DNA from: a virus
IMG/VR virus record: IMGVR_UViG_3300028192_000001
Coordinates: 1 to 64,000 of that record
Length of the DNA: 64,000 nucleotides
Direction: 5' to 3' (one strand)
In this document: in pieces, positions 1 to 64,000 of the stretch
Numbering within the stretch: the first letter of the stretch is position 1
Layout: the number at the start of each line of letters is the position of its first letter
Notes under the pieces: generated by a model
Databases searched by the model: none
What the model saw: the letters and a program-made list of their open reading frames with translations, nothing else
What the model was told of the DNA's origin: nothing
Made by a program: the position numbers and the translations under genes

Positions 1-2
1 AA

Positions 3-887
3 GAAAAAATAAGATATTCAGAGATATTTCATTCCGTACAAGGTGAAGGACGTTTTGTAGGAGTACCTAGTGTATTCTTTAGAACATTTGGTTGTAATTT
101 TCATTGTCATGGCTTTGGACAAGGACGAGATAAAAGCAAATGGCTAAAACCAGAAGAGATGCCATATGCTACACAAGACTTATCACATATAAAACACGTT
201 AGAGATTTACCAGTTGTAGAAATTGGCTGTGATGCAAGTGCCAGTTGGGCGGCTAGATATAAGCATCTTGTAGACTGGGACAATACTGATACAATTGCAC
301 AAAAAATTCTATCATACACACCACAAGAAAAATGGACTTGTGATAATGGACAAGATATACATTTTATTATTACAGGTGGAGAACCAATGATGTGGCAAAG
401 ACAAATTGAAGCATTATTAAGAAATGAGAAATTTCGTGATTTAAAAAATATAACCTTTGAAACAAATTGTACACAACCATTTAAAGACAATTTTGATAAA
501 TTTTTACATGGTTTAGTAATGGGAGACTTTACTAAAGATCCAATTCATATAACTTGGTCAACATCACCAAAACTATCAATATCTGGAGAACATTGGGCAA
601 AAGCAATTATGCCCGACGTTGCAAGACAATATGCAGAAATACCAAACACACATTTATACTTTAAATTTGTGGTAATGGATGAACAAGATTTGGAAGAAGT
701 TGAAATGGCAAGAAAGGCATATAATGAGTATGGCGTAAATGGAGACATTTACTTAATGCCAGTTGGAGCAACAGTAGAAGGACAAGCAAAAACAGGTAGA
801 CAAGTAGCGGAAATTTGTTTAAAATATGGATATAAGTTTTCACCAAGATTACACGTAGACTTATTTGGAAATAAATGGGGAACTTAA
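3..887 (+). CDS. queE: 7-carboxy-7-deazaguanine synthase QueE (radical SAM), 5' end outside window
   Basis: Frame is open from position 3, upstream of the track start at 159: EIFHSVQGEGRFVGVPSVFFRTFGCNFHC...GCD, then ITGGEP, ETN, SPKL and C-terminal SPRLHVDLFG, all QueE hallmarks. Confidence 0.9.
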   Translation, partial: EKIRYSEIFHSVQGEGRFVGVPSVFFRTFGCNFHCHGFGQGRDKSKWLKPEEMPYATQDLSHIKHVRDLPVVEIGCDASASWAARYKHLVDWDNTDTIAQKILSYTPQEKWTCDNGQDIHFIITGGEPMMWQRQIEALLRNEKFRDLKNITFETNCTQPFKDNFDKFLHGLVMGDFTKDPIHITWSTSPKLSISGEHWAKAIMPDVARQYAEIPNTHLYFKFVVMDEQDLEEVEMARKAYNEYGVNGDIYLMPVGATVEGQAKTGRQVAEICLKYGYKFSPRLHVDLFGNKWGT

Positions 888-897
888 AAGGAGAACT

Positions 898-1050
898 ATG
901 ACAGAATGGATATTAGGATTAATTGCTTTTGGAGTATTTGTATACTTTGTACCTTATAAAAATTTACAAAATATACAAGATTTACAAAAACAAGGTCTAG
1001 CAAAATTAGATAACATAATAGATTTGTTAAAAAATAAAGAAGAAAAGTAA
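898..1050 (+). CDS. small membrane protein
   Basis: AGGAG RBS before ATG 898; hydrophobic WILGLIAFGVFVYFV; stop overlaps next ATG. Confidence 0.65.
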   Translation: MTEWILGLIAFGVFVYFVPYKNLQNIQDLQKQGLAKLDNIIDLLKNKEEK

Positions 1051-1409
1051 TGAAAATTAAAAAAACAGTAAAGAAAACAACAAAGGAAACACCTTTAAAG
1101 GACAAAATTCCTGCAAAAGAATCTTTAAAACCAAACAGTAAAAAAGGTTCAAAACCATGGGTTAAAGTTCTTAACATGGATGTTAATCCTGACAATCCAA
1201 GAAATGGATTTTTTGAACTAGATTGGAATAAAGAATTTGTTAATATGTTGCAACAAAATGGTTATAAAGGCGATACTGAAGAACAAATAGTTGATAAATG
1301 GTTTCAAACTCTTTGCAGAACAATCGGCAATGAACAAGGTCAAGAGATTACTGGTGCAGGTTACGTACAAATTAATAGACGTGACGACGGTAAAACGGAG
1401 GTATCATAA
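1050..1409 (+). CDS. hypothetical phage protein
   Basis: 119-aa ORF, TAATG coupling on both sides, basic N-terminus, GFFELDWN core. Confidence 0.75.
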   Translation: MKIKKTVKKTTKETPLKDKIPAKESLKPNSKKGSKPWVKVLNMDVNPDNPRNGFFELDWNKEFVNMLQQNGYKGDTEEQIVDKWFQTLCRTIGNEQGQEITGAGYVQINRRDDGKTEVS

Positions 1410-1543
1410 TGGGATATTTTTTACTTGGAATATTAGTAGGTTGGCTAGTTCCTCGTCCTAAATTTATAGGAAGAGCAGAAACGGCAATATGGAGACCTAT
1501 TAAATCAAAACTTCCAAAATCTGTTCAAAACTTTTTTGGATAA
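1409..1543 (+). CDS. small membrane peptide (44 aa, not in ORF track)
   Basis: MGYFLLGILVGWLVPRPKFIGRAETAIWRPIKSKLPKSVQNFFG*; GGAGG RBS; exactly fills the gap between neighbours. Confidence 0.65.
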   Translation: MGYFLLGILVGWLVPRPKFIGRAETAIWRPIKSKLPKSVQNFFG

Positions 1544-2530
1544 ATGACACATATATTAGTAGACACGGCAAATACTTTTTTCCGTGCTAGACACGTTATT
1601 AGAGGCGATACTAGTGAGAAAATAGGTATGGCTATCCATATAACAATGAACTCTATTAAAAAAGCATGGGCAGATTTTAATGGTTCACATATGGTATTCT
1701 GTTTAGAAGGCAGAAGTTGGCGTAAGGATCATTATGCTCCATACAAAAGAAATAGAAAAGAAGTTTTTGAAGCAATGACTGAAAAAGAAAAAGACGAAAA
1801 TAAAGTATTTTGGGAGTGCTATGATGACCTTACTAATTTTATTAAAACAAAAACAAATGCAACAGTATTACAAAACTCACGTGTCGAAGCAGATGACTTA
1901 ATTGCACGTTGGATAGACAAACACCCAAACGATAAACACGTTATTTTAAGTACAGATAAAGATTTAAACCAACTTGTAAACGAAAATGTTAAACAATATA
2001 ACGGTATTACAGAAACAACTATTACACACGAAGGATGGTTTGATAATAAAAACAATCCTGTAATAGATAAAAAAACTAAAGCACCAAAAGGTGCACCAGA
2101 TATTGAATGGATTATATTTGAAAAAAGTATGCGTGGAGATCCTTCAGATAATATTTTTAGTGCATATCCAGGTGTAAGAACAAAAGGCACAAAAAACAAA
2201 ATAGGATTAAGAGAAGCATTTGGAGATAGACAAACAAAAGGTTATACATGGAATAATTTAATGCTAACAAAATGGGTAGATCATGACGGAAAAGAACATA
2301 GAGTATTAGAAGATTTTGAACGTAATAAATTATTAGTTGATTTACACGCACAACCAGAAGCCATTGTAGAAGAACTAGATCAAACAATTACACAGGCTAA
2401 AGCAGAAAATAAAAGTATAGATCAAGTTGGAGTCAGATTTATGAGATTTTGTGCCAAATATGATTTACAAAAAATATCTGAACAGGCACAACTATATGTT
2501 GAACCATTTAATGCAAGATTAGTATTATGA
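1544..2530 (+). CDS. rnh: T4-like RNase H / 5'-3' flap exonuclease
   Basis: ILVD, SWRK..Y..YK.NR, EADDLIA, STDKDLNQL, GDPSDNI (FEN/5'-nuclease motifs). Confidence 0.88.
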   Translation: MTHILVDTANTFFRARHVIRGDTSEKIGMAIHITMNSIKKAWADFNGSHMVFCLEGRSWRKDHYAPYKRNRKEVFEAMTEKEKDENKVFWECYDDLTNFIKTKTNATVLQNSRVEADDLIARWIDKHPNDKHVILSTDKDLNQLVNENVKQYNGITETTITHEGWFDNKNNPVIDKKTKAPKGAPDIEWIIFEKSMRGDPSDNIFSAYPGVRTKGTKNKIGLREAFGDRQTKGYTWNNLMLTKWVDHDGKEHRVLEDFERNKLLVDLHAQPEAIVEELDQTITQAKAENKSIDQVGVRFMRFCAKYDLQKISEQAQLYVEPFNARLVL

Positions 2531-3051
2531 CAATAAAAGCAAAAACACTTGTTAAAGACAAATTTTGGATTGTTGAAGAACACGGCCAAAAATTAGGTAC
2601 CCTTCAAAAGAAAGATGATAATGGTTGGATATTTCTTAACAAAGCAGACAAGCGACAAGTATATGTAACAAAAGAAAGTTTATTTCAACAATTTGGAGTA
2701 GGAATATTCTCCCATGATATTGTTTTAGATAAAACTGAAGACGATGATGAAACAGATAAATTTTTAGTACATGGATTTCCTTGTCCACAAAAACCTTATA
2801 ACTCAATGTTTGATGTACAAAAACATTTACCCATTTATACTAAAACACCAAAATCAAAAAGTCTATTTTGTGCAGGTTATTATATTATTTGTTTTGAAAA
2901 AGGATGGCGTAAAGCATATTGTCCTAAAGTTATTACACTTCAAAGATATGAATATAAAGGACCAATAAAATCTAAAATAGAAATGCAACAGGTATTAAAC
3001 AATGCAGTCAAAGAATACACAAATAACCAAAATCCAAACACGTCCGATTGA
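2527..3051 (+). CDS. hypothetical phage protein
   Basis: 174-aa ORF, ATGA overlap with rnh. Confidence 0.75.
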   Translation: MTIKAKTLVKDKFWIVEEHGQKLGTLQKKDDNGWIFLNKADKRQVYVTKESLFQQFGVGIFSHDIVLDKTEDDDETDKFLVHGFPCPQKPYNSMFDVQKHLPIYTKTPKSKSLFCAGYYIICFEKGWRKAYCPKVITLQRYEYKGPIKSKIEMQQVLNNAVKEYTNNQNPNTSD

Positions 3052-3265
3052 GGATTTTATTGCACGAGTAAGAACTTCTCGCAATAAAGGTGATAAGGAA
3101 ATACGCATAACAGCCAAGGAAAGCCAACAACTTGCTGACTCTTTATCACAAGTCATGGTAAGATTAGTTACCATACAAGAAGAAATCATTAACGCACTCA
3201 AAACTGCCAAGGAGGCCTCAACAATTAACGTCGAAATGGACGGAGGCAAGTTCTCAGGAAAATAG
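3002..3265 (+). CDS. hypothetical phage protein (helical)
   Basis: 87-aa ORF ending MDGGKF, co-oriented with neighbours. Confidence 0.65.
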   Translation: MQSKNTQITKIQTRPIEDFIARVRTSRNKGDKEIRITAKESQQLADSLSQVMVRLVTIQEEIINALKTAKEASTINVEMDGGKFSGK

Positions 3266-3295
3266 TCTACAACTTTAAATAAATAAGTGTAGATT

Positions 3296-3583
3296 ATGAG
3301 TAGACCGAAACCGACAGTAATATTACAGAATTCCAACAAGGAAACGTATAAACTAGACGAAGTACTTGCGGCGGAAGGCATATGGGCAGTTTTTTATGAA
3401 GGCAAACCTATTAACTTAAAAACCTCAAGTTTGGTCGCAAACTATCCTGGTCCAAAGTACAAAAAAGTTTCATTCTCTAATCCAGGACACGCAGAAAATC
3501 TAGCAAAAAAATTAAATGTACAACATAAAACTGATAAATTCGAAGTGTATATTTTAAAAACAGGTGAAAAATTTGCTAGATAA
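3296..3583 (+). CDS. hypothetical phage protein
   Basis: 95-aa ORF, ATAAATA just upstream. Confidence 0.75.
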   Translation: MSRPKPTVILQNSNKETYKLDEVLAAEGIWAVFYEGKPINLKTSSLVANYPGPKYKKVSFSNPGHAENLAKKLNVQHKTDKFEVYILKTGEKFAR

Positions 3584-4348
3584 ATGTCTATAAACCCTCC
3601 TAAAAGTAAAGAGTTAACTCTCCCAGTCCAATGCTATGCTCGTGGTAAAGGTTCAACCATATACAAAATGAGATATTGGGATGGAGGATATGGCCTAGAT
3701 ACAAAAAAATTATTTGAACAGCATATACGATTATATCCCAAAAAAATGAAACCATGGCTAAAAACAGTAATCAAATATGAAAGTAATAGGTATGGTTTTA
3801 GATGCTCCGACCCACTAACTGATAAATTTAAAGGTCCAAAATATATGGCCGTTGGCTGTTCAAGAACCTACGGAGTTGGTATTCCTGCCAAACAATCATG
3901 GCCAGAACGACTTGGTGAAATGTTACCAGGAAAAATGTATAATATGGGTGTAGGAGGTGGTTCATTAGAAACTTGTTATAGACTTGTTAAATGGTGGATC
4001 TCTTTAATAAAACCTAATGCTGTATTCATGCTTGTTCCAGCAAATTGGAGAAGAGAACTTATAATGAATAATGGACGAAACATAGATCAAATAAGTGAAG
4101 GACACTTTCTTGCCAATACTCTTAAAAAAGTTGGCACAGGACTATCTGATAATTTACATCAAGAATGTATTACTGACGCCATACATTATAATTGCGAAAT
4201 GTTAGGTGCAAAATTATTTGTGTTAACACAAAATTGGGGAAATGATCAGGCCGATCTTGCTAGAGATTTAGTACACCCAGGTCCAATACAACATAAAATA
4301 TGGGCAGATAGATTTTACCACAAAACACCAAAATCACTAAAAACATAA
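3584..4348 (+). CDS. SGNH/GDSL-like hydrolase or acyltransferase domain protein
   Basis: AVGCSRTYG (block I), YNMGVGGGS (block II), DLVHPG (DxxH block V). Confidence 0.6.
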   Translation: MSINPPKSKELTLPVQCYARGKGSTIYKMRYWDGGYGLDTKKLFEQHIRLYPKKMKPWLKTVIKYESNRYGFRCSDPLTDKFKGPKYMAVGCSRTYGVGIPAKQSWPERLGEMLPGKMYNMGVGGGSLETCYRLVKWWISLIKPNAVFMLVPANWRRELIMNNGRNIDQISEGHFLANTLKKVGTGLSDNLHQECITDAIHYNCEMLGAKLFVLTQNWGNDQADLARDLVHPGPIQHKIWADRFYHKTPKSLKT

Positions 4349-4370
4349 AATTATTACAATAATTAAGTAT

Positions 4371-4763
4371 ATGGATGTAAAAACAGCATACACAAAAACG
4401 TTCCTGATGCTTAAAGATCAATCTTTACATGATGAAAGTATAAAAACTGCCTATTTTACATGGTGGCAAAATGTTAGAGAAAAATACCAATCCAGATCAT
4501 TAAGACTTACTAAAGTAGGTTTCGAATGGATAAAAGATTTAGATATTAAAGTTTACGAGATTAAATTTCCAGCAAAAATTATATTCACTCCACAAACCTT
4601 CCTTTGGTTAGACGAATTTGTAGATTGCCCATACTACATAGATAAGAAGCAGATTGTAGTAACTATGGAAAAAATGGCTCTACAATTGATGTTATTTGCT
4701 GGAGATGTCACAAAATACGGTTTAGCACGGGCAATGAGCAAGGCAGACGATCAAAAAGACTAG
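4371..4763 (+). CDS. hypothetical phage protein
   Basis: 130-aa ORF, co-oriented. Confidence 0.75.
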   Translation: MDVKTAYTKTFLMLKDQSLHDESIKTAYFTWWQNVREKYQSRSLRLTKVGFEWIKDLDIKVYEIKFPAKIIFTPQTFLWLDEFVDCPYYIDKKQIVVTMEKMALQLMLFAGDVTKYGLARAMSKADDQKD

Positions 4764-4785
4764 TAAAATAGCGACTTTTTAGTGG

Positions 4786-4813
4786 TTGACGTATTACCGT
4801 TTCATGTTATTAT
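4786..4813 (+). promoter_or_regulatory. sigma70-like promoter upstream of the AAA ATPase
   Basis: TTGACG-N16-TATTAT with extended -10 TG, in an 83-bp intergenic gap; AAGGAG RBS follows. Confidence 0.55.
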
Positions 4814-4846
4814 AGTATTATAGCAATTAACAAAAGGAGTGTGTAA

Positions 4847-5950
4847 ATGCCTAAATCAAAAAACAAAGAACAAGTAATTGGTTCACAAAATAGAACGGTT
4901 ACGCCAAACGAGGCAAAACTAGCATTGAGCCATTGTATTAAATTACAAAGACCAATAATGATGTGGGGAGCACCAGGTATTGGTAAATCCGACATAGTTA
5001 AACAAATAGCAGATAAACAAAAAAGAAAAGTTATAGATATTAGACTTCCATTATGGGAACCTACAGATATCAAAGGTATTCCTTATTACAACGCAAAAGA
5101 AAATAATATGGTATGGGCCGCACCGGCTGAATTACCAACAGATGAGAAATCAACTGATATTATTTTCTTAGATGAAATAAATTCGGCGGCACCGGCAGTA
5201 CAGGCGGCGGCGTATCAACTTATATTAAACAGAAGAGTTGGACAATATAAACTACCAGATGGCGTTTCAATTGTAGCGGCTGGTAATAGAGATTCAGATA
5301 AAGGTGTTACTTTTAGAATGCCGGCTCCATTAGCCAACAGATTTGTTCACATAGAATTAAGAGTAGACTACGATGACTGGATGGAATGGGCAACATTTAA
5401 TCACATTCATTCAGATGTTGTAGGTTATTGTACATTCGCAAAACAAGATTTATACGATTTTGATCCAAGAGGATCAAGTAGATCTTTCGCAACTCCAAGA
5501 TCATGGAGTTTCGTATCACAACTTCTATCCGATGACCTGCCTGAAAACACACTCACTGACCTCGTAGCAGGTGCGGTAGGAGAAGGCCTGGCTGTTAAGT
5601 TTATGAATCATCGTAAAGTTAGCGGCCAGTTACCTAATCCTTCCGATATATTGAGTGGTAAGGTTAAGGATTTAAAATGTAAAGAAATATCAGCGATGTA
5701 TTCACTTACAGTTTCTTTATGTTATGAACTACAACAAGCACATCAAAAAAAGTCTAGAAACTGGAACGAACAAGCAGATAGATTCTTCCACTACATGATG
5801 GATAACTTTGAAACAGAGTTAGTTGTTATGGGTGCCAAGATTGCATTGACAAATTATAAACTTCCGTTCGATCCTAGCAAGTTGAAATCATTTGATAGGT
5901 TCCATAAGAAGTTTGGCAAGTATGTCATAACTGCTATGGAGTCTAAATGA
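4847..5950 (+). CDS. MoxR-like AAA+ ATPase
   Basis: Walker A GAPGIGKS, Walker B IIFLDE, AAGNR, arginine finger LANRF, TPRSW. Confidence 0.88.
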   Translation: MPKSKNKEQVIGSQNRTVTPNEAKLALSHCIKLQRPIMMWGAPGIGKSDIVKQIADKQKRKVIDIRLPLWEPTDIKGIPYYNAKENNMVWAAPAELPTDEKSTDIIFLDEINSAAPAVQAAAYQLILNRRVGQYKLPDGVSIVAAGNRDSDKGVTFRMPAPLANRFVHIELRVDYDDWMEWATFNHIHSDVVGYCTFAKQDLYDFDPRGSSRSFATPRSWSFVSQLLSDDLPENTLTDLVAGAVGEGLAVKFMNHRKVSGQLPNPSDILSGKVKDLKCKEISAMYSLTVSLCYELQQAHQKKSRNWNEQADRFFHYMMDNFETELVVMGAKIALTNYKLPFDPSKLKSFDRFHKKFGKYVITAMESK

Positions 5951-7203
5951 TAGGTACAACTGATCAACAAATTATAGATAAACTAGTTACCGCAAGGATT
6001 GCCTTACTATTAAAACATCCGTTTTTTGGCAACCTTGCTACAAGACTTAAACTTATTAATGCAAACGATTGGTGTCCTACTGCTGGTACAGATGGTAGAA
6101 ATTTTTATTATAATACTAAATTTATTAATTCATTAACACCTAGAGAAACAGAATTCTTATTTGGTCATGAGGTTCTACATAATGTATTTGAACATATGTT
6201 AGTTAGAATTGATAGTAGACAACCACAACTTTGGAATATTGCGGCGGATTATGCAGTTAACCAAATTCTTGTAGAACAAAAAATTGGTGATATGCCAACA
6301 GGTAAAAAAGGTGAGAACAAAGGTTTCCAAGACGACAAGTATAAAGATTGGCCTGCAGAAAGAATATATGCCGAATTATTTAAAACTGCAAAGAAGAACG
6401 GCAAGAAATTTTTAGAAAAATTAGGCAAACTAATCGACGAACACATTGATTGGGGCAAAGGTGCACCAGGAAATGGAAAACAAAAAAGTAAAGATAAAAA
6501 TAATAAAGATAAAAATAACGGTTCAGGCAGACCGGTATACACTAAAGAAGAATTAAAGAAAATTAGAGATGAAATCAAAGAAGCAATGATAAGTGCCGCA
6601 CAATCAACTGGTGCAGGTAACTTACCTGGAGCAATTCAAAGAATGGTTAAGGAATTAACAGAACCAAAAATGAATTGGAGAGAAATTATTCAACAACAAA
6701 TCATGAGTACAATGAAATCAGATTATACATTTATGAGACCAAATAGAAAAGCATGGCATACAACGGCTATCCTACCTGGTCAAAACAATGATGAAATGAT
6801 TGACATTTGCTTGGCCTTAGATGCATCAGGATCTATCTCAGACGAACAATGCAAAGAATTTTTAACAGAAGTTAAAAACATAATGGATCAATACAAAGAC
6901 TTTAGAATACATCTTTGGTCATTTGATACTAAAGTATTCAATCCAAAAGTGTTTACACCAGACAACTCCGACGAATTACTTGAATATGATTTAGGTGCAG
7001 GTGGTGGTACAGAATTTGAATGTAATTGGGATTACATGAAAGACGAAGGTATCGAACCAAAGAAATTTATAATGTTCACTGATGGATGGCCGTTTAATTC
7101 ATGGGGAGATGAACATTATTGCGATACAATATTTCTTATTAACAATACATACGAAAGAAATATTGAAGCACCATTTGGGATGACGGTGCAATATGAGGAT
7201 TAA
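5947..7203 (+). CDS. HEXXH metallopeptidase-like plus vWA domain protein (DUF2201-like)
   Basis: TAGTDG, HEVLH, WNIAADYAVN; MIDAS motif DASGS...GGGT...FTDG. Confidence 0.85.
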   Translation: MIGTTDQQIIDKLVTARIALLLKHPFFGNLATRLKLINANDWCPTAGTDGRNFYYNTKFINSLTPRETEFLFGHEVLHNVFEHMLVRIDSRQPQLWNIAADYAVNQILVEQKIGDMPTGKKGENKGFQDDKYKDWPAERIYAELFKTAKKNGKKFLEKLGKLIDEHIDWGKGAPGNGKQKSKDKNNKDKNNGSGRPVYTKEELKKIRDEIKEAMISAAQSTGAGNLPGAIQRMVKELTEPKMNWREIIQQQIMSTMKSDYTFMRPNRKAWHTTAILPGQNNDEMIDICLALDASGSISDEQCKEFLTEVKNIMDQYKDFRIHLWSFDTKVFNPKVFTPDNSDELLEYDLGAGGGTEFECNWDYMKDEGIEPKKFIMFTDGWPFNSWGDEHYCDTIFLINNTYERNIEAPFGMTVQYED

Positions 7204-7456
7204 TACAAATAATTTTTATAAAAGAAAGCAAGAATTTTGCCATCCTCATTTTACAAGTACTCTTGTTAAATTAAAAAACGACAACGAAATTGAAAAAATA
7301 AACAATTGGATATACGAACATTGTCATGGTAGATATGCAATTGTTAATGATGTTGACATCAACGGTCCACATCCAACATCAGTAGTTAAAGTAGGATTTG
7401 AAGAACCTAGTGATTTAACCCTATTTGCTTTAAGTGGATTAATGATTACTGAATGA
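7193..7456 (+). CDS. hypothetical phage protein
   Basis: 87-aa ORF overlapping neighbours. Confidence 0.7.
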   Translation: MRINTNNFYKRKQEFCHPHFTSTLVKLKNDNEIEKINNWIYEHCHGRYAIVNDVDINGPHPTSVVKVGFEEPSDLTLFALSGLMITE

Positions 7457-7719
7457 TGCAAAAAAAAATAAAATTAGACCCAGCATACGTCAAACATTCT
7501 AAAGCATCAGAAGGTGATGATAGAGTTTGGTTTTACGAAGAACTTGAAGGTGAAATATTAGAATTTGCTAGATATTGCATTAGAAAATCTAATGTATTAA
7601 AAGGCGATCCTCTTACTCGAGCACATTTAAAAAGAATTGGACAATCAATTCATAATATGAAAGTATGTTCATCATTGTCGATGGGAACCTACGAAAACTT
7701 ATACGAATATGACAAGTAG
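7453..7719 (+). CDS. hypothetical protein
   Basis: 88-aa ORF, ATGA coupling. Confidence 0.65.
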   Translation: MMQKKIKLDPAYVKHSKASEGDDRVWFYEELEGEILEFARYCIRKSNVLKGDPLTRAHLKRIGQSIHNMKVCSSLSMGTYENLYEYDK

Positions 7720-8074
7720 AATTGAAGAATATAAAGTCCATAAAAATAGAGAATATTATCGTAGACGCACGAATAACGAATTAAAAGAACTTGCAGTAGG
7801 TTGTTATCGTGGAGATATTTTCACAAGTTTTCAAATACACGAACCAAATATGCTTGGTACGGTGTTTATGCCTTTAGCATTAATGAACCCAGCACAAAGA
7901 AAAGACACATATGCAAGTAAACCTCATATGTATTATGCACCAATGAAAGATCAATTTCCTACAGGAATAAATGGTTATCCTTGTTTTGGATCTGTAGCAT
8001 ATCTTAATAGAAACGATAGCAAACGATTCATGACATATTATAGAAAAATAGAGAATTCAGTAGAAAAACTTTAA
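7709..8074 (+). CDS. hypothetical protein
   Basis: 121-aa ORF, coupled to neighbours. Confidence 0.7.
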   Translation: MTSRIEEYKVHKNREYYRRRTNNELKELAVGCYRGDIFTSFQIHEPNMLGTVFMPLALMNPAQRKDTYASKPHMYYAPMKDQFPTGINGYPCFGSVAYLNRNDSKRFMTYYRKIENSVEKL

Positions 8075-8304
8075 TGCAACTTACAACTAAACAATTTTTT
8101 AATGTTAAAACAGATTATTATGTAATTGATATTAATGAATTACTTGACAATAAAGTTCTAGAAATGATTGAAGAAATTCTACGAGAACAAGCCAAAGGTT
8201 GGTTCTATTCCTCTTGTGCCTTTTATGCTTTTGAAAAACCTATAGATAGAGATTTGGTAAAAGGTGCCCTATCTTGGGATTTTATTAAAAAACATAAGTT
8301 CTAA
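8074..8304 (+). CDS. hypothetical protein
   Basis: 76-aa ORF, TAATG coupling. Confidence 0.65.
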   Translation: MQLTTKQFFNVKTDYYVIDINELLDNKVLEMIEEILREQAKGWFYSSCAFYAFEKPIDRDLVKGALSWDFIKKHKF

Positions 8305-8342
8305 TTACCAAAAATAAAAGCCAATTTTTTTTCATTATTCGT

Positions 8343-8372
8343 TTGACAAATATAACTAATATTTGTTACAAT
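8343..8372 (+). promoter_or_regulatory. sigma70-like promoter with internal 8-bp inverted repeat
   Basis: TTGACA-N18-TACAAT with extended -10 TG; ACAAATAT-N5-ATATTTGT at 8346-8366; AGGAG RBS before ATG 8405. Confidence 0.65.
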
Positions 8373-8404
8373 AAGATACTATTTGCAAATAGGAGAAATA
8401 AAAA

Positions 8405-8740
8405 ATGGTAACAAAAACGAAAAGAAAATTGAAAGAAACAAACTCCGCAGGACCTAAGATTGCTCCTGCAGGTACGACTCCAGCAGGTACGACACCAGAT
8501 GCTAATCAACCTCAAAGTGATTTAAGCATTGGAGATTTAAGAAATCTTTCAACTGTAATAGATGTTGCTTCTACTAGAGGTGCATTTAGAGCCAATGAAA
8601 TGGCAATGGTTGGAGCAGTATATAATAAACTCCAAGCATTTTTGGCACGTGTAACTCCTGCTGACGATAAAAAAGACAATGCCGAAAAAACTACTATACC
8701 GACGGGAGCACCGATAGGAGCACCCGCAACAAAGAAATAG
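8405..8740 (+). CDS. hypothetical phage protein
   Basis: Strong RBS; helical core LSIGDL...IDVASTRGAFRANEM with Pro/Ala/Thr-rich flanks. Confidence 0.75.
   Translation: MVTKTKRKLKETNSAGPKIAPAGTTPAGTTPDANQPQSDLSIGDLRNLSTVIDVASTRGAFRANEMAMVGAVYNKLQAFLARVTPADDKKDNAEKTTIPTGAPIGAPATKK
8465..8497 (+). repeat. 15-bp imperfect tandem repeat (PAGTT x2)
   Basis: cctgcaggtacgact ccagcaggtacgaca cca. Confidence 0.7.
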
Positions 8741-8749
8741 GAGATAATC

Positions 8750-9289
8750 ATGTTAGGACTATATGATAAAATGGTGATGGACGCAAAGTCGGCAACAGAA
8801 GATTCAGCGGCAAGAAGAAAAATGATGAAACATATGGGTGAATATAAGGAATCTAAAACACCAATAGTTGTTCTATTTAGAACAGTACCTGGTGAACCTA
8901 ATAATTGCTTAATAATGGCACCTAAATTTTTACCCGATATCTACTTGTCTTCTCTAATGAGAGCAGTTGAATCGGCCGAGGGACAAGCATCTGACGAATT
9001 TGGTTCGTATCTTGATAGACAATACTTCCCCGATGGTGTTAATATGTTAGCGATGCTACATAAAGACAACTACATCAAAAAACAACCTACAGAAAATATT
9101 ATAGTAACATATGGGTTGACTACCGAAGGAAGAGTTCCACTTGACCAACTTAATAAACTAATCGCTAAAGAAAAAGGTGTCAAACTTTCTGAACTTGCTG
9201 TAAAAGATACTGTAACAGAAACAGTAAAAAAAGAAACAGTAAAAAAAGAAACAAAATCTGATGCCAAAAAAAGTTCCAAAAAAACCTAA
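8750..9289 (+). CDS. hypothetical phage protein
   Basis: GGAGA RBS, 179 aa, Lys-rich tail. Confidence 0.75.
   Translation: MLGLYDKMVMDAKSATEDSAARRKMMKHMGEYKESKTPIVVLFRTVPGEPNNCLIMAPKFLPDIYLSSLMRAVESAEGQASDEFGSYLDRQYFPDGVNMLAMLHKDNYIKKQPTENIIVTYGLTTEGRVPLDQLNKLIAKEKGVKLSELAVKDTVTETVKKETVKKETKSDAKKSSKKT
9218..9253 (+). repeat. 15-bp perfect tandem repeat (ETVKK x2.4)
   Basis: gaaacagtaaaaaaa twice plus gaaaca. Confidence 0.8.
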
Positions 9290-9605
9290 ATACACCTGGG
9301 TCACTCTTACTAAAGATTTTATTCAAGAGTGGCCAGAGGTATTAGACGGAATTAATTTTAACAACCTACCAATATTCTATGTTAAATGGATTAATATCCG
9401 TTTAAAAAATAATGTTACATTACATTATGACATTGAAAAAGAATTAAAAATGAAACCTCGAAGTAGAATAGCCAAAATGGTTACTGGAACATTACATAGC
9501 CATTATGCTAATATTAAAAACGTTAATATTAAATTTAATATACCAAAATTAAAAAAAGATATTGAAGAAAGAACTTCAAACTTTTTAAAAAAATCTTTTA
9601 TTTAA
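9261..9605 (+). CDS. hypothetical basic protein
   Basis: 114-aa ORF; last gene of the + block, convergent overlap with the 9598 gene. Confidence 0.7.
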   Translation: MPKKVPKKPKYTWVTLTKDFIQEWPEVLDGINFNNLPIFYVKWINIRLKNNVTLHYDIEKELKMKPRSRIAKMVTGTLHSHYANIKNVNIKFNIPKLKKDIEERTSNFLKKSFI

Positions 9606-10221
9606 AATTACAACTTATTGAGACTCGTTCAACTTGAGATTTATATGGATAAACCATATGTTTAAGATCTGATGGAAATAACCATACATCTTTTTCTACA
9701 GGCGTTTGATTAAAATATGTTTCACTAAAATGAATACTTTCACCATATGTCCATTGTATTTTACCGGCAGTTGGTTGATTACTGACTTTACAATGCTCTG
9801 CTTCTAAATTTTCTTGACTTATTTCTTTTGGTACTTTTAAATAAGCAACAAACGATATTATTCCTGCATGAAAATGACTCGGGTTCCATTCTCCGTGTTT
9901 CATGAAATTTACCCATATAGGTTCAACTATTTGTACATCTTGTATTTTTGGTCTTCCAAACTTTTTTATTTTTCTTCGTATTTTAGATTCAGTCATGTAT
10001 GTTTTTGCAAGATTTATAAATTCGTCATGCACAGTACTTTGTTCAGACGATGTAAACTTTAATGCATATCCTTCGGCTATATTTCCTGCAAGATGATTTC
10101 TAAAATCTTGGTCCATATTATAACGTGTAGAGTTTGATACTTTTAATAATATATCAAATACATTATCAGATAAAACCCCTCGCATTAATAAAGGACCAAA
10201 TGGTGTATAAAACTGATTCAT
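9598..10221 (-). CDS. 2OG-Fe(II) oxygenase-like protein (TIGR02466-type)
   Basis: WVN...NPSHFH, SFVAYL, LFPSDLKHMVYP, RVSISCN (HxH...H plus RxS). Confidence 0.75.
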   Translation of the reverse strand: MNQFYTPFGPLLMRGVLSDNVFDILLKVSNSTRYNMDQDFRNHLAGNIAEGYALKFTSSEQSTVHDEFINLAKTYMTESKIRRKIKKFGRPKIQDVQIVEPIWVNFMKHGEWNPSHFHAGIISFVAYLKVPKEISQENLEAEHCKVSNQPTAGKIQWTYGESIHFSETYFNQTPVEKDVWLFPSDLKHMVYPYKSQVERVSISCNFK

Positions 10222-10226
10222 TTACT

Positions 10227-11552
10227 TTAACTCCAAGGAAAAGGACTATTAGAAGTAGGATGTAGTTCACCTTTAATATATCGATTAAATCTAAATGGCT
10301 TAAGAAGTGAATTTTCTTGTCCTAGAATCTCATCTGAAACAAGGTCTCCAACTCCTATCATTTTATAACCGTGGTTAGAGTCAGCAATTATATAAACGTT
10401 TTCACAAAAACGATCAAAGATAGGAAATGAATCTGGTGTGAAACATCCTAGTCCACCTGATGGACCTTTTTCATATAAATTAGCCTTTCCTTCAAACCTC
10501 TTTTGACAATGTGCTAGAGCAGAGGTCCACATATGAGCAAATTCGTATCCAGTTTGATAATGCTTTGAAGCCGTTCCATATGGATCTACTTTGACATCAT
10601 TAAAAAGTTTCTTTACTATATAAGGAGCGGTACCACCTTGTACACCTTTAAAGTTAAAGTCTGGTTTATAATATATGCCCCACATTTCATCTGTAATTAA
10701 AGAACCATCAACACTTGAAAATAAATGAGCATTACTATCTACATGAATTACTGGAGGCATTCCACCATCATTGTTTTTTAATAAATTAGGATCAACACCT
10801 AAAACTCCTTCTTGTAAAAACCAATATATCCACATTGGGTAATCTTTATATGTTTGTCCTTTTTCAGATTTAATTGTAATTTTACTAGGTAGTTCAAGCA
10901 TATTCCAAATATCTCTTACCCAAGGACCAACACCTACAATAACTTGTTCACATTCAATTGTACCTTTAGAAGTTATAACACCTGTTACTGTATTACTATT
11001 ATCCTTTTCAAATCCAATGACTTTTGTATTTGTTATAATTTCTACACCAAGACTTTCTGCTTTACGTGCCAACCCATAAATCGATGGTGTAGCATTTGCA
11101 TATCCACCTCTTTTTTCATGTAACACAGATGTAATACCTTTGGCTTGCCAGTCACTAAAAATAGTTTTCATATATTTCATGCAGTCATCTCTACCCTCAA
11201 TAAATTCTGATTCGTACCCTAATTCTTTTTGTTGTTCGTAAATTGTTGTTATATTTTCTCTCATACTTTCAGGACTTATCTGCATATAACCAATTGGATG
11301 ATAATGAAATGCTTTTGGATCACTCTCCCAAACTTTTACACTATGAGCCATAAGTTCTCTCATAGCAGGTTGGAAATAATTGTTTCGAATTACACCACAA
11401 GCAATACCACTTGCTCCTGAGGCAATATCGCTTTTATCAATAACTACAATATCTTTACCCGATTTAAGTTTTTCTGCTAATTTCCATGCTGTACTTAAAC
11501 CATGTATTCCGGCTCCAATGATTACGTATTTTGCTTTTTTTTGTAATAACAT
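10227..11552 (-). CDS. FAD-dependent oxidoreductase, sarcosine oxidase beta / N-methylglutamate dehydrogenase MgdA-like
   Basis: IIGAGIHGLSTAW, GASGIACGVIRNNYFQPAM, FTPDSFPIFD, DSNHGYKMIGVG, C-terminal SNSPFPWS. Confidence 0.8.
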   Translation of the reverse strand: MLLQKKAKYVIIGAGIHGLSTAWKLAEKLKSGKDIVVIDKSDIASGASGIACGVIRNNYFQPAMRELMAHSVKVWESDPKAFHYHPIGYMQISPESMRENITTIYEQQKELGYESEFIEGRDDCMKYMKTIFSDWQAKGITSVLHEKRGGYANATPSIYGLARKAESLGVEIITNTKVIGFEKDNSNTVTGVITSKGTIECEQVIVGVGPWVRDIWNMLELPSKITIKSEKGQTYKDYPMWIYWFLQEGVLGVDPNLLKNNDGGMPPVIHVDSNAHLFSSVDGSLITDEMWGIYYKPDFNFKGVQGGTAPYIVKKLFNDVKVDPYGTASKHYQTGYEFAHMWTSALAHCQKRFEGKANLYEKGPSGGLGCFTPDSFPIFDRFCENVYIIADSNHGYKMIGVGDLVSDEILGQENSLLKPFRFNRYIKGELHPTSNSPFPWS

Positions 11553-11553
11553 T

Positions 11554-12282
11554 CTAAATATAATTATTTTCTAAATAATCAAATAATTTAATATTTGGTT
11601 TCCACCCTATATTCAATAAAAATTTGATATTTGCTTTATTATTAAGTCTTTCAAAATTATCACCAATTTTATATTCTATATTTTTTAAACCTACATGATC
11701 TACTATATCTGTTAATAAATTAGAATCTCCTGTACCTACATCACAAATGCCTACTAGATTACTACGCAATACTTTTATTATTGCATCACATACATCATTA
11801 ACATGAATAAAATCTCTTGAATGATTAGTATTAATATAACGTACATCATGATTTAATAATTTAGGAATAAACATTGATTCTCTTGCGTTAGGACCATACA
11901 CCGTTGTAAACCTAAGTCCAATACTACTTGCTGGAGCAAGTTTTTCCATGGTCATTTTTGAATATGCATAAGGATTTTTATCTGGTTCTTCAGCAGTACT
12001 AGAACTTGCGTAAATTATTCTTGCGTTTTTATATTTTTCAAATATGCGTAAACTTGCTATAACGTTATTTTGAAAATATGCGTTAGGATGTTTTATACTA
12101 TCGCGTACACCTGAACGCCCTGCTAAATGTATTACTGCATCTACATCGTCAGGTAGTTCACAAGTGAGTAAATCCTGACCGTCTAAAATATCAATAGTAG
12201 TAACATCATAATCCTTTTGTAATTTTGGCAATAAGTTTGAACCAATAAAACCTTTATGACCAGTTAATAATACGTTTTTCAT
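11554..12282 (-). CDS. NAD-dependent NDP-sugar epimerase/dehydratase
   Basis: TGHKGFIG, HLAG, YASSS, YAYSK, RFTTVYGP, RDFIHVND. Confidence 0.85.
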   Translation of the reverse strand: MKNVLLTGHKGFIGSNLLPKLQKDYDVTTIDILDGQDLLTCELPDDVDAVIHLAGRSGVRDSIKHPNAYFQNNVIASLRIFEKYKNARIIYASSSTAEEPDKNPYAYSKMTMEKLAPASSIGLRFTTVYGPNARESMFIPKLLNHDVRYINTNHSRDFIHVNDVCDAIIKVLRSNLVGICDVGTGDSNLLTDIVDHVGLKNIEYKIGDNFERLNNKANIKFLLNIGWKPNIKLFDYLENNYI

Positions 12283-12644
12283 TTATGTCTTGCTCCTTGT
12301 AATACACAAACAAAATATAATTCTTCTTCATCGCTGGGATTATAAACTTTATGAAAAACACCATCTTTTATTAAAACAATGTCTCCAGGTTCAACAGAAA
12401 ATTTATTATCATCTAATTGCATTTTACCTTGTCCGTTAATAAAAAAATAAACTTCCTCCTGTCCTTTATGGTTATGTCCTGTTGTTTCTTTTCCAGGGTT
12501 AAGACGTGTACTACTTAATACTAAATTTTTTAAAGTTATATTATCTTCGACTATATAGCGATCATCTTGTTTTACGATTTTACCATTTACTTGAAATTCT
12601 GGTATTTGTTTAGTGTACCAATTTTTATTACCAGTTATTTTCAT
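12279..12644 (-). CDS. cupin domain protein
   Basis: GHNHKGQEEVYFFING...PGDIVLI..GVFHKVYN. Confidence 0.85.
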   Translation of the reverse strand: MKITGNKNWYTKQIPEFQVNGKIVKQDDRYIVEDNITLKNLVLSSTRLNPGKETTGHNHKGQEEVYFFINGQGKMQLDDNKFSVEPGDIVLIKDGVFHKVYNPSDEEELYFVCVLQGARHK

Positions 12645-14104
12645 TATAATACACTTACTCCATATTTGTAGGTAAATGCATTGGCATCTTCGATATCATT
12701 TACCATGGGCATACCCTTGATATTCAAACTTGTATTCAATAGCATTGGGCACCCAGTTTTCTTTTTCCATGCTTTTAATAACTCATAAAACCCTTCGTTA
12801 TCGTTTTTAGAGACGGTTTGCACCCTAGATGTGTTATCATAGTGTATAATGGCTGGACAGTCTTTACCATGCGTGTACGCCGCTGTAAATTGCATATAGG
12901 GGGTGTTTTTTATAGGGGTTGGGAGTTCAAAGTAGTCATTTACATCTTCTTCTAAGATGGCGGGAGCGAATGGTCTAAACTTCTGTCTTCTCTTAATTCG
13001 GTTTACCATATCCTTAATTTCCACTCCTCTTGGATCAGCCAAAAGCGATCTATTACCAAGTGCTCGTGGTCCGAACTCTGCTTTACCATTTGCAACTCCT
13101 ACTATTTTGTTTTCTGTTAATTCTTTTATAATTGCATCTACAGGATATTCACCTTTAATATTATGTCCTAAGAATGGATTTTTCCAATCTAAATGTTTCT
13201 TTTGCGATGCCGCGATACAACCTAATGAACTTCCTGCATCTCCTGGATTTGGAATAATCCAAATATTATCAAACAAACCCATTTTAGCAAGTCCTGAGTT
13301 TGCTACACAATTTAATGCAACACCACCAACATAAACTAAATTTCTACTACCATACTTAGATGCTTTATGCCATAAATTTGCAAGACATTCTACAAGAACA
13401 GATTGTATTGATGCGGCAAGGTCAACTGGATCTGCTCCGGCGTGCCAATTACCTAATCCTCTATGTAAATTCTTTTTTGATTTAAGAGGATTTTGCTGTA
13501 CAAAATCTTCATATATATCATCTTTATAATCATCGTTTCCATATGCCGCCATACCCATTAAAATATATTCCTCTTCTGCAGGTTTTAATCCACAACGTTG
13601 TGTAAATGCAGAATATAATATTCCTAATGAGTGCGGATACCTTATAGTTTCTTTCCGTTCAATTTTATTTCCTCTTGCAACTGATATAGATACTGTATCC
13701 CATTCACCAATTGCGTCTACTGTAAGAATTACTGCTTCATTAAATGGTGATGTAAAATATCCTGCCGCGGCGTGTGAGTCATGATGCTTAACATATTCAT
13801 CTATTTTAATTCCAAACTTGCCTACATGATGTTGAGGCATTTCTGTATAATCAAAAGCAATACCATATTGTCCAGCATATAATTGTCTTGTTTTCTTTAA
13901 CAAAGGTTTTTCATAATACACTACCTTATCAAATGGTCCAAATGTATTTGCTTCGTTAACAATTTCTTGATTTAAATATTGATCATTTTTAATTTTGGAA
14001 TAACGTTCTGCATGAGCGGCCCATAGAATATCTCCTCCACCGTCAATGTCTACTACTGCCATTGCGGCATCATGATTCATACAATTTATTCCGAGTATTC
14101 TCAT
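12644..14104 (-). CDS. carbamoyltransferase, NodU/CmcH family
   Basis: HDAAMA, ERYSKIK, HHDSHAA, DAIGE, GGVALNC, GDAG, EFGPRALGNRS, FRPFAP, LNTSLN. Confidence 0.92.
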   Translation of the reverse strand: MRILGINCMNHDAAMAVVDIDGGGDILWAAHAERYSKIKNDQYLNQEIVNEANTFGPFDKVVYYEKPLLKKTRQLYAGQYGIAFDYTEMPQHHVGKFGIKIDEYVKHHDSHAAAGYFTSPFNEAVILTVDAIGEWDTVSISVARGNKIERKETIRYPHSLGILYSAFTQRCGLKPAEEEYILMGMAAYGNDDYKDDIYEDFVQQNPLKSKKNLHRGLGNWHAGADPVDLAASIQSVLVECLANLWHKASKYGSRNLVYVGGVALNCVANSGLAKMGLFDNIWIIPNPGDAGSSLGCIAASQKKHLDWKNPFLGHNIKGEYPVDAIIKELTENKIVGVANGKAEFGPRALGNRSLLADPRGVEIKDMVNRIKRRQKFRPFAPAILEEDVNDYFELPTPIKNTPYMQFTAAYTHGKDCPAIIHYDNTSRVQTVSKNDNEGFYELLKAWKKKTGCPMLLNTSLNIKGMPMVNDIEDANAFTYKYGVSVL

Positions 14105-14105
14105 T

Positions 14106-14210
14106 TTACTTGTATATAAACGGGTCTTTCTTCTTTAATTCTTTAATACGTTTTCTATAAGCAATTTCATGCTTTATCTTTGCAAATAAACGTTTTATCC
14201 AATTAAACAT
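14106..14210 (-). CDS. small basic peptide (34 aa) ending DPFIYK (not in ORF track)
   Basis: MFNWIKRLFAKIKHEIAYRKRIKELKKKDPFIYK*; AAAGGAGAG RBS; stop 1 nt before the carbamoyltransferase ATG. Confidence 0.75.
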   Translation of the reverse strand: MFNWIKRLFAKIKHEIAYRKRIKELKKKDPFIYK

Positions 14211-14264
14211 AATTCTCTCCTTTTGTTGTTATTTTATAATATATTTGAGCCGAACACAATATAT

Positions 14265-15374
14265 TTAAACTTCCTTTCTTTTTGGTATCTTACTATCGGC
14301 ACTAGATACACACGATTCGGTAATACATTTCATTGGTTTATTGTATAATTTAAAACCAGTTTCTATATTACCTAATGGTACATCACTACAACTATAACTT
14401 CGTTTAATACTACCATCCGGCTCTCTTATTATAATTCCTTGGTATCCACTATTACATAACCATCCTTTAAATTTATTAAAATTAAATGCGTTAAATCGTT
14501 CTGCTTGATCCATATACCATTTTTTACCTTTACTATCTTTAAACTCTACTTGAAAATGTGCGGGAACTGATATATCATTTTCTTCAATATCATGTGGCAT
14601 TTCAAATTTTGGTTTTGGTCTGGTGACATACTTACGTTTTGATTCTGTATATGCTCTTTGTGGCATTCCGTTATACAACTTATCAAGCATTTCTTTTGAG
14701 TACCCATCTACAACTTTACTTGCAGTAGGATCTGATTGCGGTTTAAGAGTTACATTAATACCTTGTTCATGAAAGAATAAAGCATTGTCATAATACTTGT
14801 TAAATTGTTCTGGTACCATAACCATATTAATTGTTACCTGAACATCATGCTCCTGACAAAGAATTAACTTATCAGCAAAGTCTTGCATTTTTTCTTTGGT
14901 GTCCAAATGCTCTGTATGTAAACTTGCAGTAACTGATGCTCGATGAAATGGTTTTGCATATTCTACATACGTTTTAAACCATTTCATATTTCTAGAACAA
15001 TTACTTGTCATATGTATTGAAGTATAATTTGTACTCTCTACATCATCCGCAAGGTATTTTAAAATATCTAAATACCCAGGGTGAAACGTTGGCTCACCAC
15101 CACTTAAACTAAAATGAAAACTATTAAATCCATTTTGTCTTGCTTGTTTTTTTATTTCATCAATAGTACGAAGACAAAGTTCTGTTGGTCTATGATCTTT
15201 TTTATCTGACCTAGCATATGGCCAACAATAACTGCAACGGTAATTACAAAATCTACCAAGCAACCAACTAACAGTAAACAAATCACGATAAAGTAATGTA
15301 CGTTGACCTACTTGAACAATATCATCAAATGGTATTTTTTTAAAATCATAATCACTCCATTTTAAATTGTTCAT
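14265..15374 (-). CDS. radical SAM protein, C-terminal SPASM/twitch-like domain (class B)
   Basis: CNYRCSYC, SGGEPT, FKGWLC...C...CITESC. Confidence 0.88.
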   Translation of the reverse strand: MNNLKWSDYDFKKIPFDDIVQVGQRTLLYRDLFTVSWLLGRFCNYRCSYCWPYARSDKKDHRPTELCLRTIDEIKKQARQNGFNSFHFSLSGGEPTFHPGYLDILKYLADDVESTNYTSIHMTSNCSRNMKWFKTYVEYAKPFHRASVTASLHTEHLDTKEKMQDFADKLILCQEHDVQVTINMVMVPEQFNKYYDNALFFHEQGINVTLKPQSDPTASKVVDGYSKEMLDKLYNGMPQRAYTESKRKYVTRPKPKFEMPHDIEENDISVPAHFQVEFKDSKGKKWYMDQAERFNAFNFNKFKGWLCNSGYQGIIIREPDGSIKRSYSCSDVPLGNIETGFKLYNKPMKCITESCVSSADSKIPKRKEV

Positions 15375-16537
15375 ATTACTAACCCTTTATACTTCTCATC
15401 TAAATATCTTGTTTGTCGTAAATCCATAGGATCTGTACATCTAAACTTTTCACATATTACTGGTGTGGTTGGTAACTGAACTGACTCATCTAATGTATAA
15501 ATGTTTGCCAATGGGCCTCCTTGAAAACAATTACCAATAAAAATATCTCCATTGGGGGCAACTTTTAATAAGGTTACACCAGCATAACAAGTCCATCCTT
15601 TAAAATTTGTTTTATATTCATAATTCAAACTATTATAATGATATGATTCTTGTTTAATTGTACCATCATCTTGTTCTACATATCCTAACAACCATTTCCT
15701 TTCTTCATTTACATCATCATACATTTTTTGTAATACTTCTCTATCATCTTCGTTATACCAACGTTCTTCTCTTTCATATATCTCGGTAGGTTTACTTGAA
15801 TTTGTTTCATCTGGTGCAACTTTAGTTTTCTGATTTACTTCTTTTACACTTGGTTTAGTTTTCCATCTATAATTTCCTTTGTCTGTTTTAATCTTACTTT
15901 CTGCAACAAACATATCTTTTTGTGGACGAATTACTCTATGTTCAATTTTTTCAATACCCCAATCTTTAAATTGCTGTGTTAGTTCGGCAATCTCTTTTGA
16001 AAACCCTGGCAGTACCATAAATCTAGCAACCAATCTTTTAGGTTGAGTTTGGCCTAACTCCCATCCATATTTGTCTTCGGGTATATTTTTATTCCACCAC
16101 CTTCTCCATCTTTCTAATTCATATGCTTTTTTTGTAAATTCTTCGAGTTTTGGAGTAATATGTTCAAAATGTAAACTGTATGTAATATTATCAACAAGTT
16201 TATACATTGACCACAAGTACTCTATTGTTCTACTACCGTTTGTACAAACAGAAATTTCATATTTTTTATCTTGCAAATACTCTAATAATTTAATAAAGTC
16301 TGGATTAAGTGTTGGCTCACCTCCAGTTAAACTCCAATGAATATTTGTGCCATATCTTTCTACAATTTTATCTACAAAAATTTTCATCTTTTCAAACAAT
16401 ACGTGCTTTGAATAATTGTCGTGTATAAAATCAGCACAATAAGAACAAGCAAAATTACATCTTTTGCCTATATACCAATCTATCATCATGGTATTTCTTT
16501 TATTATGTTTATATTTTGTTGCTACTAATTTCGTCAT
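15371..16537 (-). CDS. radical SAM protein, C-terminal SPASM/twitch-like domain (class B)
   Basis: CNFACSYC, TGGEPT, TNGSR, FKGWTC...C...CEKFRC; start taken as ATG 16537 (MTKLVA). Confidence 0.88.
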   Translation of the reverse strand: MTKLVATKYKHNKRNTMMIDWYIGKRCNFACSYCADFIHDNYSKHVLFEKMKIFVDKIVERYGTNIHWSLTGGEPTLNPDFIKLLEYLQDKKYEISVCTNGSRTIEYLWSMYKLVDNITYSLHFEHITPKLEEFTKKAYELERWRRWWNKNIPEDKYGWELGQTQPKRLVARFMVLPGFSKEIAELTQQFKDWGIEKIEHRVIRPQKDMFVAESKIKTDKGNYRWKTKPSVKEVNQKTKVAPDETNSSKPTEIYEREERWYNEDDREVLQKMYDDVNEERKWLLGYVEQDDGTIKQESYHYNSLNYEYKTNFKGWTCYAGVTLLKVAPNGDIFIGNCFQGGPLANIYTLDESVQLPTTPVICEKFRCTDPMDLRQTRYLDEKYKGLVI

Positions 16538-17552
16538 TATACTTTTCTTTATTCCAATATTCATTTTGATTACAATTATTTGCACACACATCTGGTTTAC
16601 AACTATTCCAATCACTTATTATCTTATTAAAAAACTCATCATCCATTATGGTCTCTAAGGATCTTTGATTTAAATCATTATTAAAATTTACAAAATAAGT
16701 TCTTGCATCTTCTGACTTTCCAATAAATTTTAAATAATCGTCAATAACTTGCCAAGAATGAAAATAACAACAAGGTAATAATTTAAAATCGTGAGTAATA
16801 TACATCATTTTCTTTTTTAGAACTTTACAAGATATTGCTTTTGCAGACTTAATTGCTTCATACCTTACATTTTTTTGTTTAGTAACTGTTGGAACTTCTG
16901 GAACTAATTCTCCTATTCCTTCAGTTTTAATAAAAGTATCTTCCTCAGGAGAGTAATGCCTAACTGATGGCTCCCAAATAAAATTATGAAAACCTAAGTT
17001 GTATGCTAATTTTTTTGCCTCTTCTATTTGATGTTCATTATGTTTAAAAACAATAAATTTCCATTCTGCAATTCCTCCAGCATTAATATATTCTTTTGCA
17101 CTTTGCATAATTTTACTCCATTTTGTTCTAATTCTATAGAGATGATTAGTATCCTCTAACCCATCAATACTAAAGGTTACTGCCGCTTCAGGATACTTCA
17201 TAGATATTTCACCTAAGTCTTTCCAAACTTTAGGTGCTCGTAAACTACCATTTGTATCCAGACATACTGCTTTTAATCTTTCTGCACAATATCTAAATAT
17301 ATCTACTACTTGTGGATTCATTAATGGATCACCACCAACTCCTGCAAAATAAAAAACAACGTTTCTTGGGTCTGGCAATTGTGATACTATTTTTTTAATT
17401 TGATCAAATGTTATATGTCCTTTATCAAATCCTGGTCTTTCTTTATCTGTCCCTAACAACTGTCTTATACATAAAGGACATCTTGCATTACAATGACTTG
17501 AAAGTTCTATTTCAAACTTTTTAACATCTTCTAATTTTTGCCAATTACGCAT
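16509..17552 (-). CDS. radical SAM protein, C-terminal SPASM/twitch domain (class C)
   Basis: CNARCPLC, GDP, TNGS, FSIDGLEDTNHLYR, WKFIVFKHNEHQ, C...PCC...CANNC. Confidence 0.88.
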   Translation of the reverse strand: MRNWQKLEDVKKFEIELSSHCNARCPLCIRQLLGTDKERPGFDKGHITFDQIKKIVSQLPDPRNVVFYFAGVGGDPLMNPQVVDIFRYCAERLKAVCLDTNGSLRAPKVWKDLGEISMKYPEAAVTFSIDGLEDTNHLYRIRTKWSKIMQSAKEYINAGGIAEWKFIVFKHNEHQIEEAKKLAYNLGFHNFIWEPSVRHYSPEEDTFIKTEGIGELVPEVPTVTKQKNVRYEAIKSAKAISCKVLKKKMMYITHDFKLLPCCYFHSWQVIDDYLKFIGKSEDARTYFVNFNNDLNQRSLETIMDDEFFNKIISDWNSCKPDVCANNCNQNEYWNKEKYNDEISSNKI

Positions 17553-18840
17553 CAAATACCTCCTTCAAATGAGGGAATACTTTAAGAACATTTTGTTTTC
17601 TTTTTATATCTAAGACACGTGTATATTCAATTAATTCTTCAAACGATCCTTCGGTTGGTTTTTCTACACTTCTTAATGTTTTCATTAAGATGGAAATCAT
17701 TTCATTTGACATTTTATCTTGTAACGTTCCTACTAAAGGTTTAAGTTTTTCTATTGCTTCTTCTCTCAAGTGCATAGGTACGTGTTCAATTCTCATTAAA
17801 TTTGGATTAGTAACTGGATCCATTCTCCATTTTAAATCTTTTAAATTATTATTTCGAACAAATTCATTGAACCAATTAATTAATCTATGCATAGTACAAC
17901 TATTAAAAACCATTACACTACTTGTTATCCATTGGCTCCAATGTGATCCTAGTTTTTTAGTTAATAATAAATTTTTTTCAAGTAAATCCCATCGGCTTCC
18001 ATACCTAATATAATCATTCTCTTTACGATACGCATCAATTGATATTCCAATCCATCCACTTTTAAATTGGTCCCATAACTCAATGTGTCTTTCTCTTAAA
18101 CTATGAATATTAGTATGCACATGAATATGAATATGTTTATGATGACCCGATTTAACTATCCTTGTTAATAATTTCCACAGTTGCTTATCAACTGTTGGCT
18201 CGCCGCCATGAATTTCGATATATTTTATATCTGGTAACGTCTCCCATAATTGCTTTTTAAAAAATTCGTTATCACCAAGATAGCCATAAGAAGAAAAGGC
18301 TCTTAGTGCTGTTTCTGTTTGTGATTTATATGTTTCAGGTAATTCATTTTTATACTTGGAAAATTCTTCTCTAATTTTACTGCTAGTTTGTGGAATACAC
18401 ATTCTACAAGCAGAATTACAAATACTGCTTAACCTTAATTCCCACCAAGTTGGCAATGTTTTAATATATCCATCATTTGCAACAGCCTCAGCAACCAAAT
18501 GTTTATTATCTTCATAATATTGTGCTATCGCACTAGATCTTTTACTATTGGCTCCCATAGCATCTTCTTGATAACAAGTCTCACAAAATTTAATATATTC
18601 TCCTTTAATCTTTTTCTTTCTAAAATCACGCATAAAATCACTATTCCATATTTCTTTAATAGGATCTTTAGTAAGATTCCAATATTCTCCGCCTTCTTCT
18701 AAAAGATTATCTGCTGTACGACTTTTTTTAATTGGCGTCATGCCCATAACTTGACTACAAGGTTTTACATGACCATTAGGTCTTGTATTCAATGTCATGA
18801 ACGGCAATAAACAGAATTTTTTATTTTTACTATAATCCAT
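17545..18840 (-). CDS. N-terminal twitch domain radical SAM protein (class A)
   Basis: FCLLPF...KPC...CETC, then CNSACRMC, HGGEP, SIDA. Confidence 0.88.
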   Translation of the reverse strand: MDYSKNKKFCLLPFMTLNTRPNGHVKPCSQVMGMTPIKKSRTADNLLEEGGEYWNLTKDPIKEIWNSDFMRDFRKKKIKGEYIKFCETCYQEDAMGANSKRSSAIAQYYEDNKHLVAEAVANDGYIKTLPTWWELRLSSICNSACRMCIPQTSSKIREEFSKYKNELPETYKSQTETALRAFSSYGYLGDNEFFKKQLWETLPDIKYIEIHGGEPTVDKQLWKLLTRIVKSGHHKHIHIHVHTNIHSLRERHIELWDQFKSGWIGISIDAYRKENDYIRYGSRWDLLEKNLLLTKKLGSHWSQWITSSVMVFNSCTMHRLINWFNEFVRNNNLKDLKWRMDPVTNPNLMRIEHVPMHLREEAIEKLKPLVGTLQDKMSNEMISILMKTLRSVEKPTEGSFEELIEYTRVLDIKRKQNVLKVFPHLKEVFDA

Positions 18841-18842
18841 TA

Positions 18843-20321
18843 TTAATATAATCCTTTAGGTAAATCGTACCATGATTTCATACTTTCATATAATTCGGGA
18901 CAAGTTTCTTTCCAATTGGTTCCTCTAATTTCGTCCAACTTATCAAGGTAATGCACAGAATTACTTCTCCATTTTATAAGCATCTTATCATCATACTTGA
19001 TCTTATACATAAAACGAACAAATCTATCTAATATTTTACAAGCATGGTTAATTTTTTGTTCCCAAGTTGCATTTTTACTATTACCATATTTTTGTTGCCA
19101 ATCTGTTTTTATAAATTTATTTTTATACTGTTCAAATCTTTCTTTTAATTTTTCTTTAAACTTATCATCTAAAATATTAATATTCAAATAAGCAGGCCTA
19201 TGTACAGGATGAGGTGTCATCACAGGTGTTTCTTCCCACGGACCAACTCTACTATAATTGCTTGACATTAAATATTCTATAAATTCTGGCAATTGCCATA
19301 TGTTTAAAATTTGAATAGTACTTGTTATATGAATATCAAAATTACCTTCTGCACTAGTAAATTTTCTAAAATTCTCTTCAATTTTCCACCACTTGCTAGG
19401 AAATCTTATTAAGTTGTTTACTTCACCAACTCCATCAATACTAACTCCCATTATTACAAGTTTAAAATACTTCCAAATTTTCCATGCCCTTTGTGGTATG
19501 TTTGTTATATTACTATTATATTCTAATACTAATTTGTCTGCAACACCAACATCAATACATTTTTGCAAAAAATCATAATGAGCATTTATCATTAATGGTT
19601 CACCACCTACAATATAAATTCGTCTAAACTGATTAATATGTTTATAAATTTGTTCCCATAAATTTGGATCATCACTCCATTCAAATATGTCTTTAGCAGG
19701 TTCTAATTTATTTTTTTTATTTTTAACAAGGTCAATCTTTTCACCACTATCATAAAAAGCATTATACCCCCAAACTTTATTATAATCATCATACCATTGA
19801 TTACTATCTGTTGGCGAACACATTATACATTTAAGATTACATAAATTTCCAAAACGTATATCAAGAAATGTTATTGGAAACTCTTCATTTTTAATTGTAC
19901 CATCTGATTGTGTTAATGCTTTTGCTTTTTCATAACTTGGATACGACTCTTGTTCTGTAATTTCTGCTAATAACGATCTTTCATATATGTTTCGAGATTT
20001 CATTCCACTTTTAAATTCTCTTTCACACCTTAAACACGGTTCTGACCATTTTCCTTCCAACATATCTTTACGAACATTTTTCATCATTGTACTATTAAGA
20101 ACATCATTCCAACTGGCGGAATCTATATGTAAATTTTTTCCATTACTATCTTTTATTGTTCCTCTACTTTCACTTGCCGCACTATGACAACATACTCTAA
20201 AAGAACCGTTTCCTTTAACACTAATATGAGTCCAAGGCAATACACACCAACTGTCTGGAGCATTTTTATTGGCTTCCATATTAGTATGATAAGAATCTTT
20301 AAGTTTTTTTACTTTGGCCAT
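18843..20321 (-). CDS. N-terminal twitch domain radical SAM protein (class A)
   Basis: WCVLPW...RVCC...CLRC, then CNLKCIMC, VGGEP, SIDG. Confidence 0.88.
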   Translation of the reverse strand: MAKVKKLKDSYHTNMEANKNAPDSWCVLPWTHISVKGNGSFRVCCHSAASESRGTIKDSNGKNLHIDSASWNDVLNSTMMKNVRKDMLEGKWSEPCLRCEREFKSGMKSRNIYERSLLAEITEQESYPSYEKAKALTQSDGTIKNEEFPITFLDIRFGNLCNLKCIMCSPTDSNQWYDDYNKVWGYNAFYDSGEKIDLVKNKKNKLEPAKDIFEWSDDPNLWEQIYKHINQFRRIYIVGGEPLMINAHYDFLQKCIDVGVADKLVLEYNSNITNIPQRAWKIWKYFKLVIMGVSIDGVGEVNNLIRFPSKWWKIEENFRKFTSAEGNFDIHITSTIQILNIWQLPEFIEYLMSSNYSRVGPWEETPVMTPHPVHRPAYLNINILDDKFKEKLKERFEQYKNKFIKTDWQQKYGNSKNATWEQKINHACKILDRFVRFMYKIKYDDKMLIKWRSNSVHYLDKLDEIRGTNWKETCPELYESMKSWYDLPKGLY

Positions 20322-21526
20322 GATCCATAACCTCCTATATCATAATCTTCATCTGGCCATAATTCTGCTATCTCCGGCAATACCTTTCTCCAATTGGTTG
20401 CTCTTGCTTTATCTAAATCATTTAAATAATTGTATAAAGTTTTATTATATTTTTCCCACGTATGTTCATTTGACATTAAGTTTAAATAAAATTGTTGATT
20501 GTAAATATTAACACTTTTCATTTTATTAATAATCTCATTTTTAAATTCCTTTGGTAAGTTTTTTATACTCATATGTTTTGGTGTTTCCACCCAATCTGCT
20601 AATCTAAAATCAATATTTGGCCATTTTTCAGTACAATATCTATAAGTGTTTGGTAAGTGCCAAATATTCGTATTATACGCGGTCCAATTGAAATATGGTT
20701 CAAACATTTTATTATCATTTGTTTCATTTAAATAATCAAACATTTTTTCAACGCTTTTCCATTTCATTGGAAACCTTAAAAATTCTGCTACTTCTCCTAT
20801 TGCATCTAAACTAATACCTAATGTAACTCTTTTAAATTTTTTAAGTTTATCAATATTATTTTTAGTTAATAAAGTTGCATTAGTAACATAATAAAATTCT
20901 ACATGAAACTCTTTATTATTATGCAACCACTCTAATAAAGCATTGTGTTCTTTACTTGCAAATGGTTCTCCACCTAAGAACGATAACTTATGAATGCTCC
21001 CAATATTTTTTCTAATATAATCCCAAATATCTCCTTTTTCTGATATCCATTCATTATTAATACGATAACTTTTTGTATTTTCATATTTGTCTAATAAAAT
21101 TTTATCTTCATACCATTTTGAACTATTACCAGTCCAACAATGCACACATTTTAAATTACAAATATTGCCAACCCTTACATCTATATGATTAGGCGCCATA
21201 TCAACACTTCCATCATTATTAGTCTGTGTTCTAATTTTATCTAAATCAAATTTCCTATTCTCATTTATTTCTTGCCGTTTACTCCACCCTTCTAACTTTT
21301 CTTGTACATGACATTTTTCACAATTAGAATTTTTAACACCATTTAACATATCTTTACGTAATTGCTTATAAAAATCACTATTCCATGCTTCTTCAATAGA
21401 CATTTTACTCAAACTTGGCAAATCTGGATTTGCTTTACTTCTGCCACATGGACGTATTCTTCCAAACGTGTTCATACCTAAACTAGTCCAGGCTAATATA
21501 CAAGCGGTACCATTATCGTTTTTCAT
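20309..21526 (-). CDS. N-terminal twitch domain radical SAM protein (class A)
   Basis: ACILAW...RPC...CEKC, then CNLKCVHC, LGGEP, SLDA. Confidence 0.88.
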   Translation of the reverse strand: MKNDNGTACILAWTSLGMNTFGRIRPCGRSKANPDLPSLSKMSIEEAWNSDFYKQLRKDMLNGVKNSNCEKCHVQEKLEGWSKRQEINENRKFDLDKIRTQTNNDGSVDMAPNHIDVRVGNICNLKCVHCWTGNSSKWYEDKILLDKYENTKSYRINNEWISEKGDIWDYIRKNIGSIHKLSFLGGEPFASKEHNALLEWLHNNKEFHVEFYYVTNATLLTKNNIDKLKKFKRVTLGISLDAIGEVAEFLRFPMKWKSVEKMFDYLNETNDNKMFEPYFNWTAYNTNIWHLPNTYRYCTEKWPNIDFRLADWVETPKHMSIKNLPKEFKNEIINKMKSVNIYNQQFYLNLMSNEHTWEKYNKTLYNYLNDLDKARATNWRKVLPEIAELWPDEDYDIGGYGSWPK

Positions 21527-22350
21527 TCTACTAACTTCCTTAATAATAATCTAACACCAACAGGTCTGTTTCCGTCCCATGCAAGATGTATTGCTTTTGT
21601 AGGTGTAAGATTATAGTCTCTACATATTTTTTTATATGCTTCACCATATTTGTTTTGCCAAAAATCTGGACCAAACTTATCAATAAACTTTGTACCCATC
21701 CAAACAAGTATCTGATTATTCATATTAAACTGATTCATTATAGAAATTGGCCCCTGTGTAAAGTCTTTACTATATCTAACTCCAATTCTATTTGCACCTA
21801 ACCCAAGTGATTTGCTTAAACTAAATCCAACACTTTTAATGCACGGTTCAAGAAAATTAAAATTAATATCCCGACAACACCCATACCAACAAGCATCAAT
21901 ATGTACATTTACATTTCTTTTATTACTAATCTTAATAATATTGTCCATCTGTGGATGTATATCTCCATAATAAGGAAAAGGCATACTAATAATCAGGTTA
22001 TCATTCTCAACTAATTCTTCTGGTTCTTTAATTACTAACTTGTCACCAAGCAATCTCCAATGATACCTGTATTCGTTTTCTAACACAACAATTTTTCGTG
22101 TTTGATGCAAATCATCTAAGTATTGTGTTACACCAACAATTATATCTCTATTTTTAAATGTGCCTAATCCTGGTACAGAATTAAGTTGGCTTGTTATTAA
22201 CCAATCATGAAATTTTCTTTTAAATGTACTCATTAACTTATCTGGCTCTGATGCAAAATTTTCACCACTTTTTAAAATTTCAGAAATATAATTATGTACT
22301 TCTGAATCGTACATACTTTGTGGTCTACTATATTGTAATAATTCTCTCAT
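21523..22350 (-). CDS. PLP-dependent enzyme-like protein (fold type I, compact)
   Basis: HIDACW (PLP-binding Asp) and FSLSKSLGLGANRIG (Schiff-base Lys motif). Confidence 0.6.
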   Translation of the reverse strand: MRELLQYSRPQSMYDSEVHNYISEILKSGENFASEPDKLMSTFKRKFHDWLITSQLNSVPGLGTFKNRDIIVGVTQYLDDLHQTRKIVVLENEYRYHWRLLGDKLVIKEPEELVENDNLIISMPFPYYGDIHPQMDNIIKISNKRNVNVHIDACWYGCCRDINFNFLEPCIKSVGFSLSKSLGLGANRIGVRYSKDFTQGPISIMNQFNMNNQILVWMGTKFIDKFGPDFWQNKYGEAYKKICRDYNLTPTKAIHLAWDGNRPVGVRLLLRKLVE

Positions 22351-23465
22351 TATAAACCAAACCTTTCTATAATATGTTCAGGCAACCATTCTTTTGATGG
22401 CATTAATGGATCGTTTATACCTTCCCATCTATCACTTTTTACCAATACTAATCGGATTCCAATTTCATTGGCTAATTTTTTAGCATCTTCAACTTGATGT
22501 TCATTAAATTTAAAAACAATAAACTGCCAACTACTTCTTGTAAACCCATATTCAGCACCTAATCTCATTGCCTCTATCGATTCATTAAACCTAATATATT
22601 TTCTGTATAAATGAGCAGTATCTTCAAGGCCGTCTACACCAAAAATTATTTCATCATGGACTGGATCTAAAGCACTATACAATTCTTTCCACCATTCTGC
22701 TTTTTTTCCTGATCCATTTGTATGCAAATATATTTGAAGACTCTGATCTTTCGTATGTTTTCTAATATATTTTACAATATCAATAAATTGTGGATTATAT
22801 ATTGCATCACCGACTGATCCACAAAAATCATAATTTCTATATTGCATTCCATCACCAACAATTTTTGCTATATCATCTACTGTAAGTTCATCTTGTAAAA
22901 CTTCTCTTCTTTGTCCTTTATTTGGACCATCTGATATAAATCTTGAACATTTTGGACAACCTAATCGACATCTATGAGTAGCATCCAATTGAATTTTACG
23001 AGATCCTTTAAAAACTCCATCTACATTCAAATAAGGATCGCGTATATTCCATGCACCATCTTTTAATCTACTTGTATTACCAGTTTCAGCATCTGTTTTA
23101 TACTTTGCCTGTGTACCTAAACTATTTGGTCGTTCAGTATAACATTTATGAAGACATCTTTTTGGCAAATGACTTACATCATCATCTACAATAGGTTTTT
23201 GTAAACTTTTAAAGAAATTTTTATATAATGTAGATTCAAATACTTCATTTATATTATTATAATTGTTCAAATTAGTTACAGGATCACGTAACCACTTAAC
23301 ATGATTTATTGGCCATTCATTTGGTCCACGACCACCTTCCATTGGTGGAGAATTTGGCTCCCATCCATGGTCCGAAAAATAACAACATGGTCTTACAAAC
23401 TTATCATGAGTAAGATAGTACGGTCTACCTTGTAAACATTTTGGTGCAAAAACTTTTTTACCCAT
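22350..23465 (-). CDS. radical SAM protein, class C core with the SPASM/twitch domain at the N-terminus
   Basis: PKC...RPCC...RCLHKC, then CRLGCPKC, HTNGS, FGVDGLEDTAHLYR, WQFIVFKFNEHQ. Confidence 0.85.
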   Translation of the reverse strand: MGKKVFAPKCLQGRPYYLTHDKFVRPCCYFSDHGWEPNSPPMEGGRGPNEWPINHVKWLRDPVTNLNNYNNINEVFESTLYKNFFKSLQKPIVDDDVSHLPKRCLHKCYTERPNSLGTQAKYKTDAETGNTSRLKDGAWNIRDPYLNVDGVFKGSRKIQLDATHRCRLGCPKCSRFISDGPNKGQRREVLQDELTVDDIAKIVGDGMQYRNYDFCGSVGDAIYNPQFIDIVKYIRKHTKDQSLQIYLHTNGSGKKAEWWKELYSALDPVHDEIIFGVDGLEDTAHLYRKYIRFNESIEAMRLGAEYGFTRSSWQFIVFKFNEHQVEDAKKLANEIGIRLVLVKSDRWEGINDPLMPSKEWLPEHIIERFGL

Positions 23466-24036
23466 TATTAACCCTCACTACATCTAAACACAACTCACTT
23501 ATATTAATATTATCAGGCTGTTCAACTAACCATTTAATTGTTTTTGCAACATAACCAAGATCTAACTTTGGCATATCAGGATGTTTTTTATCTTCTACTG
23601 GTGTATGCATCCATCCTGGAGAAATATACGTTACTTTGAATCCACTAAAATTATCACCAGCAACCATTTGACTTAATCCTCTGCAATATGCTCTTAAAGC
23701 CTTTTTCTCACCTGGATACAACCAGGTACTTGCTTTTACAGGTGTGTCTGCACTTGATCCAATTGCAATAATATATCCTTTATGCTTTTTTTCTTTCCAA
23801 AGTTTTGCTATTTCTTGAATTGCTGATGTTTGATGAAACTTCCATAAAGAACTAACACTTATAAACACATCATATGACAAACTCAATTCAGCAAGGTCTC
23901 GTTGATTTCTTAAAGAACATAAATCTTTCTTTAATCCTGTTGTTCTACTAACAAACGTTGCATCTGGCCATATTTTACAAAGTGCACCACTGAGACCGTA
24001 CTCTTGATTGCCAGCAATAAGAATATTTTTAGTCAT
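23458..24036 (-). CDS. short-chain dehydrogenase/reductase-like protein
   Basis: ILIAG...YGLS, IIAIGSS, YPGEK (YxxxK), VTYISPGWMHT, NISEL. Confidence 0.7.
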   Translation of the reverse strand: MTKNILIAGNQEYGLSGALCKIWPDATFVSRTTGLKKDLCSLRNQRDLAELSLSYDVFISVSSLWKFHQTSAIQEIAKLWKEKKHKGYIIAIGSSADTPVKASTWLYPGEKKALRAYCRGLSQMVAGDNFSGFKVTYISPGWMHTPVEDKKHPDMPKLDLGYVAKTIKWLVEQPDNINISELCLDVVRVNNG

Positions 24037-25267
24037 CTAATAACCTCGCAAATTCTGGTACAACTTTTCTAAAGTCTTCACCACGCCTTTTATCTAATGT
24101 TGAAGTAAAATCTTTAAAATAAGTCTTATTTTCATTCCATAAGTCTTCACTCATTGTATACTTTACAATATAATCCCAATTTTGTTGTTGTCTTACAGTT
24201 GGTGCATTTACTAATCTTTCTACAACAATTTTTTTTGCCCATTGTGGTAATGCAGTACAACTAATATATTGTGGATGTAAACAATGTGTATGATTTATCC
24301 AAGCACCATTATCAAATTTATCTCTATTATATTTGTTCATCATATCTGCCCACCACGATGTTATATTTGGAACATCTAAAACATTTAACAATGTAATAGT
24401 AGGACGAGTTCCTACATGAACATTCATTTCTTTGCTTAATTGCATTAACGTTTTTACAACATTTTCAATTGTTTTCCATTTTGTTGGATATCGTTGATAT
24501 TCAATTACTGGTCCAACTCCATCAATACTAGTAGCAAACTCAACTTTTTTAAATTTACTCCAAATATTGATTAACTTATTAGTAGGCATAACTGTACAAT
24601 TTGTTGAATAATTTAAATAAACCTTATCTGCTCTACCCATATCAATAATTTTTTCAAGTATTTCGCGATATTCTGGAATTAAAAAAGGTTCTCCGCCTGT
24701 CATTTTTATATGTCTTACTGTTGGCAACACAGAATCTAACTTTGTTATATCAATAATATTATCTTTATTACTTTGAGCAATGACTTCATCGATTTGCTCG
24801 TCAGTAACACTATAACTAGGATATTTAAATCCTATTACGTGTCTTTTAACTGCTTTCCAATCTTTATACCAGTTAGTACTATAATATGGACCACACATTC
24901 TACAACTTAAATTACATCGATTACTAAAACTTAACTCCAACCAAGTAATCTTTGGATTATTCCTATCTAAATCTCTATGCAACTCTCCTATATCTTCAAT
25001 ATTTCTATTATAATTTTGTCTAAGGCTTAATCTTTTACCACCATCTTCTTCTTGCCAACACTTTATACATCCTGGATGCCTAATACCATTTGCAAGATCT
25101 TTTCTTACAACATTTTGATGTTCTCCTAAAAAAACTTCTTCAAGTGTTTTGTCATCTTTTATACTTTTCTTAAGTTTTTTAGGCATAACAAATCTACAAC
25201 AAGGTTTAATATTTCCGTCTGGCCCTATAAATTGATGATTCCATGCAAGTGAACAAAAAGTTTCCAT
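24029..25267 (-). CDS. N-terminal twitch domain radical SAM protein (class A)
   Basis: FCSLAW...KPCC...CIKC, then CNLSCRMC, TGGEP, SIDG. Confidence 0.88.
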   Translation of the reverse strand: METFCSLAWNHQFIGPDGNIKPCCRFVMPKKLKKSIKDDKTLEEVFLGEHQNVVRKDLANGIRHPGCIKCWQEEDGGKRLSLRQNYNRNIEDIGELHRDLDRNNPKITWLELSFSNRCNLSCRMCGPYYSTNWYKDWKAVKRHVIGFKYPSYSVTDEQIDEVIAQSNKDNIIDITKLDSVLPTVRHIKMTGGEPFLIPEYREILEKIIDMGRADKVYLNYSTNCTVMPTNKLINIWSKFKKVEFATSIDGVGPVIEYQRYPTKWKTIENVVKTLMQLSKEMNVHVGTRPTITLLNVLDVPNITSWWADMMNKYNRDKFDNGAWINHTHCLHPQYISCTALPQWAKKIVVERLVNAPTVRQQQNWDYIVKYTMSEDLWNENKTYFKDFTSTLDKRRGEDFRKVVPEFARLLDD

Positions 25268-26670
25268 TATAATAATCCTTTAAAAATAGGAAAAACTTTT
25301 AAAAATCTATCGTCCCAATTACGTTGTTTGTTTAAAAGATTAATCCATTCTTGTGTTTGTGGGAATCTTTCACTCCAATCTTCTGCCATCATAAAATTAA
25401 TAACACCTTGAAATCGTTTTTTACCGTATACGGCACCTAAAAAATCTTCTTTTGTTATACCTGCTTGTTTAACACCTGTAAACTTATCCCAATTATCATC
25501 AATCCATGGATAAAATTCTTTTTCATACTTGTCTTTTATTTGTTGTTTTATATTTTGTGGTAAAACTTTAACATTTAATTGAGGTGGCCAATAAGCAAAG
25601 TGACAATTAATTCCTCCAGCACCTAAAGGCCATTTATTAATTTTTTTGAATCCTTGCTCAACTTTCCATTTTGTAAGTTCTGGCAAGTAAGCAACGTTTA
25701 ATGCCATTATAGTTGTTGCTGTTGTTATTTCATGCTTTGGATGTGTGCCATCTAAAATATGAAATACTTCTTCTTGTCTTTTCCATTGTGATGGGTATCT
25801 AATATAATCATTTTGTTCACCTAATGCATCAATTGAATAATGAAATCTTACTCTTTTAAATTGATCCCATAAGTCAAATAAATCATCTCTCCACTCTACT
25901 CCGTTTGAATTATATCTTAACTCCATGTTTTTTGCATGACCTCTTTTAATACATTCTTCTAATAGTTCATAGTGCTCTTTAATAACTAATGACTCACCAC
26001 CAGCAAAATATAACTGATACATATGAGGTATTTGATCCATTAAATCTTTCCAGAATCTTGGATTATTTTTATGCCAGTTATAACTAGCACCATCTTTTCT
26101 TCCTTTATTATCCCATTGGCTTGTACTTTTTAATTTTTCATTTTTTATTTGTGGGTGCATTTGTTGCCATTCTTTAATCCACCCGCTAGAATCATGAGGT
26201 GAACACATAACACAGGCCAATTGGCATTTACTTCCTAAACGTAAATCAATATATCTAATCTTTGGTGGTGTAGATCCATCTTCGTTTGTTTCTTTTACTA
26301 ATTCGTCTATATTAAAACGATTACCCCAATATTCAGTTTCCCAATTTCGTTTACTATAATGTCCTGCATCTTCTTCTTTATAACATTTTAAACACGGAGC
26401 AGGCTTTCCACCACGCAACATTATTTTTCTTACATTTCTCATATAAGAACTATTCCATGCTTCTTCTAATGTTGTATGATTAAAATTTGCTGGAACTCCA
26501 TCCTCACGTCTTATTATTCCAACTTCACCACCACCTATTTTTTTACTTGAATCAGGATCTTGTACTGAACTTGCATTTGACGTACAACAAGTTCTCATCT
26601 TGCCATCTGGTCTACTGCTTAAATGTAACCACGGCAATGCACAAAAAGTTTCTGACGGTAATTTATTCAT
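25267..26670 (-). CDS. N-terminal twitch domain radical SAM protein (class A)
   Basis: FCALPW...RTCC...CLKC, then CQLACVMC, AGGES, SIDA. Confidence 0.88.
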   Translation of the reverse strand: MNKLPSETFCALPWLHLSSRPDGKMRTCCTSNASSVQDPDSSKKIGGGEVGIIRREDGVPANFNHTTLEEAWNSSYMRNVRKIMLRGGKPAPCLKCYKEEDAGHYSKRNWETEYWGNRFNIDELVKETNEDGSTPPKIRYIDLRLGSKCQLACVMCSPHDSSGWIKEWQQMHPQIKNEKLKSTSQWDNKGRKDGASYNWHKNNPRFWKDLMDQIPHMYQLYFAGGESLVIKEHYELLEECIKRGHAKNMELRYNSNGVEWRDDLFDLWDQFKRVRFHYSIDALGEQNDYIRYPSQWKRQEEVFHILDGTHPKHEITTATTIMALNVAYLPELTKWKVEQGFKKINKWPLGAGGINCHFAYWPPQLNVKVLPQNIKQQIKDKYEKEFYPWIDDNWDKFTGVKQAGITKEDFLGAVYGKKRFQGVINFMMAEDWSERFPQTQEWINLLNKQRNWDDRFLKVFPIFKGLL

Positions 26671-27748
26671 ATTGTGACCCCACTACATCAAATTGTTTAG
26701 TACATTTCATTGCACATACTTTTAACCTGCCATCATTACACCCTTTCTTATTCCAACTTGCGGCAATATCATCAAATATACCTGTAGCAAATACTCCTTC
26801 TAATCCTACTTTGGTTGCTTTCAAGGCTTCTTTGCCTCCTGCTCTATCAATGTAATCCCAAATTTGTTCTACCTTAGGATCTTTATGCCACCATTTATAC
26901 ATACGTCCTGCTGTCCAACAACAAGGCAAAACAATTCCTTCTGCACTTACATAGATACTTCCAGTTTTTGCTACCTTACATGATATTTCTGCAACATCAT
27001 AAAAAGCATCCATGGTTCCATATTGTTCTAATATACTTTTTTGTTTTTTTAATGCAGGATTTTTTAAATCATCACTTATTGGTTCTTTAAGTAATGTTGT
27101 TTTTTTACCTTTTCTGTTTACTGCTTGATGACTATCTTTCTTTTCTGACGTGTGTCCTGTAATAAATCTTGAACTTTTTTTAACAACAAATTCTTCTACA
27201 TTCCATCTTTTTGCAGTTTCTCTTGCTTCTTCAATTTGGTGTTCATTGTAATCAAAAACAAGAAAATCCCAACGTGCTCTTCCACCACTCTCAACAAAAG
27301 CATGAAACGAACGTTCAACTAGTTTCCATTGCACATTTTGTCTATATAAATGATTTGTATCTTCGAGACCATCTACTGAAAATATCACTCTTCCGTGTGT
27401 CCCTAATACTTCTGCTAATTCATGCCACCAATGTTCATCTCTTGCACCTGCATTGGTATTCATGCTGAGCCACATAGTTGGATTATGTTTTCTAAAATAT
27501 TTTAAAACTTCTAATGTATCTTCAGCAATAATAGGATCACCATGATTCCCACACATCTGCATGGCTGTAAGTTGCTTAATAAATGTTGGTGAAAATATTT
27601 TTTGGGCGTCTTTTAATGTTAATTGATCTAAATGAAGATGAGGATTTAATGCTCCACCGTTCATATTTCTGTCGCACATACTACACGCGGCTTGGCATTT
27701 TTGCGTAATTTCTAAATGAACTTGTCTAATGTCTTCTAGTTTATACAT
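26663..27748 (-). CDS. radical SAM protein, C-terminal SPASM/twitch domain (class C)
   Basis: CQAACSMC, CGNHGDP, FSVDGLEDTNHLYR, WDFLVFDYNEHQ, C...PCCW...CAMKC. Confidence 0.88.
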   Translation of the reverse strand: MYKLEDIRQVHLEITQKCQAACSMCDRNMNGGALNPHLHLDQLTLKDAQKIFSPTFIKQLTAMQMCGNHGDPIIAEDTLEVLKYFRKHNPTMWLSMNTNAGARDEHWWHELAEVLGTHGRVIFSVDGLEDTNHLYRQNVQWKLVERSFHAFVESGGRARWDFLVFDYNEHQIEEARETAKRWNVEEFVVKKSSRFITGHTSEKKDSHQAVNRKGKKTTLLKEPISDDLKNPALKKQKSILEQYGTMDAFYDVAEISCKVAKTGSIYVSAEGIVLPCCWTAGRMYKWWHKDPKVEQIWDYIDRAGGKEALKATKVGLEGVFATGIFDDIAASWNKKGCNDGRLKVCAMKCTKQFDVVGSQYE

Positions 27749-27813
27749 AATAATCCTGAGTTATTACAACCTAATCTTATTGCAAGATTAAAGATTTTTT
27801 TACTCGTTTGTAT

Positions 27814-28038
27814 TTATTTGGACAAAATTAGTTTTACAGTTTTACCAGGTCCTGTTTTAGATGGCAAATCTCCATGTTTTGATATGTAATCGGCCAGTAT
27901 TGCTTTGTACCAATTTTGGCTATCATGATGAGCCATTTTATTAAATTTTGACAGATTATTACTAGTTGCATCAAACGTTGCTAATGCTCTTGCACTTTCT
28001 TGTTGTAATTCTCGTAATGTTAAATTATCTAATTCCAA
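27814..28038 (-). CDS. hypothetical protein (74 aa)
   Basis: ORF overlapping the upstream methyltransferase-like gene, co-oriented. Confidence 0.7.
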   Translation of the reverse strand: MELDNLTLRELQQESARALATFDATSNNLSKFNKMAHHDSQNWYKAILADYISKHGDLPSKTGPGKTVKLILSK

Positions 28039-28750
28039 TTCTCATAAACCTATTATATTTTATTAAATCTAGAACTCCTTCATACAAACACTCCGACATT
28101 GGTGTTTGTTTTGCAAATTCTGAAAGATTTTTAGAACAATTTACGTGTTCAGGTAAAGAAAAATAATCATTTGATTGTACACAAATAAGTTTTCCTTTTG
28201 GCAATTTACTATACCAGTCTGCAAAATTTTCTATATGTTCACATGATGTATTAATAAATGTATCGGGTACATCATATAATTCTCGTGCTTGACCATCTGC
28301 TCTATGTGTAGTGTAAGTATGTCCTGTATAATTTATATTATGAATATCTTGAGTTACGGCTTTAAATTTCCAGTCGTCTAATACGTGATCTCTATTTGAT
28401 GTATCTGCTATATTCACACATGAAGGATCTATATCGAATGATCTTATTTTTCCAATATTAAGTTTACTATTAAACATCATTAATGCCAAACTAGCATACC
28501 ATCCACCACATATAAAAACAGTTTTTAATTCTATATCTAATTGTTCTAATTTAGATATTAACCATATTTTACTATCAAGTTGTCCTCTACTTAAAACATC
28601 TAACCAATTAACATTAGGATATGCATTCATAACTTTACCCAATCGTTGTATAATAGGATACCAATTCAATTTTAAATCAGATTTTTCCTCTGAATGCATA
28701 GCATAAGATATATTGCGTAAAATATCTGCTGTTAGTTTATAATCTGTCAT
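28025..28750 (-). CDS. class I SAM-dependent methyltransferase-like protein
   Basis: VFICGGWYA (motif I-like), IRSFDID (motif II), FINTSCEH. Confidence 0.6.
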   Translation of the reverse strand: MTDYKLTADILRNISYAMHSEEKSDLKLNWYPIIQRLGKVMNAYPNVNWLDVLSRGQLDSKIWLISKLEQLDIELKTVFICGGWYASLALMMFNSKLNIGKIRSFDIDPSCVNIADTSNRDHVLDDWKFKAVTQDIHNINYTGHTYTTHRADGQARELYDVPDTFINTSCEHIENFADWYSKLPKGKLICVQSNDYFSLPEHVNCSKNLSEFAKQTPMSECLYEGVLDLIKYNRFMRIGIR

Positions 28751-29414
28751 ACTGTTTTTTTATCCAATTAAAATCATTTATTTTGTTTAATGCTTCAATA
28801 TTTCCTCTATTCTTATAACCATACTCACGTCCTGCATTTGCTCCAGCAATAGCATATTTGCCATGCGGTTTTTTTATTCCTATTGTACACCAAATATCTA
28901 ATCTTTCTTCTGTCTCCTCGTTTTTTTGATTATCAATAATTTTACTAGACAATTTAGTACATTCTCTAAATGCCGACTTCCATGTATTATATGGATCAGT
29001 ATTAAAAGCAGTAACATTTGAAACTTGTGGCATTAACATAAATTTTGAACTTATACTAGTTGTCATATCAGGACTTGTCATATCCATTTCGATAGTTTTT
29101 ATTCTAGGAAATAATTTTACACCACCATATCCGTATACTAAATCATTTATTGGATTAATGCATCTCCAAACATGAACCATATCTTCGTCCCATGATTCTG
29201 GAAGATAAGAAAAATCAAAATTATCAAGAATAATAGCATCAGCATCAATAATCCAAAACATTTTTGTCCAACACATTTTTGCTCCTACTATATGTGCTTG
29301 ACGCAGACCTTTAACATTGTCTACTCTCTTTAACATTGGAAACCTACTTAATGCTTTTTGCCAATTTTCTTCTTTTTCTTTTTCTTTATATCCAATAAAA
29401 ACTATATCATACAT
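28737..29414 (-). CDS. glycosyltransferase-like protein (GT-A, DxD)
   Basis: YDIVFI, FWIIDADA, YGYGGVKL, WKSAFRE; paralog of the 35177 gene; start taken at MYDIV. Confidence 0.6.
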   Translation of the reverse strand: MYDIVFIGYKEKEKEENWQKALSRFPMLKRVDNVKGLRQAHIVGAKMCWTKMFWIIDADAIILDNFDFSYLPESWDEDMVHVWRCINPINDLVYGYGGVKLFPRIKTIEMDMTSPDMTTSISSKFMLMPQVSNVTAFNTDPYNTWKSAFRECTKLSSKIIDNQKNEETEERLDIWCTIGIKKPHGKYAIAGANAGREYGYKNRGNIEALNKINDFNWIKKQYDRL

Positions 29415-30561
29415 TCTTTGTATCACCATAATAAACTACATTTTTGGCTTTAGGATAAGATCTCCATGGATCAAATATAGTAACTGAATCATTATTAGTA
29501 ATATTATCTTGTTCGTGAACTCTAACAATTACATTATTTGTTTCACACATATTAATTACATCCGTTATTGTTCCACCTAGTTCTTTAATATAATGTTGCA
29601 CTAATAATGAATAAGAACCGTCTGTTATAGTTGTATTAGGCTTATATGTATTTGATGTAAAAAATACATTTTTTCCATATTTTAATATTTCCTTTGCCAT
29701 ATTCTTTGCCTGCGTTTCTCTTGACTTCATTATAGCACTGAACAAATCATAATGCAAATCTAATTTATTTGCCAAATACCTTAAAGCAATATTATCGCGA
29801 GGATGACAAGGTCCTCCATCACCCATTCCTGCTTTCATATATTTTGCACTTATAATTCTTTGCGTACTTTTTGCTAATGCTTTGGTTACTACATCAACAT
29901 TCATATTACCAATTTTAACAGCAACATCTTGAATCATGTTTACCAAGGAAACTTTTGCACTAATAAAAGTATTATAAAATATTTTAATTGCTTCTGCTTC
30001 TTCCCAAGTGCCAAACTCAACACGTGGTTTGTTATCACAAATCATTGTATAAAAGTTTAATAAATTTTGTGCTCTAGTGGCAGTAGCCTGAACGCCTTTC
30101 ATTGTACCAACAATAATCATTTCAGGGTTAAGCATATCCCAACCTACAGAACCCATAGCAATCAAATAAGGATTATAAATTAGTTTTGTATTTGTAATTA
30201 ATGGAGCAAGTTCTCTTCTAATAGTACCTGGTAGTACTGTTGATATTAATGCAAGGACTTGTTCTTGTCTAATGTATTTGTTGCACTCTGTTAAAACTTC
30301 TTTTACTGAATCGTAATTAAAGTCCTTAGGAGGAAGATGACTTGTTGGTGCTTGTCCATCATATCCTTCTTCATGCGGAGTAGGTGTTGCTACTAATATA
30401 ATATCCGATTGTTCAACTACTTCTTGTATTGAATCTTTTATATCTATCTTTGTACTTTGTTTAGGTATGATGTCATATCCGTGTACATGGTAACCTTTGT
30501 CTGCAACTGCTTCTGCACATGGCATACCCAATTTACCTAAACCTATAAATCCTATTAACAT
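29407..30561 (-). CDS. ugd: UDP-glucose/GDP-mannose 6-dehydrogenase family protein
   Basis: GFIGLGKLG, ATPTP, STV, EAIKIFYNTF, GGPCHPRD (catalytic Cys). Confidence 0.85.
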   Translation of the reverse strand: MLIGFIGLGKLGMPCAEAVADKGYHVHGYDIIPKQSTKIDIKDSIQEVVEQSDIILVATPTPHEEGYDGQAPTSHLPPKDFNYDSVKEVLTECNKYIRQEQVLALISTVLPGTIRRELAPLITNTKLIYNPYLIAMGSVGWDMLNPEMIIVGTMKGVQATATRAQNLLNFYTMICDNKPRVEFGTWEEAEAIKIFYNTFISAKVSLVNMIQDVAVKIGNMNVDVVTKALAKSTQRIISAKYMKAGMGDGGPCHPRDNIALRYLANKLDLHYDLFSAIMKSRETQAKNMAKEILKYGKNVFFTSNTYKPNTTITDGSYSLLVQHYIKELGGTITDVINMCETNNVIVRVHEQDNITNNDSVTIFDPWRSYPKAKNVVYYGDTKNV

Positions 30562-32076
30562 TTAAGAATTTCTTAAAATACCCATGATACTATCATGTAA
30601 ATTTTTTTCTAACTCTCCGCCTCGTTTCATTAAATTATTATGATTTTCTTCTCGTATAGAACTACATTCATCAAATAATTCTTGTTTAGAAGATTTTCGT
30701 TTAGCAACCCATTTTATTACTTCATCACATACTTCATTTATTCTTCTCCAGTTGCCTTTTACATTATCATAATTTTCATTAAACATATTTGGAAATGTAC
30801 TATATCCTAAACTATGCAATCTTTTTAAAGTACCTTGCTGTCCAACAACAAGGAAAGGACGTTTATAAAATATTGCTTTAAATGTTTTTTCACTTATAAA
30901 CAAATCCTGATCAATATCACTGCGAGGCTTGTAACCAGTCCCTCCATCACGTTCTACTCTCGTTTCAGTTATAACGTGAATCCAGGCTTTAAGATATTTT
31001 TTGGCATCCATATCTTTATTAGGATTTGCACCTTTAAGAATATTATGTTTATCATTTTTAATTATAAACGGCAATTTTGGTTCAATTTTTAATTTAAATT
31101 TTTTTGCAAGTGGACCAATCCTTGGAGTGTATTTTTGTGTAAGTTGCTCTTCTCTTATTCTTTTTATTTCTTCATCTGAATACGCCCAAAATACTTCCCC
31201 GGTTGATGGCTTTCTCCAATACCATTTTTTTGCTCTCCCAAGTTTTCCTTTTATTAAATTTCCATCTTCATCAAGTTCATTAGGAAGTGCTTGTTGCTCT
31301 ATCGTCTCATCTACATTCAACTCACCATACCAATCTTCTTCAGGTACTACTGAGGCACGAGGTGTTGGTAACTCTTTAATCTCTGCTCTTTTAAAATGAT
31401 TATAATGATCATTATAAGGTTTTGATGCTAATGCTAGATCATACTGTAAATCTGTATATCTAGAACCTTTATTTAAATGTGTAATAACTCCAAGTGCCTT
31501 ATAATCAAATAATCGAGTAATTGTTAAAAAACGATGCCAAGCAGGTCTTCTATTCAAACATAAAAACATATCACTAGGCTGAAAACGTTTATCTTTTGAT
31601 AATCTATCAACCTTTTTATAATAACATTCATGCCATTGCCATTCTAGTTTATTTGCATGAAGACAAAAATAATTTGTATCTTTGAATTCTTCTGCAGATG
31701 CAGTTATAAAAATAAAATGCTTTTCTTCTAACCAATTATGTGTTTCTTTTAGTACTGAAAATATTCTTTTAAATGCTCTATCGTTCCAATTTTCCATCCA
31801 CCCAAACAATACAATTTTGCAACGATTTTTCTTAATTGCATTATACGTCTCTTTTGGTATCCTATATAAACTTAAAATCTTTTTTTCTGCAACTAACGGA
31901 TGCCTTAATTCAAATAATATTATAAAATTACTCAATGAGAGATCTTGCGTTGGTTGAAAATATTTTTTTAATTCAAATTCTCTTACTTTTTCATGCATTT
32001 CAGGATATCCTTTTGGATATAATATCCAACCGTCTTTTAAATAATTTTCTTTATTTTTAACGTAATAATAAATCAT
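30562..32076 (-). CDS. hypothetical protein, possible glycosyltransferase
   Basis: CLNRRPAWHR and HVITET...FISEKTFKAI..KRPFLVVG, reminiscent of the GT10 donor-binding motif; function uncertain. Confidence 0.5.
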   Translation of the reverse strand: MIYYYVKNKENYLKDGWILYPKGYPEMHEKVREFELKKYFQPTQDLSLSNFIILFELRHPLVAEKKILSLYRIPKETYNAIKKNRCKIVLFGWMENWNDRAFKRIFSVLKETHNWLEEKHFIFITASAEEFKDTNYFCLHANKLEWQWHECYYKKVDRLSKDKRFQPSDMFLCLNRRPAWHRFLTITRLFDYKALGVITHLNKGSRYTDLQYDLALASKPYNDHYNHFKRAEIKELPTPRASVVPEEDWYGELNVDETIEQQALPNELDEDGNLIKGKLGRAKKWYWRKPSTGEVFWAYSDEEIKRIREEQLTQKYTPRIGPLAKKFKLKIEPKLPFIIKNDKHNILKGANPNKDMDAKKYLKAWIHVITETRVERDGGTGYKPRSDIDQDLFISEKTFKAIFYKRPFLVVGQQGTLKRLHSLGYSTFPNMFNENYDNVKGNWRRINEVCDEVIKWVAKRKSSKQELFDECSSIREENHNNLMKRGGELEKNLHDSIMGILRNS

Positions 32077-32863
32077 TTTCTTTTATATACTTGTATACCT
32101 CCATTGCAAAAATATCTTGACCTTCCTGACCTATATGATGATTCCGATTCCAAACAGTAGAAGAATCATTAGTAAATCTATCGTAATAACAACCATCACC
32201 CGCACCTCCCTTATAAATTCTTTTTATATTAAGCAGTTTATAAAGTCCAAGTAATCTTTTATCTTTTTTAATTGTTTTTATAGCAAATGGAAACAACATA
32301 TTAATGAAAAGATATGGAACTTCATGTTTTTCCAAAAAAGATTGTAACGTAAAATGTTGTAATAACATTCTATACTGTATTTCTGTCCATTTACCCCAAT
32401 CTGTTTTAAGTAATTCTTTATACATTATTTCGTGTTCTGGTTTCATTGGTATACTATTACGAGATTCTTTTGCACCAATCAACCCAGGAATAAACATATA
32501 ATGACCAGCAACGCCTCTATTAATGACAAAAGGCTTTCCTGGATCATCTGATTTTAAAAATAACCTATCTGCACCTGTCCACCCGATTATAACAAAAATG
32601 TTTGATTTATTTTTTGCTTCATTTATAAATCTTATTGTGTGTTCTAAGATATGATCATTACTGGACCCTGGAACAGCATTGTTTATAATCTTTAATATTC
32701 CTAACTTTCTTCCTACATTATTTGCCCATGAGTCATAATAGCATTTAGCAGGTATCTCGGTAAGTCCAACATCTTGATCGAAACAATTTTTATTGTCTTC
32801 CCAAGATTTTAATTCACTCCCGGCAGTATGACTACACCCATGAATAAAAAAATTTTCTATCAT
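32057..32863 (-). CDS. SGNH/GDSL-like protein
   Basis: HGCSHTAG, NNAVPGSSND, IIGWT..DR, NHHIG; ATG 32863 overlaps the upstream TGA. Confidence 0.6.
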   Translation of the reverse strand: MIENFFIHGCSHTAGSELKSWEDNKNCFDQDVGLTEIPAKCYYDSWANNVGRKLGILKIINNAVPGSSNDHILEHTIRFINEAKNKSNIFVIIGWTGADRLFLKSDDPGKPFVINRGVAGHYMFIPGLIGAKESRNSIPMKPEHEIMYKELLKTDWGKWTEIQYRMLLQHFTLQSFLEKHEVPYLFINMLFPFAIKTIKKDKRLLGLYKLLNIKRIYKGGAGDGCYYDRFTNDSSTVWNRNHHIGQEGQDIFAMEVYKYIKENDLLLR

Positions 32864-33837
32864 ATTTTTTCTTTTGTTATTAATACATCTGATGCACAAT
32901 GACATCTATTTCTTTTACAAATAACTGAAGAAGTAGGCCATATAATTTGATCTGGTTTATTAATATCACCTATTGCCCCTTCTTGCATACAATTAGCCAA
33001 ATAAACTTTACCTGACCATTGTATAAAAAAACTTTCTAACCCCAGATTACATTTCCATCCTTTAAAGTTAGATTTTCCTGCATTAATTAATTCTTGCTCT
33101 CTGCCGTATGAATTTATAACTTCACCGTCTGCAAAGTGAATATCTGATCTATCATCAATCTTCTGTGTAAAATATGTTTTAACACCAAGTTCATTTGTTC
33201 TTTCTATACCTGTTGTAGATGTATACTCCTTAAACCATTTTAACTGTTCTTCTGTATAATGGTGACCTTTACCTCTTTTAGTCCATTTTAAAACTTTTAC
33301 TGCTTCTACTGTTATATTTTTATGCGGTTTACAAGATTCTAAAAACTTTAATCCTTTATCCCAAAATCTCCCATCCATCATTACTCTAAGATTTATTGGT
33401 GTTATATTAGCAATTGATAATGCTTTTTCTAAGAAGTCTTTATCTTCATAACTTGGATGATAACTTGCACTACAATATGCTAGATACGGAGCAAGAGATT
33501 GCATATATCTTGATGTCCTTGCAAGGTTTGTTGTTATGCCAACTTTATTACCAGCATCATGAATCATTTTACAAAAGTCTAATAAAAAAGGACTTAATGT
33601 AGGTTCGCCCCCTGATATTGCTACTTGCAATTTGTCATACTTTGAAAGTAATGTTTGCCAAAATTGTTTTGCATTACTCCATTCATAATTATGATTACTA
33701 CCATTATGTAAACTTGTCGGACAATATTCACAAGCATTGGTACAAATATTATTAATAACCCAAGTGATCAACATTAAGTTATTAGTTCGTCTTTGTATTT
33801 TTACAACTGGACTTTGATTATCTTTCAAATTTCTCAT
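32860..33837 (-). CDS. radical SAM protein, C-terminal SPASM/twitch-like domain (class B)
   Basis: CTNACEYC, SGGEPT, TTN, FKGWKC...C...CKRNRCHC. Confidence 0.88.
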   Translation of the reverse strand: MRNLKDNQSPVVKIQRRTNNLMLITWVINNICTNACEYCPTSLHNGSNHNYEWSNAKQFWQTLLSKYDKLQVAISGGEPTLSPFLLDFCKMIHDAGNKVGITTNLARTSRYMQSLAPYLAYCSASYHPSYEDKDFLEKALSIANITPINLRVMMDGRFWDKGLKFLESCKPHKNITVEAVKVLKWTKRGKGHHYTEEQLKWFKEYTSTTGIERTNELGVKTYFTQKIDDRSDIHFADGEVINSYGREQELINAGKSNFKGWKCNLGLESFFIQWSGKVYLANCMQEGAIGDINKPDQIIWPTSSVICKRNRCHCASDVLITKEKI

Positions 33838-35143
33838 ATGCTTCTTCGTAAATGCCTGGATACATTTTTCTCACATCTTCCAATTCCGGAATAACTGCAA
33901 ACACACTCTCTTTTCTAATTTTATCTAATTTTGCGTGTTTGTTTAAAAATAATCTAGCATACGCAGGATTATGAGGTAATGTTAGTCCGTGCATAATTTC
34001 TTTTAATTTAGGTGTTGGATCGTATTCATATTTTTCTTTATAATCTTCAATCCAAAACTTATATCTTTCTAATATTTCTTTTTTAAATTTGTCGCTTAAA
34101 ATTGTTACGTGTTGATCTTCTGGCCAATGAACAAAATTCAAAAACCAATTATTGTACTTTACTTTCCAGGTATTGGTAGTTACAGCATAATTGTCATGTA
34201 CCAATCCCATTTTAATAAAATGATCTATTATAGCAGGTAATCTAAAAACATTTAAAGCACCTACAGTTATACCAGGCTGTATATGAATGCTCTTATTCAA
34301 ACCGATAAGAGTTTGAATATTTTTTTCTACCCTTGACCAAACTGTGCCTGATCTTACAAGTTCTGCTCTTTCACCGAATTCATCTAAACTTGGCCATATT
34401 TCAATCTTACCCGGCTCCCATAACTTCCAATAATCTAAAACACTTTTTCCTTTATGTTCTAGTTTTGTTGTATTGGTATTATACATTATTCTAACATCAA
34501 AACGTTTATGCTTTTTAAGTAATTCTAAAATATACCAATGATCGTCCATCATCATTGGTTCTCCACCAGCAAAATAAATTCTTTCTACGTGCTGTATTTG
34601 ATCTTCTAGAAATGCTAACTTTGATTGCCCATCAACTTCTTGTACAACATTTAATCCTTTTTTATTTTGTCCATATCGTTTTTTACCCCAAATTCTAATT
34701 GCATCTGGTACCCAAGAAGAACTATGCTTTGGCCCACAACTTCTACATTTTAAATTACAAATATTACTAAACCTCATATCCCAATATTTTAATCTCATCT
34801 CAGGAACCGTACCATCAGGTAATGTAATATGCTCTACTTCTTTCATTACACTTTTATATGATTTGTTATTATGCTGTCTATTGCTGGTCATTCCTCTATC
34901 TTCCATATTCCAGCATCTAGTACAAATTTTAGAACGTTCTCCAGAAAGCATTTGAAGCCTTAACTTCTTTTGCTTCTCACTATTCCATATATCTTTGATA
35001 GAATCTTTGCTTAAATCACCTAAATTATAATTATAAGGTGAAGTTAAACAACACGGTATAACCTTATTATGTGGTTCAAATTGTAAATGAACCCAAGGTA
35101 TAATACAAAAACTTTTAGATTTTTTAAGATCATCATATTTCAT
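33818..35143 (-). CDS. N-terminal twitch domain radical SAM protein (class A)
   Basis: FCIIPW...PCC...CTRC, then CNLKCRSC, AGGEP, SLDE. Confidence 0.88.
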   Translation of the reverse strand: MKYDDLKKSKSFCIIPWVHLQFEPHNKVIPCCLTSPYNYNLGDLSKDSIKDIWNSEKQKKLRLQMLSGERSKICTRCWNMEDRGMTSNRQHNNKSYKSVMKEVEHITLPDGTVPEMRLKYWDMRFSNICNLKCRSCGPKHSSSWVPDAIRIWGKKRYGQNKKGLNVVQEVDGQSKLAFLEDQIQHVERIYFAGGEPMMMDDHWYILELLKKHKRFDVRIMYNTNTTKLEHKGKSVLDYWKLWEPGKIEIWPSLDEFGERAELVRSGTVWSRVEKNIQTLIGLNKSIHIQPGITVGALNVFRLPAIIDHFIKMGLVHDNYAVTTNTWKVKYNNWFLNFVHWPEDQHVTILSDKFKKEILERYKFWIEDYKEKYEYDPTPKLKEIMHGLTLPHNPAYARLFLNKHAKLDKIRKESVFAVIPELEDVRKMYPGIYEEAYEKFER

Positions 35144-35176
35144 TACTAATATTTAACGAAAATTAAGTACGTAGAT

Positions 35177-36103
35177 TTAGTTTTTTTTAACTATAAAACT
35201 CTCAACGCCTCTAATTGGGTTTTGATATACTTGTTTAAAAAACTTACTCTGTGTTGCTGTTAAAGGATTAATACCAATCGGGATTTCAACCTCATTAACT
35301 AATATTTCTCCTAACCTTTTTATTTCGTCTTCAATATTATTTGAATTAAATTTTGCTGACTGTTCTTCCCACATATTATTCAAATACTTAAAATCTCTTG
35401 TATGAACGATATCCCAATCTGTACACATTGTCATATATGTTCCTAGCCTAGCACCATAAATTGCCCATATTCCATTCTCAATATCGCTACCAACCATTTG
35501 CCAAATATACATTCTGTTTAAATTTTTCCAATGATTTTTTTTAAAATCGTTGATGTTAACTCTAACTCCTCTATCTAACGACATTTTAACACCTTCTCTA
35601 AATCCTGCTCTCCAAGACTGTGCTGGTGTATAATTATTATACACATCACTATACGTCTGATTTGTTTGAAGATATCTAATGTCCCAACAAAAATCTATCT
35701 GTGAGTGAGGATCATTGGGATCAGCATTTTCATGAGTTTTCATATCTAAAACATATTGCTTTGGCCAACATTTAAGTCCACCATTTCCATAAATTAATCC
35801 ATTTACAACATTATATCCACACCAACTAATAACACTATTGGCTAAATCTGTTTTTTCATCAAACTCAATTTCAACATCAAGCCATTTTGGATTAATAATA
35901 TTATCACCATCTACTGTTGTAAATCTTTCTGTCTCTGTTTGTTCTGCACAGGCTTTATGTGCCGCATCTGACCCTTCTACTCCGTGGACTCTTTTTACCC
36001 ATGGAATCTTATTACAAATGTCTGCATAATTCTTTTCAGCATTTGGTTCATCATAACTTAGATAAAAAACATCATGGTCTCTTACATAAAATTTCTTAGT
36101 CAT
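35177..36103 (-). CDS. glycosyltransferase-like protein (GT-A, DxD)
   Basis: DVFYLSYDE, VDGDN, YGNGGLKCW, WRAGFRE; paralog of the 28737 gene. Confidence 0.6.
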   Translation of the reverse strand: MTKKFYVRDHDVFYLSYDEPNAEKNYADICNKIPWVKRVHGVEGSDAAHKACAEQTETERFTTVDGDNIINPKWLDVEIEFDEKTDLANSVISWCGYNVVNGLIYGNGGLKCWPKQYVLDMKTHENADPNDPHSQIDFCWDIRYLQTNQTYSDVYNNYTPAQSWRAGFREGVKMSLDRGVRVNINDFKKNHWKNLNRMYIWQMVGSDIENGIWAIYGARLGTYMTMCTDWDIVHTRDFKYLNNMWEEQSAKFNSNNIEDEIKRLGEILVNEVEIPIGINPLTATQSKFFKQVYQNPIRGVESFIVKKN

Positions 36104-36644
36104 TTTCTCTCACGTGATAATAATCGTTATATATTTTTTTACAAAACACACTAATATTTAAGTTTACTGACTCAACATCTTCAATTTCATACTTTTCTTT
36201 TAATAAATCAATTTTTAATTCATTATGTAATAGATTTGGATTATCTTTTCCGGTAACATAAAACATTTGATACAAATTTTTATTAGAAATAGTTTTCAAA
36301 GCATTTAGAATATCTCCTTGTACTACAAGTTTCCATTTTCTTCTTTTTATGTCTTGAACTAAATTAATACCGTCTTGTACTTTTTCTACTACAGGTATTT
36401 GATATATTGTATGAGATGCTGGTGTTTCATTTACACTTTCTTCTAAATTTCCAAATCCTACTTCATTAATAACATATTTTTTTAACTTATCGTCATATAC
36501 TACTAAAAATTGATTTAAACTTTTTGTTCCGTTTTTAATTTCATTAGAAAGAGTATCGTCAATTTCTATACAAGTTCCTTCTTGCGTAGGTCCTACTGTT
36601 AGAGGAACTCCTGACTCTGATTTAAACTGCAAGTACTGTTTCAT
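36096..36644 (-). CDS. hypothetical protein
   Basis: 182-aa ORF overlapping neighbours. Confidence 0.7.
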   Translation of the reverse strand: MKQYLQFKSESGVPLTVGPTQEGTCIEIDDTLSNEIKNGTKSLNQFLVVYDDKLKKYVINEVGFGNLEESVNETPASHTIYQIPVVEKVQDGINLVQDIKRRKWKLVVQGDILNALKTISNKNLYQMFYVTGKDNPNLLHNELKIDLLKEKYEIEDVESVNLNISVFCKKIYNDYYHVREND

Positions 36645-37461
36645 TTGCTTCTTCTAATTGTTTTATTAAATAATCTGTTAAAAATCCTTTTTCAACATAA
36701 TGTATTATTCCATTTTGTTTATAGTTTCCAATATAAAAATTATTTTTACTAAAATTTAAAGTAACTGCTGTACTTGATTTTACATAATCAAATTTCCATC
36801 CTTGGTGTTTTGGTTTTAAATGAACTACATTTATAAAAGAATCTTTTGCTGTAATTTCATCTTCATTACATAAAAGTTTTGATGTAATAGCAGAACTAAC
36901 ATCCATACTACACCATTTTTGTTTTTTCGTTGGTGTATATTTGTCATAAAATAATTTCCAATTCTCAATAACTAATCGTTGCATTCTATAAAATAATGCC
37001 GCTTCTTCCGATTTCTCAAAATAATGTATTGTATTATATAAATTTGGCAATTGATTTCTAACAAACACTTTTCTATATACAACAGACCTGTCAATTACAC
37101 CTCTATATGTTCTAATAGCAGATGAATAAAAAATCATATAATTTTTTAAATATTTCCACCAACCATCTAAATTTTCAGTTACTAAAGTATCAGCATCTAA
37201 TACTATTGTTTTCAAATATGGTGAAATATCAAATGCATTTATTCTGTCTTCAGCATTTAATATACTTCTTGGTTGAATTTTATTAAAAATTACATCATCA
37301 AGTACTTTTTTATATCTATCACTTACTTCTGTGTTTGTAACAACTGTAATATGGGCATTTGGGTTAAACAATTTAATTGATAATCCTAGAGCATATGCTT
37401 GTTTTAGATAATTTGTTTTCCAAGTATTGTTTGCGTATATTAAAAATCCTTTTTCTATCAT
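36622..37461 (-). CDS. GT8-like glycosyltransferase
   Basis: YLKQAYALGLSIK, SPYLKTIVLDAD (DxD), VVHLKP. Confidence 0.65.
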   Translation of the reverse strand: MIEKGFLIYANNTWKTNYLKQAYALGLSIKLFNPNAHITVVTNTEVSDRYKKVLDDVIFNKIQPRSILNAEDRINAFDISPYLKTIVLDADTLVTENLDGWWKYLKNYMIFYSSAIRTYRGVIDRSVVYRKVFVRNQLPNLYNTIHYFEKSEEAALFYRMQRLVIENWKLFYDKYTPTKKQKWCSMDVSSAITSKLLCNEDEITAKDSFINVVHLKPKHQGWKFDYVKSSTAVTLNFSKNNFYIGNYKQNGIIHYVEKGFLTDYLIKQLEEANETVLAV

Positions 37462-38312
37462 ATCCCTTGTCTTTCAATTAGTTGTTCTAATCCAATCTTA
37501 TTCATTACATGAACATTTAAATCTTTAGTTGTTGCTACTGAATAATTTGAGTTGTCATTAGGAAGAGTACACAAAAAAGTAAACTCATCATCTTTAAAAT
37601 CTTCTACTAAATCTCTATCAAAAATATAATATAAACTACCAGGAGGGTTTGTTGGCCAGTGTGTACTACTTTCAAAACCATTCATAATATGAATAGCAAT
37701 ACTAAATGCAAAATCGTTTCTAAAATTTCTCCCTGATATTTGATATATCCATCTATAATAATTCCAATTTTCTTTTATGTACTTTAATAACTCAAAAAAT
37801 GTCTCCATTTTTTTATTTTTTTTAAAATAAAATACAGTTGCCCAATACATTTCAATAGATGTATCACTAACATATCTTATCTCCCATGGTTTTCCGTATG
37901 GATTTATATAAAGAGAATCCTTCCAAATCATAAAATCATCATTTAATTTAAAACAATTTAATAATAAATCATTTCCTACAATATAATCAGTGTCCATAAC
38001 AATAGTTTCGTCATAGGGTGTTAAATTATATGCATCTGATCTATTAAAATTATTCCATTGTAATTTTTTTGAAACTTGTCTGCCATCACGAAAAGTTTTA
38101 CGTTGATATACTTGAATTTTTTCTGCAGAAATAACTTTATCAAATATATCAATTAAATGTGAATATTTTGTTTGTAAGTGTTTTTCAGAATCGGTTATTA
38201 ATGAAACTGGAAGATTTAAATGCTTTTTAATATGTTTTGCACAAAAAATCGCTTGCCTTACATAATCAATTTCATCATTGTTATTGGCAAATAATATTAC
38301 ACCTTTAGTCAT
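37458..38312 (-). CDS. GT8-like glycosyltransferase
   Basis: YVRQA, TPYDETIVMDTD (DxD), FRNDFAFS, VHVMNK; paralog of the 36622 gene. Confidence 0.65.
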   Translation of the reverse strand: MTKGVILFANNNDEIDYVRQAIFCAKHIKKHLNLPVSLITDSEKHLQTKYSHLIDIFDKVISAEKIQVYQRKTFRDGRQVSKKLQWNNFNRSDAYNLTPYDETIVMDTDYIVGNDLLLNCFKLNDDFMIWKDSLYINPYGKPWEIRYVSDTSIEMYWATVFYFKKNKKMETFFELLKYIKENWNYYRWIYQISGRNFRNDFAFSIAIHIMNGFESSTHWPTNPPGSLYYIFDRDLVEDFKDDEFTFLCTLPNDNSNYSVATTKDLNVHVMNKIGLEQLIERQGI

Positions 38313-38656
38313 CTTCCTAAAACGTCTTTAATATCTCTTTTTTTGATTTTATGTAATTGTGTATAATAATGATTTACATTTTTTGCATAAATGTTCATTA
38401 CATCATCAACAAACTTTGCAAAGTCTAATATTTGTGCAGGATTATCATTATCATCAATTATTGTGACGTCTTTAGTTTGCCCTTTTTGTAAAAGTAAATT
38501 AATAAAAGTTATAAATTCTCGATTAATTTTAAATTTTGAGCCATTAGCATAATGTACATTTTGATCTAGAAACTTTTGCTTTAAAATTCTCTTTTGGTTA
38601 TTGTATGTAACCATGTAATTGGAAAATTCCAGTGCTTTTTTTAATCGATCATCCAT
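38309..38656 (-). CDS. hypothetical protein, first gene of the modification island
   Basis: ATG 38656 (MDDRLKKALEFSNY), ATGA overlap with the next gene. Confidence 0.75.
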   Translation of the reverse strand: MDDRLKKALEFSNYMVTYNNQKRILKQKFLDQNVHYANGSKFKINREFITFINLLLQKGQTKDVTIIDDNDNPAQILDFAKFVDDVMNIYAKNVNHYYTQLHKIKKRDIKDVLGR

Positions 38657-38663
38657 GAGCACT

Positions 38664-38692
38664 AGTATATATTAGTCAGAAAAATAGGTCAA
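38664..38692 (-). promoter_or_regulatory. sigma70-like promoter, probably leaderless
   Basis: TTGACC-N17-TATACT on the minus strand, 7 nt between the -10 box and ATG 38656, no SD. Confidence 0.65.
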
Positions 38693-38725
38693 GTAAGATA
38701 TGAATTTATCTTGATTAATTAACTA

Positions 38726-39631
38726 TTAATTGAAGTTATCTGTTACTGCAAATACTGGTCTACTATGCTGTACAGCACTTGCATTATTAGGATAATACGA
38801 AGTTACCGTTAATATAGTTGAACCACTTACATCTTCATCAACCGCCGCGCCAGTTCCTGTTTGGTCACCTGCGTCTTCATCAAAGCAAGTTACAATAAAT
38901 TCTAATACAGTTGAACTAGAGTCTCTACAAGTAACAAAAAAGTCATTTTCTGCATAAACACCACCGCCGCCAACGTCATGTTGGAAAACTTGTTGTGCTG
39001 ATCCTGTCATATCGACATTACCTATTGTAGTTTCATCACCGTTTCCTGTTGATGTTGTTGCAGTTCTACCATACTTAATAGTACCTGCATCACCAAATAA
39101 AGTACTCCATGATGTATATTTTGTTCCAGATCCACCTGATACTGAAAGTACCATTCTTATTTCTCCGCCTGCATTAAAGTATTGTCTTTTTGCATCTGCA
39201 GAAGAAAATGTAACTGTATAAGTTGTGTTAATTGTATCTGTTGATCCACCCCAAGCAGAAGATCTTGTTTCTGTTGCTTCTGTTGCCGTTGCAAAATTTC
39301 CTGCGGCCGCATTTAATCTATTTGTTTCTGCCGCTGTTCCTTCTGCTTCGTATTGTGCCCAACCTTTTTTAGTTGTTGCGTTAGTTTCTTCGATTATATC
39401 ACCTGCTGATAGGCTGACAATAGCCGAAGTTGCTGATGCTGTTTGATGCAGAATACATTTATTAATATCTGCGTGTACAAGTGCTAAATGAGATGCTGTT
39501 ACTACGTCGCCTGCGGCAACTTGTCCTGATGTTACAGTTACTCCGTAACCTTTGTCGCTTGACCCAGTACCCAAAACATTTGACACTTTTGTTTGTAATG
39601 TGTTGTATCTTGCCGCTGTTACTACTGACAT
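38726..39631 (-). CDS. virion structural protein
   Basis: A/G/S/T-rich 301 aa, YFNAGGEIR motif, GAAGGA RBS, sits at the end of the tail module. Confidence 0.65.
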   Translation of the reverse strand: MSVVTAARYNTLQTKVSNVLGTGSSDKGYGVTVTSGQVAAGDVVTASHLALVHADINKCILHQTASATSAIVSLSAGDIIEETNATTKKGWAQYEAEGTAAETNRLNAAAGNFATATEATETRSSAWGGSTDTINTTYTVTFSSADAKRQYFNAGGEIRMVLSVSGGSGTKYTSWSTLFGDAGTIKYGRTATTSTGNGDETTIGNVDMTGSAQQVFQHDVGGGGVYAENDFFVTCRDSSSTVLEFIVTCFDEDAGDQTGTGAAVDEDVSGSTILTVTSYYPNNASAVQHSRPVFAVTDNFN

Positions 39632-39703
39632 AATTTTAATTCCTTCTTAGTCTAAATGTTTAATATTAAACATATTTATTTATCGTCGTTAATTAGGCAC
39701 TTA

Positions 39704-41329
39704 TTACAGTTTAAGTACGCATTCTATTAGTTTTATACCACTATTATCACTGTCAACCATTGCTACTCCTACCATATGGGCATCAACATCTGCATTTTTT
39801 GATGCTACAGAATAATGATTCCATGGTAGTGCTACTCCTACTGTATCGCTTACGTAAACTGCGTCTCCTTTATTCACTTGTCCAATAACTTTTACTGGAA
39901 CCCTTCCTTTAAGTCCTACAATTTGTCCATTTGCATCAGCATTCATTAGATATGCTGGATTTTCTGATACAACACCAATTGGTATACTACCTAGTTGTGA
40001 AGCAGTTGCTTCTTTTTCACCACCTATACATATAACAGTACCTATAGGATACTCTTCATCAGTAAGATATTTTTCTGCCAAGTCAGCATATTGAGCCTGC
40101 GTAGCAATTGCGTGTACTACATTGGCTCTTAAATCAACCAAGTATCTGTCATTTAAATTATTTCCTGATCTAAAGGCTGTCCAGGCTCCGCCTGCGTTAC
40201 CGTGTGTAGTTGTACCATCATCTGCAAATGATTCATCCCAAACCCAAAATGCATCTTGTAAATTTGGGGATGACGGTCCTTCACCATCATCACTAGATGC
40301 TCCTCTATTAACTTGAAGTCCTGTAAAGTTTACTAAAGCATTAATTACTGATCCTGCTGGACCTTGCTTCATTCGAATCATGTTATCTTCAACATCTAAT
40401 GTTGATACTGATGTTGATACACTCTCAGCAGACGTTAATGTTCCTGTAACTGTTAAATCACCAGTGACTACCGTAGTATTTTCTAATTGTAACGTTCCAT
40501 TATTTGTATTATTTTTTAATTTTGCATCTAAACCAGATATTGTAAGTGTTAAATCACTATCTGCTCCAATTGTAACACCACTATCATTTATAACTCCTAA
40601 TGAACCACTGGTTGTATCATTAGCATCTGCTCTTAAAAATTGTGATGCTGAAATTGCCACTGAACCTATTGTATCATAAAGTCCTTCTGCTAATGTGGCT
40701 GTTCCTTGAAATTTGTTTCCTGCTAATGCAGACGATAATGTAATTCCTTTGTATACTGTAGAAAATCCTGCTGAAATTAATTCAGCACCTGGTGTACCAA
40801 CAGTATTTTTTGGTTGAAATTCTTCTGACGCTACAACATATATTATCGTATCACCAACAACACCTTTTAATACATTTTTATTTGTACCTAATGATGATTC
40901 AATTACTTCAGGCACCATTAACGTAACACCTGAGCCTGCAACTGATGTTGGACCAATTAAAACCCAAGTACTACCACTATAAACATATAATTGTGAATTA
41001 GTAGTATCAAACCACATATCACCTTTTACAGAACTAGTTGGTTGCGTTACAGTAGTTGTTGATCCACCTACTGGTTTCCATTTGGTACCAGTATAAACAT
41101 TTACTTGATTATTTGTCGCATCATACCAAAGTTGCCCTTTAACTTTGTTATCTGGTGCTGTTGTATTTGAGAAGTTTTCTAATAATTTTACAAAATTCTC
41201 ATTTAACTTTTCACCAAATCCTGCGTATCCTTTTCCAAATAATGAAATATCAGTAGTTGTAGTATCAATTGTACCATCTTTTAATATTACTACTGTTGCT
41301 CCAGTTGTATCGTTTATTGTATAAGACAT
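39704..41329 (-). CDS. tail fibre/baseplate-attached protein with C-terminal peptidase G2-like intramolecular chaperone
   Basis: N-module LFGKGYAGFGE..NENF..LLENF...GQLWYD; C-module AQYADLAEKY...GVVSENPAYLMN...GRVPVKV.G.V.KGD. Confidence 0.75.
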   Translation of the reverse strand: MSYTINDTTGATVVILKDGTIDTTTTDISLFGKGYAGFGEKLNENFVKLLENFSNTTAPDNKVKGQLWYDATNNQVNVYTGTKWKPVGGSTTTVTQPTSSVKGDMWFDTTNSQLYVYSGSTWVLIGPTSVAGSGVTLMVPEVIESSLGTNKNVLKGVVGDTIIYVVASEEFQPKNTVGTPGAELISAGFSTVYKGITLSSALAGNKFQGTATLAEGLYDTIGSVAISASQFLRADANDTTSGSLGVINDSGVTIGADSDLTLTISGLDAKLKNNTNNGTLQLENTTVVTGDLTVTGTLTSAESVSTSVSTLDVEDNMIRMKQGPAGSVINALVNFTGLQVNRGASSDDGEGPSSPNLQDAFWVWDESFADDGTTTHGNAGGAWTAFRSGNNLNDRYLVDLRANVVHAIATQAQYADLAEKYLTDEEYPIGTVICIGGEKEATASQLGSIPIGVVSENPAYLMNADANGQIVGLKGRVPVKVIGQVNKGDAVYVSDTVGVALPWNHYSVASKNADVDAHMVGVAMVDSDNSGIKLIECVLKL

Positions 41330-41332
41330 ATC

Positions 41333-41554
41333 CTACTCGACCTTTTCTATGCTAACTCTATTAGGGGCGCTAGTAGATTCGTTTTCCCTAATCTTTACCA
41401 ACCACCATACATCTCCTACTAGTTTAATCAACATAGTTGCTAATTGAGGATCTATGCTTTGTTGAAGTAAAGAAAACTCGCCGGGTGTCCAGAGTTCTTT
41501 TTCATCTATACTATTAATATAGTCTGATACGTCTTTTTTTGTAATCTCTGCCAT
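41333..41554 (-). CDS. hypothetical protein
   Basis: 73 aa, AGGAG RBS. Confidence 0.65.
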   Translation of the reverse strand: MAEITKKDVSDYINSIDEKELWTPGEFSLLQQSIDPQLATMLIKLVGDVWWLVKIRENESTSAPNRVSIEKVE

Positions 41555-41578
41555 TTTGTTAAATGCTCCTATTAATTA

Positions 41579-42070
41579 CTATTTATTAGTGTTATGTTGC
41601 TTCTTGATTTGTTCTTCATCTGATATCCAATCCAAATTTTTGTATTTTTCACTTGTAAGATCTCTTAAAAATGTCTTAACATCACTTTCTGTAAGCGTCA
41701 TATTGTGATATTTAACATATCTTTTATGTAGTCCTTTTTCTTTTGTTGCAGTATATACTAACCTCATACCTTTAGATCTAGCAAGTTCCATTATAGCATC
41801 AATACACATTTTTAAGGATTTATGGGCGGTTCTTGTACGTAATCCACTATCACCTTCTGGTTCTTCAACTATAACCCATTCCATAAATGCAAACTTTGTA
41901 CCTACACCTATATACAATCCTCCACCACAAATAGGTGTACCATCATCACTTTCTACTATAATGCCATCAGGAGGTAAGCATTCCTTTGGTACTATACCAA
42001 ATTCCCATTGTTTCCACCATCGAACCAATGTTGAATAATCACTCTCTAGATTCCATTTTCTAGATTTCAT
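41579..42070 (-). CDS. GNAT-like acyltransferase fold protein (tentative)
   Basis: GIIVE..GTPICGGGLY..AFMEWV...IMELARSKGMRLVYT pattern resembles GNAT topology. Confidence 0.45.
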   Translation of the reverse strand: MKSRKWNLESDYSTLVRWWKQWEFGIVPKECLPPDGIIVESDDGTPICGGGLYIGVGTKFAFMEWVIVEEPEGDSGLRTRTAHKSLKMCIDAIMELARSKGMRLVYTATKEKGLHKRYVKYHNMTLTESDVKTFLRDLTSEKYKNLDWISDEEQIKKQHNTNK

Positions 42071-42084
42071 TATAAGTTATTTTA

Positions 42085-44271
42085 TTATTTTTTATTAATA
42101 AGGTCAACGACTTGTTCGGCAATTTCTTCATCTGTTTTATGATACTCACTAAAATATTCCTCACCTAACTTTTCAAGTCCTTTTTGTTCAAATCCATCAA
42201 AATAATCTGTAAACAATGTATCGTTTATTAAGATTCTTCTATTCTCACAACCAAACACATATACAGTATGATCTCCTGGACCTAATGATTTACCAAGTTC
42301 GCTATCTAGAACTCTGATCCATTTGGTATTTTCTTTAACCATATGAGATCCTGAAACTTTTATTCCTTTATAGTCATATAGATCATTAACTAAAAATTTT
42401 CCACAACCAAACACAAAACCACCAACGGCTACTTGATCTCTTAATGTAACTTCTTCTACTGGTTTTGTTGATCCATCTGCCATTGTAATTGGTGTGCCTG
42501 CAATAAAGCAACCTTTATTGTGTACAACATGACCATCAGCAATATATAAATTATCATTTGAAACATGGAAGTTATATAAAGGCATATCCGGATCGTTTAT
42601 TTCCTTTGATTTAATCTCTGTAATTTCAACCAAGCCACTATCCATCACAAGTTTGTCGCCAACTTTTAGTTCGCCTTTTAATTGATCATAAAGTTCAACG
42701 CCATCACGTTCTTTTGTTTTCTCTGGTTTAATTGATTTCCATCCTTCTTCTGTCATAAATGGATGTTCTGATGTAAAGAAATAATTCTCACTATCATTAA
42801 ATGCATATAATTTTCTATTTGATAATACTGTTGGATCAAGAGCAATAACTTTATTATCTCCATTTTTTCCTTTTACTATATCGCCAACTATAATATCTTC
42901 AATATTTTTATCTGTACCATCTGCCATACGAACCTTGGTACCTGCAATAAAACAACTACCGCCGCCACCAATTGGTCCGCTATAATTTGATGCCGAACCT
43001 GTTGAAGAAGTTCCATCGTCTTTGTCATAAAAACCATACTTTGCACTGGGATTCCATTGGTATTGACCAACTGAAGGAACTTGTGGACTATATTGACCAG
43101 TAGGTAAATTACCTGTTGCTTCATGTGGATTAACATAAGAAGGTTCGCTTGGAATAATTCCATCACCTTGGCCTCCACCTGCTTGATGCGGTGGTGCACT
43201 TGCAGGAACATTTTCTACAACTGGTGTTCCACCAGTTCCATCTGTTCCTGATGTTGATGCGCCTCCTATGTCTCCAAATCCATCAGCCATTGATGTAAAA
43301 ATAACATCACCACTAAACAATGCTTTCCATACCCCTGATACTTTGGTATATCCTCCAATTAATTTTTTCCATACACCTGCTACCTTATATTTCATTGTTG
43401 GCATTTTCTTCCATGTACCTCCAACTTTAAAAAATCCTTCTGCTGGTATATTAAAAACTACAATTGCTAATCCATCTTTACCTGCATGACCTTCTGCTCC
43501 GCCTATTGCAAGAGGATTTGTATAAGCAGTATAACCTAACACAGATGTAGGAGTTTGTTGTGGTGTTAATCCTGATCCACTGTTTGATGTTCCGCCTGCA
43601 GGTACTAAATTTCCTCCTGAGTACCCAGCATAGCCTCCCATATCTCCGATGTTACCCGAGCCACCTTTTCCGGCCTTGTTACCGCCTCCAGCGCCTCCGC
43701 CACCGGCACCATCACCTGTGTGTTTAGCACCATTTTCTCCTAAGTAACCTGGTGTATGTGCTGTTGCTGAATTTGTATTAAGGCCAGCACCCCCTCTTGA
43801 AGCCATTCCAGATCCACCTGCTCCGCCACCGCCACCAGCGATAGCAATTTTAATATTATCTAATGTTTGTCCCGATTCGTATAATGTAATTGTTGTGGCA
43901 CCTCCACCACCACCTCCAGAACCTGATGTTCCAAATGTACCCGATTTTCCACCGGTACCACCTGAATACCCAGTCATACCTTTTCCGTTGATACCACCTT
44001 GTGCAGTAGTTCCAGAAGATCCGCCACCAGCGCCGCCTCCAACAGCAACTACCATGCTTTTTTTACCAGCATATGCAGACATATCTATTCCTGTGGCTGT
44101 AACATATTGTCCTGCGGCCGCGTCTGCACCTTCTCCAGCATAATCTGAACCACCAGAACCTCCGGCACCGCCCCATAGATAAACATCTATTGATGCAACA
44201 CCAATTGGTATATGTGCTATTTGAAGTTTTCCTGTGTACTTAAAGACTTTAGTAATTGTAGTGATTGCCAT
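42085..44271 (-). CDS. glycine-rich tail adhesin-like protein with two tandem C-terminal Hint domains
   Basis: Polyglycine blocks, three KVxGxWK repeats, CFIAGT (Cys440)...FTSEHPF...VVHN (Asn585), KG, then second CFIAGT (Cys588)...SGSH. Confidence 0.8.
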   Translation of the reverse strand: MAITTITKVFKYTGKLQIAHIPIGVASIDVYLWGGAGGSGGSDYAGEGADAAAGQYVTATGIDMSAYAGKKSMVVAVGGGAGGGSSGTTAQGGINGKGMTGYSGGTGGKSGTFGTSGSGGGGGGATTITLYESGQTLDNIKIAIAGGGGGAGGSGMASRGGAGLNTNSATAHTPGYLGENGAKHTGDGAGGGGAGGGNKAGKGGSGNIGDMGGYAGYSGGNLVPAGGTSNSGSGLTPQQTPTSVLGYTAYTNPLAIGGAEGHAGKDGLAIVVFNIPAEGFFKVGGTWKKMPTMKYKVAGVWKKLIGGYTKVSGVWKALFSGDVIFTSMADGFGDIGGASTSGTDGTGGTPVVENVPASAPPHQAGGGQGDGIIPSEPSYVNPHEATGNLPTGQYSPQVPSVGQYQWNPSAKYGFYDKDDGTSSTGSASNYSGPIGGGGSCFIAGTKVRMADGTDKNIEDIIVGDIVKGKNGDNKVIALDPTVLSNRKLYAFNDSENYFFTSEHPFMTEEGWKSIKPEKTKERDGVELYDQLKGELKVGDKLVMDSGLVEITEIKSKEINDPDMPLYNFHVSNDNLYIADGHVVHNKGCFIAGTPITMADGSTKPVEEVTLRDQVAVGGFVFGCGKFLVNDLYDYKGIKVSGSHMVKENTKWIRVLDSELGKSLGPGDHTVYVFGCENRRILINDTLFTDYFDGFEQKGLEKLGEEYFSEYHKTDEEIAEQVVDLINKK
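42517..42954 (-). other. Hint (intein-like) domain 1, 146 aa, no homing endonuclease
   Basis: Block A CFIAGTKVRMADG, block B FTSEHPF, block F/G LYNFHV...YIADGHVVHN; residue after Asn is Lys. Confidence 0.85.
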
Positions 44272-44275
44272 GGGA

Positions 44276-45709
44276 TTATACCTCCCTTACAAACCAAAAG
44301 TCCCCGTCATTTCCGTCACCTGAGGTTGGCAAAGTTGTATTAACAAATTTTGCTGACCCTCCCCATAGGTTACCAAATGTAACAACGGCACCAGTGGTTG
44401 GTACGTTTAAGTTAGAAGTGTCGCCTTCTGCAATTGCTCCAACGGCACCTAATGTTGCTGTTGTAACTTTAACATTACCTGACGCATTTGTTTTTAATAC
44501 TTTTTCTTTATTAGTATGACCATCTACTGTGGCATCTGCTAATGTTATAACTTGAGAATATGCTTGATTTTCTCCAGCAACCCAATTATTTGTTGAAACT
44601 TGATAAAATAATCTTGCGTCATCTGTATCACTAGTTTCAGCAATTAATCCTGCGTCTGCTTCTGCGTTACCTGTGTTTACTTTAATAAATGCATCATCAT
44701 ATGTACTAACGTTTGAACTTGCTGTATCATGTTCTCCCGATACTGTTAGATTTCCTGTAATTGTTACATCACCTGTAAGTGCTATATTACCTGTTGTTCC
44801 TGTAATTGCTATTGGAGTTTTTGTTACTCCGCCATCATTAATTGTTACTGATAAATTTTTATCTTGTGATGGATTTCTTAGTATTACATGATTATTGCTA
44901 TCAACTTCAATTTCAAAATCTGACGTTGATCCTGTTGTTCTTCCTATGCTTAATTGATTTGATAACGATGCTACATCATTTTGTATTGTTAATGATCCTG
45001 CCATTGCGTCACTTGTATCTGCTCTTACAAAATTTCCACCTGCAATAACTGTTGCTGATGTATTTGTTGTGCTTGATACTTCAAGTGCCGCCGCCTGTGC
45101 TGACGATCCTTTAAAACTAGCACCTAATAAATTGTTTAATGTAATTCCTGGAAATATCTTTGGAAATCCTGTATTTGCGGCAAGCCACGTAGCATCAGGT
45201 GTAAATTCATTTTTTGATAAAATTGCAACTCTTGTATTTGCCGCATACATTGAAGAAACAACGTGTGTTCCTCCGTTATATGTTACTGTGTCAATTTTCC
45301 ATCCTGATTGTGTTTGTCCATCTGCCCATACTGGCCCAACTAATTTCCATGATGCTCCTGTATAAGCATAAACCTGATTGTCATCTGTATCTAACCAAAG
45401 ATCTCCTGTTGCAGAAGATGTTGGTTCTGTTGCTGATGCTCTTGCTCCACCTGTTGGTACAAAAGCAGTACCATTATATACTTTTATTGATCCTGCTGAT
45501 TCATCATACCAAAGTTCTCCTTTTACTGGAGCAACTGGTGCCGATGCTGATGCTGAATTTTCTAGTAATCTTACTAAATCTTCATTTAATGCTTCACCAA
45601 ATCCTGAATAACTCTTACCAAACAATATTAACGATGTTGTATTATCGATTGTACCGTCAGTAATTGTTGCTATTTGATCACCTTTTGTGTTATTGATATA
45701 GTATGGCAT
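44276..45709 (-). CDS. tail fibre/baseplate-attached protein
   Basis: Same N-module as the 39704 and 45724 genes; ends PTSGDGNDGDFWF. Confidence 0.75.
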   Translation of the reverse strand: MPYYINNTKGDQIATITDGTIDNTTSLILFGKSYSGFGEALNEDLVRLLENSASASAPVAPVKGELWYDESAGSIKVYNGTAFVPTGGARASATEPTSSATGDLWLDTDDNQVYAYTGASWKLVGPVWADGQTQSGWKIDTVTYNGGTHVVSSMYAANTRVAILSKNEFTPDATWLAANTGFPKIFPGITLNNLLGASFKGSSAQAAALEVSSTTNTSATVIAGGNFVRADTSDAMAGSLTIQNDVASLSNQLSIGRTTGSTSDFEIEVDSNNHVILRNPSQDKNLSVTINDGGVTKTPIAITGTTGNIALTGDVTITGNLTVSGEHDTASSNVSTYDDAFIKVNTGNAEADAGLIAETSDTDDARLFYQVSTNNWVAGENQAYSQVITLADATVDGHTNKEKVLKTNASGNVKVTTATLGAVGAIAEGDTSNLNVPTTGAVVTFGNLWGGSAKFVNTTLPTSGDGNDGDFWFVREV

Positions 45710-45720
45710 AATATTACCCT

Positions 45721-45728
45721 TATTTATA
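45721..45728 (-). promoter_or_regulatory. T4-type late promoter consensus TATAAATA
   Basis: Exact TATAAATA 11 nt upstream of ATG 45709; overlaps the upstream TAA stop. Confidence 0.5.
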
Positions 45729-47235
45729 GTCTCCCTACACTAATTAAAATGACACTTTCTTTCACGTCTTCTTTAGTTTCTATTGCTTTTCCTACAATAG
45801 ATCCAAGTACTGGAGACATGGCTTTTTTTGCACATCCTGGTTTATCACCTGCTGTTGTAAGCAAATCTCCTTTTGAAACTGTTCCATAAACTCTGCATTT
45901 TACTTTTCCTACAAGAGCAACTATTTGCCCTTCTTGATCTGTATTCATTAGATATGCTGGATTTTCACTAATAACTCCTGCAACTCTTGTGTCATTTGAT
46001 ATTGTTGATTGTGTAACTTCTTTACTACCTCCAAATATAACAACTGTACCTACTTGATAATTTCCATCTGATTCATACACCTCAGCCAAATCAGCATATT
46101 GAGCCTGACTTGCTGTTGTAGTTAAAATATTTGTAGATGGATTATAAGAAAGTCCTGCATCAGTAAACAATGCTTCGTTACCATTTACTGTTACAAATGT
46201 TGGATATACTGTTGTATCTTCTGTATCTTTTGCTGTAACCGTTACTTTTGTTGCAATAGGGGCCGTGCCTGTAATATCACCTGTAACGTTTCCAGTGAAT
46301 GCTCCTACAAATGATGTTGCTTTAATTGTGCCTGTTACATCAAGTTCAGCAGTTGGCGTTGAATTTTTAATTCCAATTCTACCTGTTGACCCATCAATCC
46401 TAAGCATTTCTGTTGCAGTTCCATCGACATTTGTTTTAAAAATTATATCTTTATCTTGTGTAACATTTTCAAGTGTAACATTATTTGAATCTACTTCAAT
46501 TTGAAAATCTTGTTGATCACCAATATGAATTCCATCATTAGTATCCAATGTTAACCTACCGGTCATTGTATCTGCCGCAGTGGCAGTTATAAATCCTGTT
46601 GCATCAATTCCACCAAGTGCATCTGCATTCGTGGCTGTGCCTTGAAACTTTACTCCAGTTATTGCTGTTGTTAAGGTTATTCCTTTTTTAACAGTACCAA
46701 ATCCTGTAATAGCAGTTTTAGGAGTAAATTCATTTTCTGAAATAACAGCAATTAAATTTGTATTATTCCAAAGTTTTGTAATTACTTGCGTTGCATCTGT
46801 ACTATCTGGAATAGAATCAAATGCAAATCCACTTGTACTTGATGACGATGGACCAACTAAAACGTGAGATGCTCCATTATAAAAATACAATTGGTCAGTA
46901 TCTGAATCGATCCATATATCACCTTGTGATGCCGACGATGGCTCAGAAGTTTGATAAACTGCTCCACCTAATGGTTGAAATAATACACCTGAATATACTT
47001 TTAATCTTTGTTTTGATTCATCATACCAAAGTTGTCCTGCAATTGGTTTATTCGGAGCAGTTGTATTTGCAAAATTTTCTAATAAATGTAAAAAGTCTTC
47101 AGCAACAATTTCACCATATCCTGAATATCCTTTACCTACAAAAGCAAGATCTGTTTCAGAATTTAAAATAGAATCTTGAACAATGTAAGAACTAACAGAT
47201 GCTGATGAATTGGTTTTATTTACTGTATAAGCCAT
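45724..47235 (-). CDS. tail fibre protein with C-terminal peptidase G2-like intramolecular chaperone
   Basis: Shared N-module; GRIGIKNSTPTAELDVTG fibre motif; AQYADLAEVY...GVISENPAYLMN...KGD. Confidence 0.75.
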   Translation of the reverse strand: MAYTVNKTNSSASVSSYIVQDSILNSETDLAFVGKGYSGYGEIVAEDFLHLLENFANTTAPNKPIAGQLWYDESKQRLKVYSGVLFQPLGGAVYQTSEPSSASQGDIWIDSDTDQLYFYNGASHVLVGPSSSSTSGFAFDSIPDSTDATQVITKLWNNTNLIAVISENEFTPKTAITGFGTVKKGITLTTAITGVKFQGTATNADALGGIDATGFITATAADTMTGRLTLDTNDGIHIGDQQDFQIEVDSNNVTLENVTQDKDIIFKTNVDGTATEMLRIDGSTGRIGIKNSTPTAELDVTGTIKATSFVGAFTGNVTGDITGTAPIATKVTVTAKDTEDTTVYPTFVTVNGNEALFTDAGLSYNPSTNILTTTASQAQYADLAEVYESDGNYQVGTVVIFGGSKEVTQSTISNDTRVAGVISENPAYLMNTDQEGQIVALVGKVKCRVYGTVSKGDLLTTAGDKPGCAKKAMSPVLGSIVGKAIETKEDVKESVILISVGRL

Positions 47236-47238
47236 TTA

Positions 47239-47967
47239 TTAATATCCTGTATTACCACCCGATGTTGTTCCGCTTACAACATTACTTGTTGACAATGCTG
47301 TTGAACTTGTTTCTGTAAATGTTGTTAATGATTGTACTCTTAAAGTATAATCTATTTGAATTAATCTGTTTAATGATTTTTGTACTGGGTGGAATATAAC
47401 GTGTGTTAGCAACTTATTTGTTGCTCCATCTTCTGTTCCTTCCCATGATCTAAGTCCTAATTCATCAAACACATAATCCCCATCAAAATTTGTTGTATTA
47501 TCAAAAGCCGCCTGTCCTGTTGGCTCTCCATAATCTAAAGTGCAAGTACAAACAATGTCAGTAAATTTATTACCTGCTGTATGTCGTACTTCCATTTTAT
47601 TTCGTGTTGTGTCTTTGTTTGTAGCAGAATTATCATCTATTACTTTATAATATGTTTGTGCGTATAACCCTGAATTTGTTCCTGTTGAATTTGGTGTTAA
47701 ATATGTTATTACTCCAGTTGGATCAACTGTCGTGCCTCCATTTCCAAATGCCATTTCATGTATAAATCCTGTTGTCTTATTCCCTAATGAATTTGCTAAT
47801 GCTTGAGACATATTCTCATAGTGAATAGCATTTCTTTTATCCACCATTACTTCTCCGGTATCCGGATCAAATATTTTAATGTGTCCAGTCATCATTACAC
47901 CCGATTCGTCATTTGGTACGTTTGATTTATTCTCTGGTTTTTCTTCTGTTTTGATTTCCTGTTTCAT
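47239..47967 (-). CDS. baseplate/tail structural protein
   Basis: GHIKIFD...KRNAIH, FGNGG, FDELGL, LTHVIFHPVQKS; S/T-rich tail; located in the tail module. Confidence 0.65.
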   Translation of the reverse strand: MKQEIKTEEKPENKSNVPNDESGVMMTGHIKIFDPDTGEVMVDKRNAIHYENMSQALANSLGNKTTGFIHEMAFGNGGTTVDPTGVITYLTPNSTGTNSGLYAQTYYKVIDDNSATNKDTTRNKMEVRHTAGNKFTDIVCTCTLDYGEPTGQAAFDNTTNFDGDYVFDELGLRSWEGTEDGATNKLLTHVIFHPVQKSLNRLIQIDYTLRVQSLTTFTETSSTALSTSNVVSGTTSGGNTGY

Positions 47968-47976
47968 CTACTGTAT

Positions 47977-50900
47977 TTATTCTGGTGAATTTGTAGGTTC
48001 GTCTGCTATGAATCTAGCCTGATTAGTAATAGACTGTTGGAGTCCGTTACCATCAGAAGCAGTACTTAAACCTTGTGTATACCAAACTTGTCCTTTCTTT
48101 TGTAATATTTTAACTTGTACATTTGCCGCTGGTGGAGATGATAGTACAACATTCGCAGTACTTCCATCAACGGAATAATTTACTGTGCTACCGTCCTCGC
48201 TTGTCAGCAACAATCGTTGGCCACCAATGAATATGTCTAACTGACTTGCAGAAGACGGAGCAATTGTAGTAGTAAATGATACTTTTGATCCATTACCTGT
48301 ATGGGTATTTGAATATATTGTATCACTATAAGGCACGGTTTGCTTACCGCTGGCGTCTACTACTGTTGATCCACCAATATGAGCCTTAATTCCTGTTCCA
48401 AGTGTTCCTCTTCTAACTCTAGATAATATATTTCCACTTTTAATGAAATATTCAATTCTTTCTTTATCTATGAAAATTACACCTGGTAATTCTGTAGTTC
48501 CATCAACTTCACCTAATACTGAACCATCTTTTACTGTAATTGTTTTATCTGATTCAAATAAATCGTTTGCTAAAGTTGTTGTTCCTGCTTTACTAATTCT
48601 TTTATAAAATGTTCTATTCAACATATCTTTAAAAATTCTAAATCCTGTTTGTCTTGTTTCAGATCTTACTGCAAAGTACATTATATCAATTCTATCTGCA
48701 TTTGTAATTGTTCTTCCAACAATTTTTACTGTATTTCCTGAAACTGTATAATCAAATCCTTGTTGCAATGGTATTGTATTAAACCAAACATAAACATAAT
48801 TTGAATTTAAAGGAGTATTATATAATTTGTGTACACCTGTTGTTCTTCCTTCTAACACTTCACGTTTTAGATTCATTCCAAGTGCATTATTAAATGTTGT
48901 TGCTAATATAGTATCATTTGCATTAAGAGTTATACCATCTGTCGCTAATTGAGTAGTTTTTAAAACAATATCTGACCCAACATATGAATAATGATTATCT
49001 ACATTTGTTGTAATTGCTATTACATCTGTATCTGCTGGTGGAATTAATAAGTTTACTTTTTGACCAGCAAGATCAATTGTATAATCAACATTTAATAATT
49101 TTATTGTACCATTAATATAAACTTCAACCTGACTAGCCAATGTTATTGTTTTTGCTGGGTCCACCGTTGAATCATCCGATAGTCCTGAAACAACTCCGTA
49201 ACTATATGTTGATCCATCTCCTGAATAGTAAGTATTGTCTGGTCCTCTTAAAACTTTTCCGTTATGTTCAAGAATTGTAAGACCAGCATAAGGTCCATAT
49301 GTACCAACAGGATAAGTTAATGCATATCTTGTTGTTGATCCATCATACGTTATAATACTTGATTGTATTTGAGCATATGCTCTACCCGAACCTAACGTTT
49401 GATTAAATCCTGCAATTTGTATTGCTTGTCCTGTTGTTGGTGCAGAATTAAAATTAACAGTAATTGTATTTGCTATTGTTGTTGTTGTATAAGCAGTAGT
49501 TGGTTCACCGTCTATTGTTATATAAAGTTGTGAAATAGAACTATCTGCGTTAAAATTCTCTCTTGTTGCTGTTTTAAATGCTGTTGTTGATCCATCGCCT
49601 GTAAAACTATCAAGCACCATGTATTGTTGACCTGAAATTGCAAAACTTTTTACAGTTAATTTTTGTCCTACGGATGGCGTTGATCCTAATGTAATTGTTT
49701 TATTGGCAATATTAACTGTATAATGTGTAGGTGATCTTTTTCTTACATTATCTAACACAACTGATACAGCCGCTTTAGTTCCTGGCGTTTGACCAATATC
49801 AAATGTTGCTGTATTGCCATCACATATATAATTTTTTTCTACTATAAATGGTACTCCTGATTCCGGTGCTGAATATACTTGAATATCTAACGTATCAAAT
49901 AATTGTCCCGGAACTGCTTCTTCGGGTGCATATGAGGTATCTGGTGAAACAAATGCATCACCCTCTGTAATAACTTGTTCTGGGTCTACTCCTAATGCTG
50001 ATCCAAACGTTCCTCCATATATTAAAGAATCTATTGTTCTATCATCTGTTGGCGTTTGCACTCCGTCATCATCGAATGGAATAAATTCTATCTTAACTCC
50101 ATTTCCTGGTGCTGTTGATAATGTAAATGATGCTGTTGATTCATCTCCTCGATGAACTTCGTTAACTTGTCTTACATCATCAAAATAAACTGTATAAACT
50201 TCTGTAGGCGATGGTGCCGTAGCAAATATAAATGTTCTTGTTGAGCCATCACCATAAAAAGTTCTAACTCTTCCACTACCATAACTATCCCATGGTTGTT
50301 CAAACCATCCTGATTTATCCCAACCTTGTTCACTACCAAATGTAAGTCCTGTAACCATTACACCACCATAATCTACACCTGTCATTACCTGAGATAACTC
50401 TAAACCTGGCATACCCGAACTTGGTGTGTACATACCCTTTATTCTTTCTGCCGCTGTAATATAACTTTCATCACCACGTAATTTTACTAATCCTGCTAAA
50501 GAAAATTTTGTACTAGTAGTAATTCTTTGCGTTGTTCTATAAAGTTCATTATTGTATCTTATAAGCACTCCATATTCATACGTTGTATTTGTTGCCCATG
50601 CACTAACTTCTCCTGTTGATTTAACTCTGTCAAATCTAATAGTTGTATCAAAATCTCTAACTAAATCATTATTCAATACAACAGATGCTTTTGCAATATC
50701 TAACGGCGTTGTATCATCATTCGTTCCACCAGTTATAATAATCTCTGGAGTTGTTGTATATCCTGAACCTTTTGTAAGTAACTTAATTTTTGATATTTTA
50801 CCTTCTGAGATAATTGCTTTTGCTGTTGCATGAGTTTTGACACCAGGGGAGAATATTTTATATGTTCCAGGATTCACTGCTATTCCATGATTTGTATTAC

Positions 50901-53900
50901 TTGTTGGCATATAAAATGTTCTTGTAGGATATTCATCAAATGAATGTGAATGAGATACTCCTGTTCCTCCATTTTGTTTATCGGCAACATTTGCACTAGT
51001 TTGAATTGTATACAATGGATAAAAATGTCCGTAAGATCCTGATGATGCTCCCGAAGTACTTGTACCTAATACTGTATATGGTCCTGTATCTTCAACAGTA
51101 CCGCCAACAAAACTTATTGTTGGAACCTTTACATAACCAGTTCCTGCATTTGTAATATTAATTGATTTAACGTGTTTTGTATAATAATCTTTCCATAACT
51201 TATATGGATATGTTGTCATTAATTCTGTATCAGTTTCTGCTTCTGGTTCTGGTGGTCTTACTTTATTTTTTGATGCATCATAAAATGGTGGTAAATCAAA
51301 GTCTGTATGTATTCCACCATGTATTTCTTGATTTGTATATTTTAATTTATATTCACGTATTTTTGTATGAAAGGGTTTTATTTCTTTAATATATTTCTCT
51401 ACATAATCATCTTTTCCAACTGTATATGTTTTTCGTTGATTTAATGGTCTTAGAGAATTTGTAATATTTAAAAACGAGGATTTAAACAACCAATTAACAT
51501 ATGGTTGCTCTGATAATACATATCGTAAACCTATAAAGAAAATTGTATTATATTCTTTTATTAAACTACCTGTAAAAATATCATCTCTTAATGCAGTTAA
51601 TATACTTCTTGTTTCAATAATCGGTTCTCTATCAAAAAAGTTTTCATCGAACGTATCATCACCTGCAAATCCTGTATCATCAATTGTATAATCATATATT
51701 TTAGAAGATATTTGAATTGTTCCGTTTTGTGTAGCAACATTTTCCCATCCTGTTGCTGAATATTTGTATATTTTCCAACCGCCTGAATCTGAATTTAATA
51801 CTTTTACATAACTATTAATCGGTACGTTCAATATATCTAATTCATATTGATTTGTTACTTGCTTTTCAAATTTGGTATCAATTGTTACTCCACTAGCATA
51901 CCAATCAATATATGACCAATAATTACTTGTTTTATATGTTTGTAGTTTTGTTCTACTCCATGATGTACTATCCCATTTATAAATTGACCAATTACCTCCT
52001 GCGGTTTCATCGGCTTTAACAAGATAATTTACAATACCACTTAAATCTTTTGTATTAACATAAGTTAAGTCTGCATAAGTCTCAACTGATCCATCCCATT
52101 CTAAACTTGTTATTCCCGGCTCTGGGTCTACAGAATTTAAATTTGCAAATTTAATTGTTCCAACTAATTGGTTTTCTTTTAATATAGTATTTGTATATTG
52201 AATAATTTCTTCTAATGCTTTAAATCTATCTACATACCAACTTTGTCTTGGTCTTAATTCTGTTCCGTATTTCCTGTTTATTGGTAATGTTTGGTCTGGA
52301 ACTATTGAACCTAATAAGTCTGTTCCACATAAACTATCCCACCATTTAGTTTCTAATGCTGTTGTAGGTTGAATTGCTGGATCACCTTCTGCATATATTT
52401 TCCAAACTTTATGAGAATCTCCTGCATTTTCATTATCTCTATAATCAATATTTAATACAACATTATCATTTAATAAATTACTTTTAATATTCCACAAAAT
52501 TAATTTATTTTTATCTGATACAGTAAAATATTTAAATCCAGATAATTTTGGATTTGTTATAATGTTACTAATATATGCTGTTGAGTTTGTTCTAATCATT
52601 ACAGATGTTCCTACCTGTGGTAACGGTGCTTCAGATTCTAATGGAACGAATGTTGAATTTCTCACCCAATAATAATAATAATTTATAAAGTCATCTTTTG
52701 CAGAATCGTATTTTTGTTTAATTGTAAATGTAGTATCATCCGGAGCGACAGGTGTTCCAGAAATTCTTTCTGGCAATCCTACTGACGTATCTGCTTGAGT
52801 TTCCCATTCAGATGGTAATAACGTTGTTTCAATCCATTCGTAAATATCTACACTTGATCCTGGAAATATTTTACCCCAATTTTTAGTTTTATATTCTTGA
52901 TCACCTTGTTCATACCATATCCATTTTACTTTAGATAAGTCCCACCATGTTTCACCAATATGTTCTTCACCCCAAGCAGTTTCGGCATTTGTATTTCCTG
53001 CTGTATTGTAATTGTATTCCGCTGGATCCCACGTTGTTTTATATTTTATTTCTCTATCTGCAACACCAAAAATTCTTCCTTTAATTGGATCAAAATAATT
53101 TAGGTATGTAATAATGCTATGTGATGATCTATCAAATATAAATGCTGACTCAATTTTATTATTATCAATTAATGGTTCTTCTGTTCGTAAAAGATTCCAT
53201 CCATATTTTCCATTTGTTTTTAAATCATAGTGAGAAATTGACCCATCATCCATAAACGTTGTTGATCCATCTACTGTTAATGCGGCGTCATCACGTGGAG
53301 ATCCTACAAATATACTATTATCTGTAAGAAATACTGACTTACCAAACTGATCACCTGTACTAACTTTATCATTAATAAGTCTTTCATCTATTATAAATTT
53401 TGTATCATACTTGGTTCCAACATACACAACCCCTGCTTCTCTATTAATATCGACAATATTTGTATCTTGCAAATCAAAAGTAGTTGCTCCAAAATCAAAT
53501 CTCATAGTTCGTGGATTGTCTGCCCCTACGGCTCCAATTGCAATTCTATTTCCTGATTGATTAATATTAACTGTTGATCCAAATTTAACATTTGTATTTG
53601 TACCTGGAGCATTTAAAGTCTGTTGTAAAGTATATGTGTTCGTAGATCCATCTGCATTCCATTTATAATAATATACTGCACCTGAATCATCTTTAAGTAC
53701 ACTTGTACTTCCGTCTTGTACATCAACTCCTGGTGCACCAACTATAAGTGCTGTCCCATCTTTATCCATAGCCAATGAATCACCAAAAGCAATATTCTTT
53801 GAACTACCATCACTTGATACTCCTGTTAATACTTGTTGCTCTGACCAAGTATATTGCGTTGATCCATCATTTGTATGACTTGTTCTTTTAAAAATATGTA

Positions 53901-56900
53901 CACTACCAGCATATCCTGGTGCTTGTGAACTTACTGCAAGTATGTCTGCAGTATCATTTGTAACAACTTGATGACCAAATCTATAACCACTATTCACTTC
54001 TTCTGGTTGAATTGAAGCAACTTGCGTCCATGTATTATATGTTGACCCATCTACTCCAACACTCCAATTATACTGAAAAACTATTCCTGTATCATTATCA
54101 TATCCTGGTGCACTTATAAACATATATTTTTCTGTTGTTAAAAGTGTTGAACTTATTCCGGGTTCAGCAATTGCATGATCCCAACCAAAGTTTAATCCAA
54201 TTCTTGTTGTTGAATTATCGTATGGTGCATATATTGTTCCACCTAATTCATATTGAAAATTTGTACTATCCCATTTATAAAATTTAACAAGTCCTTGATC
54301 CGCTTGTTCAGTACTTCCGTCAATGCTTGTATTATTATAAGGAGCACCAGCAACTACAAAGTTTTCATCTGTACTCATTGACAATGAATATCCTAACCTT
54401 GAAGTAATATCATTGTTTGAAATCATTGTTTTACTTTCAAGTAAACTAAATGCTTCTCCTGACGTTGCTTCTTTTCTAAAGAAAAAACTAATACTTCCTT
54501 GGCTGTAATCTGGTGCTGAAGCAATAACTGTTCTGCCATCACTTCTTGCTACTACTTTAAATCCAAAATTTTGATTATCACTACGATCTGGTGATAATAT
54601 CCGATTAAAATTAAGAGACGATATTTTTTCATAAACTTTCCAGGTACCTCCGGGATTGTCTATAAAAACTTTATCACCACTAATATCATTTACTTCATCC
54701 TTTACAATATAATCTTCAACTGATAAAATATCATTTATATCATCAACTGAACTATATCTCGCACTTACAAATTTACTAATATCTCCATATGAATCTTTTG
54801 TTGACTGATCTGTTATTCCAATTAGTTCTGATATATTTTCATTATAATCGACAATAACTTTATCTGGTGCTGTTACTGATTTAATTTCAAAAACTTTATT
54901 AATTGCTGGATACTCTGATCCAGTAACCAACGTATAATCACCAACTTTAAAATTATGAGCATAGTTAAAACCAATTTCTAATTGCGTATCTTCATTTATA
55001 CTTTGTAATTGTATTAATCTTAATTCAGTTCTGGCAATTCGCAATACGTCCCAATCATTCATTTTATCATTTGCAATCCATATCAAATCTTGATTATCTA
55101 ACTTTGATGCATCAAGATTTACTATATCAGAAATATTAAACGCAGTATGTTGTACGTCATCAAATCTTGGATACCCTGCAGTTTTAAAAAATTGTACAAA
55201 ATCTCTATCACATCCTTCTTTAGTATAATCATATTGATCAAATGTAATTGATGGTGTATATTCTAAAGGCTTGTCATAAAAATCTGCTGATGGTATTGAT
55301 GCTGATTTATTAAATGATAAAGCATCATTTGTTGTATCTAATAATTCTACACTTTGAGGATCTTGTAAAAATTTCCTATCATCCATTTTAATTTGTATAG
55401 ATTTTTTACCATCAACATTTCCAAATGTTCCTGTTCTAATTAACCATTCAGGATATACTGATAACTCAATATTTTCATCTAAGAATTTTGCACGTGTTAA
55501 TTTATTAATTGCACTTTGCGTACCTTTTTCTCTAATAAAACCTTGATAAAACTTATATTGTGAAATATCATTTACAAATAAATTTTCTAAATAGTCTCTA
55601 CTTTGATAACCAGTTAAATGTTGTGCCAAAACTTGTTGACCTTCATCAAAATTATTTGTTTCTAAATCATAAAAATCATTAAATTGTGCAATTTTATAAT
55701 CAAAATTTGGATATAATTCTGAAGATGGTTTACTAGATTTCTTTATCCATTGTTTATAATCAAACTCTATACCCGAATTATGATTTACATTTGCTACATA
55801 AAATTTTGCATTATACTCTACTGTATCGCCAATATTATAATCTGTATTAGCAATCCATAAAGATACTTTTGCCTCATCAAATAAAAATCCTGGTGCATGA
55901 TATCCACCATTCCAATCAGCAGTTTTCCATCCAATTAAACGTAATCTTTGTTGTCTAAACCCTGTTACTTTATCATATACAATATCACTAAAAACAGTTT
56001 TATTATCAAGAAGTAATAAATGTTCTTTTTCAACTGAATATAATTGTATTCCATAAATTCCTATATTATCATTTTTTGATACAATATTGAATATATTGCC
56101 TGAACGTTTTACAGAAATATCTTTTTCTGATATAGAACGACCTCCTGCATCTAATACTGTGTATTTGTTATAAACATCTTTTAATTTTCCTACTACTGAT
56201 TTTTTAGTATTTAAATTAAATCCAGACGCTCCTGGACTTACTGTTATAGCGGAACCTGCCGCCCAACCTTGAGTTGTCCAGTACACAAATTCATTAATAG
56301 CATTCTCCCAATTTATTGTTTTCTGTAATTCACGTGAAAATACATCAAATTCAAAACCTTGATCTTCTAAATATTTTCCATATCCTTGTAGGAAATCAGA
56401 TACATCTTGAATAGTTTCAAATACTGTTCCATACACAACTGGTTGTGCAACTTTCACATATTCTTTATAAACAACTACTCTCGAATCTCCAAATTTTATA
56501 ACATGATTATTACTATTTTTAATTGGTAGATACATATAAAAAATAGGTGAATTAATATCATATCCAACAACTCTATACCCTGGTTCAATTGACGATCCAT
56601 CTAAAGAAATTGTAGAATTTCTTTCAATAAGCACACCACTATAATAAAATTTGTTTACAGGATTACTTGTTCTAAAATATACTTTATAATTTTCTGTAGG
56701 TAAAAATTGTGATCCTGACGTTGATCCTGGTGAAATTGAATCTGTTAATATTTTTAAATTTGCTTTATCAGTAAACCCACCTAGTTTATAAGCAAGTTGT
56801 ACATCTAAATTTTTCATTTTATCGTAATAAAATTTTGCAGGATCTAAATTTTGTGAAATTAAATAATTTACAGCATATGGTTGATACCCTGCTGTTTGAT

Positions 56901-59900
56901 ATCTTGTTGTTACATTTGTTTCTGTATTAACTGAAGTTTCTAAATGATATTTCGCAGTTAATAACTTTTGCCTTAATCCTGTGCCTGAAGTAACATAATT
57001 TCCAACTACATTTTTAACAAGCCTACTACTATCTAAATGTACACCAAAAAATTTACAAGAATTAAGAATGGCCATTACTTTAATAACTGAAAACGCATAA
57101 CCTGAATTCCGTCTCCAGGCAGTTTCCGCTGGGCCTTGATCACCAAACTTCCATGGTTGGCTAATATTACTTCTTGTAAATTCTCCAACAACTGTTACTG
57201 GACTTGCTAGATATCCATTTGCATTTGTTGGTATTCTATATTTTAATCCCGATCTAGCATATCTTTTATTAACTTTACCTGTTATAACATCATATCCTCT
57301 TTCAAGATCATCCCATAATACTTCATTACCTGCTGTATACGGTGCTGGTCCATAATTTGCTTCCCATAATGATGGCTTCTCGGAGTACCCTAACATTTCC
57401 CATGGGTGGGTATGTGGACGATCAGTATCATAATAATAATAAAACATTCCTCTCCAATTTCCAATTTCTGCCTCAGAATTAATATCAATACTATTTGAAT
57501 AGTTAAACGTAAAAGTGTCTGCAACATCATAGATACTATTTTTTCTAAAATCTATATTATTTCTACCTGCCCAATTATAAAAATCTCTACTAAGAACCGA
57601 ATTAACCTCTGTCAAAGTAAATCCTTTTTTATTAAATGCTGATGGTAATATATCGTGAATATTAAACAATTCTGGATTATACGTTGATTTAATATTATTA
57701 TAAATTCTTTTTTCAAGTTCTAATAAAAGATCGTCTCTGTAATCTCCATAAGCAATTGTTCTGGATCCGTCATGCCCAACAATTACAGTTTGCGAAGTTC
57801 TATATGTGTTGTCTGTAATTTTTTCAGGCGTAAACTTTGGATACATACCTAATTTTGTAGGAGTTAATGGAATATAACTTCCAGTTGTATCACTATAATC
57901 TTTTATTTTTATAATATCATTTGCAGTAAGAGTGGCTTTAATATTAACACTATCATCAGTTGTACTAAAAATATAATCAGTACCTAAAACTAATTGTACG
58001 TCATTTTGATATACGTAAACTGCTCTATTACTCAACGTTGTTGAACTAAATTGATTGTCTAATGTATATTCTGTTTGCGTAGAATCTTGTACTGTATAAG
58101 TTCTACTAGAAACTTTTTCTCCAAATCCTAACATATCTTCATAATAAAATGGCGAGGTATTGGTTTTATTTTTTGTTAAAATTTTTAATATTTCGTCTAC
58201 TCTATCAACAGCATTACCTTCATACGTTGTACCAGTAGATTGCGTTAAAAAACTTTCTTTAAATTTCTGATATTCTAAATTTGCATAATCTAATGCACTT
58301 ACAAAATTTGACTCTCTATCAATCAAATTAAACATAGCAGGCACTATTGATCCAATATGCTGTTGTATTCCACCGCCTTTTAAATATGTTTCTGAATGAT
58401 CTCTAAAATTTGTTACTCCAGGAACAACACCTGTAATCTCATTATTTCTTTCAGCAACATTAATTAAATGATTTGAAATTTGTCCATATGTAAATGTATC
58501 TAAAGATTCATTTAATGGATTGTTTGACAACCCGTCTGGTACTTCATATATTCCTTTATTATCTACTTTTGTTGCACTTGACCAAATATAAACTGTTACA
58601 ATATCATGTAAAGTTAAATCTTTCGCAAATTTAACAAACTTATTTGTTGTACCATTCGCTAATACATAATCTTTATTAAACTGCTTATGTACACCGTTTA
58701 CCTTTACATCAACTTCTAAATCTAATGATGCAGAATTTTTATATACATCAATTGGAAATAATTTTTTTTCAGTTGCTGTTGCAAAATATGTTCTTTTAAC
58801 TCGCTGTTTTGAATTTGTTGCTCTTTCTGACCAATTTGTTTTATTTTTATAAGTTAATAATCCTGTAGTTTCATGTACAAATCCAGACGCATACGATTTT
58901 ATAACAAAGTCATCGCCAGATTTATATTTAAATGATCCAGAATTAACATCTGACTCAAAAACCATATCACCTACATTATTAATTGTATTATATTTTACTT
59001 TTAATCCTAATATTGTATCAGTTGTTGCTGTTGTCGATATTTTAAATCCAAATAACGTTGAGCCTGCAAAGTTTGTTGATCCATATACTAAATCGTTTGA
59101 AAAACTTACACCTTCGTCGTCATGCAAATCAAATAATGGTTGTTGATTAACTTTAGATTTAATTTGACCTTCAATCCATGTTTCTTCGTCTCGATTTGGT
59201 CCTGCTGATGTAGAATAATGTAAAGTTTTTCCTTGATTTACTTTTCCAAATTCAACATAAACTTGTTCACCATCAATTGGATGCGTATCACTAACCTCTG
59301 CTAATTGTAAAGCAATTCTAGTTGTTCCTAAAATTGTTACAAAACTAACGTTATAAATTTTATTTCGTACAAGTTTATCTGTATCTGCCGTAAACAAAAT
59401 CCTCATACCGTCAGTAACTTTTATACCATCAACAAAGTATCCTGTTTGGTTCACCATTGATGAAAATACATCTGTTGTTACATTATCTACTAACGCAACT
59501 GATTTTTTTGCAACTGTACCATAATTGTATAATGCAAGATTTGAATTAAATTCTATAATTGGTCTTTTTGCTCTATCACTTTCGTCAAGCGCCAATGCAC
59601 TGCCATTTGCAGTGGCCGTTGCTTCAATAACAGATCTATGAAACCATCTATTATATCTTGACCAAGCATTCTGATCAACTGCACTTCGTTTTATTGTAAT
59701 ATAGTCGTGTACATCTGGTCTATAAAATGCTTTGGCATACGGTCTAGAATCAAATCCTACTGAATCATATAATATTGTTGTTTCTGTTGCATAAGGTTCC
59801 GGAGTAATAAGAGTATCAATATCTGTTAATGTAATATTCTTACCTACACCTTCAACATAAAAATCTTTATCTGCGTAAACTGTTGAATTTACAACATTAG

Positions 59901-60891
59901 TTCCAAACTGTACTTTCATTCCATTTGAAAGTGCAACCCCTGAACTTGTTGTATAATTTATTGCACCAAGTATTTCACTTGCAACATCAATTTTTGTATT
60001 TGCAGTTTTTGTTAAAATTTTTAAAACACCATGCATTGAAGCATGATTACCACATTGATAAAATAAAGAGTCTGGTGCAGTTGTTGGTATTGTAAAAATA
60101 ACCGTACCACTATCTGTACCATTATTAGTAACACCATTAGTATATAAAACTGACGTACTTCCATCTAATGCAAGACCACTTGGAACTGGTTCTGTCATAA
60201 TATAGAAAGGATGACCCGATGCATCAACTTTAAACTTGTATGTATTTCCTCTATATAATGTCATTGCTGGATTATTTTCTGCTGGTCTTGTTGAAAACAA
60301 ATAAGCACTTATAGTACTGCCATCAGCAGTTAAATTTTTTACAGAAATTTCTGTTTGAGCATTTGTGGCATTTGAATCGATTTTTATAGATGATGGGCCA
60401 TTTGGCAACCAAAAATACTCTCTATAATTAATTAATTTGTCTAAATCAACAAACGGATTCCATGAATATGTTTTTTCTTTTGTTAGATTATCATGATTAT
60501 CAACTGGCGCATTTAAATATTTTAATTGATTAATATAATCATCATATGTTGCTGTAAACTTAACTTGATCTTGAGGACTAATCGACGATGTATCTTTGTC
60601 TGTATAAGTTACGGTAGGTTCTAATTGATAACTTGTTCTACTTTTTGTTGTTGCTGTTAAGTATCTATCAGTTATTGATCTAGTATAAGCATCTAATCGA
60701 CCAATATACCCATCTAATCTATCTAACTTACCCTTTTGAATAATTTGATCTAATGTACTACTTAAAAACTTTTCATTTGCATCAGTTCTATAGTATGACG
60801 GTAAATGAGCAATAGTTCTTCTATATTGAATTCCTTCTTTATCTGTAACTACTTCAAAGGTTTTTGTACTGTTTATTGATTCGTCTGCCAT
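47977..60891 (-). CDS. giant (4304 aa) virion/baseplate-associated protein
   Basis: Single uninterrupted ORF directly downstream of the baseplate wedge; cupredoxin-like motif, seven FG-GAP-like blades, repeated GDGST beta modules. Confidence 0.8.
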   Translation of the reverse strand: MADESINSTKTFEVVTDKEGIQYRRTIAHLPSYYRTDANEKFLSSTLDQIIQKGKLDRLDGYIGRLDAYTRSITDRYLTATTKSRTSYQLEPTVTYTDKDTSSISPQDQVKFTATYDDYINQLKYLNAPVDNHDNLTKEKTYSWNPFVDLDKLINYREYFWLPNGPSSIKIDSNATNAQTEISVKNLTADGSTISAYLFSTRPAENNPAMTLYRGNTYKFKVDASGHPFYIMTEPVPSGLALDGSTSVLYTNGVTNNGTDSGTVIFTIPTTAPDSLFYQCGNHASMHGVLKILTKTANTKIDVASEILGAINYTTSSGVALSNGMKVQFGTNVVNSTVYADKDFYVEGVGKNITLTDIDTLITPEPYATETTILYDSVGFDSRPYAKAFYRPDVHDYITIKRSAVDQNAWSRYNRWFHRSVIEATATANGSALALDESDRAKRPIIEFNSNLALYNYGTVAKKSVALVDNVTTDVFSSMVNQTGYFVDGIKVTDGMRILFTADTDKLVRNKIYNVSFVTILGTTRIALQLAEVSDTHPIDGEQVYVEFGKVNQGKTLHYSTSAGPNRDEETWIEGQIKSKVNQQPLFDLHDDEGVSFSNDLVYGSTNFAGSTLFGFKISTTATTDTILGLKVKYNTINNVGDMVFESDVNSGSFKYKSGDDFVIKSYASGFVHETTGLLTYKNKTNWSERATNSKQRVKRTYFATATEKKLFPIDVYKNSASLDLEVDVKVNGVHKQFNKDYVLANGTTNKFVKFAKDLTLHDIVTVYIWSSATKVDNKGIYEVPDGLSNNPLNESLDTFTYGQISNHLINVAERNNEITGVVPGVTNFRDHSETYLKGGGIQQHIGSIVPAMFNLIDRESNFVSALDYANLEYQKFKESFLTQSTGTTYEGNAVDRVDEILKILTKNKTNTSPFYYEDMLGFGEKVSSRTYTVQDSTQTEYTLDNQFSSTTLSNRAVYVYQNDVQLVLGTDYIFSTTDDSVNIKATLTANDIIKIKDYSDTTGSYIPLTPTKLGMYPKFTPEKITDNTYRTSQTVIVGHDGSRTIAYGDYRDDLLLELEKRIYNNIKSTYNPELFNIHDILPSAFNKKGFTLTEVNSVLSRDFYNWAGRNNIDFRKNSIYDVADTFTFNYSNSIDINSEAEIGNWRGMFYYYYDTDRPHTHPWEMLGYSEKPSLWEANYGPAPYTAGNEVLWDDLERGYDVITGKVNKRYARSGLKYRIPTNANGYLASPVTVVGEFTRSNISQPWKFGDQGPAETAWRRNSGYAFSVIKVMAILNSCKFFGVHLDSSRLVKNVVGNYVTSGTGLRQKLLTAKYHLETSVNTETNVTTRYQTAGYQPYAVNYLISQNLDPAKFYYDKMKNLDVQLAYKLGGFTDKANLKILTDSISPGSTSGSQFLPTENYKVYFRTSNPVNKFYYSGVLIERNSTISLDGSSIEPGYRVVGYDINSPIFYMYLPIKNSNNHVIKFGDSRVVVYKEYVKVAQPVVYGTVFETIQDVSDFLQGYGKYLEDQGFEFDVFSRELQKTINWENAINEFVYWTTQGWAAGSAITVSPGASGFNLNTKKSVVGKLKDVYNKYTVLDAGGRSISEKDISVKRSGNIFNIVSKNDNIGIYGIQLYSVEKEHLLLLDNKTVFSDIVYDKVTGFRQQRLRLIGWKTADWNGGYHAPGFLFDEAKVSLWIANTDYNIGDTVEYNAKFYVANVNHNSGIEFDYKQWIKKSSKPSSELYPNFDYKIAQFNDFYDLETNNFDEGQQVLAQHLTGYQSRDYLENLFVNDISQYKFYQGFIREKGTQSAINKLTRAKFLDENIELSVYPEWLIRTGTFGNVDGKKSIQIKMDDRKFLQDPQSVELLDTTNDALSFNKSASIPSADFYDKPLEYTPSITFDQYDYTKEGCDRDFVQFFKTAGYPRFDDVQHTAFNISDIVNLDASKLDNQDLIWIANDKMNDWDVLRIARTELRLIQLQSINEDTQLEIGFNYAHNFKVGDYTLVTGSEYPAINKVFEIKSVTAPDKVIVDYNENISELIGITDQSTKDSYGDISKFVSARYSSVDDINDILSVEDYIVKDEVNDISGDKVFIDNPGGTWKVYEKISSLNFNRILSPDRSDNQNFGFKVVARSDGRTVIASAPDYSQGSISFFFRKEATSGEAFSLLESKTMISNNDITSRLGYSLSMSTDENFVVAGAPYNNTSIDGSTEQADQGLVKFYKWDSTNFQYELGGTIYAPYDNSTTRIGLNFGWDHAIAEPGISSTLLTTEKYMFISAPGYDNDTGIVFQYNWSVGVDGSTYNTWTQVASIQPEEVNSGYRFGHQVVTNDTADILAVSSQAPGYAGSVHIFKRTSHTNDGSTQYTWSEQQVLTGVSSDGSSKNIAFGDSLAMDKDGTALIVGAPGVDVQDGSTSVLKDDSGAVYYYKWNADGSTNTYTLQQTLNAPGTNTNVKFGSTVNINQSGNRIAIGAVGADNPRTMRFDFGATTFDLQDTNIVDINREAGVVYVGTKYDTKFIIDERLINDKVSTGDQFGKSVFLTDNSIFVGSPRDDAALTVDGSTTFMDDGSISHYDLKTNGKYGWNLLRTEEPLIDNNKIESAFIFDRSSHSIITYLNYFDPIKGRIFGVADREIKYKTTWDPAEYNYNTAGNTNAETAWGEEHIGETWWDLSKVKWIWYEQGDQEYKTKNWGKIFPGSSVDIYEWIETTLLPSEWETQADTSVGLPERISGTPVAPDDTTFTIKQKYDSAKDDFINYYYYWVRNSTFVPLESEAPLPQVGTSVMIRTNSTAYISNIITNPKLSGFKYFTVSDKNKLILWNIKSNLLNDNVVLNIDYRDNENAGDSHKVWKIYAEGDPAIQPTTALETKWWDSLCGTDLLGSIVPDQTLPINRKYGTELRPRQSWYVDRFKALEEIIQYTNTILKENQLVGTIKFANLNSVDPEPGITSLEWDGSVETYADLTYVNTKDLSGIVNYLVKADETAGGNWSIYKWDSTSWSRTKLQTYKTSNYWSYIDWYASGVTIDTKFEKQVTNQYELDILNVPINSYVKVLNSDSGGWKIYKYSATGWENVATQNGTIQISSKIYDYTIDDTGFAGDDTFDENFFDREPIIETRSILTALRDDIFTGSLIKEYNTIFFIGLRYVLSEQPYVNWLFKSSFLNITNSLRPLNQRKTYTVGKDDYVEKYIKEIKPFHTKIREYKLKYTNQEIHGGIHTDFDLPPFYDASKNKVRPPEPEAETDTELMTTYPYKLWKDYYTKHVKSINITNAGTGYVKVPTISFVGGTVEDTGPYTVLGTSTSGASSGSYGHFYPLYTIQTSANVADKQNGGTGVSHSHSFDEYPTRTFYMPTSNTNHGIAVNPGTYKIFSPGVKTHATAKAIISEGKISKIKLLTKGSGYTTTPEIIITGGTNDDTTPLDIAKASVVLNNDLVRDFDTTIRFDRVKSTGEVSAWATNTTYEYGVLIRYNNELYRTTQRITTSTKFSLAGLVKLRGDESYITAAERIKGMYTPSSGMPGLELSQVMTGVDYGGVMVTGLTFGSEQGWDKSGWFEQPWDSYGSGRVRTFYGDGSTRTFIFATAPSPTEVYTVYFDDVRQVNEVHRGDESTASFTLSTAPGNGVKIEFIPFDDDGVQTPTDDRTIDSLIYGGTFGSALGVDPEQVITEGDAFVSPDTSYAPEEAVPGQLFDTLDIQVYSAPESGVPFIVEKNYICDGNTATFDIGQTPGTKAAVSVVLDNVRKRSPTHYTVNIANKTITLGSTPSVGQKLTVKSFAISGQQYMVLDSFTGDGSTTAFKTATRENFNADSSISQLYITIDGEPTTAYTTTTIANTITVNFNSAPTTGQAIQIAGFNQTLGSGRAYAQIQSSIITYDGSTTRYALTYPVGTYGPYAGLTILEHNGKVLRGPDNTYYSGDGSTYSYGVVSGLSDDSTVDPAKTITLASQVEVYINGTIKLLNVDYTIDLAGQKVNLLIPPADTDVIAITTNVDNHYSYVGSDIVLKTTQLATDGITLNANDTILATTFNNALGMNLKREVLEGRTTGVHKLYNTPLNSNYVYVWFNTIPLQQGFDYTVSGNTVKIVGRTITNADRIDIMYFAVRSETRQTGFRIFKDMLNRTFYKRISKAGTTTLANDLFESDKTITVKDGSVLGEVDGTTELPGVIFIDKERIEYFIKSGNILSRVRRGTLGTGIKAHIGGSTVVDASGKQTVPYSDTIYSNTHTGNGSKVSFTTTIAPSSASQLDIFIGGQRLLLTSEDGSTVNYSVDGSTANVVLSSPPAANVQVKILQKKGQVWYTQGLSTASDGNGLQQSITNQARFIADEPTNSPE

Positions 60892-60893
60892 CT

Positions 60894-63800
60894 TTAATAT
60901 CCAGTACCACTAACTGTCCCTGATCCGGTTGTAGTGGTTCCTGATACTACTGATGTTGACCTTGCTGTTGTCGTAGTAGTAGTGGTTGATGTTACAACTG
61001 TGCCTAATGCTTGGAGTTGATTTGCTCCAATGGCATCAATTATTGATACATCATCAACAGTGGCCCCACTAATGAATATTTCGTTTGATGCACCCGATAT
61101 TTGAAATAAAGATCCAAATACTTGTCCTGCTTGATTAGGCACAATTACAACTGTTAATAAATCTGGTGCAAGTCTATTATGAATGTGTGCCGCAAGTTCT
61201 GTAAAGTAAAAAGTATCACCAAAGTCAAAATTATCTAATGCAAAAAATTCATTAATTGCTTCTACAACCAATGTTTTTACTATCGCATTTGAAATATTTG
61301 TCCCTGTATTTTTAACAACTTTAAATGTTGCTTGATATTCTTCGTCTGCTTGAGTACCAAAAAGAATTTTATAAGATACAGAATGATAGATTATTTGATC
61401 TGACAATCCTTTTAACTCATCTAATTTTCCGGAATAATTTATTCTTAATTGGTCGGACGTACTAGAAGCAGGTCTTTTGCCTCCACTTTGTAACCATATT
61501 CTAAATAAATTATCATATGATCTTTCAAGTACATATAAATCAATTATATTAGATACCGAAGGATCTATTCTAGTATTACTTCCTGCAAAATGTTTATACT
61601 GAAAATACAAACTTCCTCTTCCTTTTCTTGCAAGATACTCTGTTGTTATAACTAATGAATTTGTTGTACTATCATATTTTTTAATTACATCTTCGGTTAA
61701 ATCGTAAAAATAAAATAATTGTCCATTTGTATATGACCCTGGTAATGTAATACTTGATTCGTTTTGAGCAATAACAAAATTTGTTGATGCATACGGTCTA
61801 TATCTTTCTATGTTATTATCTGTTGAAACATATTTTTCATAAAATACAAATTTTGTAGATTCACTTAAAGTTGGTTCTACTATAATATCAAATAATTCAG
61901 GATTATCTACAACTCCATCATCATCAGAATCATAAAATCCAACGTTAACTTTCCGATTATCTTGATAACCATCTGATTCACTAATTGTATCAACTATTTG
62001 CCATTCTAACGGATATCCTACTGCATATCCTGAACTAACAAGAACATTATTTTTTAACATAGTCACAGTATCTTTTTTAGTTTGTCCTGTTTTGTAATCA
62101 TAAATTTTTTCTTGTGGATCAAAATAAAATTTATTTTGTCCTGCTGATTCAAAAATATAATCTAATTTTCTATAAGTTACTGTATAAATTACGCCATCAT
62201 TAGTAAAATTAAACCACCAACTTTGATCTAAATTAGTGCCTGATTCATCTCCAGTGAATCCTAAACTAAACACTGAACTAGAACTTACATTTGTTGTTGT
62301 TATAACTTTCCATTCACCTTTTGTTTCATCATATCTTAATGCAAAATCTTCATATGCAGAAACTCTATCTTGAATATCTGTTTTTAATGTTGTACCAAGT
62401 ACTGTTGCTAATTGTGGGAATACTCCTTTTACAACGGCATTATCTGGAATAATATCTGCTATTGTAATTGGACCCACTCCTGATTCTAAATTTCCTACTC
62501 CACCATTTGCACCATCTCCTACAACTGTTGCTACTTTGGCCCATGATCTATCTTCTGCATTATCAGTACCTGCTGTAACAAATGCTCCATTTAAAAATTC
62601 TCTAGTATCTCCTGATGTAAATTTAATTAATGCTCCAGGTTTAACATATTTTAAATTACTAGTAGCATAGTCTCCTACAACTAACGGTCCACCTGCATGA
62701 ATGTATCCTGTGTTTGCATTGGTACTTGTTGTAGTACTATTCCAATATGTACCTAATACTGTAAGATCTTTTGTACCATACTTGTGATAATAAAATTGTC
62801 TTGAATATGCTTGTTTTAATTTCGATTCAACTTTAGTGTTTAATACATTTAAAATATCATTTTTATTTTTAAAAGTAAAAGTAAATGCTGGTGTTGTTTC
62901 TTCTCTATATAAAATTCCATCATCTGCAACAACATTTACATTAGAATAAGATCCTGTTGGATCAATTACTTCTTTTGCTCTTGATATTCCTGATGCTGTT
63001 CTATTAACTGATCTAATTTTAATAATTTCTTGCGATGCTGACAACGGAACCACATTATAATCTTCTGCTGTAATCATTCTATTTTGTGAATAATAAACTT
63101 GTGGTGCTTTTTCTTTAATTGAAAACGTTGTTTCAGATGTGGCTGAATTATAAATTGAATGCTCTAATCCTGTTGAAACTGTAAGAATTTGATTACCTCC
63201 ATTTTTATCTATATAAGGTATACTAAATTGTATGTTTTTTAAATCTAAAGGTTGAATACTATACTTTGCATTATCCGATGTTCTATAATATACTCTAAAT
63301 CTTCCTATTGGAAGATCTGCAAAATTTCCATCACCAAAAATTAATTCAATACTATCATCATTTTTTGTAACAACATTGTAAATGCTTCTAATATTTGCTG
63401 ATAATGAATTATAGATAACATTATTTCCTGATAAACTAGAAACTTGTTTCCATAATTTATATGGCGAGCCGAAATCATCAAGTTGCCATAACCACACATC
63501 ACTATCGTTTATATTATTAACATTAATTTGTTTAACTAAATTTGTTACTGCTTGATCAACTGTAAACTCTTCTGATGCTAAATTTCCTTGTTTAAACAAA
63601 GCAAAAAATCCTGTATTGTTTGATGAATCTCCTGCGCCATCTGTTCTATAAGCATATGAAAATCCACTTCCTGGAATTGGTACTGATTCATATATTACTT
63701 CTGCTTCTGCTATTGTTGCCGAAACTATTTCAAATTTCCTTGTAATACCACTTATTGATCTTGCAAATGTATAAATTGGAAGATCTGTATTCCTTGAACT

Positions 63801-63998
63801 TGTCATATAAATTTCTGTATCAATATTTCCAATTTTATCTGATTCTAATGGTGTTCCAAAAAGTTGTCCTGTTTGATTAACAGCATTTAATATATTAATA
63901 AAATGTTCTCTATAATTTGGATTTGCCGCATCATTCCATCGTACGGTCATACCTCCTAGATCTGTTCCAGCACTATCCTTAACATCTTCTGTTGTTGA
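60894..63998 (-). CDS. baseplate wedge subunit (T4 gp6-like), 5' end outside window
   Basis: Frame open to the window edge; LIFGDGNF...P.G, ETTFSIKEKAP..Y..QNRMITAEDY gp6-like motif. Confidence 0.8.
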   Translation of the reverse strand, partial: STTEDVKDSAGTDLGGMTVRWNDAANPNYREHFINILNAVNQTGQLFGTPLESDKIGNIDTEIYMTSSRNTDLPIYTFARSISGITRKFEIVSATIAEAEVIYESVPIPGSGFSYAYRTDGAGDSSNNTGFFALFKQGNLASEEFTVDQAVTNLVKQINVNNINDSDVWLWQLDDFGSPYKLWKQVSSLSGNNVIYNSLSANIRSIYNVVTKNDDSIELIFGDGNFADLPIGRFRVYYRTSDNAKYSIQPLDLKNIQFSIPYIDKNGGNQILTVSTGLEHSIYNSATSETTFSIKEKAPQVYYSQNRMITAEDYNVVPLSASQEIIKIRSVNRTASGISRAKEVIDPTGSYSNVNVVADDGILYREETTPAFTFTFKNKNDILNVLNTKVESKLKQAYSRQFYYHKYGTKDLTVLGTYWNSTTTSTNANTGYIHAGGPLVVGDYATSNLKYVKPGALIKFTSGDTREFLNGAFVTAGTDNAEDRSWAKVATVVGDGANGGVGNLESGVGPITIADIIPDNAVVKGVFPQLATVLGTTLKTDIQDRVSAYEDFALRYDETKGEWKVITTTNVSSSSVFSLGFTGDESGTNLDQSWWFNFTNDGVIYTVTYRKLDYIFESAGQNKFYFDPQEKIYDYKTGQTKKDTVTMLKNNVLVSSGYAVGYPLEWQIVDTISESDGYQDNRKVNVGFYDSDDDGVVDNPELFDIIVEPTLSESTKFVFYEKYVSTDNNIERYRPYASTNFVIAQNESSITLPGSYTNGQLFYFYDLTEDVIKKYDSTTNSLVITTEYLARKGRGSLYFQYKHFAGSNTRIDPSVSNIIDLYVLERSYDNLFRIWLQSGGKRPASSTSDQLRINYSGKLDELKGLSDQIIYHSVSYKILFGTQADEEYQATFKVVKNTGTNISNAIVKTLVVEAINEFFALDNFDFGDTFYFTELAAHIHNRLAPDLLTVVIVPNQAGQVFGSLFQISGASNEIFISGATVDDVSIIDAIGANQLQALGTVVTSTTTTTTTARSTSVVSGTTTTGSGTVSGTGY

Positions 63999-64000
63999 TA

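Follow-up and report, generated by a model that had tools for sequence, protein, structure and literature searches.

What does an uncultured marine giant phage build with a 29-kb island of radical SAM (rSAM) and sugar-related genes lying directly behind its tail-fibre genes? The analysed window, 64,000 nucleotides of the IMG/VR virus record IMGVR_UViG_3300028192_000001, supports a phage-encoded island for sugar-related biosynthesis and tailoring that follows the tail module and contains unusually many intact rSAMs. Glycan assembly combined with radical tailoring is somewhat favoured as its function. The full best reading, a self-contained cytoplasmic pathway in which a glycan is assembled and then edited by radical chemistry, is held tentatively, at slightly under an even chance, and a virion protein as the acceptor is possible but doubtful. 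The first-pass annotation had proposed a tailored glycan on virion proteins; the sugar-related tailoring island behind the tail module stands, while the glycan on virion proteins is something we still infer.

The island (9598-38662, minus strand) forms one packed block of 29 ORFs of at least 80 aa, the threshold of the ORF list, which misses shorter ones; two more small ORFs lie in its gaps, one of them at 27814-28038. By coordinates, neighbouring ORFs overlap at 20 of 28 junctions, and just three gaps are longer than 10 nt (160, 276 and 33 nt). Preceding the island are a baseplate wedge protein (phrog_10646, E 3e-221), a 4304-aa protein and three fibre-like paralogs (PHROG). The earlier picture of about 30 co-oriented, mostly overlapping genes directly following the tail module, with no replication or nucleotide-pool genes inside, is borne out at this locus. 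Mis-assembly of a bacterial fragment is rejected by the continuity of GC and skew, metagenome coverage, a bridging contig and gene order in a cultured phage. The island has a GC content of 0.26-0.34, its flanks one of 0.29-0.38, and GC skew stays negative from the island into the tail module. Seven marine metagenome runs, which come from at least six studies and of which four may be the source sample, contain 91-99% of the island/fibre junction (34000-43900); one DNA contig spans 37253-38891 across the boundary, and the gene order recurs in the cultured phage RsoM2USA.

The boundary between island and tail module carries the following features.

38664-38692, minus strand: sigma-70-type promoter motif TTGACC-N17-TATACT, immediately upstream of 38309
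38309-38662, minus strand: first island gene, a small conserved protein (listed start GTG 38662; ATG 38656 is probably the true start)
38726-39631, minus strand: Gly/Ser/Thr/Ala-rich fibre-like protein, a short way upstream of the island promoter
39704-47235, minus strand: fibre module (PHROG tail fibre and virion structural matches, paralogy, Hint domains), with fibre-like paralogs 39704, 44276 and 45724, Hint-domain protein 42085 and 163-aa protein 41579

Of 12 usable related loci, 6 have the motif TTGAC-N16-18-TA.A.T at 17-26 nt ahead of the start codon, against a background of 0.68% of 133-nt windows. The contig has six T4-type TATAAATA late promoters, none of them in the island; the only TATAAATA of the window lies at 45721-45728, in the fibre module. 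Motif and conservation suggest that the island would be transcribed from its own host-type sigma-70 promoter before 38309 and not from gp55-type late promoters, an arrangement that, judged from these motifs, would count against a simple reading as part of the tail module. With a host-type promoter, early functions such as modification of DNA or of the host are at least as plausible as decoration of the virion. Hypermodification of phage DNA, in which a modified base would bear sugar, amino or carbamoyl groups, also agrees with the solubility of all island proteins, with the PLP, rSAM and FAD enzymes known in thymidine hypermodification pathways, and with a QueE-like gene in the window, which suggests some DNA modification by the phage. 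That gene, however, lies on the opposite strand in a separate gene group, Pfam finds no base hydroxymethylase, kinase, DNA transferase, TET/JBP or DNA-binding domain in the island, and the bacterial versions accompany UDP-glucose dehydrogenase and GT2/PMT_2. Partner genes may lie elsewhere, 91 kb of the phage genome being covered, and we rate DNA hypermodification very unlikely, the last of four alternatives.

The rSAM enzymes dominate the island. Pfam Radical_SAM matches 12 ORFs, three of them (18843, 25267 and 26663) under the gathering cut-off, and the CxxxCxxC motif is present in all 12, the sub-cut-off ones included, in agreement with the earlier count. They form three old paralog classes (A, B and C), of which class B comprises the six members of NCBIfam NF033640 (N-terminal twitch rSAM, uncharacterised; cut-off 170 bits, 18843 scoring 344). 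Five of the genes lie outside the variable segment described below and are listed here with one small core ORF.

33818-35143, minus strand: class B rSAM (NF033640, 347 bits against 170), with Pfam SPASM 13-78 ahead of Radical_SAM 124-236
32860-33837, minus strand: class A rSAM (Radical_SAM 32.3 bits, CxxxCxxC at residue 32), paralog of 14265 and 15371
26663-27748, minus strand: core class C rSAM, CxxxCxxC at residue 18, C-terminal Cys-rich domain, Pfam 23.2 bits (sub-cut-off)
25267-26670, minus strand: core class B rSAM, NF033640 408 bits, best conserved of the six
14265-15374, minus strand: core class A rSAM, among the best conserved island genes (up to 84% identity in relatives)
27814-28038, minus strand: small conserved core ORF of 74 aa (tblastn, 40 of 80 loci, 43-81% identity, full length)

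Counts of related loci were taken over 80 loci. Homologs of 25267 occur in all 80 (43-88% identity), in 585 confirmed viral stretches and in bacteria (52-56%), and those of 26663 in 68-76 of the 80. Homologs of 14265 are 59-66% identical in bacterial islands, where they adjoin the 25267 homolog, and no match was found in cultured phages. Class B keeps four invariant Cys in the twitch. Its six paralogs share 23-30% identity, each is closer to orthologs from other phages (49-88%), two have bacterial orthologs (52%), and the tree puts them in six separate places, so they represent distinct old functions and not redundant copies. The literature searched gave only a descriptive mention of such genes (PMC7029224), and the earlier statement that no characterised phage pathway has this many rSAMs stands. 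The nearest solved proteins to NF033640 by profile are generic, namely GDGT-MAS (1e-7), SkfB, MoaA and BlsE, with BtrN at only 0.02. We know of no characterised member of NF033640.

Twitch/SPASM enzymes modify peptides more often than sugars, and most characterised ones act on peptides. This, together with SkfB among the near solved relatives, a fibre-like gene immediately before the island and a bacterial sub-cassette without an adjoining glycosyltransferase (GT), speaks for a protein-maturation system in place of a sugar editor: the rSAMs would modify virion-protein side chains directly (fibre cross-links, epimerisation, formylglycine-type oxidation), and the transferases would add sugars separately. 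We consider it unlikely, though the first of the alternatives. Pfam detects no RRE/PqqD domain in the island, and a candidate precursor was not found; the sole small conserved ORF, 27814, which mostly sits between 28025-like and 26663-like genes, is conserved along its entire length and is thus unlike a RiPP precursor. The core is moreover accompanied by UDP-glucose dehydrogenase, and by GT2/PMT_2 in bacteria, and the fusion of PLP enzyme and rSAM suits small-molecule or sugar chemistry better.

Glycan assembly with radical tailoring draws on the transferases and other sugar-related proteins, listed here with the unassigned proteins among them.

37458-38312 and 36622-37461, minus strand: two paralogous GT8/glycogenin-like DxD proteins (family profile A3 against glycogenin, E 6e-5)
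36096-36644, minus strand: 182-aa protein present only in this phage, with no family match and no homolog in the 80 loci
35177-36103, minus strand: GT-A-fold DxD protein (BLAST E 2e-19 to paralog 28737, same invariant DxD)
32057-32905, minus strand: DUF6071 protein (E 1.4e-15, its only Pfam match); the earlier SGNH call for it is weak or unsupported
30562-32076, minus strand: 504-aa protein with only viral relatives (nearest Atlas clusters) and no Pfam match
29407-30561, minus strand: UDP-glucose/GDP-mannose dehydrogenase (Pfam UDPG_MGDP_dh and N domain above cut-off)
28737-29429, minus strand: core GT-A-fold DxD protein (AF2 pLDDT 91; Foldseek to GT-A glycosyltransferases, E 6e-5)
28025-28750, minus strand: methyltransferase-like core protein
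9598-14104, minus strand: carbamoyltransferase 12644 (N and C domains), cupin 12279 (Cupin_2), epimerase/dehydratase 11554 (Epimerase), FAD oxidoreductase 10227 (DAO) and 2OG-Fe(II) oxygenase 9598 (2OG-FeII_Oxy_5), all by Pfam above cut-off

The four DxD GT-A-like proteins of the first-pass annotation hold up, two as GT8/glycogenin-like by profile and two as GT-A-fold by model, and the Pfam matches confirm its UDP-glucose dehydrogenase, epimerase, cupin, carbamoyltransferase and 2OG oxygenase. The A3-glycogenin match spans the DxD, over 100 residues; Pfam gives no match for 37458 or 36622. By VIA, protein 28737 scores Z 11.4 against B4GALNT1 and about Z 11 against IspD nucleotidyltransferases; its homologs occur in 58-64 of 80 loci, and one of them, P0150 (57% identical), carries PF13641. 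The GT assignments are therefore remote, the modelled fold of 28737 matching IspD-type nucleotidyltransferases besides GTs. A possible extra GT, 30562, finds no support, its Atlas lead to GT10 (0.78) being at chance level and not significant. The methyltransferase call for 28025 is weak, with an Atlas lead to Methyltransf_31/PCMT/NAS only and no Pfam or PDB sequence match. In relatives, 35177, 28737 (+X) and 28025 are fused in one ORF, the 28025 domain following the GT domains in L056 and L045, and the 28737 domain is found in 1913 long proteins. Among the accessory tailoring genes in 9598-14104, the carbamoyltransferase alone is found again in relatives, at 12 loci.

The remaining genes occupy a variable segment.

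15371-25267, minus strand: variable cassette slot between conserved rSAM genes 25267 and 14265 (Pfam and NCBIfam)
Slot genes 1-4, in gene order: class B rSAM 24029, SDR-like 23458, permuted class C rSAM 22350, PLP enzyme 21523
Slot genes 5-9, in gene order: class B rSAMs 20309, 18843 and 17545, class C rSAM 16509, class A rSAM 15371

The spacing between 25267 and 14265 homologs runs from 47 nt to 8.1 kb in 28 relatives and is 9.9 kb here; the slot swaps cassettes in and out, diversifying the island. The PLP call for 21523 is upheld by an AF2 model (pLDDT 90) with Foldseek E 2.5e-10 to fold-type-I aminotransferases and an invariant Lys180, whereas the SDR call for 23458 is weak (23.6 bits, under the Pfam cut-off of 26.6). 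A class B rSAM lies directly downstream of the PLP gene in 7 of about 12 loci, and in a relative PLP enzyme and N_Twi rSAM are fused in one ORF.

These parts would fit a pathway in steps. UDP-glucose dehydrogenase, epimerase/dehydratase, cupin and SDR-like protein may yield activated sugars, from which four soluble GT-A-type transferases and the methyltransferase-like protein would assemble a short glycan on an acceptor that is itself soluble. The 12 rSAMs of three classes would then remove hydrogen atoms from sugar carbons that are not activated, with each paralog presumably responsible for a different step (ketone oxidation, epimerisation, deoxygenation or C-C/C-methyl chemistry). PLP enzyme 21523 may aminate or deaminate the position handled by a class B rSAM, following the same logic as BtrN/BtrS or DesI/DesII. 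Carbamoyltransferase, 2OG oxygenase and FAD oxidoreductase would complete the decoration, and cassette exchange between 25267 and 14265 would vary it. Twitch rSAM, PLP enzyme, NodU/TobZ-type carbamoyltransferase, FAD oxidoreductase, sugar-nucleotide enzymes and GTs together resemble the tailoring set of aminoglycosides and nucleoside antibiotics. The island might accordingly make a free aminoglycoside-like or nucleoside-like pseudo-oligosaccharide acting on host or competitors, in keeping with the all-soluble proteins and with a cassette that stands alone in a bacterium. This is improbable, third among the alternatives: the island has no exporter or self-resistance gene, the recurring position next to fibre genes in many phages would lack explanation, and the glycogenin-like GT8 pair weakly indicates a protein acceptor.

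Hundreds of phages from the ocean share the gene set, as do predatory bacteria and a single cultured phage of Ralstonia, RsoM2USA. RsoM2USA has a minimal, colinear module, with 8 of 9 positions kept in order (fibre-like, 38309, two GT8, GT-A, rSAM, GT-A, methyltransferase-like). Its gp354 shares 31% identity with 38309 (E 3e-12; family HMM E 7e-29), a gene with homologs in 13 related loci and no Pfam or PHROG match; gp353 and gp352 are homologs of 37458/36622, gp351 occupies the 36096 position without significant similarity, gp350 is 41% identical to 35177, and gp347 matches 28025 (E 7e-21). In another phage lineage the same core adjoins Fe-S scaffold, ClpP and DnaK genes and not fibres on the one side examined. 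Tail linkage is common, not universal: the linkage expected earlier is missing on that side from homologous islands of this lineage and also from those of bacteria, against eight loci and RsoM2USA that have it.

Bacteria carry the core without phage genes. The core and a sub-cassette of six genes recur in genomes from the same phylum as a Bdellovibrionales MAG, presumably Bdellovibrionota; in the MAG itself (G001) the sub-cassette is colinear as C-PLP-B-B-B-A at 34-62% identity. There it lies amid housekeeping genes with no GT nearby, so the rSAM/PLP cassette does not need co-located sugar genes. Bacterial core genes also co-occur with UDP-glucose dehydrogenase (a 29407 homolog in the G151 island is 50% identical), and one island adds two glycosyltransferases, a Pfam GT2 and a PMT_2 (GT-C), so that outside phages, too, the core is linked with sugar transfer. 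New here are the RsoM2USA module, the domain fusions, the cassette slot, the sharing with bacteria, the sigma-70-type promoter and the lack of membrane segments.

Remodelling of the host surface polysaccharide during infection, giving superinfection exclusion or keeping progeny from being trapped, has been proposed for the glycosyltransferase-rich 'host recognition clusters' of pelagimyophages, where cassettes of GT8, UDP-glucose dehydrogenase and radical SAM are noted (PMC7029224). The host-type promoter is compatible with early expression, and the GT2 and PMT_2 pair of the bacterial island is typical of lipid-carrier periplasmic glycosylation. Yet no membrane segments are predicted in any of the 29 island proteins, flippase, polymerase, ligase and lipid-carrier transferase are absent from the Pfam matches, and every product would need to enter host machinery; we place this explanation second among the alternatives and likewise regard it as unlikely.

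The lack of membrane proteins and the synteny of fibre-like 38726 here, in eight related loci and in RsoM2USA, where it resembles the C-terminal part of gp355 (E 4e-12), point toward a virion-protein target. We infer that the likeliest acceptor would be a virion surface protein, foremost 38726. As to the structural genes of the contig, gp55-type late promoters stand ahead of them, and contigs from two RNA libraries map on 38726 with 0-7 differences.

The phage contig is 91,252 bp long and the window covers its first 64 kb; several findings place this contig, as far as its sequence goes, among T4-superfamily-like jumbo myoviruses: the baseplate wedge protein (phrog_10646, E 3e-221) has its nearest cultured relatives in the jumbo phages SCTP-2, Phosso, Atu_ph07 and PA5oct at ~33% identity, and the contig also encodes a baseplate hub, a portal, a major head protein, a gp55-like late sigma factor and SbcCD-like genes. 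On the minus strand, the order runs from the wedge gene to a 4304-aa protein, a fibre module (39704-47235), the fibre-like gene 38726 and then the island, genes being named by their left window coordinates. The island extends from 38662 down to 9598 and comprises 29 ORFs of at least 80 aa, overlapping at 20 of 28 junctions and leaving only three gaps longer than 10 nt (counts from ORF coordinates). It ends near 9600, where plus-strand genes converge. Features of this layout are as follows.

47977-60891 (-), 4304-aa protein with FG-GAP_2 and CBM_5_12 matches
42085-44271 (-), glycine-rich Hint-domain protein of 728 aa in the fibre module, with Hom_end_hint, Vint and Hint matches at residues 437-540
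41330-41578 (-), 73-aa ORF between 41579 and 39704, with no match in related loci
14106-14210 (-), basic 34-aa peptide ORF between 14265 and the carbamoyltransferase gene, with a good ribosome-binding site and weak conservation in front of carbamoyltransferase genes in six loci

Twelve island ORFs match Radical_SAM (PF04055), nine above the gathering score and three below it, and all twelve carry CxxxCxxC, bearing out the twelve radical SAM (rSAM) enzymes counted by the first-pass annotation. All-against-all BLAST splits them into three classes.

Class A rSAM: 14265, 15371, 32860
Class B rSAM, with Pfam SPASM/twitch preceding the rSAM core: 17545, 18843, 20309, 24029, 25267, 33818
Class C rSAM: 16509, 26663, 22350

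Class B proteins carry SPASM at ~residues 5-100 and Radical_SAM at ~113-330 (Pfam), placing the twitch N-terminal to the core, with invariant cysteines C10, C28, C93 and C96 in the twitch followed by C149, C153 and C156. The NCBIfam NF033640 (N_Twi_rSAM) scan took in four of the six, all above the curated cut-off of 170 bits (17545, 310; 18843, 344; 25267, 408; 33818, 347) and with the twitch in front of the core, as in that family; the other two, 20309 and 24029, are clear paralogs (BLAST E 1e-22 to 1e-45) and share the Pfam order of SPASM then Radical_SAM. NF033640 is a catalogue entry without a known substrate or reaction, so membership says nothing on function; literature searches returned no paper on NF033640 or 'N-terminal twitch', and those combining jumbo phage with radical SAM returned nothing on this system. 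Against solved structures, the six-protein class B profile finds generic relatives only, with GDGT-MAS (1e-7) followed by SkfB, MoaA and BlsE, and BtrN matches at E 0.02, confined to the twitch segment. Classes A and C have no curated family above cut-off. Within class C, residues 239-269 of 16509, a Cys-rich C-terminal segment, can be aligned to residues 4-36 at the N-terminus of 22350, which supports a circular permutation in 22350.

Judged by their divergence, the six class B paralogs are old, sharing 23-30% mutual identity as against 49-88% to orthologs in other contigs. In a FastTree phylogeny of 113 family members, they occupy six separate places, and the tree mixes viral with bacterial sequences, its supported branches requiring at least 11-14 label changes. 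The rSAM gene 15371-16615 (-) is listed from a GTG codon, which gives a 107-nt overlap with the preceding gene and a hydrophobic N-terminal extension; the true start probably lies further downstream. A thirteenth rSAM gene, QueE-like (phrog_2076, E 7e-55), lies outside the island at 3-887 (+) beside exonuclease, ATPase and phrog_1314 genes, and hints at a 7-deazaguanine pathway in this phage.

The rSAM genes are accompanied by a tailoring set, of which a carbamoyltransferase, UDP-glucose dehydrogenase, NAD epimerase/dehydratase, cupin, 2OG-Fe(II) oxygenase, DAO-type FAD oxidoreductase and DUF6071 protein are clear by Pfam. The assignment of 12644 to the NodU/CmcH/TobZ carbamoyltransferases holds, both domains exceeding the Pfam cut-off (Carbam_trans_N, 147 bits against 24; Carbam_trans_C, 185 bits against 27), with the N-domain match beginning at profile position 130 of 346. 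The reading of 21523 as a fold-type-I PLP enzyme is likewise upheld by its AF2 model (pLDDT 90), which matches aminotransferases, serine palmitoyltransferase and S1P lyase in Foldseek (E 2.5e-10, TM ~0.6), and by invariant K180 and D152, K180 being aligned to the PLP lysine of S1P lyase; the Pfam Pyridoxal_deC match reaches E 0.27 only.

Four DxD proteins of GT-A type had been proposed from the sequence, and the proposal stands in part. For 28737 and 35177, the family model (AF2, pLDDT 91) predicts a GT-A fold with an invariant D62xD64, and its best Foldseek matches are all GT-A glycosyltransferases (E 6e-5; VIA Z 11.4). Because IspD/MobA nucleotidyltransferases reach Z scores equal to those of glycosyltransferases against this model, sugar transfer by 28737 and 35177 is a putative activity. 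No curated Pfam family HMM matches them among the window proteins; P0150, a fused database homolog (57% identical), has a precomputed PF13641 match. For 37458 and 36622, tentatively GT8-like, the evidence is a family-profile match to glycogenin-1 (GT8) in the PDB at E 6e-5, covering ~100 of 280 positions and spanning the invariant D107xD109, with no Pfam Glyco_transf_8 match even at E 5. Other early calls fared less well: the methyltransferase 28025 remains an Atlas lead, 23458 is SDR-like but below cut-off, and the possible extra glycosyltransferase 30562 is unsupported, its GT10 Atlas lead (0.78) being at chance level. Searching PDB sequences with profiles of the 28737/35177 and 28025 families yielded nothing usable, and ten unannotated proteins had no credible Pfam match at E up to 5; 30562, 36096 and 38309 have no assigned family.

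The class B alignment scan of viral contigs confirmed at least 585 related stretches, and window proteins were mapped onto the best 80 of these loci. The resulting backbone begins with the fibre-like genes (45724/39704, not always present), 38726, 38309, 37458, 36622, 35177 and, again variably, 33818, and continues through 28737, 28025, a small ORF, 26663 and 25267 to a variable set of rSAM and accessory genes, followed by 14265. The small ORF (27814-28038, 74 aa, below the ORF size cut) occurs in 40 of the 80 loci. Homologs of 25267 and 14265 lie 47 nt to 8.1 kb apart in 28 loci, as against 9.9 kb in the window; given this spacing, the interval is a cassette slot, its filling in the window being the largest seen against those 28 loci.

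Fusions tie several of these parts together. In two loci (L056, L045), a single ORF joins a 35177-like part, a 28737-like part, an unassigned stretch and a 28025-like part; in L014 the PLP enzyme is fused to a class B rSAM, and the PLP gene is directly followed by a class B rSAM gene in 7 of ~12 loci. The 28737 domain occurs in 1913 proteins of 404-2000 aa in a large protein database, including 35177+28737 fusions and arrays of a repeated N-terminal half-domain. Many long proteins (900-1800 aa; P0121, P0130, P0236 and similar ones) contain several tandem copies of just the DxD-bearing N-terminal half and end with one complete 28737 domain at the C-terminus. Among 50,697 phage records, megablast with the island gave no match, and tblastn gave none for 14265 and four remote matches only for 25267.

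The only close 28737 homolog among these records belongs to the cultured Ralstonia phage RsoM2USA (MG752970, 344 kb), whose genes gp355-gp347 are colinear with the window at 8 of 9 positions. The order comprises a fibre-like gene, a 38309-like gene (HMM E 7e-29), two GT8-like genes, a positional analogue of 36096, a 35177-like gene (41%), one N_Twi rSAM, a 28737-like gene (40%) and a 28025-like gene, the module sitting behind the baseplate wedge and giant protein (ORF361). It has one rSAM where the window has twelve, and it is without the class A and C rSAMs, PLP enzyme, carbamoyltransferase and 74-aa ORF that the window contains. The module genes were all annotated as hypothetical, and ORF361 was found in virions by mass spectrometry, in which only ten abundant bands were identified (PMC8504454). 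This nine-gene minimal version offers a practical handle, opening the question to phage genetics and mass spectrometry.

In bacteria, a Bdellovibrionales MAG (2.5 Mb) contains ten NF033640 genes, and the family occurs in 31 of 151 sampled genomes of its phylum (presumably Bdellovibrionota), with up to 11 scored copies, often in arrays. The MAG sub-cassette consists of class C, PLP (62%), 20309-like (52%), 18843-like (52%), 24029-like (34%) and 15371-like (59%) genes in the same order as in the window, flanked by housekeeping genes including SAH hydrolase and a sigma-54 activator, with no glycosyltransferase among the flanking genes scanned. The single 25267 homolog of the MAG is surrounded by transposases and a restriction-modification gene, a setting that says nothing on substrate. 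Two other genomes contain a core set of 25267 (54-56%), 14265 (59-66%), 28737 (37-40%) and a 26663-like gene, to which one of them (G151) adds 35177-like and 28025-like genes, UDP-glucose dehydrogenase (50%), a Pfam GT2, a PMT_2 membrane glycosyltransferase and a B12-type rSAM. From these contexts, the core is transferable as a unit and linked to sugar transfer, and transferases need not accompany the rSAM/PLP sub-cassette. In the bacterial genome G051, two FG-GAP/ASPIC-UnbV proteins (L110:16498-19062, L111:2992-5223) adjoin a homologous rSAM core; the link to the FG-GAP-bearing 4304-aa protein of the window may be a coincidence or may reflect shared acceptor-type proteins.

In two other phage lineages, Fe-S assembly genes directly precede the rSAM island (L065:802-1509, L017:5879-6741), an arrangement also found in L066, L068, L012, L014, L018, L022, L026 and L032. 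One lineage carries IscU (E 9e-58 to a solved IscU) with an IscA-like gene, and the other an NFU1-like (E 1.5e-23) and a DUF59-like gene alongside genes resembling those for ClpP, ClpS and DnaK; the calls of IscA, DUF59, ClpP, ClpS and DnaK are readings of N-terminal sequences. It seems that these phages supply their numerous rSAM enzymes with Fe-S scaffolds of their own; the 91-kb contig studied here has no scaffold gene of that sort.

Promoter signals separate the island from the structural genes. The T4-type late promoter TATAAATA is strongly depleted in the window, with one copy (45721-45728) against 17 expected. The whole contig has six copies, all located immediately before gene starts, and five of these genes are annotated or putative structural genes; the copies look like functional late promoters. 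Contig positions beyond the window copy, and of the sigma gene, are listed here.

64390, 70675, 78403, 89467 (minus strand), TATAAATA copies
89964 (+), TATAAATA copy
70731-71810, gp55-like late sigma gene

No copy of the late promoter lies in the island, the nearest upstream one being at 45728, ahead of the fibre gene 44276. The 63-nt spacer ahead of 38309 contains TTGACC-N17-TATACT, and in 6 of 12 usable related loci the start codon follows the same motif by 17-26 nt, against a background of 0.68% of windows (chance of recurrence ~1e-10, binomial estimate). Generic sigma-70 and terminator scans gave counts equal to shuffled sequence, and only this conserved site was retained. Since a conserved sigma-70-type site precedes 38309 and the island has no late promoter, it appears to form a separate transcription unit served by the host holoenzyme.

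Taken together, the island reads as a soluble pathway in which a glycan would be assembled and then tailored by radical chemistry: the DxD proteins would transfer sugars, the rSAM enzymes would act on sugar carbons, and the PLP-rSAM pair would, by analogy, work as BtrN/BtrS or DesI/DesII. No 19-residue window of any island protein reaches a hydropathy of 1.6, apart from the doubtful N-terminal extension of 15371, and the island encodes no predicted membrane protein. The acceptor is the most conjectural element; a virion protein is favoured because of the gene position and because lipid-carrier machinery is absent, 38726 being the candidate. Four rival readings are alive, because of the host-type promoter, the lineage with the core beside Fe-S scaffold and chaperone genes, and the bacterial versions. 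Under the first, the rSAM enzymes would modify a protein directly; Pfam finds no RRE or PqqD in the island, and the only conserved small ORF, 27814-28038, is evenly conserved along its whole length without a variable core, so that a small-ORF RiPP precursor was dropped, though distant RREs or precursors encoded elsewhere may exist. Host-surface remodelling is set beside the finding that no Pfam family for Wzx/Wzy or ABC parts (initiating transferase, flippase/transporter, polymerase, ligase) is present in the island. DNA modification is set beside the absence of any base hydroxymethylase/TET, kinase or DNA transferase from the island and the annotated parts of the 91-kb contig. The fourth rival, a free metabolite, shares with the others the three observations that sustain them all.

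Among characterised systems, BtrN/BtrS and DesI/DesII each pair, in sugar tailoring, a twitch-type rSAM having one auxiliary cluster with a fold-type-I PLP enzyme, and the island pair resembles them in being adjacent in several loci and fused in one relative. In contrast to BtrN, the class B twitch is N-terminal rather than C-terminal, and in contrast to DesI, 21523 is short (275 aa), its nearest folds being amino-acid aminotransferases rather than DegT/DesI-type sugar aminotransferases; the likeness is one of analogy, not membership. Chlorovirus PBCV-1 encodes its own virion glycosylation machinery, including the multi-domain enzyme A064R, and Freeman reportedly described capsid and tail glycosylation in mycobacteriophages in 2023. 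The island shares with these systems soluble virus-encoded GT-A-type transferases near structural genes, and its relatives encode multi-domain GT-GT-methyltransferase-like polypeptides comparable to A064R. Virion-protein glycosylation is established in those viruses, whereas for the island it is a proposal; we know of no radical SAM enzymes in either system. Pelagimyophages, ~150-kb T4-like phages, have a hypervariable 'host recognition cluster' in the structural region beside a giant protein and tail fibres, described at annotation level only, with radical SAM cassettes noted descriptively (Zaragoza-Solas et al. 2020, PMC7029224). The window phage differs from them in its baseplate, nearest to the jumbo phages SCTP-2, Atu_ph07 and PA5oct, and the rSAM sets are likened by description.

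The class B domain order (NF033640) and fibre-side rSAM cassettes in pelagimyophages (PMC7029224) were already known. With its 12 rSAM genes and 9.9-kb cassette filling, the island of the window is among the largest versions; further additions are the colinear minimal module in a cultured phage, the fusions, the colinear bacterial sub-cassette, the conserved promoter and the small core gene. Radical SAM enzymes perform chemistry otherwise hard to achieve, and here single genomes keep up to a dozen intact copies of NF033640 and two further rSAM classes, which recur in at least 585 viral contigs, in marine metagenomes from 2011-2025 and in 31 of 151 sampled genomes of one bacterial phylum. A product decorating fibres or the host surface would bear on host recognition or exclusion evasion by large ocean phages; a small molecule or DNA modification would represent a new class of phage-made compound. 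A bolder proposal, which we consider rather unlikely as a whole, is a modular 'radical glycan editor', in which soluble transferases would glycosylate receptor-binding fibres, exchangeable N-terminal-twitch and other rSAMs would rewrite individual sugar carbons on the protein-bound glycan, and cassette exchange between phages and with predatory bacteria would diversify virion surface chemistry. If true, it would mean a new rSAM substrate class and a further level of phage-host specificity among abundant ocean phages.

Near-identical DNA recurs, with half or more of the sampled words of 34000-43900 found in 17 marine runs dated 2011-2025. Mis-assembly of the island was rejected on base composition, on the recurrence of its junction with the fibre genes in metagenome runs and on a bridging DNA contig. 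In two metatranscriptome runs, contigs fall chiefly within 38726-47255 (0-7 differences on 38726, 0-17 on the other fibre genes); 28000-38600 has only three short pieces, 28316-28527, 29337-29619 and 29978-30213, the last with 21 differences and from a diverged relative. Since these are contigs and RNA libraries can contain DNA, they show presence only, and the thin cover of the island is no evidence on its expression. Contigs of a DNA run join window 40714 to 46663, skipping 5.9 kb at a depth of 177 with 12 other letters between (span 40714-46667); in two RNA-library runs, contigs connect 41020 with 45465. Each of these joints falls within the fibre paralogs 39704 and 45724, so that population variants apparently lack the intervening genes, probably through recombination of the two paralogs.

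What the first reader, a model, noticed from the sequence alone, without database searches (positions are those of the whole stretch)
42085..44271. Glycine-rich adhesin ending in two back-to-back Hint domains
Seen: polyglycine N-terminal domain, three KVxGxWK repeats, flexible linker, GGGGS|Cys440-Hint1-His584-Asn585, a Lys-Gly spacer, then Cys588-Hint2, which lacks a terminal HN and continues into an acidic helical tail. Hint1 has no +1 Cys/Ser/Thr and no endonuclease. Established: such BIL/Hedgehog-type Hints cleave or transfer the N-terminal part to an external nucleophile rather than splice canonically. Inference: the adhesin C-terminus is activated as a thioester and ligated to a small molecule, glycan or another virion protein; alternatively Hint1 is a later insertion ahead of Hint2 (their first codons are similar).
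Basis: partly seen in the sequence, partly recalled or inferred. Interest (0 to 1): 0.75.

Follow-up and report, generated by a model that had tools for sequence, protein, structure and literature searches.

The report
Mobile Hint inserted before fibre-end Hint
A tail-fibre-cluster protein of an uncultured jumbo phage ends in a widespread, undescribed self-processing Hint module that always travels with a small partner gene, and in this allele a second, mobile intein-like Hint has been inserted just in front of it.

Summary

The two Hints are not equivalent.
- Hint2 plus tail (last 141 aa) is the ancestral end of the protein. It is a complete minimal Hint fold (Z 14.8 to Tetrahymena BIL2). Cys1 and the block-B His are invariant. 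An invariant Asp occupies the place of the intein terminal Asn.
- This module ends at least 1,250 protein clusters with unrelated N-termini, usually after a poly-Gly linker. A homolog of the 163-aa ORF at 41579-42070 lay downstream in all 63 Hint2+tail loci that held enough downstream DNA.
- Hint1 is an optional, mobile, type-A-BIL-like mini-Hint (Ser at -1, Lys at +1). Near-identical alleles differ only by its clean indel. Its dS is lower than that of its flanks in nearly every locus pair. It also sits before other C-terminal modules in unrelated phage proteins.

The N-terminus is a TNF-like/polyglycine receptor-binding-type domain.

Autoprocessing through thioesters is likely. Ligation to an acceptor is plausible but untested. 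This scan noted related modules on other DNA. I found no paper or curated family describing them.

The parts
42085..44271 (-). Whole ORF, 728 aa (P0001), in a co-oriented tail-fibre/baseplate gene block
43447..44271 (-). Residues 1-275: TNF-like plus polyglycine (ALK/LTK 'TG'-type) domain, the fold of phage fibre tips
   Evidence: AF2 model pLDDT 81, pTM 0.83. LTK/ALK Z 14.7, Pam3 fibre Z 13.7 (rmsd 2.5/169), Bxb1 tail tip Z 13.7; next unrelated hit Z 3.4. Pfam Gly_rich_2 is below its cut-off.
43297..43446 (-). Residues 276-325: three 14-residue KVxGxWK beta-hairpin repeats
   Evidence: phrog_25859 over residues 280-320
42955..43296 (-). Residues 326-439: Gly/Ser/Pro-rich linker of variable length, ending GGGGS
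   Evidence: composition; length varies between orthologs
42517..42954 (-). Hint1, residues 440-585: optional, mobile type-A-BIL-like mini-Hint. Cys440, Thr500-x-x-His503, His584-Asn585.
42514..42516 (-). Lys586: the +1 residue of Hint1 (Lys in 85 of 91 distinct Hint1 contexts)
42511..42513 (-). Gly587: the ancestral -1 Gly of Hint2 (G|CF, as in Hint1-less alleles)
42202..42510 (-). Hint2, residues 588-690: minimal complete Hint fold. Cys588, Ser640-x-x-His643 and Asp689 (at the position of the intein terminal Asn), followed by Tyr690.
42088..42201 (-). Residues 691-728: conserved helical tail that always accompanies Hint2
41579..42070 (-). 163-aa partner ORF ('p163'), 14 nt downstream. Strictly linked to Hint2+tail genes. 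Invariant Cys48. GNAT-like fold is only weakly indicated.

Best explanation
The gene encodes a fibre-tip-type protein: an N-terminal TNF-like/polyglycine receptor-binding-type domain, three beta-hairpin repeats and a long flexible linker. Its ancestral C-terminal end is a 141-aa self-processing unit, Hint2 plus a helical tail. That unit works together with the small protein encoded just downstream (p163). Cys588 attacks the Gly587 carbonyl (a G|CF junction, as in Hedgehog) and forms a thioester. The thioester detaches the fibre part from the module, either by hydrolysis or, probably with p163, by transfer to a nucleophile. In this allele a second element, Hint1, has been inserted between the linker and Gly587. 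Hint1 is a mobile, endonuclease-free, type-A-BIL-like mini-Hint. It most likely removes itself in three steps: an N-S shift at Ser439-Cys440, cyclisation of Asn585, and attack of an amine of the conserved Lys586 on the thioester (BIL-type splicing, with cleavage as a side reaction). This restores a linker-Lys-Gly-Hint2 substrate. Shown here: the anatomy, the folds, the conservation of catalytic residues, the insertion polymorphism and mobility of Hint1, and the gene linkage with p163. Inferred: all the chemistry.
For: Folds. Hint2 superposes on BIL2 at Z 14.8, on the C. thermocellum BIL at 13.8, on inteins at about 13 and on Hedgehog at 12.5, each over about 100-107 residues. A Hint1 profile hits solved BILs at E 2-3e-7.

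Catalytic residues. In 203 distinct Hint2+tail sequences Cys588, His643 and Asp689 are invariant and Tyr690 is 96% conserved. In Hint1, Cys1, Thr61, His64 and His145-Asn146 are invariant.

Spread. 1,252 representative clusters match Hint2+tail at E<=1e-3. The module is almost always the last 141 aa of proteins of 180-1,800 aa. Gly is at -1 in 85 of 135.

Hint1 is optional. Of the best 120 homologs, 60 have Hint2 only, 29 have Hint1+Hint2 and 17 have Hint1 plus another end. At least 7-10 gains or losses are needed on the N-terminal-domain tree. The window's nearest relative (82% identity) lacks Hint1. P0002 and P0036 are about 98% identical apart from a clean Hint1 indel.

Hint1 is mobile. It is 74-85% identical to this copy in unrelated host proteins. 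Its dS is lower than that of Hint2+tail and p163 in nearly every locus pair, mostly 1.5- to 5-fold.

All three parts are under purifying selection (omega 0.06-0.7, mostly 0.1-0.4), including Hint2 and p163 in Hint1-bearing genes.

Linkage. A p163 homolog lies downstream in 17 of 17 Hint1+Hint2 loci and 46 of 46 further Hint2+tail loci with enough DNA (45 of them Hint1-less). It is absent from 18 Hint1+other-module loci and 8 no-Hint loci.

Precedents. Type-A BIL aminolytic splicing (PMC4031507). BIL2 forming an isopeptide to Lys (PMC8616854). An optional BIL between the conserved and variable parts of MafB (PMC4436062).
Against: No biochemical data exist for any member. The cassette model is only moderately confident: mean pLDDT 65, with Hint1 at 40-80. 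The equivalence of Asp689 with the terminal Asn rests on aligned ranges, not on a residue-level alignment. If Hint1 merely cleaved, Hint2 and p163 would be bypassed; their conservation argues against that, but repeated gain and loss of Hint1 weakens the argument. p163 has no significant match to any curated family or solved structure. Virion incorporation of the protein is inferred from gene context only.
Confidence: 0.6

Rival explanations
1. Pure self-cleaving propeptide. Hint2+tail, and Hint1 redundantly, only help the fibre part fold or assemble. They are then cut off by thioester hydrolysis, like the C-terminal intramolecular chaperone of other fibres. Nothing is ligated, and p163 is an assembly chaperone.
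For: Neighbouring fibre genes in the same block end in self-cleaving chaperone-type domains (PHROG tail-fibre hits over the C-termini). Type-B BILs are reported only to cleave. Rare zero-Hint forms exist (P0311, P0321). Non-Hint C-terminal modules can replace Hint2.
Against: It does not explain why a separate partner gene is strictly tied to Hint2+tail. It does not explain the conserved 38-aa tail or the invariant Asp689-Tyr690. It does not explain how a protein whose receptor-type domain is N-terminal would remain attached to the virion after losing its C-terminal end.
Confidence: 0.3
2. Polymorphic-toxin-like cassette. Hint1 acts as a pre-toxin Hint that releases variable C-terminal effector modules. 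Hint2+tail is one such module and p163 is its cognate immunity or neutralising protein.
For: Hint1 sits immediately before at least nine different C-terminal module types in unrelated phage proteins. That position matches HINT peptidases just before toxin domains (PMC3482391). There is a weak Pfam PT-HINT match. p163 follows one module type only.
Against: Most Hint2+tail genes have no Hint1 at all. None of the modules matches a known toxin family. Loci with the other modules show no comparable small downstream gene. Hint2 keeps a full autoprocessing residue set, which an effector would not need.
Confidence: 0.07
3. The Hints are inactive structural relics that serve only as folded domains at the fibre end.
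For: No activity has been measured. Pfam scores for PT-HINT, Hint_2 and Hint are below the gathering cut-offs.
Against: The nucleophile Cys and block-B His are invariant in hundreds of diverged sequences, and omega is well below 1. The one variant seen with Cys1 replaced (P0045) also carries a large insertion.
Confidence: 0.03

Closest known systems
Type-A bacterial intein-like (BIL) domains, e.g. the Clostridium thermocellum BIL (PDB 2LWY), and the optional BIL of Neisseria MafB
   Same: Hint1 is a roughly 140-aa mini-Hint with Cys1, block-B TxxH and a terminal His-Asn. It has no +1 Cys/Ser/Thr and no endonuclease. It is optionally present between a conserved N-terminal part and variable C-terminal parts. 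A Hint1 profile matches 2LWY at E 2.3e-7.
   Different: Hint1 occurs in phage structural proteins. It has a nearly fixed Ser at -1 and Lys at +1, followed by a Gly-rich spacer. Here it is inserted directly in front of another Hint. It scores below the Pfam PT-HINT cut-off.
BIL2 of the Tetrahymena thermophila BUBL1 polyubiquitin-like locus (PDB 6Y75, 6TMM)
   Same: It is the best structural match of Hint2 (Z 14.8) and a full-length sequence match of Hint1 (E 3e-7). BIL2 activates the C-terminus of the upstream domain without ATP and joins it to a Lys side chain. That is the chemistry proposed here.
   Different: There are no ubiquitin-like domains here. The upstream part is a fibre-tip domain on a poly-Gly linker. 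Hint2 has Asp, not Asn, at its end. A separate partner protein is linked to it.
Hedgehog C-terminal autoprocessing domain (Hint plus sterol-recognition region, PDB 1AT0)
   Same: Both share a G|CF junction and a Hint fold without a terminal His-Asn. In both a C-terminal extension follows the Hint. Hedgehog transfers its N-terminal part from a thioester to an external nucleophile. Hint2 matches it at Z 12.5 over 102 residues.
   Different: The tail here is short, acidic and helical, with no evidence of sterol binding. Hint2 is viral and has an invariant Asp-Tyr at its end. The Pfam Hint family is not matched by Hint2.
Type-B BILs / Pfam Hint_2
   Same: Hint2 sits near the C-terminus and lacks intein block G. 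The expected reaction is cleavage uncoupled from splicing.
   Different: Hint2 gives no Hint_2 hit at all; only Hint1 gives a weak, partial one. The fixed 38-aa tail and the partner gene are not features described for type-B BILs.
Pam3 gp24 / S16 gp38 / ALK-LTK TNF-like plus glycine-rich domains
   Same: The N-terminal 275 residues have this fold (Z 13.7-14.7). In Pam3 gp24 it is the receptor-recognising tip of the fibre (PMC9608196).
   Different: Here the domain is at the N-terminus with no docking helix before it, and the chain continues into repeats, a linker and Hint modules.

Membership tests
Hint (Hedgehog/intein) fold superfamily | Complete Hint beta-fold with an N-terminal nucleophile and a block-B His | tested here: met
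   Hint2: Z 12-15 to BILs, inteins and Hedgehog over about 100-107 residues; Cys588 and His643 invariant. Hint1: profile hits to BILs and inteins; Cys440, Thr500 and His503 invariant.
Canonical (class 1) intein | Cys/Ser/Thr at +1 to accept the N-extein | tested here: not met
   The +1 residue of Hint1 is Lys586 (Lys in 85 of 91 contexts). Hint2 is followed by Tyr690.
Canonical (class 1) intein | Terminal His-Asn | tested here: met
   Met for Hint1 only (His584-Asn585). Hint2 has Thr688-Asp689 at the corresponding place, judged from the aligned ranges.
Type-A BIL | Hint with a terminal His-Asn but no +1 nucleophile | tested here: met
   Hint1; definition taken from PMC4031507.
Type-A BIL | Significant sequence similarity to established BILs or the curated PT-HINT model | tested here: inconclusive
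   The profile matches 2LWY at E 2.3e-7 and BIL2 at 3e-7. Pfam PT-HINT scores 20.4 bits against a cut-off of 27.7.
Type-A BIL | Autocleavage or aminolytic splicing activity | not testable with these tools
   Needs expression and mass spectrometry.
Type-B BIL / Pfam Hint_2 | No similarity to intein block G | tested here: met
   Hint2 ends in F-T-D-Y with no His-Asn.
Type-B BIL / Pfam Hint_2 | Match to the Hint_2 model above its cut-off | tested here: not met
   Hint2+tail gives no Hint_2 hit up to E = 1.
Hedgehog-type Hog domain | G|CF cleavage junction and a Hint followed by an adduct-recognition extension | tested here: met
   Gly587|Cys588-Phe589. Gly is at -1 in 85 of 135 family members. 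A conserved 38-aa tail follows the Hint.
Hedgehog-type Hog domain | Transfer of the N-terminal part to a bound nucleophile (a sterol in Hedgehog) | not testable with these tools
   There is no sequence similarity of the tail to any family.
Polymorphic toxin system | A recognisable C-terminal toxin domain with a cognate immunity gene for each toxin type | tested here: inconclusive
   The C-terminal modules match no Pfam or PHROG family. Only Hint2+tail has a type-specific downstream gene.
TNF-like plus glycine-rich (ALK/LTK TG, Pfam Gly_rich_2) domain | The fold, and a match to the curated model | tested here: inconclusive
   The fold is met (Z 14.7 and 13.7). Pfam Gly_rich_2 scores 15.6-17 bits against a cut-off of 24.3. 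Several homologs carry PF21722 in precomputed tables.
GNAT acetyltransferase fold (for p163) | Match to a GNAT model or structure | tested here: inconclusive
   Acetyltransf_1 at E 0.012-0.04 in 3 of 15 homologs. Atlas neighbour clusters carry PF00583 in 12-19% of members. No PDB sequence hit.

The most novel reading that the evidence does not exclude
Hint2+tail together with p163 is an ATP-independent protein-ligation system with ubiquitin-like logic. The Hint turns the poly-Gly C-terminus of a virion protein into a thioester. p163, which has an invariant Cys48 and possibly a GNAT-like fold, passes the acyl group to an amine. This would covalently tether an adhesin whose receptor-binding domain is N-terminal to the virion, or to a host or envelope molecule. 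The inserted Hint1 would be a BIL that splices through its conserved +1 Lys.
Probability: 0.25. Interest if true: 0.9.

Novelty: new variant of a known kind. Interest (0 to 1): 0.7.

Why it matters
Self-processing Hint domains are known from inteins, Hedgehog, bacterial toxins and ciliate polyubiquitin-like loci. I found no description of them as a routine end-piece of phage fibre and tail proteins. Here a single 141-aa Hint+tail module closes more than a thousand diverged protein clusters from uncultured phages and is genetically locked to one small partner protein. That points to a common, unstudied way of maturing, and possibly covalently attaching, virion proteins.

The tandem arrangement gives a natural experiment. 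The same gene exists with and without a mobile BIL, so it should be possible to test whether BILs splice or merely cleave in their native context. If ligation is confirmed, the pair would be a compact, ATP-free protein-conjugation tool.

Tried and rejected
- Canonical intein reading of Hint1: rejected. The +1 residue is Lys, and the spacer before the next Cys varies from 1 to 17 residues.
- Recent duplication of Hint2 giving Hint1: rejected. Only the N-terminal halves align, at 29% identity. The shared first residues are the general Hint block A.
Their comparison is at protein level only.
- p163: there was no significant Pfam, NCBIfam or PDB sequence hit, and PHROG gives only an unannotated family. 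The GNAT idea stays a lead.
- The other C-terminal modules (Cys-led helical types) matched no Pfam or PHROG family, and their Atlas neighbours are viral hypothetical proteins only.
- Deposited phage genomes: tblastn with the whole protein found only a 31%-identical Hint1-like stretch in Achromobacter phage 2-1.
- GTDB species genomes: a single MAG contig matched.
- The own 91-kb record, estimated 25% complete, holds no second Hint1 or Hint2 copy.
- Literature: no paper holds both 'intein-like' and 'tail fiber'. The Hint mentions in phage papers that I read concern terminase inteins.
- A toxin/immunity reading was considered and is kept only as a minor rival.
Full report
OBSERVATION. The feature is a 728-aa ORF on the minus strand, 42085..44271. 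The plus-strand reading of the same coordinates is full of stops.
- Cys440 follows GGGGS.
- His584-Asn585 are followed by Lys586-Gly587 and then Cys588.
- KVxGxWK occurs three times, 14 residues apart (282, 296, 310).
- Gly makes up 29% of residues 1-290.
- The linker is Gly/Ser/Pro-rich and the last 38 residues are acidic.
Pfam sees Hint-type families, with Hom_end_hint at E 8.7e-14 in two stretches. The more specific models (PT-HINT, Hint_2, Hint) stay below their cut-offs.

CONTEXT. The window is part of a 91-kb viral record estimated to be 25% complete. Its GC content is 32%. The baseplate wedge protein at 60894-63950 is about 32% identical to those of jumbo myoviruses such as Atu_ph07, SCTP-2 and PA5oct. 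The ORF lies in a tightly packed, co-oriented block of genes. These are fibre genes at 39704-41329, 44276-45709 and 45724-47235, a 4,304-aa protein, and the baseplate wedge.

N-TERMINAL PART. A model of residues 1-330 (pLDDT 81, pTM 0.83) matches three groups of structures:
- the TNF-like plus glycine-rich domain of LTK/ALK (Z 14.7, rmsd 3.6 over 189 residues);
- the cyanophage Pam3 fibre (Z 13.7, rmsd 2.5 over 169);
- a Bxb1 tail-tip protein (Z 13.7).
The next, unrelated hit scores Z 3.4. In Pam3 gp24 this domain pair is the receptor-recognising fibre tip (PMC9608196). 'Adhesin' is therefore a fair label. Unusually, though, the domain is N-terminal here.

THE TWO HINTS ARE DIFFERENT THINGS. 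I cut the protein into segments and compared each with the 120 best homologs. The homologs fall into four groups:
- 60 have the N-terminal part followed directly by Hint2+tail.
- 29 have Hint1+Hint2+tail.
- 17 have Hint1 followed by a different C-terminal end.
- 14 have other N-termini.
Rare forms stop after the linker with no Hint at all (P0311, P0321). Forms with three or eight tandem Hints also exist.

Hint2+tail is the ancestral module. A search of 1.84 billion cluster representatives with the last 141 residues gave 1,252 hits at E<=1e-3 and 510 at E<=1e-10. The match is almost always the final 141 residues of proteins 180-1,800 aa long. The residue before the Cys is Gly in 85 of 135, usually at the end of a poly-Gly run.

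In the cassette model (mean pLDDT 65, but 80-89 over Hint2), residues 585-691 superpose on whole Hint domains:
- Tetrahymena BIL2: Z 14.8, rmsd 1.6 over 107 residues.
- C. thermocellum BIL: Z 13.8.
- Mini-inteins: about Z 13.
- Hedgehog: Z 12.5.
From the aligned ranges, the intein terminal Asn corresponds to Asp689.

Across 203 distinct family members, Cys588, Phe589, His643, Glu647, Trp651 and Asp689 are invariant. Tyr690 is 96% conserved, and the tail keeps a recognisable pattern. No PHROG or NCBIfam model covers this module. Pfam touches only its first 27 residues, below the cut-off.

Hint1 is an optional, mobile insert.
- On a tree of the N-terminal domain, Hint1 presence needs at least 7-10 changes.
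- The window's closest relative, P0031 (82% identity), lacks Hint1.
- P0002 and P0036 are about 98% identical along the N-terminus and along Hint2+tail. They differ by a clean 148-aa indel plus about ten changed linker residues.
That comparison also resolves the 'Lys-Gly spacer'. Lys586 belongs to Hint1 and Gly587 is the old -1 Gly of Hint2.

Viral contigs hold Hint1 copies 74-85% identical to this one near the C-termini of unrelated proteins of 445-1,891 aa. There Hint1 is followed by at least nine kinds of short C-terminal module.

In 91 distinct contexts the -1 residue is Ser in 82, the +1 residue is Lys in 85 and the +2 residue is Gly in 75.

In pairwise comparisons of the same loci, Hint1 dS (0.15-1.1) is lower than the dS of the adjacent Hint2+tail and p163 in nearly every pair. 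The ratio is mostly 1.5- to 5-fold and narrowest in pairs with the window, L005 and L008. Omega is 0.06-0.7, mostly 0.1-0.4, for all three. Hint1 has therefore moved between genes more recently than the genes diverged, and it is kept functional.

A Hint1 profile matches the solved type-A BIL 2LWY (E 2.3e-7) and BIL2 over its full length (E 3e-7). Hint1 and Hint2 are only distant paralogs.

A PARTNER GENE. A note from this scan on another genome (e1-5753592) led me to test the 163-aa ORF that lies 14 nt downstream (41579-42070). I searched every fetched locus for its homologs with tblastn:
- present downstream in 17 of 17 loci with Hint1+Hint2+tail, which have several unrelated N-termini;
- present in 46 of 46 further Hint2+tail loci with enough downstream DNA, 45 of them without Hint1;
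- absent in 18 loci where Hint1 precedes another module;
- absent in 8 loci where the same glycine-rich protein ends in a Cys-led helical module directly after poly-Gly.
In one large clade an Asp/Asn beta-hydroxylase-family gene and a short-chain dehydrogenase gene sit between the Hint2 gene and the partner. Neither is present in this window.

The partner has an invariant Cys48 and a conserved N-terminal half. A GNAT-like fold is only hinted at.

MECHANISM (INFERRED).
- Hint2+tail has the residues for an N-S acyl shift at Gly587-Cys588.
- The G|CF junction, the lack of His-Asn, the C-terminal extension and the dedicated partner all resemble Hedgehog-type transfer or BIL2-type ligation more than splicing. 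BIL2 is documented to join the upstream C-terminus to a Lys side chain without ATP.
- Hint1 fits the definition of a type-A BIL. These cleave, and can splice when the amine freed by Asn cyclisation attacks the N-terminal thioester.
- Hint2 and p163 stay under purifying selection in Hint1-bearing genes. I therefore think Hint1 mostly removes itself and leaves linker-Lys-Gly-Hint2. The nearly fixed +1 Lys would supply the amine.
- Whether the final product is a free Gly carboxylate or a conjugate is open. I put ligation at roughly one in four to one in three.

COMPARISON AND NOVELTY. The parts are members of known kinds: the Hint fold, a type-A-BIL-like element and the TNF-like/polyglycine fibre tip. 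What I did not find described in papers, in curated families or in deposited phage genomes is fourfold:
- the Hint2+tail module as a general end of phage tail proteins;
- its obligatory partner gene;
- the fixed Ser/Lys flanks of the mobile Hint1;
- the stacking of the two Hints.
This scan has flagged related Hint ends on other DNA, so this window is a further, particularly informative instance. It is informative because it carries both elements.

LIMITS.
- There is no biochemistry for any member.
- The confidence of the Hint1 model is modest.

Noticed in passing
L052:5418-6639 (and about 40 further loci, L053-L097): In the large Hint2-only clade, an Asp/Asn beta-hydroxylase-family gene (PF05118, E 1.4e-10) and a short-chain dehydrogenase gene (PF00106, E 9e-9) lie between the Hint2+tail gene and the p163 homolog. 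Neither gene is present in this window.
   Followed up: partly
L098:4001-5401, L099, L101-L105: The same glycine-rich fibre-tip protein can end, directly after a poly-Gly run and with no Hint, in a Cys-led helical module of about 115-150 aa (e.g. ...GGGGGGG-RVICT..., or ICTKLHELGYL... with a hydrophobic C-terminal helix). The same module types follow Hint1 in other proteins. Their function is unknown and no family matches them.
   Followed up: partly
protein P0045 (660 aa): A Hint2 variant has Cys1 replaced by Trp and an insertion of about 120 aa, carrying a ParB-like DGSHR motif, between the two halves of the Hint. This is the position where inteins carry homing endonucleases.
   Followed up: no
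protein P0282 (1,285 aa); L020:3630-7289 / P0051: Some proteins are built of up to eight head-to-tail Hint1-type domains joined by ...VHN-K-G-|C...; another has three Hints in a row. Tandem Hints joined by Lys-Gly are therefore a recurring arrangement.
   Followed up: no
window 41333-41554 (-): A 73-aa ORF follows p163. It is conserved only in the two closest orthologous loci (L001, L002) and has no family match.
   Followed up: partly
window 39704-41329 (-) and 45724-47235 (-): Two flanking fibre genes share an N-terminal module with 44276-45709. Their C-termini match PHROG tail-fibre families, consistent with self-cleaving chaperone-type ends. The block therefore uses at least two kinds of C-terminal processing module.
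   Followed up: no
window 42085-44271 (-): GC content is 45% in the glycine-rich N-terminal part and the linker, but 31-32% in both Hints. The difference is largely a codon effect of Gly-rich sequence.
   Followed up: no
L106 (CAYGPG010000016.1, MAG labelled Micavibrio): This was the only hit to Hint2 among 185,579 species genomes. It is a 45-kb contig of a metagenome-assembled genome, possibly a binned phage contig.
   Followed up: no
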